Assembly (NCBI GenBank): GCA_037379345.1
Contig: CM074517.1
Coordinates: 24,614,001-24,678,000 of the forward strand
Length of the DNA: 64,000 bases
Source of the DNA: Perna viridis
Lineage: Eukaryota
Direction of reading: 5' to 3'
In this document: positions 1-64,000 of the stretch, piece by piece
Layout: each line of letters starts with the position of its first letter
Position numbering within the stretch: the first letter of the stretch is position 1
Made by a program: the position numbers and the translations under genes
The notes under the pieces: generated by a model
Told to the model about the DNA's origin: nothing
Database searches by the model: none
Seen by the model: only the letters and a program-made list of their open reading frames with translations

Positions 1-311
1 GGTTATATTATGCAGATTGTATCATTCAATAATACATCAATATCCTATTAAAATGCAATTAAATAAGTAAACAAAATACAGTTTGGCGTTAAGGGCAGTA
101 CACCAATGCTTCCGATATACATGGAACTGTAATCGATCAATACACATATTTCATTACAATCAATGCATAAATTCATAATTCTGGGCCTCTGTCGCCGAGT
201 CTTTGTCTAAAAGTGTACAGAGAAAGAACATTCATTGTGTACCTTAGGTAAAGGTAGCAAGGAATGAAATTTATATACCATTATAATGAATTCATCTTTT
301 GAGATACTAAC

Positions 312-392
312 CAGTTGTAGTGCTTATTGGTAACCTGGTTGTTGTATGTTCCATGGTAGAAAGTGTTGTGGACTGTGGACTTGTCGGATACA
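312..392 (-). CDS. Thr-rich linker exon (YPTSPQSTTLSTMEHTTTRLPISTTT)
   Basis: 81 nt, CAG acceptor, GTTAGT donor, phase 1-1. Confidence 0.75.
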
Positions 393-3300
393 CTGTGAAA
401 AAAAATGAACAAATGACTGTGGTCAGATCAGTACATAGACCTACTTAAAGAAAATGCAATTTTCTATTTTTTTTTATTTGTCATTCTGAAAGGATTCGCC
501 GATAATTATCTGTCATTATGCTTAATGAAATGATGAGCAAACTCTTAAACTGGATTTCGTGAAAGATGTTAAAAGACATTGCATATGCGAGCTTAACTCA
601 TTTGAATTTTAAAAAAAAACGGACTACCCAACTTCATTACATCCAAAACCAAGTTTTAATAAAGCAAATCCATTAATAAATGTTGTTCAACCTTAATATA
701 ACATTTCATACATATTGCCGTAAAAACATATTTTCCTTGAACAGATTTGCGAGAGGCTGGATTTACAACATTGGATACACTAGGTTTTTTAAGCAGTAAT
801 TTGTTGACAGAGTATTCACTTTAGACACTGATGTTTATTAATGTTGATTATAGATCCACCTATCTTTAATTAAGGTAAGACGGAAAATACGAGATTGTCA
901 AAAGAAAAAAAAAAGAGAAGAAACAAACAAGAAAAAGTCTCCCTTAAAAGTTCCAACATTGTTCAGATTTTGTTGGTGTAATATTTTTAATGTGTAATGT
1001 TTCTTTAAAAGTTAGTAACGCATTTTGAAATAGTCTTTTATTTGAAATAAGACGGATGACCTAGGGTAAGGAACATAACTCTTAAAATCAGCGATATTTT
1101 TGTATCATATTCAATTTCACCAAAACCTATCAAGCTTTCGTATGAAACAAAATGAAATCAGTCCTTGTTACCTTGATGTTTACACGAGATTGATATATAA
1201 TGTTGAATACAAACGTTCTAATGATTTGTAAGAATTGTGTCGCTTGCCCTACCTCCTGAAACTCATCCCTTGTCCGCATCCGTTATACCCCACCCCCCCC
1301 CAAACCCCCGCTATGCGTTTCCTTTTTTATTTAGTTCCGAACTGATTTTTTATTATCAAATTAATCCTCTTATTAACAAATCGTACCATAGGTCGTTCCA
1401 GCTGAAGTTTTCAATGTGGTACCAGAAGCTGCAATCATAAATGTATCATACTTTATATATACATATCACCGTTTTTAAAAGGGTATTAGGAACACTAACG
1501 CATTCAAACGACGGCTAGACAAATACGGGAGTGATTTTCCAATGATGTAAGATTTTATTATGGACTTTAACGTTTACAGCGACAGCAGCGCATTTTAGCG
1601 ATAAAGAAAAAGAGTCGACTATAGGAGTTGAGAAACATCAAAAGGTAAAAAAATGGAACTTTTTTTCCTTATATTTCAGTTACTTTTAAAATGTTCAATT
1701 TGGCAATGAAATAAAAACGATACAAATTTTTAAATATCTATTATTTGTTGTTATTGATATATTGAACTCTAGCTATACAGTTAATTCTAGACTTATTACA
1801 TAAATATACTACATTTCAAAAATTTTAAAAAAATATTGGACTTACTTGGAGTCTTTTCACAGACTTTAATCTTCAAGTTCTTTACCGACGGTACGACGTT
1901 GCCATCAGTAGGAGTAACATAGATTTCCACTCTATCACCAGGAACTGTCCCTTTAGCAATATCTTGGACGTCTACAGTAATTTGTTCATTTGGTTCAACC
2001 TAGTGAAAAAGTATTGTTATTTAATAGCTTCCTCACACAATTTATGAGCACAAAGTGAATGTGGTTCATTGCATTTTTTAGAATATTGGAATAAATTTGC
2101 ATACAAGAAAAATGATATTGTTCACTGTCTTTTTTTTTCAAAGAAAAAATATCTGAAAACCTATTCCATCAACAAAAAGAGAAACAGGAATGAAAATTGC
2201 ACCTACATTTATTGGTTCATCAAAAACAACATCGTCATCAACAGTAATTTTAATTCGAATCTCTTCCACATTTTCTGGCTCCAGTGAGACTTCCATGACT
2301 GGATAAGTCTCAGGAACTGTCAAAGTGACTGACGGGGTATTATCTAATTGTTGTGGCTTCCATCCATCAGGTGTCATTGCATCAAGAGCATCATCGGGGT
2401 TACTAGAGCTAAATGCTTCAAAACCAGGCATATCTGATAAATCTGATACCTCATCTATTGGGCATACTGGATATCCTGTAATTACGTTAAAATATTTTTA
2501 AAAAATATGAGGTAAGGTTTGCTCTAAGGTACAGTAGACCTAAGTGAAAACAATAGACTACAATGTTAAGCCATCTAGCGGATTTGCCTTTATAAAACGA
2601 TACTGGATAGTGCATCCAAACCTTTAAACAATAAAAGTCACAATTAAGTGCCAACAGGTGTCTGGTGAATAAAAGAGAGCAGTTACTTATTATGGGATTC
2701 TATATGTTATAAAAAATGTTCAACTCTATCAAGGTTTTAACCAACTAGTATAGATGAGATATATATGTTAAGGCTGTTTTATTAGCAAAATGAACTTAAA
2801 GAAGATGGACAAATTGATCATGAACTTTCATGAAGTGTTTCTGTTTTCTTTTTGTTTAATTATTTTTGTTTATTCTGGTTTTTTTTTTTGGAAGTCGGCA
2901 AAGTAAGACAGAACTTTGAAATAAATTACAGAAGTGACGTATGTCCTCCGCTCACTGGATCCGCTCATGTTGTATATTTGATGTCCAAATTAGGAATTCA
3001 CATTTTGCCAAAAGGGTACATTTTAATTTTAAAGAAATCACTTGTAGGTGTATAGTACCTTACTTACAAATCACTTGTAGGTGTATAATACCTTACTTAC
3101 AAATCACTTGTAGGTGTATAGTACCTTACTTACAAATCACTTGTAGGTGTATAGTACCTTACTAACAAATCACTTGTAGGTGTATAGTACCTTACTTACA
3201 AATCACTTGTAGGTGTATAATACCTTACTTACAAATCACTTGTAGGTGTATATACCTTACTTAATCTCGATGAACACTTTTATGGTTTTAGTAAAGACAG

Positions 3301-6300
3301 TCAATTGGCACTACATAATGTTTTGTAACGTTCCTTGGCTTTAAAGTAAAATTTTCATCAATATTTATTTTTGTAAATAAAAGTAAACAGATGTATTAAG
3401 TTGTCAAGTACTATTTAGAACTGTATTTAGATAGGTTTCAATATGGTGTTAAGAAGACAGAAAACAAAGGAATCTGAGCAGTAATCAAATGTGTCACCTT
3501 TGACCTTACAGGTTAGAAATTTACACATTATTTTGGTAATGTAGCAGCTGATGCAATCAAATCTTGTCTATTCAATTGTATAAGACATGAAATACTTTGA
3601 TAAAACCAATTAATAGATATAGATATTCGCATCAGATGGATTATAAAAATTACAAATAACGCTATTAAATACTTGTACAATTCTTACCAGTTGTAGTTGG
3701 AGGAGTCGTAGATAAAGTGACAGATGTTGATGGCGTCGTCTCACTGACGGTAAAAGGGGGAGTCTCTGTTACTGTGAACCCTGGGGCCGTCGTTGTTACT
3801 TCTACAGTTTAAAATAATAATCAAAGACATAACATAGATAAGAATAACTAGTAGAAAAAGTGTACGGCATTAATTGAAATAAAGTATTTCCGTTTGATAA
3901 ACGGATACAGAACAATCATATCATAATGACCAAAAAAAAAACAAACGTTAATTTAAAGAACGAAAATACGTTAATGTTGTTGATTGAATTTGAATTATGA
4001 AGTATCACAAAGGAACCCTGAGTGATTGCAAAACTCTTTTTTTCAAATCCTTTTCATATGACTTCTGTAAGTTAGGACCGAATCTAATTCGTTCCATGAG
4101 ATTAGCAAATGGGTGCTTCATGTAATGAGATGTATCGTCAAATTTTGTTGTCTCTACCAATGTGAATTTCCTACCACTGAAATCCGTCTTAATTTGAATT
4201 ACTTTTAAAAGGTCTGCAATACCTGGCAATATATGATTACCTGGTGTTATTGTAGTCGGTGATGTTGATGGCGGTTGAATTGTTGTTGATGCTGTAGTAC
4301 TACCTGTGGAACTTACTGAAACATAATTAAGAAAACATTACCTTTGTCCAACGATTCATTATTGGGTAAACATCTGAGAATATGCAAGCTTTTGTCGGAA
4401 ATATGCAAGCTTTGATATGTTTCGTCCCTTTTCAAATCTGAAGTTTTATATTTTTTATGAATCATTAACTTACAAATACAACCTGGGAATTTTTCGCAGA
4501 ATTTCATTTTCCAGTTAAAAAAAAAACAGGTTTTTCATGTTGTGAAATAGATACAGATCAATTGTCATTTGTAAAGTTCTTAGTTATGATAACTATACAA
4601 AATTAACCAAATGATATCAATAAATGTCAAGTATAGTTAACAAATTTTAACAGGAAGATTATTTAAATATCTTAAATCTTAAACAAGAGTTGTTGCAGTT
4701 GTTGATGTGGATGGAGGTTGAGCTGTTGGTGAAACGGTTGTTGATGCTGTGGTACTAACTATGAAATATAAGTGAGAAAACATCATCGTTTATCCAAAGG
4801 TTGACCACTGGGTAATCAATGATCAGAGTTTCCACCTGAGAACATAAAAGGTTTTGTCGGAAATATACAAGCTTGAATATTCTCCCAGTTTTTTCACATC
4901 TGCATTTTTCTGTTTTTTTTCCATTATTATTAAATAAAATGGTAAAGATATTGAATATGGCCCCTGTTCGAATTAACTATCACATATTACCTGGGAATTT
5001 TTCACAGACTTTTATCTTCAGGTTTTTAACAACAGGTGTTTCATAATCTAATGCTGGAGTGACATAGATTTCGATCCTGTCACCAGGAACAAGACCCTTC
5101 ACAATATCTTGGAGATCTTCCTCAACAGATCCATCTGGTTTCATCTGTAGATAAGAAAGAACACAAGCATATGAGTAGAACAAACCAATGAAGATATAAA
5201 TTTAAAGCTAAGTGTATACAAACATATATCAAATGAAATAAATTATACACTGTTGAAATAACTTCCACATTTCAATTTTCGTAATAAGGACTATAAACAA
5301 TAAAAGGTGTCATGGAACTACTTACATCAATTGGTTCATCCAAAATTTCTTCGTTTCCGTTTGTGACCCTGATGCGGACACTTTCTACATTCTCTGTATC
5401 AAACACCACATCCATTATAGGATAAGTGTCTGGAAGTGAGATGCCAACGAACGGTTGGTTGTCTCTATTTGATGGTTTCCATCCGTCAGGGGTCATGACA
5501 TCTGCAGCACCGTTTACATTAGAGGAACTTATGGGTTCCATTCTTGGTATATCTGAGACGTCAGTAGCATCTTCTTCATTACAAACTGGATACGCTGAAA
5601 TAAAGTCAATGTTTTATTATTCATTTCAAATGAAAAAAAATATAGCGGAAATACTGCGAAGGCATGTCTGTATACGAACAGTAGTAATTGTAGGCAAATC
5701 ATGCTCAATTTTTCATGAAAAAAAGAATCTGTCTTGCAAATAAATTAACCCAGAAAAAAACAAAAACATTTAAAAAGTATAAGAGTTCCTTGTCATTGTT
5801 GATACAGGAACGATTTGATCAGGTTATTGCACGAATAGCAGATATGTTATCAACTTTTCCTATTGGAATAAATGATCATCAATTCTATAATTAGTTCAGG
5901 ACAAAATAAAAAGTGAAAGTAATCACATATACAAACTAACCAGTAGTTGTTCCGGTAACTTCAGTAGCTGTTACTTCTGAAGTTGGTGTTGTCATAGAGG
6001 TATGTGAAGACATTCCTGTTGTGGTTGGTGTTTCACTGGTAGAAGGTGTAGTCGCTTTAGGAGCAGTTGTAGTCTCTGCAAATAATAACAGATAATCAAC
6101 ATTTTTCTTTATACAGGAGTTAATTTACTCAGTTCGTTTAAACACAGATATCAATATCATAGCTAGTGTACACCATAACATGAACTTTGTACGATAGAAA
6201 TATTGTTTTGTGATTTACATTTAAACAGGATACAGATAAATGGTCATTTGTATAGTTCTTAGTTATGATAACTATACAAAGTTAACCAAATGATATCAAT

Positions 6301-9300
6301 AAATGTCAAGTATAGTTAACAAATTTTAAAAGGAAGACTATTTAAATATATTAAATCTTAAACAAGACCTGTACCTTTCAGCTTTTTACACACTTTCACT
6401 TTGAGATTGCTGACTTCTGGAACCAAGTCATCTGATTCGGGAATAGGAAAGATTTCCACCTTGTCTCCAGGTACAACATTTCCATTCTCATCTGGCAAAT
6501 TAACATCAACTGTGCCATCAGGGGTCATCTAGGTTTAAGAAAAAGTTTATAAGTCATATAAGAAATTTCTATAATGCTTTAGTACGGCATAAAACTTTTT
6601 ATTTCCCATCAGCATTTTTCAAACTGTTCAAGATTAAGTATATGATCAAACAAAGTAATACCATGTAAAATATTCTTACAAACAAGGTCAAACAAATTTA
6701 AGACTATACTTTACCTCAACAGGTTCCTCAAAAACTACATCATCCCCATCCGTCACTTTAATGACAAATTTCTTTACATTTTTAGTTTCTGCTGTTACGT
6801 CCATGACAGATTCTGGCTCATCGAAGGTCACTGTAATGACTGGATTATCATCGTCTGGTTCTGGTTTCCATCCTTCGGGTGACATGACATCATCTGTATC
6901 TTCTGGATTACTGGAAGTTGTTACTTCACTGTTTGGTACTTCTGATGACTCAATTTCATCCTCAATTGGACACACAACTAAAATGAAAATAAGAAAACGT
7001 TGTTTTGTAGGGAAAAAGCCTTCTTTCGAAATCTACACTAGTTTAACTATCCAACGTGAAACACTTACAGGTATTAAAGGTACAATTAATGAGAACCGTA
7101 CTGTTAAATGCCTCCAAACTGTAATGTCAGATTACCATAGAACTTTGTTTTAAATTTGATTTAAATGTTTGGGATACAAAAAGACCTGTACGAAAAAATA
7201 ATGCCTGGTGATATATAATTACCTGGTGTTATTGGAGTTGTTGGAGTTGTTGATGTTGATGGAGGTTGAGCTGTTGTTGGTGAAACGGTTGTTGATGCTG
7301 TGGTACTAACTGTGAAATATAATTGAGAAAACATCATCGTTTATCCAAAGATTGACCACTGGGTAATCAATGATTAGAGTTTCCACCTGAGAACATAAAA
7401 GGTTTTGTCGGAAATATACAAGCTTGAATATTCTCCCAGTTTTTTCACATCTGCATTTTTCTGTTTTTTTTCTATTATTTTTAAATAAAATAGTAAAGAT
7501 ATTGAATATGGCCCCTGTCCGAATTAACTATCACATATTACCTGGGAATTTTTCACAGACTTTTATCTTCAGGTTTTTAACAACAGGTGTTTCATAATCT
7601 GATGCTGGAGTGACATAGATTTCGATCCTGTCACCAGGAACAAGACCCTTCACAATATCTTGGAGATCTTCCTCAACAGATCCATCTGGTTTCATCTGTA
7701 GATAAGAAAGAACACAAGCATATGAGTAGAACAAACCAATGAAGATATAAATTTAAAGCTAAGTGTATACAAAAATATATCAAATGAAATAAATTATACA
7801 CTGTTGAAATAACTTCCACATTTCAATTTTCGTAATAAGGACTATAAACAATAAAAGGTGTCATGGAACTACTTACATCAATTGGTTCATCCAAAATTTC
7901 TTCGTTTCCGTTTGTGACCCTGATGCGGACACTTTCTACATTCTCTGTATCAAACACCACATCCATTATAGGATAAGTGTCTGGAAGTGAGATGCCAACG
8001 AACGGTTGGTTGTCTCTATTTGATGGTTTCCATCCGTCAGGGGTCATGACATCTGCAGCACCGTTTACATTAGAGGAACTTATGGGTTCCATTCTTGGTA
8101 TATCTGAGACGTCAGTAGCATCTTCTTCATTACAAATTGGATATGCTGAAATAAAGTCAATGTTTTATTATTCATTTCAAATGAAAAAAAATATAGCGGA
8201 AATACTGCGAAGGCATGTCTGTATACGAACAGTAGTAATTGTAGGCAAATATCTAATCATGCTCAATTTTTCATGAAAAAAAGAATCTGTCTTGTAAATA
8301 AATTAACCCAGAAAAAAACAAAAACATTTAAAAAGTATAAGAGTTCCATGTCAATGTTGATACAGGAACGATTTGATCAGGTTATTGCACGAATAGCAGA
8401 TATGTTGTCAACTTTTCCAATTGGAATAAATGATCATCAATTCTATAAATAGTTCAGGACAAAATAAAAAGTGAAAGTAATCACATATACAAACTAACCA
8501 GTAGTTGTTCCGGTAACTTCAGTAGCTGTTACTTCTGAAGTTGGTGTTGTCATAGAGGTATGTGAAGACATTCCTGTTGTGGTTGGTGTTTCACTGGTAG
8601 AAGGTGTAGTCGCTTTAGGGGCAGTTGTAGTCTCTGCAAATAATAACAGATAATCAACATTTTTCTTTATACAGGAGTTAATTTACTCAGTTCGTTTAAA
8701 CACATATATCAATATCATATCTAGTGTACGCCATAACAGAAACTTTGTACGATAGAAATATTGTTTTGTGATTTACATTTAAACACGATACAGATAAATG
8801 GTCATTTGTATAGTTCTTAGTTATGATAACTATACAAAGTTAACCAAATGATATCAATAAATGTCAAGTATAGTTAACAAATTTTAAAAGGAAGACTATT
8901 TAAATATATTAAATCTTAAACAAGACCTGTACCTTTCAGCTTTTTACACACTTTCACTTTGAGATTGCTGACTTCTGGAACCAAGTCATCTGATTCGGGA
9001 ATAGGAAAGATTTCCACCTTGTCTCCAGGTACAACATTTCCATTCTCATCTGGCAAATTAACATCAACTGTGCCATCAGGGTTCATCTAGATTTAAGAAA
9101 AAGTTTATAAGTCATATAAGAAATTTCTATAATGCTTTAGTACGGCATAAAACTTTTTATTTCCCACCAGCATTTTTCAAACTGTTCAAGATTAAGTATA
9201 TGATCAAACAAAGTAATACCATGTAAAATATTCTTACAAACAAGGTCAAACAAATTTAAGACTATACTTTACCTCAACAGGTTCCTCAAAAACTACATCA

Positions 9301-12300
9301 TCCCCATCCGTCACTTTAATGACAAATTTCTTTACATTTTTAGTTTCTGCTGTTACGTCCATGACAGATTCTGGCTCATCGAAGGTCACTGTAATGACTG
9401 GATTATCATCGTCTGGTTCTGGTTTCCATCCTTCGGGTGACATGACATCATCTGTATCTTCTGGATTACTGGAAGTTGTTACTTCACTGTTTGGTACTTC
9501 TGATGACTCAATTTCATCCTCAATTGGACACACAACTAAAATGAAAATAAGAAAACGTTGTTTTGTAGGGAAAAAGCCTTCTTTCGAAATCTACACTAGT
9601 TTAACTATCCAACGTGAAACACTTACAGGTATTAAAGGTACAATTAATGAGAACCGTACTGTTAAATGCCTCCAAACTGTAATGTCATATTACCATAGAA
9701 CTTTGTTTTAAATTTGATTTAAATGTTTGGGATACAAAAAGACCTGTACGAAAAAATAATGCCTGGTGATATATAATTACCTGGTGTTATTGGAGTTGTT
9801 GCAGTTGTTGATGTTGATGGAGGTTGAGCTGTTGTTGGTGAAACGGTTGTTGATGCTGTGGTACTAACTGTGAAATATAATTGAGAAAACATCATCGTTT
9901 ATCCAAAGATTGACCACTGGGTAATCAATGATTAGAGTTTCCACCTGAGAACATAAAAGGTTTTGTCGGAAATATACAAGCTTGAATATTCTCCCAGTTT
10001 TTTCACATCTGCATTTTTCTGGTTTTTTTCTATTATTTTTAAATAAAATAGTAAAGATATTGAATATGGCCCCTGTCCGAATTAACTATCACATATTACC
10101 TGGGAATTTTTCACAGACTTTTATCTTCAGGTTTTTAACAACAGGTGTTTCATAATCTGATGCTGGAGTGACATAGATTTCGATCCTGTCACCAGGAACA
10201 AGACCCTTCACAATATCTTGGAGATCTTCCTCAACAGATCCATCTGGTTTCATCTGTAGATAAGAAAGAACACAAGCATATGAGTAGAACAAACCAATGA
10301 AGATATAAATTTAAAGCTAAGTGTATACAAAAATATATCAAATGAAATAAATTATACACTGTTGAAATAACTTCCACATTTCAATTTTCGTAATAAGGAC
10401 TATAAACAATAAAAGGTGTCATGGAACTACTTACATCAATTGGTTCATCCAAAATTTCTTCGTTTCCGTTTGTGACCCTGATGCGGACACTTTCTACATT
10501 CTCTGTATCAAACACCACATCCATTATAGGATAAGTGTCTGGAAGTGAGATGCCAACGAACGGTTGGTTGTCTCTATTTGATGGTTTCCATCCGTCAGGG
10601 GTCATGACATCTGCAGCACCGTTTACATTAGAGGAACTTATGGGTTCCATTCTTGGTATATCTGAGACGTCAGTAGCATCTTCTTCATTACAAATTGGAT
10701 ATGCTGAAATAAAGTCAATGTTTTATTATTCATTTCAAATGAAAAAAAAATATAGCGGAAATACTGCGAAGGCATGTCTGTATACGAACAGTAGTAATTG
10801 TAGGCAAATATCTAATCATGCTCAATTTTTCATGAAAAAAAGAATCTGTCTTGTAAATAAATTAACCCAGAAAAAAACAAAAACATTTAAAAAGTATAAG
10901 AGTTCCATGTCAATGTTGATACAGGAACGATTTGATCAGGTTATTGCACGAATAGCAGATATGTTGTCAACTTTTCCAATTGGAATAAATGATCATCAAT
11001 TCTATAAATAGTTCAGGACAAAATAAAAAGTGAAAGTAATCACATATACAAACTAACCAGTAGTTGTTCCGGTAACTTCAGTAGCTGTTACTTCTGAAGT
11101 TGGTGTTGTCATAGAGGTATGTGAAGACATTCCTGTTGTGGTTGGTGTTTCACTGGTAGAAGGTGTAGTCGCTTTAGGGGCAGTTGTAGTCTCTGCAAAT
11201 AATAACAGATAATCAACATTTTTCTTTATACAGGAGTTAATTTACTCAGTTCGTTTAAACACAGATATCAATATCATAGCTAGTGTACACCATAACATGA
11301 ACTTTGTACGATAGAAATATTGTTTTGTGATTTACATTTAAACACGATACAGATAAATGGTCATTTGTATAGTTCTTAGTTATGATAACTATACAAAGTT
11401 AACCAAATGATATCAATAAATGTCAAGTATAGTTAACAAATTTTAAAAGGAAGACTATTTAAATATATTAAATCTTAAACAAGACCTGTACCTTTCAGCT
11501 TTTTACACACTTTCACTTTGAGATTGCTGACTTCTGGAACCAAGTCATCTGATTCGGGAATAGGAAAGATTTCCACCTTGTCTCCAGGTACAACATTTCC
11601 ATTCTCATCTGGCAAATTAACATCAACTGTGCCATCAGGGGTCATCTAGGTTTAAGAAAAAGTTTATAAGTCATATAAGAAATTTCTATAATGCTTTAGT
11701 ACGGCATAAAACTTTTTTATTTCCCATCAGCATTTTTCAAACTGTTCAAGATTAAGTATATGATCAAACAAAGTAATACCATGTAAAATATTCTTACAAA
11801 CAAGGTCAAACAAATTTAAGACTATACTTTACCTCAACAGGTTCCTCAAAAACTACATCATCCCCATCCGTCACTTTAATGACAAATTTCTTTACATTTT
11901 TAGTTTCTGCTGTTACGTCCATGACAGATTCTGGCTCATCGAAGGTCACTGTAATGACTGGATTATCATCGTCTGGTTCTGGTTTCCATCCTTCGGGTGA
12001 CATGACATCATCTGTATCTTCTGGATTACTGGAAGTTGTTACTTCACTGTTTGGTACTTCTGATGACTCAATTTCATCCTCAATTGGGCACACAACTAAA
12101 ATGAAAATACGAAAACGTTGTTTTGTAGGGAAAAAGCCTTCTTTCGAAATCTACTCTAGTTTAACTATCCAACGTGAAACACTTACAGGTATTAAAGGTA
12201 CAATTAATGAGAACCGTACTGTTAAATGCCTCCAAACTGTAATGTCAGATTACCATAGAACTTTGTTTTAAATTTGATTTAAATGTTTGGGATACAAAAA

Positions 12301-15300
12301 GACCTGTACGAAAAAATAATGCCTGGTGATATATAATTACCTGGTGTTATTGGAGTTGTTGCAGTTGTTGATGTTGATGGAGGTTGAGCTGTTGTTAGTG
12401 AAACGGTTGTTGATGCTGTGGTACTAACTGTGAAATATAATTGAGAAAACATCATCGTTTATCCAAAGATTGACCACTGGGTAATCAATGATTAGAGTTT
12501 CCACCTGAGAACATAAAAGGTTTTGTCGGAAATATACAAGCTTGAATATTCTCCCAGTTTTTTCACATCTGCATTTTTCTGTTTTTTTCTATTATTTTTA
12601 AATAAAATAGTAAAGATATTGAATATGGCCCCTGTCCGAATTAACTATCACATATTACCTGGGAATTTTTCACAGACTTTTATCTTCAGGTTTTTAACAA
12701 CAGGTGTTTCATAATCTGATGCTGGAGTGACATAGATTTCGATCCTGTCACCAGGAACAAGACCCTTCACAATATCTTGGAGATCTTCCTCAACAGATCC
12801 ATCTGGTTTCATCTGTAGATAAGAAAGAACACAAGCATATGAGTAGAACAAACCAATGAAGATATAAATTTAAAGCTAAGTGTATACAAAAATATATCAA
12901 ATGAAATAAATTATACACTGTTGAAATAACTTCCACATTTCAATTTTCGTAATAAGGACTATAAACAATAAAAGGTGTCATGGAACTACTTACATCAATT
13001 GGTTCATCCAAAATTTCTTCGTTTCCGTTTGTGACCCTGATGCGGACACTTTCTACATTCTCTGTATCAAACACCACATCCATTATAGGATAAGTGTCTG
13101 GAAGTGAGATGCCAACGAACGGTTGGTTGTCTCTATTTGATGGTTTCCATCCGTCAGGGGTCATGACATCTGCAGCACCGTTTACATTAGAGGAACTTAT
13201 GGGTTCCATTCTTGGTATATCTGAGACGTCAGTAGCATCTTCTTCATTACAAATTGGATATGCTGAAATAAAGTCAATGTTTTATTATTCATTTCAAATG
13301 AAAAAAAAATATAGCGGAAATACTGCGAAGGCATGTCTGTATACGAACAGTAGTAATTGTAGGCAAATATCTAATCATGCTCAATTTTTCATGAAAAAAA
13401 GAATCTGTCTTGTAAATAAATTAACCCAGAAAAAAACAAAAACATTTAAAAAGTATAAGAGTTCCATGTCAATGTTGATACAGGAACGATTTGATCAGGT
13501 TATTGCACGAATAGCAGATATGTTGTCAACTTTTCCAATTGGAATAAATGATCATCAATTCTATAAATAGTTCAGGACAAAATAAAAAGTGAAAGTAATC
13601 ACATATACAAACTAACCAGTAGTTGTTCCGGTAACTTCAGTAGCTGTTACTTCTGAAGTTGGTGTTGTCATAGAGGTATGTGAAGACATTCCTGTTGTGG
13701 TTGGTGTTTCACTGGTAGAAGGTGTAGTCGCTTTAGGGGCAGTTGTAGTCTCTGCAAATAATAACAGATAATCAACATTTTTCTTTATACAGGAGTTAAT
13801 TTACTCAGTTCGTTTAAACACATATATCAATATCATATCTAGTGTACGCCATAACAGAAACTTTGTACGATAGAAATATTGTTTTGTGATTTACATTTAA
13901 ACACGATACAGATAAATGGTCATTTGTATAGTTCTTAGTTATAATAACTATACAAAGTTAACCAAATGATATCAATAAATGTCAAGTATAGTTAACAAAT
14001 TTTAAAAGGAAGACTATTTAAATATATTAAATCTTAAACAAGACCTGTACCTTTCAGCTTTTTACACACTTTCACTTTGAGATTGCTGACTTCTGGAACC
14101 AAGTCATCTGATTCGGGAATAGGAAAGATTTCCACCTTGTCTCCAGGTACAACATTTCCATTCTCATCTGGCAAATTAACATCAACTGTGCCATCAGGGT
14201 TCATCTAGATTTAAGAAAAAGTTTATAAGTCATATAAGAAATTTCTATAATGCTTTAGTACGGCATAAAACTTTTTATTTCCCACCAGCATTTTTCAAAC
14301 TGTTCCAGATTAAGTATATGATCAAACAAAGTAATACCATGTAAAATATTCTTACAAACAAGGTCAAACAAATTTAAGACTATACTTTACCTCAACAGGT
14401 TCCTCAAAAACTACATCATCCCCATCCGTCACTTTAATGACAAATTTCTTTACATTTTTAGTTTCTGCTGTTACGTCCATGACAGATTCTGGCTCATCGA
14501 AGGTCACTGTAATGACTGGATTATCATCGTCTGGTTCTGGTTTCCATCCTTCGGGTGACATGACATCATCTGTATCTTCTGGATTACTGGAAGTTGTTAC
14601 TTCACTGTTTGGTACTTCTGATGACTCAATTTCATCCTCAATTGGACACACAACTAAAATGAAAATAAGAAAACGTTGTTTTGTAGGGAAAAAGCCTTCT
14701 TTCGAAATCTACACTAGTTTAACTATCCAACGTGAAACACTTACAGGTATTAAAGGTACAATTAATGAGAACCGTACTGTTAAATGCCTCCAAACTGTAA
14801 TGTCAGATTACCATAGAACTTTGTTTTAAATTTGATTTAAATATTTGGGATACAAAAAGACCTGTACGAAAAAATAATGCCTGGTGATATATAATTACCT
14901 GGTGTTATTGGAGTTGTTGCAGTTGTTGATGTTGATGGAGGTTGAGCTGTTGTTGGTGAAACGGTTGTTGATGCTGTGGTACTAACTGTGAAATATAATT
15001 GAGAAAACATCATCGTTTATCCAAAGATTGACCACTGGGTAATCAATGATTAGAGTTTCCACCTGAGAACATAAAAGGTTTTGTCGGAAATATACAAGCT
15101 TGAATATTCTCCCAGTTTTTTCACATCTGCATTTTTCTGGTTTTTTTCTATTATTTTTAAATAAAATAGTAAAGATATTGAATATGGCCCCTGTCCGAAT
15201 TAACTATCACATATTACCTGGGAATTTTTCACAGACTTTTATCTTCAGGTTTTTAACAACAGGTGTTTCATAATCTGATGCTGGAGTGACATAGATTTCG

Positions 15301-18300
15301 ATCCTGTCACCAGGAACAAGACCCTTCACAATATCTTGGAGATCTTCCTCAACAGATCCATCTGGTTTCATCTGTAGATAAGAAAGAACACAAGCATATG
15401 AGTAGAACAAACCAATGAAGATATAAATTTAAAGCTAAGTGTATACAAAAATATATCAAATGAAATAAATTATACACTGTTGAAATAACTTCCACATTTC
15501 AATTTTCGTAATAAGGACTATAAACAATAAAAGGTGTCATGGAACTACTTACATCAATTGGTTCATCCAAAATTTCTTCGTTTCCGTTTGTGACCCTGAT
15601 GCGGACACTTTCTACATTCTCTGTATCAAACACCACATCCATTATAGGATAAGTGTCTGGAAGTGAGATGCCAACGAACGGTTGGTTGTCTCTATTTGAT
15701 GGTTTCCATCCGTCAGGGGTCATGACATCTGCAGCACCGTTTACATTAGAGGAACTTATGGGTTCCATTCTTGGTATATCTGAGACGTTAGTAGCATCTT
15801 CTTCATTACAAATTGGATATGCTGAAATAAAGTCAATGTTTTATTATTCATTTCAAATGAAAAAAAAAATATAGCGGAAATACTGCGAAGGCATGTCTGT
15901 ATACGAACAGTAGTAATTGTAGGCAAATATCTAATCATGCTCAATTTTTCATGAAAAAAAGAATCTGTCTTGTAAATAAATTAACCCAGAAAAAAAACAA
16001 AAACATTTAAAAAGTATAAGAGTTCCATGTCAATGTTGATACAGGAACGATTTGATCAGGTTATTGCACGAATAGCAGATATGTTGTCAACTTTTCCAAT
16101 TGGAATAAATGATCATCAATTCTATAAATAGTTCAGGACAAAATAAAAAGTGAAAGTAATCACATATACAAACTAACCAGTAGTTGTTCCGGTAACTTCA
16201 GTAGCTGTTACTTCTGAAGTTGGTGTTGTCATAGAGGTATGTGAAGACATTCCTGTTGTGGTTGGTGTTTCACTGGTAGAAGGTGTAGTCGCTTTAGGGG
16301 CAGTTGTAGTCTCTGCAAATAATAACAGATAATCAACATTTTTCTTTATACAGGAGTTAATTTACTCAGTTCGTTTAAACACAGATATCAATATCATAGC
16401 TAGTGTACACCATAACATGAACTTTGTACGATAGAAATATTGTTTTGTGATTTACATTTAAACACGATACAGATAAATGGTCATTTGTATAATTCTTAGT
16501 TATGATAACTATACAAAGTTAACCAAATGATATCAATAAATGTCAAGTATAGTTAACAAATTTTAAAAGGAAGACTATTTAAATATATTAAATCTTAAAC
16601 AAGACCTGTACCTTTCAGCTTTTTACACACTTTCACTTTGAGATTGCTGACTTCTGGAACCAAGTCATCTGATTCGGGAATAGGAAAGATTTCCACCTTG
16701 TCTCCAGGTACAACATTTCCATTCTCATCTGGCAAATTAACATCAACTGTGCCATCAGGGGTCATCTAGGTTTAAGAAAAAGTTTATAAGTCATATAAGA
16801 AATTTCTATAATGCTTTAGTACGGCATAAAACTTTTTTTATTTCCCATCAGCATTTTTCAAACTGTTCAAGATTAAGTATATGATCAAACAAAGTAATAC
16901 CATGTAAAATATTCTTACAAACAAGGTCAAACAAATTTAAGACTATACTTTACCTCAACAGGTTCCTCAAAAACTACATCATCCCCATCCGTCACTTTAA
17001 TGACAAATTTCTTTACATTTTTAGTTTCTGCTGTTACGTCCATGACAGATTCTGGCTCATCGAAGGTCACTGTAATGACTGGATTATCATCGTCTGGTTC
17101 TGGTTTCCATCCTTCGGGTGACATGACATCATCTGTATCTTCTGGATTACTGGAAGTTGTTACTTCACTGTTTGGTACTTCTGATGACTCAATTTCATCC
17201 TCAATTGGGCACACAACTAAAATGAAAATAAGAAAACGTTGTTTTGTAGGGAAAAAGCCTTCTTTCGAAATCTACTCTAGTTTAACTATCCAACGTGAAA
17301 CACTTACATGTATTAAAGGTACAATTAATGAGAACCGTACTGTTAAATGCCTCCAAACTGTAATGTCAGATTACCATAGAACTTTGTTTTAAATTTGATT
17401 TAAATGTTTGGGATACAAAAAGACCTGTACGAAAAAATAATGCCTGGTGATATATAATTACCTGGTGTTATTGGAGTTGTTGCAGTTGTTGATGTTGATG
17501 GAGGTTGAGCTGTTGTTGGTGAAACGGTTGTTGATGCTGTGGTACTAACTGTGAAATATAATTGAGAAAACATCATCGTTTATCCAAAGATTGACCACTG
17601 GGTAATCAATGATTAGAGTTTCCACCTGAGAACATAAAAGGTTTTGTCGGAAATATACAAGCTTGAATATTCTCCCAGTTTTTTCACATCTGCATTTTTC
17701 TGGTTTTTTTCTATTATTTTTAAATAAAATAGTAAAGATATTGAATATGGCCCCTGTCCGAATTAACTATCACATATTACCTGGGAATTTTTCACAGACT
17801 TTTATCTTCAGGTTTTTAACAACAGGTGTTTCATAATCTGATGCTGGAGTGACATAGATTTCGATCCTGTCACCAGGAACAAGACCCTTCACAATATCTT
17901 GGAGATCTTCCTCAACAGATCCATCTGGTTTCATCTGTAGATAAGAAAGAACACAAGCATATGAGTAGAACAAACCAATGAAGATATAAATTTAAAGCTA
18001 AGTGTATACAAAAATATATCAAATGAAATAAATTATACACTGTTGAAATAACTTCCACATTTCAATTTTCGTAATAAGGACTATAAACAATAAAAGGTGT
18101 CATGGAACTACTTACATCAATTGGTTCATCCAAAATTTCTTCGTTTCCGTTTGTGACCCTGATGCGGACACTTTCTACATTCTCTGTATCAAACACCACA
18201 TCCATTATAGGATAAGTGTCTGGAAGTGAGATGCCAACGAACGGTTGGTTGTCTCTATTTGATGGTTTCCATCCGTCAGGGGTCATGACATCTGCAGCAC

Positions 18301-21300
18301 CGTTTACATTAGAGGAACTTATGGGTTCCATTCTTGGTATATCTGAGACGTCAGTAGCATCTTCTTCATTACAAATTGGATATGCTGAAATAAAGTCAAT
18401 GTTTTATTATTCATTTCAAATGAAAAAAAAATATAGCGGAAATACTGCGAAGGCATGTCTGTATACGAACAGTAGTAATTGTAGGCAAATATCTAATCAT
18501 GCTCAATTTTTCATGAAAAAAAGAATCTGTCTTGTAAATAAATTAACCCAGAAAAAAACAAAAACATTTAAAAAGTATAAGAGTTCCATGTCAATGTTGA
18601 TACAGGAACGATTTGATCAGGTTATTGCACGAATAGCAGATATGTTGTCAACTTTTCCAATTGGAATAAATGATCATCAATTCTATAAATAGTTCAGGAC
18701 AAAATAAAAAGTGAAAGTAATCACATATACAAACTAACCAGTAGTTGTTCCGGTAACTTCAGTAGCTGTTACTTCTGAAGTTGGTGTTGTCATAGAGGTA
18801 TGTGAAGACATTCCTGTTGTGGTTGGTGTTTCACTGGTAGAAGGTGTAGTCGCTTTAGGGGCAGTTGTAGTCTCTGCAAATAATAACAGATAATCAACAT
18901 TTTTCTTTATACAGGAGTTAATTTACTCAGTTCGTTTAAACACAGATATCAATATCATAGCTAGTGTACACCATAACATGAACTTTGTACGATAGAAATA
19001 TTGTTTTGTGATTTACATTTAAACACGATACAGATAAATGGTCATTTGTATAGTTCTTAGTTATGATAACTATACAAAGTTAACCAAATGATATCAATAA
19101 ATGTCAAGTATAGTTAACAAATTTTAAAAGGAAGACTATTTAAATATATTAAATCTTAAACAAGACCTGTACCTTTCAGCTTTTTACACACTTTCACTTT
19201 GAGATTGCTGACTTCTGGAACCAAGTCATCTGATTCGGGAATAGGAAAGATTTCCACCTTGTCTCCAGGTACAACATTTCCATTCTCATCTGGCAAATTA
19301 ACATCAACTGTGCCATCAGGGGTCATCTAGGTTTAAGAAAAAGTTTATAAGTCATATAAGAAATTTCTATAATGCTTTAGTACGGCATAAAACTTTTTTA
19401 TTTCCCATCAGCATTTTTCAAACTGTTCAAGATTAAGTATATGATCAAACAAAGTAATACCATGTAAAATATTCTTACAAACAAGGTCAAACAAATTTAA
19501 GACTATACTTTACCTCAACAGGTTCCTCAAAAACTACATCATCCCCATCCGTCACTTTAATGACAAATTTCTTTACATTTTTAGTTTCTGCTGTTACGTC
19601 CATGACAGATTCTGGCTCATCGAAGGTCACTGTAATGACTGGATTATCATCGTCTGGTTCTGGTTTCCATCCTTCGGGTGACATGACATCATCTGTATCT
19701 TCTGGATTACTGGAAGTTGTTACTTCACTGTTTGGTACTTCTGATGACTCAATTTCATCCTCAATTGGGCACACAACTAAAATGAAAATAAGAAAACGTT
19801 GTTTTGTAGGGAAAAAGCCTTCTTTCGAAATCTACTCTAGTTTAACTATCCAACGTGAAACACTTACAGGTATTAAAGGTACAATTAATGAGAACCGTAC
19901 TGTTAAATGCCTCCAAACTGTAATGTCAGATTACCATAGAACTTTGTTTTAAATTTGATTTAAATGTTTGGGATACAAAAAGACCTGTACGAAAAAATAA
20001 TGCCTGGTGATATATAATTACCTGGTGTTATTGGAGTTGTTGCAGTTGTTGATGTTGATGGAGGTTGAGCTGTTGTTGGTGAAACGGTTGTTGATGCTGT
20101 GGTACTAACTGTGAAATATAATTGAGAAAACATCATCGTTTATCCAAAGATTGACCACTGGGTAATCAATGATTAGAGTTTCCACCTGAGAACATAAAAG
20201 GTTTTGTCGGAAATATACAAGCTTGAATATTCTCCCAGTTTTTTCACATCTGCATTTTTCTGGTTTTTTCTATTATTTTTAAATAAAATAGTAAAGATAT
20301 TGAATATGGCCCCTGTCCGAATTAACTATCACATATTACCTGGAAATTTTTCACAGACTTTTATCTTCAGGTTTTTAACAACAGGTGTTTCATAATCTGA
20401 TGCTGGAGTGACATAGATTTCGATCCTGTCACCAGGAACAAGACCCTTCACAATATCTTGGAGATCTTCCTCAACAGATCCATCTGGTTTCATCTGTAGA
20501 TAAGAAAGAACACAAGCATATGAGTAGAACAAACCAATGAAGATATAAATTTAAAGCTAAGTGTATACAAAAATATATCAAATGAAATAAATTATACACT
20601 GTTGAAATAACTTCCACATTTCAATTTTCGTAATAAGGACTATAAACAATAAAAGGTGTCATGGAACTACTTACATCAATTGGTTCATCCAAAATTTCTT
20701 CGTTTCCGTTTGTGACCCTGATGCGGACACTTTCTACATTCTCTGTATCAAACACCACATCCATTATAGGATAAGTGTCTGGAAGTGAGATGCCAACGAA
20801 CGGTTGGTTGTCTCTATTTGATGGTTTCCATCCGTCAGGGGTCATGACATCTGCAGCACCGTTTACATTAGAGGAACTTATGGGTTCCATTCTTGGTATA
20901 TCTGAGACGTCAGTAGCATCTTCTTCATTACAAATTGGATATGCTGAAATAAAGTCAATGTTTTATTATTCATTTCAAATGAAAAAAAATATAGCGGAAA
21001 TACTGCGAAGGCATGTCTGTATACGAACAGTAGTAATTGTAGGCAAATATCTAATCATGCTCAATTTTTCATGAAAAAAAGAATCTGTCTTGTAAATAAA
21101 TTAACCCAGAAAAAAACAAAAACATTTAAAAAGTATAAGAGTTCCATGTCAATGTTGATACAGGAACGATTTGATCAGGTTATTGCACGAATAGCAGATA
21201 TGTTGTCAACTTTTCCAATTGGAATAAATGATCATCAATTCTATAAATAGTTCAGGACAAAATAAAAAGTGAAAGTAATCACATATACAAACTAACCAGT

Positions 21301-24300
21301 AGTTGTTCCGGTAACTTCAGTAGCTGTTACTTCTGAAGTTGGTGTTGTCATAGAGGTATGTGAAGACATTCCTGTTGTGGTTGGTGTTTCACTGGTAGAA
21401 GGTGTAGTCGCTTTAGGGGCAGTTGTAGTCTCTGCAAATAATAACAGATAATCAACATTTTTCTTTATACAGGAGTTAATTTACTCAGTTCGTTTAAACA
21501 CATATATCAATATCATATCTAGTGTACGCCATAACAGAAACTTTGTACGATAGAAATATTGTTTTGTGATTTACATTTAAACACGATACAGATAAATGGT
21601 CATTTGTATAGTTCTTAGTTATAATAACTATACAAAGTTAACCAAATGATATCAATAAATGTCAAGTATAGTTAACAAATTTTAAAAGGAAGACTATTTA
21701 AATATATTAAATCTTAAACAAGACCTGTACCTTTCAGCTTTTTACACACTTTCACTTTGAGATTGCTGACTTCTGGAACCAAGTCATCTGATTCGGGAAT
21801 AGGAAAGATTTCCACCTTGTCTCCAGGTACAACATTTCCATTCTCATCTGGCAAATTAACATCAACTGTGCCATCAGGGTTCATCTAGATTTAAGAAAAA
21901 GTTTATAAGTCATATAAGAAATTTCTATAATGCTTTAGTACGGCATAAAACTTTTTATTTCCCACCAGCATTTTTCAAACTGTTCAAGATTAAGTATATG
22001 ATCAAACAAAGTAATACCATGTAAAATATTCTTACAAACAAGGTCAAACAAATTTAAGACTATACTTTACCTCAACAGGTTCCTCAAAAACTACATCATC
22101 CCCATCCGTCACTTTAATGACAAATTTCTTTACATTTTTAGTTTCTGCTGTTACGTCCATGACAGATTCTGGCTCATCGAAGGTCACTGTAATGACTGGA
22201 TTATCATCGTCTGGTTCTGGCTTCCATCCTTCGGGTGACATGACATCATCTGTATCTTCTGGATTACTGGAAGTTGTTACTTCACTGTTTGGTACTTCTG
22301 ATGACTCAATTTCATCCTCAATTGGACACACAACTAAAATGAAAATAAGAAAACGTTGTTTTGTAGGGAAAAAGCCTTCTTTCGAAATCTACACTAGTTT
22401 AACTATCCAACGTGAAACACTTACAGGTATTAAAGGTACAATTAATGAGAACCGTACTGTTAAATGCCTCCAAACTGTAATGTCAGATTACCATAGAACT
22501 TTGTTTTAAATTTGATTTAAATGTTTGGGATACAAAAAGACCTGTACGAAAAAATAATGCCTGGTGATATATAATTACCTGGTGTTATTGGAGTTGTTGC
22601 AGTTGTTGATGTTGATGGAGGTTGAGCTGTTGTTGGTGAAACGGTTGTTGATGCTGTGGTACTAACTGTGAAATATAATTGAGAAAACATCATCGTTTAT
22701 CCAAAGATTGACCACTGGGTAATCAATGATTAGAGTTTCCACCTGAGAACATAAAAGGTTTTGTCGGAAATATACAAGCTTGAATATTCTCCCAGTTTTT
22801 TCACATCTGCATTTTTCTGGTTTTTTTCTATTATTTTTAAATAAAATAGTAAAGATATTGAATATGGCCCCTGTCCGAATTAACTATCACATATTACCTG
22901 GAAATTTTTCACAGACTTTTATCTTCAGGTTTTTAACAACAGGTGTTTCATAATCTGATGCTGGAGTGACATAGATTTCGATCCTGTCACCAGGAACAAG
23001 ACCCTTCACAATATCTTGGAGATCTTCCTCAACAGATCCATCTGGTTTCATCTGTAGATAAGAAAGAACACAAGCATATGAGTAGAACAAACCAATGAAG
23101 ATATAAATTTAAAGCTAAGTGTATACAAAAATATATCAAATGAAATAAATTATACACTGTTGAAATAACTTCCACATTTCAATTTTCGTAATAAGGACTA
23201 TAAACAATAAAAGGTGTCATGGAACTACTTACATCAATTGGTTCATCCAAAATTTCTTCGTTTCCGTTTGTGACCCTGATGCGGACACTTTCTACATTCT
23301 CTGTATCAAACACCACATCCATTATAGGATAAGTGTCTGGAAGTGAGATGCCAACGAACGGTTGGTTGTCTCTATTTGATGGTTTCCATCCGTCAGGGGT
23401 CATGACATCTGCAGCACCGTTTACATTAGAGGAACTTATGGGTTCCATTCTTGGTATATCTGAGACGTCAGTAGCATCTTCTTCATTACAAATTGGATAT
23501 GCTGAAATAAAGTCAATGTTTTATTATTCATTTCAAATGAAAAAAAAATATAGCGGAAATACTACGAAGGCATGTCTGTATACGAACAGTAGTAATTGTA
23601 GGCAAATATCTAATCATGCTCAATTTTTCATGAAAAAAAGAATCTGTCTTGTAAATAAATTAACCCAGAAAAAAACAAAAACATTTAAAAAGTATAAGAG
23701 TTCCATGTCAATGTTGATACAGGAACGATTTGATCAGGTTATTGCACGAATAGCAGATATGTTGTCAACTTTTCCAATTGGAATAAATGATCATCAATTC
23801 TATAAATAGTTCAGGACAAAATAAAAAGTGAAAGTAATCACATATACAAACTAACCAGTAGTTGTTCCGGTAACTTCAGTAGCTGTTACTTCTGAAGTTG
23901 GTGTTGTCATAGAGGTATGTGAAGACATTCCTGTTGTGGTTGGTGTTTCACTGGTAGAAGGTGTAGTCGCTTTAGGGGCAGTTGTAGTCTCTGCAAATAA
24001 TAACAGATAATCAACATTTTTCTTTATACAGGAGTTAATTTACTCAGTTCGTTTAAACACATATATCAATATCATATCTAGTGTACGCCATAACAGAAAC
24101 TTTGTACGATAGAAATATTGTTTTGTGATTTACATTTAAACACGATACAGATAAATGGTCATTTGTATAGTTCTTAGTTATGATAACTATACAAAGTTAA
24201 CCAAATGATATCAATAAATGTCAAGTATAGTTAACAAATTTTAAAAGGAAGACTATTTAAATATATTAAATCTTAAACAAGACCTGTACCTTTCAGCTTT

Positions 24301-27300
24301 TTACACACTTTCACTTTGAGATTGCTGACTTCTGGAACCAAGTCATCTGATTCGGGAATAGGAAAGATTTCCACCTTGTCTCCAGGTACAACATTTCCAT
24401 TCTCATCTGGCAAATTAACATCAACTGTGCCATCAGGGTTCATCTAGGTTTAAGAAAAAGTTTATAAGTCATATAAGAAATTTCTATAATGCTTTAGTAC
24501 GGCATAAAACTTTTTATTTCCCACCAGCATTTTTCAAACTGTTCAAGATTAAGTATATGATCAAACAAAGTAATACCATGTAAAATATTCTTACAAACAA
24601 GGTCAAACAAATTTAAGACTATACTTTACCTCAACAGGTTCCTCAAAAACTACATCATCCCCATCCGTCACTTTAATGACAAATTTCTTTACATTTTTAG
24701 TTTCTGCTGTTACGTCCATGACAGATTCTGGCTCATCGAAGGTCACTGTAATGACTGGATTATCATCGTCTGGTTCTGGTTTCCATCCTTCGGGTGACAT
24801 GACATCATCTGTATCTTCTGGATTACTGGAAGTTGTTACTTCACTGTTTGGTACTTCTGATGACTCAATTTCATCCTCAACAGGACACACAACTAAAATA
24901 TAAATACGACTGCATATTTTATAAGGTAAAAGAGGTCTTCTTTCTCAGTTGATAAGAAATTATAATTTGAAACTTCATAAATCAAAAGTTAAACAAGGAC
25001 ACGGAAAGGGAGTAACATTGTTTTCAACTCTTTAAATGGTACAGCCTGATTGCTTAGAATCTTGTTTTACATTTGATTAAAATTTGTCGATAAAAATGAT
25101 CTGTTATATAAATGATGCCGGGTGATATAAAATTACCTGGTGTTATTGGGGTTGTTGGGGTTGATGTTGATGGAGGTTGAACTGTTGTTGGTGCACCAGT
25201 TGTCGATGCTGTTGTACTCACTGAAAAATAATTCAGAAATCACCATCTTTAACCTAACGGTTGACTATTGAGTCAGCGCTGAATAGATATCCGATCCTAG
25301 AATATAAAAGCGTTCGTCGCAATGTGTAGGCTTAGCTATTCTCCCTCCCTCATAATATGATTTTACTATGTTTCATAGATTTGTTATAAAAAAGTAGAGA
25401 AGTTGATTTTTACCATTGTCAACATAGACCAACATTTTTTTACCTGGAAACTTTTCACAGACTTTTATCTTCAGGTTTTTAACAACAGGTTCTTCATTCT
25501 CTGATGCCGGTGAAATATAGATTTCGATCCTGTCACCAGGAACAAGACCCTTCACAATGTCTTGAAGATCTTCCTCAACAGATCCATCTGGTTTCATCTA
25601 TCAATAAAAACGAATTCAAACAAATGAGCAGAAAAACTCCTTTAGATATAATTTCAGTGCACAAGCTTGATGCAAAGAAATAAAACAAAATGAATTCGTC
25701 AGTAATGAATTAATTTCGTATTTGCAATGTTTGAGCAATAAAGAAAAGAATGTGTCATGGAATTACTTACATCAATTGGTTCATCCAAAATCTCTTCATC
25801 TCCATCTGTGACCCTGATGCGGACACTCTCTACATTCTCTGTATCAAACCCCACATCCATTATAGGATAAGTGTCTGGCAGTGAGATGCCAATGAATGGT
25901 TGGTTATCTCTATTTGATGGTTTCCAACCATCAGGGGTCATAACATCTGGAGCATCATTGACATTAGAGGAACTGATGGGCTCCATCCTTGGTATATCTG
26001 AGACGTCAGTGACATCTTCCTTCGTACAAACTGGATAAGCTGTAAACAATTTTCGTGTGATCACTTCGTGTTGTGGAAAAGTTATTGAATCTTCATAGGT
26101 ACATCATGAATATGTTGAAACCAGTTAACGTTCAATGAACTTTTGTTATCGAATAAATATGAAAGTTAAGATGATCTTTTTCAAAAGTTGTCCACCGAAA
26201 ACCGAAATTAGCAACGTTTATGTGATTGGTATTTACGTATTTATAAAACATTGTGTCGAGGCCAGTGCTGATTAACTATTGGACCCTGAAGGTATTCAGC
26301 AATCAAATGACACAACCTGTCTAACACCAGCATTACATCGTTTTTATTGACAAAAATTTCAGTCGCACAACATTCGAAACTCATAAAATACCTATGTATG
26401 CAGCATAACTTTTATTTAACACAGGTTAAGATATTGTAGCATATTTGACATTCTTTGATAGAACTAATCGGTTTAAGATTGGACTTCCTTTCGTGATATT
26501 TTTTATTTTTGTTTGTCTTTATATACATGACAAATTATTTGTTAAATTGAACTTGGTTCTAATGCTGCAAATGAACAGCATTCTCTTTGAAACACGTGTA
26601 CATCATACAAATTTGCAATATTAAAAGTTCTCATCCATTTCATAAATACCTTGGACAGAAATGAGTATTGAAAGCAAAACTAGATATAAACTCACCAGTG
26701 GTTGTAACAGTAACTTCAGTAGCTGTAACTTCAGTAGTTGGCGTTGTTGTCATGGTTGTCATAGATGTATGTGACGACATTCCTGCCGTGGTTGGTGTTT
26801 CTTCGGTAGAAGGTGAAGTCACTGTAGCAGAAGTTGTTGTCTCTGCAAACAGAAACAGGATATGCATAAAAAGTTAATTTTAATTGATATTTACAATTTT
26901 GCCGACAAAATTTGTTTGAAAAGAAATTTCGATAATACATCTATTGTATATTGGTACTATATTCGGCGTCACATAAATAACATACTGTTAAAATTTGAAT
27001 AAAAATATTTTCTACGACTTTATTGACACCAACCTCGCTTAAATTGTCTTAAATGACTTGCTCATTCGTTTAGCCAAACAGCTTCTCAAAAACAAGTCGC
27101 TTATTAGCTTAAATCATGCGTAACAAATCCTTACGGGAAAATCCCATACTAATATCCGCCATGTTGGTTTTTACGGGACGATTTGTTTAAAAACGAAGTT
27201 CGTAAGTTCCCGTTGAACTCCGATGACAATCGTCTGCTTGATCAACTTCTCGGTATTGTACGTTGTTCGCGTAAAATAAATCCGAGATATCCGAAATAAC

Positions 27301-30300
27301 GCCGAAGTGCATTCTGGGTTCTTCGGTTTTTGGACAAACCATTTAAACGTAAACAACATCTCCAAGCAACCCGATCACTGTAAACATGGCTGACTTTTTA
27401 CAATGTAAATATTGGCATCTAGAATTAAAATCTGACCGGAATTTAACGATTCAATGTTTAGGGAGAAGCCGTTTGGCTAAACGAATGAGCAAGTCATTTA
27501 AGACAATTTAAACGACGGTAGGTGTCAATAAAGTCGTAGAAAATATTTTTATTCAAATTTTAACAGTATGTTATTTATGTGACGCCGACTATAGAAACTT
27601 TTAATTAGAAGAACAAATATTTGTTTGTTAATCATATTTGGCCGTGCTACCGACCAATTTTCATCTGTATAATTTAAGTTATAACATGCAGTCAAAAGTT
27701 ATACTAAATGCAACTTTACTATCAGAGAAACCAAATTTCTCAATACTTAAAGAAAAATTGTACCTTTAAGCTTTTTACACACTTTCACTTTAAGATTGCT
27801 GACTTCTGGAATCACATCATCTGATTCAGGTATAGGATAGATTTCAACCTTGTCTCCTGGTACAACATTTCCAATCTCCTCTGGCAAGTTCACATCAACT
27901 TTGCCTTCTGGAGTCACCTGATTGGTAAGAGAAAGTTCAATGGTCATATATTGAAATGTCTGTAGAACATAGAAAGTAAACAAATAAACAAAGTAACCAA
28001 AACTAACTATTGCCGTTCAACACTATATTCAATATAAAATATAAAAGGAAACAAGATTTTGTCACATGTTTTACATATGGGTAAAACAAAGTAAATACTA
28101 TACTTTACCTCAACAGGTTCCTCAAAAACTACATCATTTCCATCCGTCACTTTAATGACGAATTCCTTAACATTTATAGTTTCTGCAGTCACATCCATGA
28201 CAGATTCTGGCTCATCGAAAGTCACTGTAATGACTGGATTATCATCGTCTGATTCTGGTTTCCATCCTTCGGGTGACATGACATCATCTGTATCATCTGT
28301 ATTACTGGAAGTTGTTACTTCACTGTTTGGTACTTCTGATGACTCAATTTCATCCTCAACAGGACACACAACTAAAATATTAATACGACAACACTCATTT
28401 TTAAGGCAGAAAAGGCTTCTCTCTCAATTGATAAGAAATTATAATTTCAAACCCCAAATACCAAAAGTAAACAAATGCACAATAAGGAGTAACACACTTT
28501 TTAAACTCTTCTAATGGAAAAGCCTGATTGCTTAAAAACTTTTTTTACATTTGATTTAAATTTTGGGATACTAAAAAGATCTTTATCTAAATGATGCCTG
28601 GTGATATATAATTACCTGGTGTTATTGGGGTCGTTGGAGTTGATGTTGATGGCGGTTGAGCTGTTGTTGGTGCACCAGTTGTCGATGCTGTTGTACTCAC
28701 TGAAAAATAATTCAGAAATCACCATCTTTAACCTAACGGTTGACTATTGAGTCAGCGCTGAATAGATATCCGATCCTAGAATATAAAAGCGTTTGTCGCA
28801 ATGTGTAGGCTTAGCTATTCTCCCTCCCTCATAATATGATTTTACTATGTTTCATAGATTTGTTATAAAAAAGTAGAGAAGTTGATTTTTACCATTGTCA
28901 ACATAGACCAACATTTTTTTACCTGGAAATTTTTCACAGACTTTTATCTTCAGGTTTTTAACAACAGGTTCTTCATTCTCTGATGCCGGTGAAACATAGA
29001 TTTCGATCCTGTCACCAGGAACAAGACCCTTCACAATGTCTTGAAGATCTTCCTCAACAGATCCATCTGGTTTCATCTATCAATAAAAACGAATTCAAAC
29101 AAATGAGCAGAAGATTTCCCGTAAATATAATTTCATTGCACAGCGTTGATGCACACAAATAAAATGAAATGAATTCTTCAGTAATAAAATAACTTCGTAT
29201 TAGGAATGTTTAAGCAATAAGGAAAAGAATATGTCATGAAATTACTCACATCAATTGGTTTATCCAAAATTTCTTCGTCTCCATCTGTGACCCTGATTCG
29301 GACACTCTTTACATTCTCTGTATCAAACACCACATCCATTATAGGATAAGTGTCTGGCAGTGAGAAGCCAATGAATGGTTGGTTATCTCTATTTGATGGT
29401 TTCCACCCATCTGGGGTCATAACATCTGGAGCATCATTAACGTTGGAGGAACTAATGGGCTCCATTCTTGGTATATCTGAGACGTCAGTGACATCTTCCG
29501 TCGTACAAACTGGATATGCTGAAAATAATTTTCGTGTGATTAACTTGCGTTGTTTAATAAGACATTGAATCTTCATAGGTATATCATGAATATGTTGAAA
29601 CCATTTAACGTTTAAAGAAATTTTCTGTCGAATAAATATTTAATTAAAGCTGTTCTTTTATAAATGTTGTCCAAGGCATACCAAAATAAGCAACATTTAT
29701 GTGTTTGGTATTAACGTAATTAGTAACTATTGGACCCTGAAGGTATTAGCAATGAAATGGCACAACTTGTCTAACACGTATATATCTTTAATTACTTACC
29801 GCAATTTTCAGTAGCATAACATTCAAATCCCTTAAAATACCTATCTATCAAGCACAACTTGTATTAAACACGGGTTAAGATAATGCAGCATCTTTGACAT
29901 AATTTGATAAAACTCATCGGTGCTGGATTTCACTTACATTTTCGATATTTTTAGTTTTTGTTACTCTTTATATACATAACAACTTGTTTGTGAACTTGAC
30001 TTTGGTTATAATGCTGCAAATGACCAATTACTCTTTGAAACAAGTGTACATCATATAGTATTGCAATATTATTCTCATCCATTTCATAATTACCTTGGAC
30101 AAAAATAAGCATTGAAAGCAAAAATAGATATAAACTCACCAGTGGTTGTAAGAGTAACTTCAGTAGCTGTAACTTCAGTAGTTGGCGTTGTTGTCATGGT
30201 TGTCATGGATGTATGTGACGACATTCCTGCCGTGGTTGGTGTTTCACCGGTAGAGAGTGGAGTCACTGTAGAAGGCGTTGTTGTCTCTGCAAACAAAAAA

Positions 30301-33300
30301 CGAGAAGTACAAAGAAACTGTTTTTTGCCTTTACATAGACTATTGCTAACTCAGTTTGTTTGGATAAGAGTAATCAAGGGAACCAAGGTTATAACGGTAT
30401 TCAAACGAATGTAATCCAAGGACAAAGACCAGATATGGAAAACAGGTATACAAAACAAAGAACATTAAGTAACTAATATAATACATACAGAGTAACAAGA
30501 GCAAATGAGCAACACAGACTCCAGTAAAAACTGGGAGCATGGACCAGGTGCACCGGTAGGGTAAGCGTCCTCTGCTCATATCAGTTGCTCATAAAAAGTC
30601 ATGTCCAGGGTAGACAAACGAGGAAAGGTAAACAATGACCCGTTGAATAAATCAGTTTTCATTGTGCAGCTGGATACACCATAACGATCCACGAGTTCAT
30701 GATGACGACCATAAAACTTCTGTAGTGATGACTTCAATCTTGTAGCAACTTAACCCTGTTTCAGAAACCTATTTGTTAGAGCTCTACCGCGATACAAAAA
30801 GTCTGCGTATTTTCGGCAAGCTCTGGCATAACGTATGAGTTGCGATATGAACACTCCACACGCAGGTACTGAAGGGATGTTGCCACAGATGAAAGGAAAG
30901 TTGACAATTCTGAATGAAGTTACAAAATTGTAGAAACATCGATAATCTTAGAAATGTTTTATCCTGTCAAAATGTATTTTAATCACAATTTTTCTATTAC
31001 AATTTATAAGATATTTACTACTTTTCATATTAATTTTTAATGTGGAAGAATCCTTTAAGAACTATCTAGAATTTTTAGAAGTATATCAACGTTGTAACTT
31101 AAACAAATTAACTATTCTATAAACTATTCGCTACACTGCTCCATCGAATCAAATTGATACAGGGAAGACAACGAAAACTTGAAGAACTTGAAGATGTTGG
31201 AACTGTCAAAGTTATGGTCGTTCTCTCCGCGGGACTCGAACTCGTACCGCTGTATATATATGTATGGATTGTACTTACTAACGAATACCAAATTCTATAT
31301 GCATTTACGATAATTATGTTAAGAGACCGGGATTATGTACCGGCACCTTATGTTTTCCACCAAGCAAACGTACAGATTCAAAGAAAAGAAAAATATTTAC
31401 ATTAATTTATTTAAAAAGCAAAATGAGAAAATGATTCAAAATTACTAATGAAGGTTTTTTTTAGATTCAATTCAAAGCTCAAAATAAAAGAATTTTCTAT
31501 AATATGAAACATTTACATGTAATCAAGTTATTATAAACAAAAACAAATATATAACATCGCTAAATTTGATAGTTGATACAATGAAAGTTAATGTTAATGA
31601 AATGATAATTCACAACAAAAAATTGACTGGGTTGTCTGAGACGAGAATTGAAATTAAAAAATATACATTTAATGAAGTATCTGAATTGTAACTATGAGTC
31701 CAAATAAAGTATCTTAAATTTATTCAAAGATTAAAAGACTTACATCAAAAATAAACAAAATCAATCTAATCATCGTTGAATAGCATTAAAATGTCTGAAA
31801 TGATGATAAATATTTTGATAGAAAACATTGTTTCTTACTTCTCTCGCGTTTTTTAACATATATATATAGAGAGAATAATTACATGACAAGCATACCTGGG
31901 AATTTCTTGCATACTTTAATGACAAGGTTGCTGACTTCGGGAACCTCATCTAGAGACTCAGGTTTAACAACAATGACAACTTTATCTCCAGGAACTTCTC
32001 CTTTGTTGATTTCTGGTAAATCTGCTTCAAAACTACCATCTGGTTTCACCTGTATGGAAATCAAATTGAAATGTCTCCAACTTTTTCTTTTAACAGTACC
32101 ATTTGTACACTTCATTGAATATGAAACAAACGCTTGTACATAACATATTACTTAAAAACAAAGGATTGACGTTTTGCCTTTGAAATGCTAATTTTGTCTT
32201 ACCGATTCATGCAGAAAAATGAATGATTCATAAAAAAAAATATCATTTTCAATAAGGAAAGTTCTTCTTTAAAAATGAAGTTTACCTCGACTGGTGTCTC
32301 AAAGACAGGTTCGTCATTTTCCGTTACAACAATTGTAACTTCATCAACATTGGTGGTGTCACCGGTGACTTCCATGATAGGTAATGGTTTTGGTAGTGAC
32401 ACACCAACTGTTGGCTCATCGTCATCTTCTGTTGGTGTCCATCCGTCAGGTGTCATAGCATTCGGAGCATCTCCGGGGTTAGTAGAACTCACAGGTTCCA
32501 TTTGTGGTACATTAGAAGCTTCAGTTTCATCCTCGATTGGACAAACTTTATAAGCTGAAAAACATGGAAATCGGTTTAATACTCGTTAAAAATATAGGAA
32601 GTCAATATTTTGACTTATTTATTATTAGTTTTAAAGAAATATCTTTAAGCAAATTCTTGTTTGATTATATACTGTTTGAATAACTTACTTCATTTGATAA
32701 AAAAAAAACAGTTACAAAATGTTATTTAACATCCAAAGATTTACGGTTGTTATGTTTATTCTGATTCTAATTATACACTGAACCTGTAGTAGTTGGAGTG
32801 GACACTGGAGTGGATGATGGAGTTGCAGTGGTTGGTACTTTGGTTTCAGGAGATGTCACTGTAGATGCTGTCGTAGATTCTGAAAATTGATGAATTATTA
32901 TACTAAACGAGGATCAACGACAATAACATTATCGTAAAAAAATAGGCGTCGTCATATCATTTATACATAATGTGTATTCACAAAAACAGGAGGATCCCAA
33001 AAGCTTCCATCGCTGACCGGGTAAAATATTTGTTTTTCAAGGTCGATTACTATAACAAGGATTCGTGTGACAAATTTGACTCAATGAAGACTTTGGTAGG
33101 ACTTATCATATGGATAATTTCATCAGTTGAAAGTTACTTCCCGTCTATTATAGTTTTCAAGATATTGGCTGAAAACTACAAATAACATCGTTTTTGCCTT
33201 TCAGGGGCAATAAGTCTACTCACAATTGTCTGAAAATTTTGAGTCAATGCAATCCTTATATAATGGATTATTTCGCCAATCAAATTAGTCTGGCTTAACT

Positions 33301-36300
33301 TAACGGTTAGGGAGGTACATGTGAAAAGCTTCTGACTGACCCCTTTGTTCTCCGTTCAGTTAAAGCTGTCGTTTTTCGATGGATCATAAATGCATATATC
33401 AATTCTATGCTGAATTCCTAAAGGAACATCCATACCAAGTTTGATTCTAATTGTTATGATATTTTCAGAGGGGAAGGTTTTAGAAAGAAATAACAATAAA
33501 AATAGGGAAAAAACGTCGAAAAAGAGCAATAACTCCAACATGGCTTAACAGATTAAAAGAAAACTCTGACCAAAGACTTCCACCGTAAGGATTTAAGAGA
33601 TATATCCAAAAACTTATGTTTAACCCCTATTTTCTATATTTTTGTAACGGCGTCATTGTATTTCGTCAAATAAATAATCGCCATAATATTTCTATATCAA
33701 ATACCCTTAGAACATTCATATCAAGTTCGGTTCTGATTGGTCTATTATTTTCAGAGAAAAAGCTTTCCGAAAGAAAAAAAACCATTAAAAATAGTGAAAA
33801 AAAACATCGAAAAAGAGCAAAAATCTCCAACAGGCTTAAACAATGTAGATAGAAATTGTGACCAGAGATAAATCTCATAATGCGAAACACTTTTACCCAA
33901 TGTCAGAATTTTTCTAAACCTTACGGTTTTTGAGATGTATGCAAAAAATTCTATCCAACCCTATGTTCTATTTGGGATAAAAGCGGCTGTTTTTCGAAAG
34001 ATTGAAATTACCACACAAGTTCTATGCAAATTACCCAAAGGAACATTCATGCCAAGTTTGGTTTGATCAAATATTTTCAGCGAAGGTTTGGAAAAATATC
34101 TAACGACCACAACGACGGACGACCACAACGACGGACGACCACAACAACGACGCCAATGCTGAAAAAAGCCTACTTGGTTTGTCGGCAAGTGAGCTAAAAC
34201 AGCACTCGAATAGTTTGATGTTTATCGTTGATCGCTTATCTAGACAAATGTTCAATTGTTATCTACATACCGATTTTCAAATCTAAAAAAAAAAACAAAC
34301 AAAAAAACAAAAAAAGTTGAATACTGTATGTTATATTCACTAAACATTACAAAGCGATCATCATAAAACCAAGTATATCATATACCAATTTATGATCCAA
34401 TTGTTCAATTCATAATAAAAAACCAATTCATGTCAAAACAAAATTAAGTTTTCACCAGAACAAATCTAAGATGAGGTAATACATTTTGAAACAAACTAAT
34501 GAAGTGTAAACTAAGACTATTTTTGTTAAGTACCTTAAAACATTAAAAATAGAGAAAAATGCCGAAAAAGAGCAATAACTCCAACATGGCTTAACAGATT
34601 AAAAGGAGAAATTAACCAAAGATAGATCTCATCCTTCCACCGTAAGGATTTAGGAGATATATGCAAAAACTTTTGTTTGACCCCTATTTTCTCTTTTTTT
34701 TTATTAACGGCGCCCATGTTTTGTCAAATCAATAATCCTCATACAGTTCTATGTCAAACACCCTAAGGACATTCATACCAAGTAGGGTTCCGATTGGTCA
34801 AGTAGTTTCAGAGGAAAGAATTTTGAAAGAAATCACATTAAAAAGAGTGAAAAAGAAAACGTTGAAAAAGAGCAAAAAACTCCAGCAGACTTAAACAATG
34901 TAGATGGAAATTTTTACCAAATATAAATTTCATAATGCTGAACACTTTTACCCAATGTCAGAATTTTACTAAACCTTACGAGTTTGGAGATTTATGCAAA
35001 AAATTCCGTCTAACCCCTGTGTTCTATTTGTGATTACAGTGGCTATGTTTTTCAAAAGATCGAAATTTGCTACATCATTTCTATGCAGATTACCATAAGA
35101 AACATTAATACCAAGTTTGGTTTTCATTGATCAAGTATTTTCAGAGATGAAGAGTTTGAAAAAGTTTTAACTACGACGACGGACGACGACAACGACAGGC
35201 GCCAAGTGCTGAAATAGCTTACTTGACCTTTCGCCAAGTGAGCTAAAACAGCACTCAAATAGTTTGATGTGTATCGTTGAGCACTTTTCTAGACAAATAT
35301 TCTACTGTTATCAACATACAGGCTTTCAAATCCCCCCAAAAAACAAAATAAGTTGAATACTGTATGTTATAATTCAATGAACATTACAAAGCAATCATCA
35401 TAAAACCATGTATATTATGAACCAAGTTATGACCCAATTGCACAATTCATGATAAAAAACCCAATTCATGTCAAAACAAAATTAAGTTTTAACAAGAACA
35501 AATCTTAATTTAGGGCATGCATTTTGAAACAAACGAATGTTCATGGCGAACAGAATTATTGCCTCCTCTCATCGATGTAGTAATGAAATGTTTACTACGT
35601 CTGTTATTGCTAAGTACCTGGAAATTTCTTGCATACTTTAATGACAAGGTTGCTGACTTCAGGTACCTCATCTGGAGACTCAGGTTTAACAACGATGACA
35701 ACTTTATCTCCAGGAACTTCTCCTTTGTTGATTTCTGGTAAATCTGCTTCAAAACTGCCATCAGGTTTCACCTGTATGGAAATCACATTGAAATGTCTCC
35801 AACTAGTTCGTTCATCAGTGTATCTTATTCAATGATAAACAATCATTTGTCCATGAAACATAATTTCAAAACATAAGTTTGACACTTTTGCCTTTCAAAA
35901 TGCTATAATACTTCAATTTTGTCTAATTGATGCATGTAGAACAATGAAGAGTACATAAAAATATGTCATTTATTTTAATTGTAATGTATTGAAAATAACT
36001 TCTAAAACAGGGCAATTATCTTTTTAAAAAATGAAGTTTACCTCGACTGGTGTCTCAAAGACAGGTTCGTCATTATCAGTTACAACAATGGTAACTTCAT
36101 CAACATTTATGGTGTCACCAGTAACTTCCATGATAGGTAATTGTTCTGGTAATGACACACCAACTGTTGGCTCATTGTCTTCTTCTGTTGGTGTCCATCC
36201 GTCAGGTGTCATGGCATTTGGAGCATCTCCGGGGTTAGTAGAACTCACTGGTTCCATTTGTGGTATATCAGAGGCTTCAGTTTCATCCTCTATTGGACAA

Positions 36301-39300
36301 ACTTTATAAGCTGAAAAAAAGGGAAATCGATTTAATCCTCGTTAAAAATACAGGTGGTCAAGATTTCTACGTTCTAATTAATTTGTTAGCATGACCAATC
36401 AGGATTAGTTGTGTTTAATGCCGTGAAGATGGTAGCAGATCACGTTTTTTTTTACCTTTTCAGGAATAAGATCGTATATTAAAGATTTAACAAAAAAAGG
36501 CATTAGAATGAGGTTCATACTTAAAGTACATTTCCATCAACTATCCCTTTTTGATATCAAAAGAAAGGGAATTTCGCAGTTAATCTATTTGTGTAAAACT
36601 TTTGTATCGTTTGATTTTGCTATTTTCTATCTATATTCAGCTTTTGCAACATTTCCACTGTATTTCAATTTCAAAAGTGAACATATTATTTATTATATGG
36701 CAACTTCTTTGAGCAAATCTTTGTTTGATAATATACTATTTTGAATCACTTATTAAATTTTATTAAAAGGAAAACTATTTCATAATATCATTTCACAACA
36801 TTAGGTGTTTTTATTTTGTTTATTATGTTTAAACTGATATTAGATAAACACTGAACCTGTTGTAGTTGGAGTGGATACTGGAGTGGATGATGGAGTTGCA
36901 GTGGTTGGAACTTCAGTTTCAGGAGAGGTCACTGTAGATGCTGTCGTAGATTCTGTAAATTGAGGAATTATTAAAAGCTAAACGAGGATTAATGACAACT
37001 ACATTGTTGTTAAATAAAGGGTCGTCATAGCATTCATATATAATTTGTATTCATGAAAGAGAGCTCCTGAATTATTTGATGTGTATCGTGGAGCGCTTTT
37101 CAGAACTAATGTTCAACTGCTATCAACATACAGTCTTTTTATCAAATCCTATAATAACGAAAATATTGGATATGTTATCAATCAGTGAACATCACAAATC
37201 AATTATATTTAAACCAAGTATATCTTTAACCAACTTTTGATACAAGTACACAATTATAATAGGAAACTAATTCGTGTCCAAACAAGACAATTCTAACAAC
37301 AACCAGTCTAAAATGAGATTAAACCTTTTGAAACATACATATGTTCATGGCGAACAGAATTAAGTGCCTCTTCTCTTAAATGTAGTAATGAAATGAAAAG
37401 CATGTCTGTTATTGTTAAGTACCTGGGAATTTCTTGCATACTTTAATGACAAGGTTGCTGACTTCGGGAACCTCATCTGGAGACTCCGGTTTAACAACAA
37501 TGACAATTTTATCTCCAGGAACGTCTCCTTTGTTGATTTCTGGTAAATCTGCTTCAAAACTACCATCAGGCTTCACCTATATGGAAATCACATTTTAATG
37601 TCTTCAACTTTTTCTTTCATCAGTGACATTGTTATATCTTATTCAATAATAAACAATCATTTGTCCATGAAACATTTTTTCAAAACATAGTATTGCTATT
37701 TTGCTTTAGAAAATGCTATGGTATCTTCAATTTTGTCTTATCGATGCTTGTGGAAGAATGAATAACACATAAAAAAAATCTGTCATTCATTTTTATAATA
37801 ATGTATTGAAAATAACTTCTAAAAAGAACAATTGTTTTTAAATAAAATAAAGTTTACCTCGACTGGTGTCTCAAAGACAGGTTCGTCATTATCAGTTACA
37901 ACAATGGTAACTTCATCAACATTTGTGGTGTCACCAGTAACTTCCATGATAGGTAATTGTTCTGGTAATGACACACCAACTGTTGGCTCATCGTCATCTT
38001 CTGTTGGTGTCCATCCGTCAGGTGTCATGGCATTTGGAGCATCTCCGGGGTTAGTAGAACTCACAGGTTCCATTTTAGGTATATCAGAGGCTTCAGTTTC
38101 ATCCTCTATTGGACAAACTTTATAAGCTGAAAAAAAGGGAAATCGATTTAATCCTCGTTAAAAATACAGGTGGTCAAGATTTCTACGTTCTAATTAATTT
38201 GTTAGCATGACCAATCAGGATTAGTTGTGTTTAATGCCGTGAAGATGGTAGCAGATCACGTTTTTTTTACCTTTTCAGGAATAAGATCGTATATTAAAGA
38301 TTTAACAAAAAAAGGCATTAGAATGAGGTTCATACTTAAAGTACATTTCCATCAACTATCCCTTTTTGATATCAAAAGAAAGGGAATTTCGCAGTTAATC
38401 TATTTGTGTAAAACTTTTGTATCGTTTGATTTTGCTATTTACTATCTATATTCAGCTTTTGCAACATTTCCACTGCATTTCAATTTCAAAAGTGAACATA
38501 TTATTTATTATATGGCAACTTCTTTGAGCAAATCTTTGTTTGATAATATACTATTTTGAATCACTTATTAAATTTTATTAAAAGGAAAACTATTTCATAA
38601 TATCATTTTACAACATTAGGTGTTTTTATTTTGTTTATTATGTTTAAACTGATATTAGATAAACACTGAACCTGTTGTAGTTGGAGTGGATACTGGAGTG
38701 GATGATGGAGTTGCAGTGGTTGGAACTTCAGTTTCAGGAGTGGTCACTGTAGATGCTGTCGTAGATTCTGTAAATTGAGGAATTATTAAAAGCTAAACGA
38801 GGATTAATGACAACTACATTGTTGTTAAATAAAGGGTCGTCATAGCATTCATATATAATTTGTATTCATGAAAGAGAGCTCCTGAATTATTTGATGTGTA
38901 TCGTGGAGCGCTTTTCAGAACTAATGTTCAACTGCTATCAACATACAGTCTTTTTATCAAATCCTATAATAACGAAAATATTGGATATGTTATCAATCAG
39001 TGAACATCACAAATCAATTATATTTAAACCAAGTATATCTTTAACCAACTTTTGATACAAGTACACAATTATAATAGGAAACTAATTCGTGTCCAAACAA
39101 GACAATTCTAACAACAACCAGTCTAAAATGAGATTAAACCTTTTGAAACATACATATGTTCATGGCGAACAGAATTAAGTGCCTCTTCTCTTAAATGTAG
39201 TAATGAAATGAAAAGCATGTCTGTTATTGTTAAGTACCTGGGAATTTCTTGCATACTTTAATGACAAGGTTGCTGACTTCGGGAACCTCATCTGGAGACT

Positions 39301-42300
39301 CCGGTTTAACAACAATGACAATTTTATCTCCAGGAACGTCTCCTTTGTTGATTTCTGGTAAATCTGCTTCAAAACTACCATCAGGCTTCACCTATATGGA
39401 AATCACATTTTAATGTCTTCAACTTTTTCTTTCATCAGTGACATTGTTATATCTTATTCAATAATAAACAATCATTTGTCCATGAAACATTTTTTCAAAA
39501 CATAGTATTGCTCTTTTGCTTTAGAAAATGCTATGGTATCTTCAATTTTGTCTTATCGATGCTTGTGGAAGAATGAATAACACATAAAAAAAATCTGTCA
39601 TTCATTTTTATAATAATGTATTGAAAATAACTTCTAAAAAGAACAATTGTTTTAAATAAAATAAAGTTTACCTCGACTGGTGTCTCAAAGACAGGTTCGT
39701 CATTATCAGTTACAACAATGGTAACTACATCAACATTTGTGGTGTCACCAGTAACTTCCATGATAGGTAATTGTTCTGGTAATGACACACCAACTGTTGG
39801 CTCATTGTCTTCTTCTGTTGGTGTCCATCCGTCAGGTGTCATGGCATTTGGAGCATCTCCGGGGTTAGTAGAACTCACTGGTTCCATTTGTGGTATATCA
39901 GAGGCTTCAGTTTCATCCTCTATTGGACAAACTTTATAAGCTGAAAATAGGAAAATCGATTTAATCCTCGTTAAAAATACAGGAGGTCAAGATTTCTACG
40001 TTCTAATTAATTTGTTAGCATGGCAAATCCGGATTAGTTGTGTTTAATGCCGTGAAGATGGTAGCAGATCACGTTTTTTTTACCTTTCCAGGAATAAGAT
40101 CGTATATTAAAGATTTAACAAAAAAAGGCATTAGAATGAGGTTTATACTTAAAGTACATTTCCATCAACTATCCCCTTTTGATATCAAAATAAAGGGAAT
40201 TTCGCAGTTAATCTATTTGTGTAAAACTTTTGTATTGTTTGATTTTGCTATTTTCTATCTATTTTCAGCTTTTGCTACATTTCCACTGTATTTCAATTTC
40301 AAAAGTGAACATATTATTTATTATATGGCAACTTCTTTAAGCAAATCCTTGTTTGATAATATACTATTTTGAATCACTTATTAAATTTTATTAAAAGGAA
40401 AACTATTTCACAATATCATTTCACAACATTAGGTGTTCTTATTTTGTTAATTATGTTTAAACTGATATTAGATAAACACTGAACCTGTTGTAGTTGGAGT
40501 GGATACTGGAGTAGATGATGGAGTTGCAGTGGTTGGAACTTCAGTTTCAGGAGAGGTCACTGTAGATGCTGTCGTAGATTCTGTAAATTGAGGAATTATT
40601 AAAAGCTAAACGAGGATTAATGACAACTACATTGTTGTTAAATAAAGGGTTGTCATAGCATTCATATATAATTTGTATTCATGAAAGAGAGCTCCTGAAT
40701 TATTTGATGTGTATCGTGGAGCGCTTTTCAGAACTAATGTTCAACTGCTATCAACATACAGTCTTTTTATCAAATATGTTATCAATCAGTGAACATCACA
40801 AAGCAGTTATATTTAAACCAAGTATATCTTAAACCAAGTTTTGATACAAGTACACAATTATAATAGGAAACTAATTCGTGTCCAAACAAGACAATTCTAA
40901 CAACAACCAGTCTAAAATGAGATTAAACCTTTTGAAACATACAGATGTTCATGGCGAACAGAATTAAGTGCCTCTTCTCTTAAATGTAGTAATGAAATGA
41001 AAAGCATGTCTGTTATTGTTAAGTACCTGGGAATTTCTTGCATACTTTAATGACAAGGTTGCTGACTTCGGGAACCTCATCTGGAGACTCCGGTTTAACA
41101 ACAATGACAATTTTATCTCCAGGAACGTCTCCTTTGTTGATTTCTGGTAAATCTGCTTCAAAACTACCATCAGGCTTCACCTATATGGAAATCACATTTT
41201 AATGTCTTCAACGTTTTCTTTCATCAGTGACATTGTTATATCTTATTCAATAATAAACAATCATTTGTCCATGAAACATTTTTTCAAAACATAGTATTGC
41301 TTTTTTGCTTTAGAAAATGCTATGGTATCTTCAATTTTGTCTTATCGATGCTTGTGGAAGAATGAATAACACATAAAAAAAATCTGTCATTCATTTTTAT
41401 AATAATGTATTGAAAATAACTTCTAAAAAGAACAATTGTTTTTAAATAAAATAAAGTTTACCTCGACTGGTGTCTCAAAGACAGGTTCGTCATTATCAGT
41501 TACAACAATGGTAACTTCATCAACATTTGTGGTGTCACCAGTAACTTCCATGATAGGTAATTGTTCTGGTAATGACACACCAACTGTTGGCTCATCGTCA
41601 TCTTCTGTTGGTGTCCATCCGTCAGGTGTCATGGCATTTGGAGCATCTCCGGGGTTAGTAGAACTCACTGGTTCCATTTGTGGTATATCAGAGGCTTCAG
41701 TTTCATCCTCTATTGGACAAACTTTATAAGCTGAAAATAGGAAAATCGATTTAATCCTCCTTAAAAATACAGGAGGTCAAGATTTCTACGTTCTAATTAA
41801 TTTGTTAGCATGACAAATCAGGATTAGTTGTGTTTAATGCCGTGAAGATGGTAGCAGATTACGTTTTGTAACCTTTCAAGGAATAAGGTTTTATATTAAA
41901 AGATTTAACAAAAAAAAGGCATTAGAATGAGGTTCATACTTAAAGTACATTTCCATCAACTATCCTTTTTTGATATCAAAATAAAGGGAATTTCTCAGTT
42001 AATCTATTTGTGTAAAACTTTTGTATTGTTTGATTTTGCTATTTTCTATCTATTTTCAGCTTTTGCTACATTTCCACTGCATTTCAATTTCAAAAGTGAA
42101 CATATTTTTTATTATATGGCAACTTCTTTAAGCAAATCCTTGTTTGATAATATACTATTTTGAATCACTTATTAAATTTTATTAAAAGGAAAACTATTTC
42201 ACAATATCATTTCACAACATTAGGTGTTCTTATTTTGTTAATTATGTTTAAACTGATATTAGATTAACACTGAACCTGTTGTAGTTGGAGTGGATACTGG

Positions 42301-45300
42301 AGTAGATGATGGAGTTGCAGTGGTTGGAACTTCAGTTTCAGGAGAGGTCACTGTAGATGCTGTCGTAGATTCTGTAAATTGAGGAATTATTAAAAGCTAA
42401 ACGAGGATTAATGACAACTACATTGTTGTTAAATAAAGGGTTGTCATAGCATTCATATATAATTTGTATTCATGAAAGAGAGCTCCTGAATTATTTGATG
42501 TGTATCGTGGAGCGCTTTTCAGAACTAATGTTCAACTGCTATCAACATACAGTCTTTTTTCAAATCCTATAATAACGAAAATATTGAATATGTTATCAAT
42601 CAGTGAACATCACAAATCAGTTATATTTAAACCAAGTATATCTTTACCCAAGTTTTGATACAAGTACACAATTATAATAGGAAACTAATTCGTGTCCAAA
42701 CAAGACAATTCTAACAACAACCAGTCTAAAATGAGATTAAACCTTTTGAAACATACAGATGTTCATGGCGAACAGAATTAAGTGCCTCCTCTCTTAAATG
42801 TAGTAATGAAATGAAAACCATGTCTGTTATTGTTAAGTACCTGGGAATTTCTTGCATACTTTAATGACAAGGTTGCTGACTTCGGGAACCTCATCTGGAG
42901 ACTCCGGTTTAACAACAATGACAATTTTATCTCCAGGAACGTCTCCTTTGTTGATTTCTGGTAAATCTGCTTCAAAACTACCATCAGGCTTCACCTATAT
43001 GGAAATCACATTTTAATGTCTTCAACGTTTTCTTTCATCAGTGACATTGTTATATCTTATTCAATAATAAACAATCATTTGTCCATGAAACATTTTTTTC
43101 AAAACATAGTATTGCTCTTTTGCTTTAGAAAATGCTATGGTATCTTCAATTTTGTCTTATCGATGCTTGTGGAAGAATGAATAACACATAAAAAAAATCT
43201 GTCATTCATTTTTATAATAATGTATTGAAAATAACTTCTAAAAAGAACAATTGTTTTTAAATAAAATAAAGTTTACCTCGACTGGTGTCTCAAAGACAGG
43301 TTCGTCATTATCAGTTACAACAATGGTAACTTCATCAACATTTGTGGTGTCACCAGTAACTTCCATGATAGGTAATTGTTCTGGTAATGACACACCAACT
43401 GTTGGCTCATCGTCATCTTCTGTTGGTGTCCATCCGTCAGGTGTCATGGCATTTGGAGCATCTCCGGGGTTAGTAGAACTCACTGGTTCCATTTGTGGTA
43501 TATCAGAGGCTTCAGTTTCATCCTCTATTGGACAAACTTTATAAGCTGAAAATAGGGAAATCGATTTAATCCTCGTTAAAAATACAGGAGGTCAAGATTT
43601 CTACGTTCTAATTAATTTGTTAGCATGGCAAATCCGGATTAGTTGTGTTTAATGCCGTGAAGATGGTAGCAGATCACGTTTTTTACCTTTCCAGGAATAA
43701 GATTGTATATTAAAGATTTAACAAAAAAAGGCATTAGAATGAGGTTCATACTTAAAGTACATTTCCATCAACTATCCCCTTTTGATATCAAAATAAAGGG
43801 AATTTCGCAGTTAATCTATTTGTGTAAAACTTTTGTATTGTTTGATTTTGCTATTTTCTATCTATTTTCAGCTTTTGCTACATTTCCACTGTATTTCAAT
43901 TTCAAAAGTGAACATATTATTTATTATATGGCAACTTCTTTAAGCAAATCCTTGTTTGATAATATACTATTTTGAATCACTTATTAAATTTTATTAAAAG
44001 GAAAACTATTTCACAATATCATTTTACAACATTAGGTGTTCTTATTTTGTTAATTATGTTTAAACTGATATTAGATAAACACTGAACCTGTTGTAGTTGG
44101 AGTGGATACTGGAGTTGCAGTGGTTGGAACTTCAGTTTCAGGAGTGGTCACTGTAGATGCTGTCGTAGATTCTGTAAATTGAGGAATTATTAAAAGCTAA
44201 ACGAGGATTAATGACAACTACATTGTTGTTAAATAAAGGGTTGTCATAGCATTCATATATAATTTGTATTCATGAAAGAGAGCTCCTGAATTATTTGATG
44301 TGTATCGTGGAGCGCTTTTCAGAACTAATGTTCAACTGCTATCAACATACAGTCTTTTTATCAAATATGTTATCAATCAGTGAACATCACAAAGCAGTTA
44401 TATTTAAACCAAGTATATCTTAAACCAAGTTTTGATACAAGTACACAATTATAATAGGAAACTAATTCGTGTCCAAACAAGACAATTCTAACAACAACCA
44501 GTCTAAAATGAGATTAAACCTTTTGAAACATACAGATGTTCATGGCGAACAGAATTAAGTGCCTCCTCTCTTAAATGTAGTAATGAAATGAAAACCATGT
44601 CTGTTATTGTTAAGTACCTGGGAATTTCTTGCATACTTTAATGACAAGGTTGCTGACTTCGGGAACCTCATCTGGAGACTCCGGTTTAACAACAATGACA
44701 ATTTTATCTCCAGGAACGTCTCCTTTGTTGATTTCTGGTAAATCTGCTTCAAAACTACCATCAGGCTTCACCTATATGGAAATCACATTTTAATGTCTTC
44801 AACGTTTTCTTTCATCAGTGACATTGTTATATCTTATTCAATAATAAACAATCATTTGTCCATGAAACATTTTTTTCAAAACATAGTATTGCTCTTTTGC
44901 TTTAGAAAATGCTATGGTATCTTCAATTTTGTCTTATCGATGCTTGTGGAAGAATGAATAACACATAAAAAAAATCTGTCATTCATTTTTATAATAATGT
45001 ATTGAAAATAACTTCTAAAAAGAACAATTGTTTTTAAATAAAATAAAGTTTACCTCGACTGGTGTCTCAAAGACAGGTTCGTCATTATCAGTTACAACAA
45101 TGGTAACTTCATCAACATTTGTGGTGTCACCAGTAACTTCCATGATAGGTAATTGTTCTGGTAATGACACACCAACTGTTGGCTCATCGTCATCTTCTGT
45201 TGGTGTCCATCCGTCAGGTGTCATGGCATTTGGAGCATCTCCGGGGTTAGTAGAACTCACTGGTTCCATTTGTGGTATATCAGAGGCTTCAGTTTCATCC

Positions 45301-48300
45301 TCTATTGGACAAACTTTATAAGCTGAAAAAAGGAAAATCGATTTAATCCTCCTTAAAAATACAGGAGGTCAAGATTTCTACGTTCTAATTAATTTGTTAG
45401 CATGACAAATCCGGATTAGTTGTGTTTAATGCCGTGAAGATGGTAGCAGATTACGTTTTGTAACCTTTCAAGGAATAAGGTTTTATATTAAAAGATTTAA
45501 CAAAAAAAGGCATTAGAATGAGGTTCATACTTAAAGTACATTTCCATCAACTATCCTTTTTTGATATCAAAATAAAGGGAATTTCTCAGTTAATCTATTT
45601 GTGTAAAACTTTTGTATTGTTTGATTTTGCTATTTTCTATCTATTTTCAGCTTTTGCTACATTTCCACTGCATTTCAATTTCAAAAGTGAACATATTTTT
45701 TATTATATGGCAACTTCTTTGAGCAAATCCTTGTTTGATAATATACTATTTTGAATCACTTATTAAATTTTATTAAAAGGAAAACTATTTCACAATATCA
45801 TTTCACAACATTAGGTGTTCTTATTTTGTTAATTATGTTTAAACTGATATTAGATTAACACTGAACCTGTTGTAGTTGGAGTGGATACTGGAGTAGATGA
45901 TGGAGTTGCAGTGGTTGGAACTTCAGTTTCAGGAGAGGTCACTGTAGATGCTGTCGTAGATTCTGTAAATTGAGGAATTATTAAAAGCTAAACGAGGATT
46001 AATGACAACTACATTGTTGTTAAATAAAGGGTTGTCATAGCATTCATATATAATTTGTATTCATGAAAGAGAGCTCCTGAATTATTTGATGTGTATCGTG
46101 GAGCGCTTTTCAGAACTAATGTTCAACTGCTATCAACATACAGTCTTTTTTCAAATCCTATAATAACGAAAATATTGAATATGTTATCAATCAGTGAACA
46201 TCACAAATCAGTTATATTTAAACCAAGTATATCTTTACCCAAGTTTTGATACAAGTACAAAATTATAATAGGAAACTAATTCGTGTCCAAACAAGACAAT
46301 TCTAACAACAACCAGTCTAAATGAGATTAAACCTTTTGAAACATACAGATGTTCATGGCGAACAGAATTAAGTGCCTCCTCTCTTAAATGTAGTAATGAA
46401 ATGAAAACCATGTCTGTTATTGTTAAGTACCTGGGAATTTCTTGCATACTTTAATGACAAGGTTGCTGACTTCGGGAACCTCATCTGGAGACTCCGGTTT
46501 AACAACAATGACAATTTTATCTCCAGGAACGTCTCCTTTGTTGATTTCTGGTAAATCTGCTTCAAAACTACCATCAGGCTTCACCTATATGGAAATCACA
46601 TTTTAATGTCTTCAACGTTTTCTTTCATCAGTGACATTGTTATATCTTATTCAATAATAAACAATCATTTGTCCATGAAACATTTTTTTCAAAACATAGT
46701 ATTGCTCTTTTGCTTTAGAAAATGCTATGGTATCTTCAATTTTGTCTTATCGATGCTTGTGGAAGAATGAATAACACATAAAAAAAATCTGTCATTCATT
46801 TTTATAATAATGTATTGAAAATAACTTCTAAAAAGAACAATTGTTTTTAAATAAAATAAAGTTTACCTCGACTGGTGTCTCAAAGACAGGTTCGTCATTA
46901 TCAGTTACAACAATGGTAACTTCATCAACATTTGTGGTGTCACCAGTAACTTCCATGATAGGTAATTGTTCTGGTAATGACACACCAACTGTTGGCTCAT
47001 CGTCATCTTCTGTTGGTGTCCATCCGTCAGGTGTCATGGCATTTGGAGCATCTCCGGGGTTAGTAGAACTCACTGGTTCCATTTGTGGTATATCAGAGGC
47101 TTCAGTTTCATCCTCTATTGGACAAACTTTATAAGCTGAAAATAGGGAAATCGATTTAATCCTCGTTAAAAATACAGGAGGTCAAGATTTCTACGTTCTA
47201 ATTAATTTGTTAGCATGGCAAATCCGGATTAGTTGTGTTTAATGCCGTGAAGATGGTAGCAGATCACGTTTTTTTACCTTTCCAGGAATAAGATTGTATA
47301 TTAAAGATTTAACAAAAAAAGGCATTAGAATGAGGTTCATACTTAAAGTACATTTCCATCAACTATCCCCTTTTGATATCAAAATTTCGCAGTTAATCTA
47401 TTTGTGTAAAACTTTTGTATTGTTTGATTTTGCTATTTTCTATCTATTTTCAGCTTTTGCTACATTTCCACTGTATTTCAATTTCAAAAGTGAACATATT
47501 ATTTATTATATGGCAACTTCTTTAAGCAAATCCTTGTTTGATAATATACTATTTTGAATCACTTATTAAATTTTATTAAAAGGAAAACTATTTCACAATA
47601 TCATTTTACAACATTAGGTGTTCTTATTTTGTTAATTATGTTTAAACTGATATTAGATAAACACTGAACCTGTTGTAGTTGGAGTGGATACTGGAGTTGC
47701 AGTGGTTGGAACTTCAGTTTCAGGAGTGGTCACTGTAGATGCTGTCGTAGATTCTGTAAATTGAGGAATTATTAAAAGCTAAACGAGGATTAATGACAAC
47801 TACATTGTTGTTAAATAAAGGGTTGTCATAGCATTCATATATAATTTGTATTCATGAAAGAGAGCTCCTGAATTATTTGATGTGTATCGTGGAGCGCTTT
47901 TCAGAACTAATGTTCAACTGCTATCAACATACAGTCTTTTTATCAAATATGTTATCAATCAGTGAACATCACAAAGCAGTTATATTTAAACCAAGTATAT
48001 CTTAAACCAAGTTTTGATACAAGTACACAATTATAATAGGAAACTAATTCGTGTCCAAACAAGACAATTCTAACAACAACCAGTCTAAAATGAGATTAAA
48101 CCTTTTGAAACATACAGATGTTCATGGCGAACAGAATTAAGTGCCTCCTCTCTTAAATGTAGTAATGAAATGAAAACCATGTCTGTTATTGTTAAGTACC
48201 TGGGAATTTCTTGCATACTTTAATGACAAGGTTGCTGACTTCGGGAACCTCATCTGGAGACTCCGGTTTAACAACAATGACAATTTTATCTCCAGGAACG

Positions 48301-51300
48301 TCTCCTTTGTTGATTTCTGGTAAATCTGCTTCAAAACTACCATCAGGCTTCACCTATATGGAAATCACATTTTAATGTCTTCAACGTTTTCTTTCATCAG
48401 TGACATTGTTATATCTTATTCAATAATAAACAATCATTTTTCCATGAAACATTTTTTCAAAACATAGTATTGCTTTTTTGCTTTAGAAAATACTATGGTA
48501 TCTTCAATTTTGTCTTATCGATGCTTGTGGAAGAATGAATAACACATAAAAAAAATCTGTCATTCATTTTTATAATAATGTATTGAAAATAACTTCTAAA
48601 AAGAACAATTGTTTTTAAATAAAATAAAGTTTACCTCGACTGGTGTCTCAAAGACAGGTTCGTCATTATCAGTTACAACAATGGTAACTTCATCAACATT
48701 TGTGGTGTCACCAGTAACTTCCATGATAGGTAATTGTTCTGGTAATGACACACCAACTGTTGGCTCATCGTCATCTTCTGTTGGTGTCCATCCTTCAGGT
48801 GTCATGGCATTTGGAGCATCTCCGGGGTTAGTAGAACTCACTGGTTCTATTTGAGGTATATCAGAGGCTTCAGTTTCATCCTCAATTGAACAAATTTTAT
48901 AAGCTGAAAACAGGGAAATGGGGTAAATCCTCATTAAAAGTACAGGAGGTCAAGATTTCGACTTTGTAATTTCATTTACTTATTTGCATTACAAATCTGG
49001 ATTAGTTGTGTTTAATGCCGTTAAGTTGGTGGAAGTTTACGCTTTGCTCACTAAAAGGTGTTTTGTGTTAATTTTTGTAATAAATGGCTAATAATCAAAT
49101 ACCATTACTGAAATGACCACAATGAGTTTTATTTTCTTTTGCAATGTGCTGTTTAACTTTGCAGAGGTTTCTTAATGAATCTGCCGATTATAATTTACAT
49201 GTACTTATTTTTAACATGTATTAAGAAATAAACTGCAAACTTTACTCAGAGGCCTGATGATCATTAGTTCATGTCTGAAAACAATACATCACATTTAAGC
49301 AAAAATGTGTATTTTGTGAATAATAGATCCACATCATTGTACAATTCATTCGAAGTGGTAACTTTCTACATAACTGAAAAAAGATGCAACAAACCGAACC
49401 ACCGAAAATGTTATGAACAAATAAGACATTTACTTGTTACATTTTACATGTTAAGGGTGCTGTTTGTAATTTTTCCTTCAATTTGCTCCCAACATTCATA
49501 TAGAATTTTCCCCTGTTATCGGTGTACTTATTTTCGCTGTTTTCGCATTAGCATTAGCCCGAGAATCGCATTCGCGAAATTCAATTTTAACACTTGTCAT
49601 TTTTTTAAAACTGCAAAACTTGATACCTGTGAATATGTGCATTTGAGGCAAAGTTGACTACCAGGAAAATCAATACGTTTAAAAAACTAATTCTTTTAAT
49701 ATTCGTATTTGCCAGTGTTACATGAATGGAGCCCAAATATTTTGTTTCTGATAAAGTATTTTTCCATATTCCTTAAAAGACGCACCCTATATGTTGCCAC
49801 GAAATGGCGACTATTATGTAGTAAAATTCTACTGTGGCGTCTGAAAAACTGAGCAAAATTTTCAATGACATCGCAAAAAGACCGTAATATGTTTATCATC
49901 TTTTTACCACGGCTGAACAGCTTTGAAGCACGTCATATTAGAATTATCGATAGACTCACGTGTTGTTGTTTTCGTCGGTTCGGTAGCTGAAGTTGTTCCA
50001 GTTGGTGCTGTTGTTGCTTTAGTTGTGGTAGACAACAGTGTTGTTGTCTTGTAAGTTGTTGTACCTATATTAATATAACAGTTGTATTAAATGGTTCGTG
50101 AACAGAAACATTTTTTTCAACTGTGTATGCTCTTCCGTATTCTGTACGAGTTTAAGTGACATAATTTTTCTCGGGTAGTTTAAAATTTTTCAATGTTGAT
50201 TTAATCTTGATATTGTCGAGTTACTATTTTCCGCCTGAAACGTTTAAACAGTATATATAAGCATAACGATCCTGAAATGTAAAGAAGTAAACTTTTGAAA
50301 ATAACCCCGTCTTTAAACAAAGTAACGAAACATTGTAATTTGACCCCCAAAAAGAGTAAAATAATTTAAAGTGTGTTTTTTTTTATTATTACTCTAATTT
50401 ATTGAGTAAAGTCCTGTGAAACTACAGTTTAAGATGTACGCAATCTTAAAAACATATTTATATCTAGTTTACCAATGCTAAGAAGATGTTGTAATTTGCC
50501 AATGCATCTTGTAAAAGATTGATTGACGCACAATTACAATCGACAGGTTTAGTTGATATTATAATCGATGGAATAGCATTGACCAAATCCACATTGTTTT
50601 GTTATATTCCCTCTCGTTAATTGTATTTTATGTTCTATCACATTCGTTGGTATCGTACCTATAGGTTCAAAGCAAGCTTTAATCACGACATTACTAATTG
50701 TTGGAGCTTGTTGTTCATCTTCTGGTTTAATGTCCAAAACAATTTTGTTGCCAGGCACTCCTTTGAGATTAATTGGTTCTGTCAGATCATCAACCTACAA
50801 AATTCAAATGTATTTAATCATGTTAAAGACCTTCATGTTCTGAAAAAAATATAGTTAAATAAGACTTGCAATAGTTTTCTGGAAATGTTTGTAATGATTC
50901 AAGTATGTGATAAAAAGATTATGACATTGTATTGTTCCATATCGTCCCACGCATCAACTATCGATCAAAACAAGGCCTCGAGCAATGCTCTCGAACGTAA
51001 AATTGAAGTCTCTTGTTGATACATGGCCCAATATGATAATGCAATGTAATAATATACAACTATCGGTTTGATATTTGGCATGTCAGCTAAAGCATGCGTT
51101 ATTGTTGGTTTAAAAAGGTTTATGAAAAAAATAATAGTAAAAATATGTCATAGTCATTTGTGTTACATAAAGCATACATTCTTATGAAAAACTAGCGAGT
51201 CGCTGTTATCCTGAATTTCAAGAAGGAAAACAAAACATTTCTTTACATTTTCGGACAAAAAAACAGATACCGGTATAAATATAGATAAAGAAAAACGTAT

Positions 51301-54300
51301 TTCGAAAAACAAAGTATACTAACAAATGTACTATTGTGTGTGGGGGGTTATACTTAGTAAAATACCCATTTCAGCTCAAGGGGAATTTCATAGTTTGATC
51401 CTTATTGTAATTATCAATTATTCCGTAGTTCAGTGATGGGGACCTGGTACTGTCAGTAAATGTTTCATCCGGAGTAATCCTGAAGTATTGTATTGGGGAC
51501 AAGATCCTTACTGTGAATGTATCAACAGGTGTGTCATCCTGAAGTACGGTGATTGTAACTGATTCTACATTATCTTCATCCAAGCTGATTGTGTACAGTT
51601 CTGATGTATCATCTTCATCATTCAGTTTGTAGATTAAAGTAGGATTATCATCACTGTTTGATGGGCTCCATCCCTCAGGATTTTGAGAGTCACTTGGTAC
51701 ATCACCAGGAGCATTGGACGATGATTGTACTGAAACATCGGCAGGATCTGATCCATCTAACATAACCTTGGCACATACTAAAAGTACATATATTGAAAAG
51801 GTCAGTGAATGGAACGTTAAGCAACTGTAAGATGACGAAACATTTTAATATGTGAAATATCAAACAAAAGAAGACTTTCGACTTTTGCAATAACTTTATT
51901 GTCTGCGCTCAGTTCCGAGGGTTCAAACATAATGTTCTGATTCAAAACAATTTTGTTCTTCTACTACATTTATTATTTCATGTTTTTTTATGATTCACAA
52001 ATGTTAAAGATGCTTTTTTATAATTATCCTTTCAAAAGTGTGACAAAGGTAAGCATATGTTATGAATTAAACTCACCTGTAGTTTGAGTAGTTGTTTCAC
52101 CTGGGGTAGTTGTAGTTGGAGTTGTTCCGCTTGTTAATGATGACAGTGGAGTAGTTCCGCTTGTTGAAGGAGTTGTACTACTTGGCGCCGTGGTAGTTGG
52201 AGTTGATCCACTTGTTACACTTGTAGATAAGGTTGTTTCACTTGGTATTACACTTGAGGGGGTAGTTACGCTTGGTGCAGTTGTTGGCGGCGTTGTTCCA
52301 CTAGGTGCAGTTGTCGATGATGTTGTTCCACTTGGTGTTGTTGTTGGTTTTGCTGAGGTAGACAACAGAGTTGTTGTCAACAATGTTGTTGTACCTTCAG
52401 AAAATATCATTTGTCCATTTACTTTAAAATCACAAATATCAAACAAAGTTTATTAGCTCAGATATTAATAAGAAAGACTGTAAGTTCTTTATCGTCAAAG
52501 TGTCAGTCTCTCTGAATATTAGACACAAACATGGACAGAAAACAAAATAAAACTTTTAATTTTTGGTAGAAAGGATTAAAGTACTACAAATGAACCATTA
52601 AGGACAGTGAATACTACAGAAATTGAAAATTTTAATATTTTGTTGAAATATTTTCACCATTAATTAATAGGGATAGAGACCAAATGCAGTGTTTCAGTAC
52701 AAACCTTTATGGATGAAGATAAAGTAACTAATTAGTAATCAAGGGAACCAAGGTTGTAGAGGTAATCAAAAGAATGTAATCCAGGGACAAAGACCAGACA
52801 TGGAAAACAGACATACACAACAAAGAACAGAAAGTAACTAAAATCATACATACAAAGTAACAAAAGTAAATGAGGAACTCGGACTCCACTAAAAACTGAG
52901 AGCATGGACCAGATGCACCGGTAGGGTAAGCGTCCTCTGCTTTTCTAAAAAACCCCACCGAGTTGCTCATAAAAAGTCAAGTCCGGGGTAGACAAACGAG
53001 GAAAGGAAAACTATGACCCGTTGAATAAATCAGTTTTCATGGTGCTGATTGATACACAATAACGATCCACGAGTTCATGATGACGACCATAAAACTTCTG
53101 TAGTGATGACTTCAATCTTGTAGCAACATAACCCTGTTCCAGAAGCCTATTTGTTCTATGAGTTCAAGCGCGATACAAAAAGTGTGTATAGTTTCGGCAA
53201 GCTCTGGCATAACGTATGAGTGGTGATATGAACACTCCATACGCAGGAGCCGAAGGGATGTTGCCACAGATGAAAGGAAAGTTGACAATTCTGATTGAAA
53301 AGTCATCACGTTTGTCGTAAAGTTTGGTCAATAGTTTTCTTTACCATCGATTTCTAAGTGTAGGTCAAGATATAAATCTGACTTCACAGTGTCTGTAGTA
53401 TCCTTTATCTCAAGTTATTTTGGGTAGATGCGATGTATCAAATCCCCGAAAGTAGGATTGTTTAAACATAATACGTCATCGATATAGCGGAAACTGAGAT
53501 TGAGGGATCTAGCCAAACGATATTCTTTCTTTCTGATCAGATCAGCTATAAAGTCAGCCTCATAAGAGTAAAGGAATAGGTCAGCAAGAAAAGGAGCACA
53601 ATTTGTTCCCATTGGAATGCCGACCGTTTGTTGAAAAATACGTACAACACATTGGACAAATATGTTATCCTCTGTATAATGGGAAGATGATTTGTAATTA
53701 TTTCTTACAAAGTATGAGGAATCTCTACCAAAAACTACAGCTATAAAGTCAGCCTCATAAGATTGAAGGAAAAGGTCAGCAAGTAAAGGAGCACAATTTG
53801 TTCCCATTGGAATGCCGACCGTTTGTGAGTTTTAAACGTGCGAAAATAGGAACTCAAAATAAGGTGACGAAGAACGAACACTAAGTACCCTAAGGCACTG
53901 TAAACCGTTGGAAATGCCATCAAAGTGTTTTAAGAAACTCTGGAAAAAATTGGGCAGGGGTCCCCGTATGCCCTGCTATTCCAACGGTCTGAGGGGGCAT
54001 TAGCACAGTGCTGATTTGCAAAAAAAAATACAATAAAGTTAAATCATGGCTATCCAACATTTTCAATATCACCATTCATCTCTTCATATCAGAAGACGAT
54101 GCTTATTATATGAACCAATTATCGCTGAAATCAGAGCAAGTATAAAAATTAGAGGGAAAATGGCCGCTCAGGACGATATTCCTTCATCTCCATTCAACTA
54201 AGAAACACCTAGTTTCCTAAAGGAGGAATCTGAGCAACTGGTGAAAATGGTCGTAAGACGGCAGCCATTTTGAGAATGGCCGTCTTGAAAATAATTTCAA

Positions 54301-55406
54301 TACTGCCAGTCAACTTAGAATATAATGTTTATCTTATGCGTATCTTTCATTTTCGTTATTCTCCTATAGTTAAGGAAAACATAGCAAAAAAAACAAAACA
54401 TTTTGATCCATATGTTCTTTTTTACTAACGAAAGCCATGTTTTTTTTGATTGATGAAAAATTTTAAATGTGGAAGTCACCCTAAAAAATATGCCAACAGA
54501 GAGTTGTACACATTAAAAGGACAAAAAAAAATTGTTTCAGGGGCCATAAATCCTACAACAGAGAACAAATCATTTTGAAAATTTCGGCGAAGGTCCGTCT
54601 CTTGGGGGTGAACAATATTACTCTCCATCAGAATTTTGCTAAATTCAACGGCTTCTGAGTTATTTGCAAAAAACTGTATTTCGACCCCTGTTTTATTTCA
54701 ATAACAGAAGTCATGTTTTTTCCCCAATAAAATATCCAAACAGACATTTTGTGCAGAATACCCTACGAAACAGTAACACTAACTTTCATTAAATTCTGTA
54801 CGGTGGATTGAGAAGATTTTTAAACGTGTTAATATCAAAAATTGCAAAAATCATCGAAAAAAGGGCAATTACTCCAACAGGGTTCAACAGGTTTTCACCA
54901 CAATTACATCACAGATAGATCTCATCATGGTGAACATTCTTACCCAAGTAAAAATTTGATTAATTCTAACTGTTTTAGAGATATATGCAAAAAACTGACC
55001 CCAGTGTTCTTTTTTTTAGAAACGGCTGCGATGTATTTTACCAGATCAAAATTCCAAACGGTCCTTTTGTGCAGAATACTCTAAGGAACAACCATGTAAA
55101 ATGCCATCCAAATCCATTCAGTAGTTTCTGATGAAGAATTATTAACGACGACGGCGACAGACGTCGACAATGACGACGGATGCCAATTGGTGGCAATAGC
55201 TTACATGACCTATGGCTAAAAATGGAAATTTGATGTTTATGGCCATACAATTTAAGGAGTCATGCATAGAAGCAAGTTCATAGGATATTGGAAAGGTATC
55301 TTAATTTGTCATTTTATTATCAAGTATAAATGGTATTAGTTAGGATGACCCATGCTTAATTTAATCATTAATCCCTTTTATTTTAAACAATAAGTGTATC
55401 TTACCT

Positions 55407-55444
<38 letters not shown>

Positions 55445-58400
55445 TATGATAACTTACCTACAGGTTCAAAACATGCTTTGATTACAACATTACTAATTGT
55501 TGGCACCTGTTTTTCATCTTCAGGTTCGATGTTTAATACAATTTTGTTGCCAGGTTTTCCTTTTAGATTGATTGGTTCAGTAAAAGCATCCACCTGGCAA
55601 TAAATTACATGTTTACTGAACATACTGTATAACTCTTTTAGGAATGTATCTTATATGTACTGAACAAATCGAAGTATCAAAGCAATGAATACATTTAATT
55701 ATGCGATGAGAGTGATCAAGCGTCGACTTTGAACGATCGGAATGTTAAGCATTTGATAATGGCAGTTAATGTCGATAAAAAACATTTCAAACATTTATTG
55801 TAAGAAAGACAAGCAAGATGCATTAATTTTACAAAAAGCTTACAAAACTTTGTTTATCAGGTGTGAGTTTGAGTTTGTAATTCAAGCGATGGTCCTTTGA
55901 AAATCATGCTAATTGATATATAAAGTACTTGGACGTTTTCTTCCTGTTCTCATCCATACGGTTCATCATGCACAAATCGTATTCTTATATGATTTAAAAT
56001 GTTTTTCCTTCGTAACTGTTAATTACTTTCATGAACCTTTCGTCAACAAGTTTTGTATTTCACCAAGGTAAACTGTAATTGTATATTCTTGTAGTCATAT
56101 ATAAAAATGTTCATTAATGACAGGATGTATCAAAGCAAGAACGTTTTTTACGTGATTCAAACCCTACCTCTTAATGCAAACAGAACGAAAAGAAATCATG
56201 ATAATGAATTACTTACACTAAACGTATCCACAGGTGTGTCATCCTGAAGTACGGTGATGGTCACTGATTCTACGTTTTCTTCATCCAAGCTAATAGTGTA
56301 CAGTTCTGATGTATCATCTTCATCATTCAGTTTAAAAATTAAGGTAGGATTTTCATCACCGTCTGATGGACTCCATCCCACAGGTTTTTGAGAGTCACTT
56401 GGTTCATCGCCAGGAGCATTGGACGAGGACTGTACTGTTACATCGGCTGGATCTGATCCATCTAGCATTACTTTAGCACATACTAAAATAATTCATTTCA
56501 TTGTTTCAATATGTCCTCATATGCAAGTTCAAGCTAGGATTTTTTTTGCTAGACTTCAAGAGACACAACAAATACGACTTTTTCAGTCTTTATATTGTCA
56601 GTTTCGTACTCATGGTATGATTAAAATGTAAACTTTTTTTTCAAATAATGGAATGGTTTTCCTTTCATGCAAGAGCGCGTTATTATATAAACAATTAAAT
56701 GATCAAATAAAGTCGTTGTAAAACACTTACATCTAGGCAAAGGTACTGAAATGAATCTAAATGAGATACTTGATATTTTCTTTTCTATCTACTCCTTGAA
56801 TGAAATATCATTGTTTTAACATGAACATTCTTCTTTTTTGTTTTGGAATGAGTTTATATTAATTGTTTTTGATATATGTATACCTGTTGTTGGCGTGGTT
56901 GTTTCACTCGGTGTAGATGTAGTTGGGGTCGTTTGGCTTGCTGCAGTTGTAGATGGAGTTGTTCCGCTTGGAACACCTGTAGAAGGAGTTGTGCTACTTG
57001 GTGCAGTAGTAGATGGGGTTGATCTACTTGTGATGCTAACAGATAAAGTTGTTTCACTTGGTATAACACTTGAAGGGGTTGTTTGGCTTGGTGCAGTTGT
57101 AGAAGGCGTTGTTCCACTTGGTGAAGTTAATGGAGTTGTTCTGCTTGGTGTTGGTTTGGTTGTGGTAGACATTATTTTTGTTGTCAATAACGTTGTTGTA
57201 CCTAAATTTATCTGACATCTTTTATCATGTTAATAAGTGAGCATTTTAGAATACAGTCCTGAAAGCGAATGCAACCTTTTCCTATATTATTAATACATGT
57301 GTTTTTACATTGGACCAACAATATATTGAAGGTATATAATAGTGATCCAAGGAAGAAAAAAATGGTCCGAGACAAGGCAGGTGACTATTACAGCTATCTT
57401 CCAATGGCCATTGTTACTGACCGAGGGCATATAACTGGTCTATAATGAAGAAAACATATTTTCATACATTTATTAACCAATTTAAATACGATTGTTGGCC
57501 TTATTAGTCAACATGTACATGGTGTTTTAGTAATGACAATATTTTTTTCTAAATACTCAAAATTAAAATGGCAAAATAATTCAGTTTAGTTTACTTCTGT
57601 GTGATGTTGACAGGAAATTATATTTATAAACTGAATTTGACATCCCTACACTCGGACTGTCTTTATTTACTCAATGATGTACCAAAGCCTATTTTTAGAA
57701 ATAACTGGTTAAATCTATAATGGTCGGCAAGGAAAAAAATGCACAGCATGTTGTTATAAAAACCAAGCATAATAAACCATGAGTGTAAAACATTCACAAA
57801 TTAATCAAGTTACTCTTGAGGAAGTTTTACTGTTTGTAAATTGGACTTTAATGCACATTCGTTGTACACAAAATTTAACTAGGTTACCTAGTCAATCTCC
57901 GGGTATGAATTTAACAATTGACCCATTGATTGTTTTTCCGGACGCGTCAATAAAAAAAAACTAATCGTTCATCAAATTCACTATTCATTATTTGAAAAAA
58001 TAACGAACCTCATAAGATGATAAATTTTATTTACCGATCATGCATTCACTTCATAGCATAACGACAGTTTTTAACTGTTGGTCAAATAATTGGATTCTTA
58101 CCTACAGGTTCAAAGCTGTTTTTAACAGTTTTTTACTGTTTGTCAAATAATTGGATTCTTACCTACAGGTTCAAAGCAAGCTTTAATCACGACATTACTG
58201 ATTGTTGGAACTTGTTGTTCATCTTCAGGTTCAATACCCAGAACAATTTTGTTTCCAGGCAATCCTTTCAAATTGATTGGTTCAGTGAAATCATCGACCT
58301 AGTAATGAAATATATTTCATATTAAATGAACAGAGCATAATCGTTTCCCTCACTAGTGGAGAAAAGAAAAGACAAAAATAAAATTATATCCAACACGATT

Positions 58401-61400
58401 GACGAGGACAGCTACTATTTTCAATGTTAGAAATTACACATCTATACTTATGAGAATTCAAAATCATTCGTAAAACTATTGCTTACTTTAATGATAAAAA
58501 AGAAAGCAAACAAATTGCAAATAATTTGCAAGACACGTCGTCCCCTGTACTACAGTGATGTAGACAAGGTATTAACAGTAACTGTATTGAACGGTGTATC
58601 ATCCTGTACAGTACTGCGATTTGGACCAGGTATTTACAGTAACTGTATCGCAGTTGTGCCATCCTGTAGTACGGTGATATGGACCAGATTTTTACAGTTA
58701 ATGTATTGAACAAGTGTATGTTCCAGTGGTATTATGATTGGCAACAAGTATTTACAGAAAATGTAGCGACAAGTGTTTCATCCTGTACTAAGGTGATTAG
58801 GACTAGGTAGTTAAGATAATTGTATCTTCATGTCTGTATTCCTATTGTACCGTAATTGGGACCAAGAACTAATAGTAAATGTATCAACATGTGCCATTCT
58901 ATAGGACGGTGAATGGGACCAGGTATTTACAGTTAATGTATCAACAGTTGTCATTCTGTAGTACGGTGAATGGTACCAGGTATTAATAGTTGATGTATCA
59001 ACAGGTGTCATTCTGTAGTACGTTGAATAGGACCAGGTATGTACAGTTAATGTATCAACAGGTGTCATTCTGTAGTACGTTGAATAGGACCAGGTATGTA
59101 CAGTTAATGTATCAACAGGTGTCATTCTGTAGTACGGTAAAAGGGACCGGATATGTACATTAAATGAATCAACATGTGTCACTCTGTAGTACAGTGAATG
59201 GGACTAGATGTTTACAGTTAATGTATCAACAGGTGTCATTCTGTAGTACGGTGAAAGGCACCAGGTATTTATAGTTAATATATCAACAGGTGTCATTCTG
59301 TAGTACGGTGAATGGGACCAGGTATTTACAGTTAATGTATCAATAGGTGTCATTCTGAAGCATGGTGAAGGGACCAGGTGTTTACATTAAATGAATCAAC
59401 ATGTGTCATTTTGTAGTATGGTGAATGGACTAGGTATTTACAGTAAATGTATTTATAGTTAATGTATCAACAGGTGTCATTCTGTAGTACGATGAATAGG
59501 ACAAGGTACTTACATAATGTATCACCATGTGTCATTCTGTAGAACGATGAATGGCACCAGTTATTTACATTAAATAAATCAACAGGTGTCATTTTGTAGT
59601 GCGGTAATTGGGACCAGGTACTAACAGTAAGTGTTTTGACATGTGTATTATCTTGTAGTTTGATGACTAAGACAAACCACTTACAGTAAATGTATCAACA
59701 GGTGTGTCATCCTGAAGTACGGTGATAGTAACTGATTCTACATTATCCTCATCAAGGCTGATAGTGTACAGCTCTGATGTATCATCTTCATCATTTAATT
59801 TATAAATCAAAGTAGGATTATCATCACTGTTTGAGGGGCTCCATCCCTCGGGCTTTTGAGAGTCGCTTGGTTCGTCACCGGGAGCATTGGATGACGATTG
59901 TACTGTAACATCCGCAGGATCAGATCCATCTAACATCACCTTGGCACATACTAAAATTAAATTGCTTTCAAAATACAACGTCAATCACACATGAGTTAAA
60001 CTTCTGTGGCCCTTTTTACAAAAAACGTAGTGTAAAATTAGTCGTTAGTTATGACGTCATAGTAAATTAAAGTATTGTGACGTCATAACATACCACTAGT
60101 TTTACTCTTACGATTTTTGTGTGAAAAGGACCACTGTATTAGTATGGATACATAAACAAAATCAATATTAAATAATATCTCATAAATAAAAACTGTCGGT
60201 CTGTGCTATTTGAGAAATATGATAGAAAATTTTATATTTCAACACTTTAGAGCCAACATTCTGACAAAATTGAATATATCTCATCAGTTCGTGTATTTAT
60301 AAGCTAAACACCTTTAAGTAGAAAGTATAGACCATTTAATGCCCCTAAACCTGCGAAATGTAAGAGTATAGTTTTTAGATAAAGATTGTTGAGTTATTAG
60401 GTTTATCAAATAACCCGTCATTGAAATTTGCAGTATTCCAGAATTTAAAACCCCATATACGCTAAGACTTCATTGTACATGGTAGGACGTCTTGGTGCTG
60501 GATATGGCATTCTATTTCGATTTTTGTTTTGTTTTGTTTACTTAAGAAATTAATTACGAAAAGTCCATTTTATCATTGTTTTACCACGGGCTGGCAATTT
60601 ATTTCGCGTTATTTTAAATAACGACATAAATGACCAGTCTGTGGTAAAACAATGATAAAATGAAGTTTCCGTGATTTATTCTGATTCTAATAGGGCTAGG
60701 TTCTTCGTATTTTTGAATAGACACAGCCCATGTGTTTCACGAAATATTGGTCATGAGTTTATCACTTTTTTACCATGACTGTGGTCTAAAGAGCTGTGAA
60801 GTACGCCAAATCAGAATTCTTATATGCAAAATAATTTTAGATATAGATCTTTCTTTGTATTTAATTATAATGACATACACAACGTATACAGCGTACAAAA
60901 ATTGGCAATATTCGTATGATTTGTATTTTTGAATTCAAAACATATTGACGAAATCCTGATTTAACAAACCTGTAGTTGGAGTAGTTGTTTCACTTGGTGT
61001 AGATGTTGTCACAAAGGTTGTTGTACCTAAAAGAATAACATGCCTGTATACTCACATGTCAGTAAAGGGTGTCTAAACTTAATTTGTGTGCAAATAGCTT
61101 TCGATAATGTTTATTAATGTTCAGGTTGTGCCATATGATTCATAGTATAAACCTTGTTGATAAGACTCTATCTATTTTTCGTGCTATTTTAATCTAATGA
61201 AACTTAAATTAAAATAACTTACCTACAGGTTCAAAGCAAGCTTTAATGACAACATTACTAATTGTTGGGGTTAACTGTTCATCTTCAGGTTCTATATCCA
61301 ATACAATTTTGTTACCAGGCAATCCTTTCAGATTGATTGGTTCAGTAAAATCGTCAACCTGGTTATAAAATGTTTCAAATTTAACATTCACAATCATGCA

Positions 61401-61906
61401 ATTTTAGTAACTGCATCATTACTACAGCTTTAACAATTTTAAGGATAAATCGTGTAGAACATCTGATTGTAAAAATCTCTTGCAAATGTTTTTTTTTAAT
61501 AATTTGAAATCCTCTAGCATGATCTATAAATTGATGAATTCATGTTAAAGTAAAATAGATCTATATATTTACACGATTTATTATAATTTGATGTCTAAAA
61601 TCTAATAGACCAGGAACTCACAGTAAATGTAGCGACTTACAGTGAATGTATCCACAGGTGTGTCATCCTGAAGTACGGTGATGGTCACTGATTCTACATT
61701 ATCTTCATCAAGGCTGATTGTGTACAGTTCTGATGTATCATCTTCATCATTCAGTTTATAAATCAATGTAGGATTATCATCACTGTCTGATGGGCTCCAT
61801 CCCTCGGGCTTTTGAGAGTCGCTTGGTTCGTCACCAGGAGCATTGGATGATGACTGTACTGTAACATCCGCAGGGTCTGATCCATCTAACATTACCTTAG
61901 CACATT
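312..61906 (-). CDS. Partial giant multi-exon gene (100 exons, about 5,900 aa in window): mucin-like protein with 33 acidic discoidin/F5-8C-like domains alternating with Thr-rich linkers; continues beyond both window ends
   Basis: Exons have GT/AG ends and consistent phases: domain exon 1 is phase 1-0 (263-269 nt), domain exon 2 is phase 0-1 (136 or 154 nt), linker exons are phase 1-1 and multiples of 3. No stops were seen in the exons translated. The domain family call is by motif inspection only. Confidence 0.88.
1053..1160. mobile_element. Fragment of the same dispersed repeat family as the element at 62046-62323, inverted orientation
   Basis: cctagggtaaggaacataactc...tgtatcatattcaattt...caagct matches the reverse complement of about 62145-62250. 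Confidence 0.55.
1846..2475 (-). CDS. Diverged A-like domain, exons 2207-2475 and 1846-1999
   Basis: YPVCPIDEVSDLSDMPGFEAFSSSNPDDALDAMTPDGWKP...FDEPIN + VEPNEQITVDVQDIAKGTVPGDRVEIYVTPTDGNVVPSVKNLKIKVCEKTP; same 269+154 nt sizes as A domains. Confidence 0.88.
3035..3263. repeat. Intronic 33-bp minisatellite, about 7 copies (aaatcacttgtaggtgtatagtaccttacttac)
   Basis: Direct tandem copies without spacers. Confidence 0.95.
3688..3801 (-). CDS. Thr-rich linker exon (EVTTTAPGFTVTETPPFTVSETTPSTSVTLSTTPPTTT)
   Basis: 114 nt, TAG acceptor, GTAAG donor, phase 1-1. Confidence 0.8.
4241..4303 (-). CDS. Thr-rich linker exon, T1 paralog (GSTTASTTIQPPSTSPTTITP)
   Basis: 63 nt, phase 1-1; a second in-frame CAG acceptor 12 nt upstream would extend it to 4315. 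Confidence 0.75.
4483..4758 (-). pseudogene. Collapsed remnant of an A/B unit: A2 exon end (4483-4538) and a T1 exon lacking its donor (about 4687-4758)
   Basis: Aligns to intact units with two internal deletions. Confidence 0.75.
4991..7309 (-). CDS. A/B unit 1: exons T1 7223-7309, B1 6715-6977, B2 6375-6528, T2 5941-6075, A1 5326-5594, A2 4991-5144
   Basis: 1062 nt = 354 aa per unit. B = VCPIEDEIESSEV...FEEPVE + MTPDGTVDVNLPDENGNVVPGDKVEIFPIPESDDLVPEVSNLKVKVCKKLK. A = YPVCNEEDATDVSDIPRMEP...LDEPID + MKPDGSVEEDLQ...KIKVCEKFP. Confidence 0.88.
7542..9867 (-). CDS. A/B unit 2: exons 9781-9867, 9273-9535, 8933-9086, 8499-8633, 7877-8145, 7542-7695
   Basis: Near-identical to unit 1; splice sites intact. 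Confidence 0.88.
10100..12427 (-). CDS. A/B unit 3: exons 12341-12427, 11833-12095, 11492-11645, 11058-11192, 10435-10703, 10100-10253
   Basis: Near-identical repeat unit. Confidence 0.88.
12659..14985 (-). CDS. A/B unit 4: exons 14899-14985, 14391-14653, 14051-14204, 13617-13751, 12994-13262, 12659-12812
   Basis: Near-identical repeat unit. Confidence 0.88.
15218..17548 (-). CDS. A/B unit 5: exons 17462-17548, 16954-17216, 16612-16765, 16178-16312, 15553-15821, 15218-15371
   Basis: Near-identical repeat unit. Confidence 0.88.
17781..20108 (-). CDS. A/B unit 6: exons 20022-20108, 19514-19776, 19173-19326, 18739-18873, 18116-18384, 17781-17934
   Basis: Near-identical repeat unit. Confidence 0.88.
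20340..22665 (-). CDS. A/B unit 7: exons 22579-22665, 22071-22333, 21731-21884, 21297-21431, 20675-20943, 20340-20493
   Basis: Near-identical repeat unit. Confidence 0.88.
22898..25220 (-). CDS. A/B unit 8: exons 25137-25220, 24630-24892, 24290-24443, 23856-23990, 23233-23501, 22898-23051
   Basis: Homogenised up to about 24880, then switches to the diverged type (CPVED, different intron, 84-nt T1). Confidence 0.88.
25444..28699 (-). CDS. Diverged A/B unit 9: exons 28616-28699, 28109-28371, 27764-27917, 26696-26842, 25771-26039, 25444-25597
   Basis: Same domain-exon sizes and phases as the array; introns diverged. Confidence 0.87.
26957..27594. mobile_element. MITE-like element, about 640 bp with about 131-bp terminal inverted repeats
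   Basis: 26957-27087 is the near-perfect reverse complement of 27463-27594; absent from the paralogous introns of the array; ends in ctata/tatag, so the TSD is ambiguous. Confidence 0.85.
28923..30286 (-). CDS. Diverged A domain plus linker: exons 30140-30286, 29250-29518, 28923-29076
   Basis: 147, 269 and 154 nt exons with GT/AG ends. Confidence 0.87.
30369..30913 (-). mobile_element. 3-prime fragment of a Penelope-like retroelement
   Basis: Colinear with 52734-53293; degenerate IVNFPFICGNIP...RLKSSLQKFYGRHHELVDRY tail. Confidence 0.8.
31185..31252 (-). mobile_element. Possible tRNA-derived SINE remnant
   Basis: Minus-strand GAGTTCGAGTCCC (31231-31243) resembles a Pol III B-box in a GC-rich patch; no A-box or cloverleaf seen. 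Confidence 0.3.
31896..32879 (-). CDS. C unit 1: exons T3 32784-32879, C1 32286-32554, C2 31896-32049
   Basis: YKVCPIEDETEASNVPQMEPVSSTNPGDAPNAMTPDGWTP...FETPVE + VKPDGSFEADLPEINKGEVPGDKVVIVVKPESLDEVPEVSNLVIKVCKKFP; linker ESTTASTVTSPETKVPTTATPSSTPVSTPTTT. Confidence 0.87.
32984..34199 (+). mobile_element. Non-autonomous Helentron-type (HINE-like) element
   Basis: Head aacaggagg...catcgctgacc; three degenerate internal repeats of about 300 bp; (gac/aac)n tract; 3-prime hairpin ending caagtgagctaaaa; interrupts the intron seen uninterrupted in C units 2-8. Confidence 0.75.
34536..35249 (+). mobile_element. Second, 5-prime truncated copy of the HINE-like element
   Basis: Colinear with about 33490-34199; hairpin agcttacttg-acctttcgc-caagtgagct. 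Confidence 0.75.
35618..36952 (-). CDS. C unit 2: exons 36857-36952, 36042-36310, 35618-35771
   Basis: 96, 269 and 154 nt exons. Confidence 0.87.
37423..38767 (-). CDS. C unit 3: exons 38672-38767, 37858-38126, 37423-37576
   Basis: Repeat unit, splice sites intact. Confidence 0.87.
39238..40580 (-). CDS. C unit 4: exons 40485-40580, 39672-39940, 39238-39391
   Basis: Repeat unit. Confidence 0.87.
41027..42371 (-). CDS. C unit 5: exons 42276-42371, 41462-41730, 41027-41180
   Basis: Repeat unit. Confidence 0.87.
42841..44171 (-). CDS. C unit 6: exons 44088-44171 (12-nt in-frame deletion), 43277-43545, 42841-42994
   Basis: Repeat unit with 84-nt linker. Confidence 0.87.
44618..45962 (-). CDS. 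C unit 7: exons 45867-45962, 45054-45322, 44618-44771
   Basis: Repeat unit. Confidence 0.87.
46431..47753 (-). CDS. C unit 8: exons 47670-47753 (12-nt in-frame deletion), 46867-47135, 46431-46584
   Basis: Repeat unit with 84-nt linker. Confidence 0.87.
48200..50064 (-). CDS. C unit 9 plus unique linker: exons 49960-50064, 48635-48903, 48200-48353
   Basis: Linker GTTTYKTTTLLSTTTKATTAPTGTTSATEPTKTTT, 105 nt, phase 1-1. Confidence 0.85.
50659..52394 (-). CDS. D unit 1: exons T5 52077-52394, D1 51512-51777, D2 50659-50794
   Basis: CAKVMLDGSDPADVSVQSSSNAPGD...GWSP...DDTPVDTFT + VDDLTEPINLKGVPGNKIVLDIKPEDEQQAPTISNVVIKACFEPI; 318-nt PTS linker with an AAG acceptor. Confidence 0.83.
52734..53826 (-). 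mobile_element. 5-prime truncated, degenerate Penelope-like retroelement reverse transcriptase
   Basis: QTVGIPMGTNCAPFLADLFLYSYE...FRYIDDVL...IYPK*LEIKDTTDT...YLDLHLEID, then frameshift to TKLYDKRDDF.IRIVNFPFICGNIPSAPAYGVFIS; contains stops and frameshifts. Confidence 0.85.
54350..55220 (+). mobile_element. HINE-like element related to the 33-35 kb copies; 5-prime boundary uncertain (may start near 53.9 kb)
   Basis: Same style of internal repeats (tttcaggggccataa, gcaattactccaaca), (gac)n tract and gcaatagcttacatgacc...gctaaaa end. Confidence 0.6.
55413..55442. repeat. (AC)15 microsatellite
   Basis: Direct reading. Confidence 0.97.
55458..57201 (-). CDS. D unit 2: exons 56884-57201, 56217-56482, 55458-55593
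   Basis: 318, 266 and 136 nt exons; GT/AG ends. Confidence 0.85.
58163..61026 (-). CDS. D unit 3: exons 60970-61026, 59685-59950, 58163-58298
   Basis: 57-nt linker GTTTFVTTSTPSETTTPTT; 266 and 136 nt domain exons. Confidence 0.83.
58545..59660. repeat. 57-bp (57-59) minisatellite, roughly 18-19 copies, homologous to the 3-prime end and donor of exon D1
   Basis: Unit acagttaatgtatcaacaggtgtcattctgtagtacggtgaatgggaccaggtattt versus exon end ttacagtaaatgtatcaacaggtgtgtcatcctgaagtacggtga. Confidence 0.9.
60004..60136. repeat. Imperfect palindrome / small MITE
   Basis: ctgtggcccttttt...ttatgacgtcata versus tgtgacgtcataa...aaaaggaccactg. Confidence 0.75.
60545..60682. repeat. Long, nearly loop-less palindrome
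   Basis: cattttatcattgttttaccac...gttattttaaataac...gtggtaaaacaatgataaaatg. Confidence 0.85.
61223..61906 (-). CDS. D unit 4: exons 61641-61906, 61223-61358
   Basis: 266 and 136 nt exons; phase-1 acceptor implies upstream exons outside the window. Confidence 0.85.
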
Positions 61907-62045
61907 CTAAAAAAGTTATTAATCTAAACAAACACATGCAAATACATTTCAAGCTTCAACAAAACAAATGAGTTCATATTTACAGTTAATATTTTATGTA
62001 ATAGAAGGCAGCCATTTTTTCATTAGTTTAGAATTAGTGATTTAA

Positions 62046-62323
62046 GGAGGTAGACCTAGTTTAGTGACACAACTCTTAAAAAATCATTGGAACGTTTGTA
62101 TTCAGCATTTTACATCAATCTTTTGTAAGCATCAAATTAACTTTTTTCATTTTATGCTGCTTCAAGCTTGAGAGGCTTTCGTAAAATTGAATATGATACA
62201 AACATATCACCGATTTCATGAGTTATGTCCCTTACCCTAGGTCCACCTTCGTATTTTTTTTTTTTTTTTTGGCAATAAACCTAACAATCATCACTTAAAA
62301 CAACTTACCGTAGGTCTACCTAC
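62046..62323. mobile_element. Putative Kolobok-like MITE
   Basis: ttaa|GGAGGTAGACCTA ... TAGGTCTACCTAC|ttat: short TIRs with a TTAA-like target site. Confidence 0.5.
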
Positions 62324-64000
62324 TTATTTTGTTGTTGTTGTTGTTGTTTTTTTTTTGTTTTTTGTTTTGTTGTTTTTTTTGTTGTTAATTTTGGCAATAA
62401 ATATAACATTCGTCACTTAAAATAAATATAGCTTTAAACCAGCTATACTCGTTCTGTATTCGGAATTAGTATGTCCGTTCTTCTTTAAGATTTTCTTCTG
62501 CGTTGTACGTGTACAGCTTGCCAGGAGGTCAAGAAAACTTTGTAGTTTAACATCAGCAGGTTGTTTTCCAGTGTTGATTAGCAAGATGGTTCCATTGCAT
62601 CAGATTCCAATATTGATCCAAGGTGACGAGAAAAGAGCAGTGTTTTCTAAATCATCATGGTACGTTCCAAAGAAGAGCCGTAAATGGCCATATCATTAGC
62701 CGCTTTATCAAGCTTCTTCTATTTCTTTGCGTCAATATGGTTATCAAACAAACCAACTTTTCTGAGGGACCGTCACCGAAAAAGTGTCGAAAATTACCAC
62801 ACTAACTACTGGAGGGGAATTTCCCAAAAATGAATTCAAAGAACTCAACTAACGTATTATTATATCAAAAATGAGAATAAGTAAATGGGTTTTGTCTTAA
62901 ATCATTTTAAAATAAATGTTCATTCTGAAATTGTTAACTATTTTGGTTGGAAAATGTTATCCAAATTTATTAAAATGTTATAAAGAGATAAAGAGCGCTA
63001 CTTTATCTAAAATTAAGAAAAAAAGATTAACGAGGTTGATATTTCAATGTTTACATGCTGGTCATACACAACTGTTTGTATTAGCCGAACGAATGCAATT
63101 TTTTTTTTACAAAATCACAGCATTCCAAAGGGTATAGGTACACTAAATTCGGTTATTTTGAATGTATCTAAAAATGAGCATCTTCTTAACAGTAAGCAGA
63201 AAACTGTTTTGATTTATTTTCAATTTGCCTTTAATTGATAAATATAATAAATACCCTGTACTTATTTTAGGTCTAGAGTAGAAAAACAAAAATAGTCGAA
63301 CCATTATTCGAAAATTCTTTTGTATTATTTTAAATGTATTTGAACGTAAGCAAACAGAACACATTTAACTTTACCGAACCAAGTAGCACTCCACATAAGA
63401 ATCATGCAAACTCTGATTCATGGTTGGAAAGCATACATATTATTATTTTTTATATTTTGTTTAAAATGTCATAGTAAACAGAAAGTAATATGTGGCTTTT
63501 CTTATAACCCTTGTTCAATGGAAACTGTTGGATGTTTAACGTCGATATCTCCTTAGAGCAGATAGTTTGGAATGATTGGTTATACATTTCAATATATAGA
63601 CCTATAAAGCAACTTAATAACGAAAATTAAAATGTGTAGCCTTTTGTGGGGTGTATCACTTTTTACAGAATTTGAGTGATTCTTACAAAAACTACTACCT
63701 AAATCCATTAAGGAGCTCGATTTACTCAGGTTTTACTGTATATCAAAGTTAAAACAAGGGGAAATCGGTGGAATAAAAAAACAATTCCAGGAACAGCACA
63801 GGGTTAACAAACAAAAGTCACGTTGAACAGGAATTTCAAAGTATACAATAGACTAAATCAGGAAATGTTTATTTTCTTAATTTGAAAAGTAACATGGTTT
63901 CCGATTGGATAAAGAAAAGTGTCAATCGTCTAAAAGACCAAATTTTGTCAAGTGACTTTTGCATCATCGGCGTTTTTTGATGATGTAATCGTTAAACTTT

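Follow-up and report, generated by a model that had tools for sequence, protein, structure and literature searches.

The window analysed here, a whole stretch of 64,000 nucleotides from Perna viridis, covers the greater part of a single mussel gene of very large size and high expression, which encodes a long array of small acidic domains (beads) separated by spacers rich in Pro/Thr/Ser (PTS). We consider the window to be the central 62 kb of this single expressed minus-strand gene, located at C7:24.59-24.69 Mb, and we hold the explanation developed below, taken jointly in all its parts, to be reasonably probable. The locus is an unusual variant on the known giant-mucin construction. The likely role of its product is that of a multivalent mucus or adhesive-matrix polymer.

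The minus strand of the window carries 33 ordered three-exon cassettes, each consisting of exon A (approximately 88 aa), exon B (approximately 50 aa) and a PTS spacer exon. Over the whole window, the motif GWxP was found in 34 open frames of the minus strand and in none of the plus strand. One of the 34 was an overlapping off-frame match, which left 33 exon-A frames. The exon-B pattern (PG[DN][KR][IV]...C) also gave 33 frames on the minus strand, and approximately 35 PTS frames were present in the window. The order of exon A, exon B and linker was strict from position 61955 down to 310. The splice sites were canonical, all frames were open, and no exon copy contained a stop. Preceded by ag, exon A opens in phase 1 and closes in phase 0; exon B takes over in phase 0 and closes in phase 1, as does the linker exon (..ACAG/gt); every cassette is in phase 1 at both its start and its end. 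A rough independent tally (33 × 88 + 33 × 50 + approximately 1,340 linker residues) gave approximately 5,900 aa in approximately 100 exons. The original prediction, made from the letters alone, had described at least 33 domains in a domain-linker-domain rhythm and 100 phase-compatible exons of about 5,900 aa, and the counts, phases and splice sites bear this out.

The residues C, S..N, P.GW.P, D..P, NV and I were invariant in exon A, and PG, P, P, N, K and C were invariant in exon B, in agreement with the shared motif that had been described. Exon A is strongly acidic, with 19-23 Asp+Glu versus 1-7 Lys+Arg. At 75% identity the domains form five types in the order AAAA BBBBBBBBB (CD)x9 C E. Four subtypes in ordered blocks had been proposed; the ordering was recovered, whereas the number of types was five, two of them occur in alternation instead of as separate blocks, and the final unit makes up a type by itself. 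The features of the window are listed below.

50552..61955, minus strand: block 1, four cassettes of the 5'-most domain type (open frames, self-comparison).
61605-61955, 59670-59984, 56199-56492 and 51374-51844, minus strand: exon A frames of block 1.
56819-57229 and 52063-52449, minus strand: long PTS linker exons of block 1, up to approximately 130 aa.
58545..59684, minus strand: intronic minisatellite repeating the 3' end of exon A (repeated frames, self-matches of 77-78%).
53418..53831, minus strand: reverse-transcriptase fragment of a transposable element, intronic and outside the protein (RVT_1, E 1.2e-5, below the cut-off).
31882..48949, minus strand: block 2, nine cassettes of the second type with a period of approximately 1.8 kb (open frames, self-comparison).
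46867-47136 (exon A), 46435-46584 (exon B) and approximately 45860-45965 (linker), minus strand: example unit of block 2.
4983..29639, minus strand: block 3, nineteen cassettes with two types alternating; the two-domain unit is 5.1 kb.
4991..6979, minus strand: one alternating pair with RNA-verified exons (B 4991-5144, A 5326-5592, linker 5941-6075, B 6375-6528, A 6715-6979).
3687..4758, minus strand: three PTS linker exons at 3687-3801, 4241-4315 and 4687-4758 (RNA joints).
1846..2474, minus strand: final cassette in the window, a type of its own (exon A 2205-2474, exon B 1846-1997; joint 1997/2205 in contigs of three studies).
310..444, minus strand: open frame that includes the final PTS linker exon of this stretch, with the gene running on into the downstream flank.

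Copies related to the RVT_1 fragment at 53418..53831 were also carried by the flanks.

Splicing was tested at positions 1700-7100 of the window. Transcript contigs from three studies contained joints whose ends read CT..AC, equivalent to GT..AG for the minus strand, at 1997/2205, 2474/3687, 3801/4241, 4315/4991, 4758/4991, 5144/5326, 5592/5941, 6075/6375 and 6528/6715. In this stretch the exons were therefore joined at the predicted edges, as the original prediction had required of spliced reads. The exon at 4687-4758 is alternatively included or skipped, as seen from the joints 4315/4991 and 4758/4991. Expression was high in some samples and sample-specific. The word depth reached approximately 38,000 in RNA run X12, and RNA run X15, which has the same species label, gave 0 reads, showing only non-expression in that sample.

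The bead is a two-cysteine, strongly acidic domain of approximately 135 aa. As judged from profile comparison and a structure model, it is a remote, trimmed relative of the discoidin/CBM32 jelly roll. The gathering score of Pfam PF00754 was reached by neither exon A nor exon B of any type. PF00754 likewise gave no match for the beads of the spliced homologues P0001, P0003, P0038 and P0050 and found nothing in the window on a genome-wide scan; the distant member P0029 was the only one that came near (22.1 bits, below the cut-off). In hhalign, the family profile, with the window exons as fragments, matched true F5/8 type C domains with a probability of 92.8% (E 3.9e-7) in an alignment covering approximately 92 columns of the 138-column profile. 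The reversed control gave 0.1%, and 20 column shuffles gave at most 0.3%. Against a canonical discoidin exon from the C11 paralog, an exon that itself passes PF00754 with 30.3 bits, the window exon-A profile gave 80.6%, and a search with the exon-A profile reached true discoidin proteins at E ~1e-5. The language-model neighbours were F5/8C clusters.

An intron divides the window's own domain, and the fold data come from the family member P0038, a distant full-length homologue approximately 30% identical to the window's domain. Exon-B fragments were misaligned by MAFFT and were left out of the alignment used for folding. The AlphaFold model of P0038 had a pLDDT of 70.6, and Foldseek and VIA-align placed CBM32, F5/8C, DOC and F-lectin chains on top; the comparison with CBM32 4a42_B gave a Z of 13.1 and an rmsd of 2.5 Å over 117 residues. 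Both terminal cysteines, candidate partners for the end-to-end disulfide of F5/8 type C domains, are invariant across beads, and the N-terminal one lies in a low-confidence part of this model. The discoidin homology of the bead is based on the hhalign probability with its clean controls and on the CBM32/discoidin fold of the modelled family member. With discoidin, F5/8 type C and CBM32 domains the bead shares a Cys at both ends and an N-terminal 'SS..W.P' region, and, judging from P0038, it would also share their eight-stranded jelly roll, a galactose-binding-domain-like fold. Unlike F5/8 type C, it is shorter (approximately 130 aa between the cysteines), very acidic and sub-threshold in Pfam everywhere tested. 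These results agree with the earlier proposal of a discoidin-related, possibly unclassified domain.

Pfam matches of single exons and spliced homologues to REC104, DUF4138 and HutF_N were rejected as sub-threshold or spurious, arising from summed repeats. PF25850, PF26264 and PF26591 were precomputed on M. californianus models. They are probably summed weak matches, because they are absent from bead-carrying M. galloprovincialis homologues; a newer Pfam model covering the bead may conceivably be among the three. A word-indexed protein search with exon A returned the genomic ORF itself as its only match, and no spliced single-domain fragment close to the window's types.

In the downstream flank follow one more, diverged domain (the 34th), then six TSP1 exons, a pair of TIL domains and a probable cystine knot. 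Five of the six TSP1 exons were scanned and gave 25.5-45.7 bits with TSP_1. The TIL domains gave 24.7 and 25.5 bits, both above the cut-off, and Cys_knot gave 20.6 bits, under the Pfam cut-off of 24. The cystine-knot exon is 69% identical to the C-terminal exon of the M. edulis ortholog, and the tail is collinear with Mytilus proteins. On the upstream side there are three giant PTS frames of 507, 873 and 659 aa (approximately 2,000 aa in total). They were assigned to the gene because exon-end motifs are shared and the ortholog has the same layout, and they presumably belong to the same transcript as the array. The upstream flanks gave only weak signal-peptide candidates in the wrong phase and no first exon, and for this reason we infer, rather than observe, that the product is secreted. 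VWD gave no match on C7 between 21.5 and 33.2 Mb in the genome scan, the first 60 kb upstream held no Cys-rich frames, and no N-terminal VWD-C8-TIL assemblies were found within 110 kb upstream, the 5' end itself being undefined. LDL-receptor class A, EMI and VWD domains were absent among the scanned flank exons, from which short exons could have escaped. A canonical N-terminal discoidin domain, as in P0057 and P0077, was considered and dropped, as none was found in the window or in 110 kb upstream. Of the domains suggested for the flanks, TSP1 and a probable cystine knot were present downstream, and a signal peptide and VWD were not found.

We propose that the gene product is a secreted mucin-like polymer of probably approximately 9,000 aa. 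From 5' to 3', it would comprise the giant PTS exons, 33+1 cassettes and an SCO-spondin-like tail (TSP1, TIL and a C-terminal cystine knot). The PTS spacer after each bead would be open to O-glycosylation, the glycosylated spacers would keep dozens of beads apart, and the cystine knot would dimerise the chains. The beads may be multivalent weak binders of glycans and/or Ca2+ that cross-link the molecule to other glycoproteins, particles or surfaces, and the end product would be a mucus or adhesive-matrix gel. A secreted or surface polymer-like glycoprotein, as had been suggested, fits the PTS spacers together with the TSP1/TIL/cystine-knot tail. The settings named with that suggestion, mucus, adhesive, shell matrix and egg coat, are all still candidates.

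In gel-forming mucins (MUC2, MUC5AC and MUC5B) and VWF, PTS sequence is broken by small globular domains (CysD in the mucins), and VWC and a cystine knot for dimerisation lie at the C-terminus. The locus resembles them in its long PTS regions, present in the window and upstream. It differs in the domain that breaks up the PTS sequence, which is a discoidin relative with two Cys instead of CysD and occurs in far greater number. Vertebrate SCO-spondin has the tail arrangement of the locus, with TSP1 and TIL in alternation before a terminal cystine knot, a probable one at the locus. Outside mussels, vertebrate SCO-spondins are the giant proteins best related to the tail (28-39% identity); F5/8 type C is among the entries of their precomputed Pfam lists, but they have no PTS/bead array.

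By sequence comparison, we assign Mytilus edulis XP_071153702.1 (7,161 aa, 'uncharacterized protein') as the ortholog. It is collinear with the locus, with an identity of 65-94% in the tail and approximately 70% in the first bead type; the block 1 units are the closest match to its N-terminal units, at approximately 70% identity. Like the locus, it has an N-terminal PTS region, bead-plus-PTS cassettes of the same types and a diverged last bead, followed collinearly by an unnamed segment and then TSP1, TIL, VWC and a cystine knot. Unlike the locus, it has amplified other types, reaching approximately nine beads for the first type and several for the 'last' type, of which the Perna window has one, and it has a second PTS region in mid-protein. 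XP_071153702.1 is an automatic model without a signal peptide. The bead family, PTS spacers and three-exon cassette are shared with the Mytilus 'mucin-2-like' or 'SCO-spondin' models (XP_052090877.1, XP_063420437.1 and VDI60313.1), whose tail is also of the TSP1/TIL/cystine-knot kind, and with an array at C11:26.05-26.25 Mb of the same genome. These models and the C11 array are paralogs. Their beads are more distant, and they also carry canonical discoidin domains passing PF00754, none of which was found at the C7 locus; the C11 locus has VWD exons just upstream, whereas none were found at C7. Literature searches returned no paper characterising the protein. The statement that no named gene with this architecture is recognised must be amended in view of the RefSeq models in Mytilus (the ortholog and the 'mucin-2-like' and 'SCO-spondin' paralogs), and still applies in that no characterised gene was found.

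Whole units of block 2, introns included, were 96.5-98.8% identical, and the 5.1-kb units of block 3, also with introns, were 99.1-99.9% identical. Since each cassette is in phase 1 at both ends, beads could be gained or lost with the frame kept. Unequal crossing-over between such cassettes would account both for copies that are nearly identical and for the other copy numbers found in M. edulis. Near-identical repeats are open to miscounting, and units up to 99.9% identical over 5.1 kb are hard to assemble. It is nevertheless quite improbable that the true array is shorter and that its assembly created part of the copy number and of the perfect rhythm: the window contains no N, the copies differ in a graded way by scattered substitutions and small indels, repeat-to-repeat junctions are visible in RNA contigs, and 16-20 or more beads are likewise present in the models from M. 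edulis, M. trossulus and M. californianus.

The function of the beads can also be read in other ways. In F5/8 type C domains a sugar or lipid is bound by loops at one end of the sandwich. Typical discoidins are longer than the bead domain, so its binding loops may be trimmed, and the residues conserved across types (C, SSN, GWxP, NV, PG and the terminal C) map to core strands and fold ends, not to loops. These motifs look structural, and a bead without any ligand is conceivable. The beads would then set gel rheology as rigid spacers that resist proteases or as knots of weak self-association, in the manner of CysD of MUC2/MUC5. We think this unlikely while taking it seriously, as the structural neighbours are nearly all carbohydrate-binding modules and 34 copies suggest avidity. 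Many shell-matrix proteins are acidic, and the Asp/Glu-rich beads might instead bind Ca2+ or CaCO3 faces after mantle secretion into shell or periostracum. The very acidic domains and the high yet sample-specific expression would suit such a protein, but its acidity is distributed over a folded jelly roll rather than in Asp-rich runs, and long O-glycosylatable PTS regions with a TSP1/TIL/cystine-knot tail typify mucins and SCO-spondin, not known shell proteins; we regard it as improbable. Somewhat less doubtful, though still rather unlikely, is a foot-gland or byssus-associated adhesive or cohesive glycoprotein comparable to sea-urchin and sea-star discoidin adhesives. Tandem discoidin domains are common to the locus and to marine temporary-adhesion proteins such as sea-urchin Nectin, a secreted adhesive or cohesive glycoprotein built of tandem FA58C domains, and temporary adhesives repeatedly combine FA58C with vWD, EGF and lectin domains (PMC10057474). 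The gene abbreviations of a study on the foot of Perna viridis include 'mucin-2-like' and 'SCO-spondin-like', a tie to the locus by name only (PMC5435178). Against this, the locus has no DOPA-type Tyr-rich motifs, and the six FA58C domains of Nectin are canonical and come with neither mucin spacers nor a TSP1/TIL/cystine-knot tail.

A more speculative proposal, which we put forward tentatively, is that the bead represents a lophotrochozoan branch of the discoidin fold in its own right, as yet unclassified and observed in mussels and a nemertean. It could serve as a multivalent Ca2+- or glycan-dependent cross-linker, and its copy number, set by fast exon-cassette turnover, might tune a mussel secretion such as feeding mucus or adhesive.

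Mussel secretions, including feeding mucus, foot and byssus adhesives and shell matrix, serve as model systems for wet adhesion and for the capture of particles. The giant glycoproteins of these secretions are poorly annotated because repeats break gene models, and for one of them this locus supplies a clean structure backed by RNA. The locus also defines a compact discoidin relative with two cysteines, which current domain libraries miss, and offers a view of whole-domain cassettes that have been amplified and replaced from one related species to another. Should the beads bind glycans or calcium, nature would have provided in this protein a lectin array on a mucin scaffold.

The window was located at C7:24,614,001-24,678,000 of the Perna viridis assembly (G000; 723 Mb, 46 contigs), was AT-rich (GC 0.31-0.38) and contained no N. 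The GWxP motif was found in 34 open frames, all on the minus strand (one of the 34 was an overlapping off-frame match), and in none on the plus strand. The minus-strand frames were sorted into 33 exon-A, 33 exon-B and approximately 35 Pro/Thr/Ser-rich (PTS) linker frames; from 61955 to 310 these follow one another strictly as A, B, linker. Exons A and B together encode one bead. The domain-linker rhythm and the at least 33 domains of the original prediction were thus recovered, and its figures of about 5,900 aa and 100 exons agreed with a rough independent tally. Its shared motif was confirmed as invariant C, S..N, P.GW.P, D..P, NV and I in exon A and invariant PG, P, P, N, K and C in exon B. 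The bead subtypes numbered five rather than the predicted four at 75% identity, and their order was AAAA BBBBBBBBB (CD)x9 C E, with two types alternating instead of standing in blocks of their own. Identity was 29-51% between types and 86-100% within types. Exon A is acidic, with 19-23 Asp+Glu versus 1-7 Lys+Arg.

Splice sites and phases were checked on the DNA of one unit and on the exon ends of several bead types; the sites were canonical and the phases compatible. The 3' end of the linker exon (..ACAG|gt) lies in phase 1. Exon A opens after an ag, also in phase 1, and closes in phase 0 at a gtaaac, gtaagt or gtgagt donor. Exon B opens in phase 0 and closes in phase 1 (..CCAG|gt), the phase in which the next linker begins. 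Every cassette is therefore in phase 1 at both its start and its end. Several repeats lie among and beside the cassettes. A minisatellite at 58545-59684 (minus strand) fills a block-1 cassette intron; its frames echo the end of exon A (..TPVDT.TV..), with self-matches of 77-78%. A reverse-transcriptase fragment with a GIPMGTNCAP motif occupies 52700-53930 (minus strand) in an intron of the gene, and the same transposable-element family was found in the flank (L008:3365-3994, plus strand) and at a paralogous array on contig C11 (L020:2572-2997, minus strand). Two short dispersed repeats, 62036-62260 and 63381-63714, recur dozens of times across many contigs at 80-90% identity and resemble SINE or MITE elements.

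RNA runs from three studies were compared with the stretch 1700-7100. About a quarter of its words, which is the exon share, were present in same-organism runs of several studies, and word depth reached approximately 38,000. The contigs skipped every predicted intron of this stretch, with CT..AC ends (GT..AG on the minus strand), so the predicted splicing was borne out.

RNA joints on the minus strand, from contigs of three studies
1997/2205, 2474/3687 and 3801/4241: joints between exons
4315/4991 and 4758/4991: joints with the linker exon skipped or included
5144/5326, 5592/5941, 6075/6375 and 6528/6715: joints between exons

The linker exon at 4687-4758 (minus strand) was present in some transcript contigs and skipped in others, which reflects either alternative splicing or a difference between copies. 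In all three runs the RNA contigs also have TGT inserted behind 4723, giving one extra codon. A backward joint from 6979 to 4687 was also seen; this is the expected repeat-to-repeat junction, placed on the sole copy of that linker in the stretch. One run with the same species label gave zero reads on 1700-7100, which indicates that expression of the bead gene is sample-specific.

The gene continues downstream of the window, where the flank pieces L006 and L004 contain its tail.

Features of the tail in L006/L004, all on the minus strand
A 34th, diverged bead: exon A E 1.6e-6, exon B weak
L006:7299-7502: conserved unnamed segment (..FKDNFGYEQID..) between the last bead and the first TSP1, 77% identical to Mytilus edulis
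Six TSP1-type exons: five scanned, 25.5-45.7 bits
Two TIL domains: 24.7 and 25.5 bits, both over the cut-off
One cystine-knot exon: 20.6 bits, under the cut-off of 24

TSP1 and CTCK domains had been named as things to look for in the flanks. The six TSP1-type exons answer to the former, and the candidate cystine-knot exon, with its score under the cut-off, to the latter. The segment at L006:7299-7502 may be an undescribed module, and no Pfam stretch is reported for the counterpart region of the Mytilus homologues. Beyond the cystine-knot exon, an exon at L009:2088-2390 (minus strand; C7:24,586,088-24,586,390) carries GGMENPCLTF, a motif typical of M1 aminopeptidases or leukotriene-A4 hydrolase; it belongs to the next gene downstream, which is M1-aminopeptidase-like.

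On the 5' side, the pieces L005 and L007 of the upstream flank contain further candidate exons.

Features of the upstream flank
L005, minus strand: three PTS frames of 507, 873 and 659 aa with TTGSTGTTAA-type repeats
L007:553-583: 30-nt linker-type exon with good splice sites

One L005 frame ends in TTTG, as do most window linker exons. We infer that these frames and the L007 exon are part of the bead gene. A signal peptide and VWD domains, also among the things to look for in the flanks, did not appear: the upstream flank yielded no signal peptide, and C7 showed no VWD match from 21.5 to 33.2 Mb. Cys-rich frames were absent from the first 60 kb upstream, and canonical discoidin from the first 110 kb. 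An opposite-strand open frame of 446 aa at L008:8614-9951 (plus strand; C7:24,706,614-24,707,951) has several hydrophobic stretches; it could be a single-exon membrane receptor and probably marks the next gene upstream.

The bead had been predicted to be a discoidin-related, possibly unclassified domain. Searched one by one, the window exons gave no Pfam match, the proposed F5_F8_type_C included. From 1.84 billion representatives, a profile built on six exon-A types retrieved just 51 proteins at E<=0.001, including Mytilus californianus "mucin-2-like" XP_052090877.1 (12 beads), a protein of the nemertean Tubulanus polymorphus (7 beads) and numerous single-exon ORFs. True discoidin proteins, namely the PTS-linked eukaryotic P0036 and bacterial ones, were reached at E ~1e-5; in the bacterial fucosidase P0035 the matched stretch falls within the F5_F8_type_C domain. 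A whole-bead alignment was built from annotated proteins, with window exons added as separate fragments. With hhalign it matched a true F5/8 type C alignment at 92.8% probability (E 3.9e-7) over ~92 of 138 profile columns, last strand and terminal Cys included; the reversed control gave 0.1% and 20 column shuffles gave at most 0.3%. The protein folded was P0038, a complete single-bead homologue ~30% identical to window exon A. Its AlphaFold model had eight strands and a mean pLDDT of 70.6 (core 72-89). Foldseek ranked CBM32, fucosidase C-terminal domains, DOC/APC10 and fucose-binding modules at the top, and VIA-align gave Z 13.1 and rmsd 2.5 A over 117/126 residues against CBM32 4a42_B; the 50 entries listed, discoidin I, DDR1 and neuropilin among them, all share the galactose-binding-domain-like fold. 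At lead level only, the protein-language-model neighbours of a Mytilus bead were F5/8C clusters. On the hhalign and structural matches, the bead is a trimmed, acidic, remote discoidin/CBM32 relative beyond the reach of the Pfam model, in line with the predicted discoidin relationship. We hold the gene structure and this fold class, taken together, with high confidence.

In Mytilus edulis the gene has an ortholog, XP_071153702.1 (7,161 aa, "uncharacterized protein"), which is collinear with the locus. It starts with ~900 aa of PTS; its identity is ~70% for beads of the first type, 48-58% for those of later types and 65-94% along the tail as far as the cystine knot. Other cassette types are amplified in M. 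edulis than in Perna: it has ~9 of the first type, and the "last" type, single in P. viridis, is present in several copies. The "mucin-2-like" (M. californianus, M. trossulus) and "SCO-spondin" (M. galloprovincialis, UniRef name) models are paralogs sharing the bead family and the kind of tail; some carry a canonical discoidin passing PF00754 (31.8 bits). Vertebrate SCO-spondins were the best giant relatives of the tail outside mussels. In the P. viridis genome, all 33 matches of the strict exon-A profile fell inside the window. A broader profile revealed a paralogous array of at least 40 cassettes with a period of ~2.2 kb at C11:26.05-26.25 Mb. This array (C11:26,044,000-26,270,000; L018-L020) has the same three-exon layout and is flanked downstream by canonical discoidin exons, one of which passes PF00754, and upstream by VWD exons; its giant gene is a VWD-containing relative of the window gene.

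Introns included, the 5.1-kb two-bead units of the window are 99.1-99.9% identical and the 1.8-kb units 96.5-98.8%. These identities, the phase 1-1 cassettes and the different types amplified in M. edulis suggest that whole exon-intron cassettes have recently undergone unequal crossing-over or gene conversion.

The locus is thus a very large, spliced, highly expressed gene in which beads of predicted jelly-roll fold take turns with PTS spacers ahead of a tail of TSP1, TIL and cystine-knot type. The gene family is already in public annotations, only under automatic names, and we found no paper on it. The bead was not recognized by the Pfam version used; the M. californianus models carry three newer precomputed Pfam accessions. 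Mucins are built on the same plan, with small globular domains breaking up the PTS regions, a cystine-knot tail and amplified cassettes. Sea-urchin Nectin and other marine adhesives contain discoidin domains in tandem (PMC10057474).

The product may be a shell-matrix protein or a component of the foot or byssus adhesive; the beads may be purely structural, and the copy number may be partly inflated by the assembly. The function we favour, at somewhat less than even chance, is that of a multivalent, low-affinity binder of glycans and/or Ca2+ that would cross-link mucus or an adhesive matrix: almost every structural neighbour of the bead is a carbohydrate-binding module, and the bead is present in 34 copies. 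From the general biology of mucins, VWF and SCO-spondin, the protein would be secreted, its spacers would be heavily O-glycosylated, its cystine knot would dimerise it, and an extended beads-on-a-string polymer would form.
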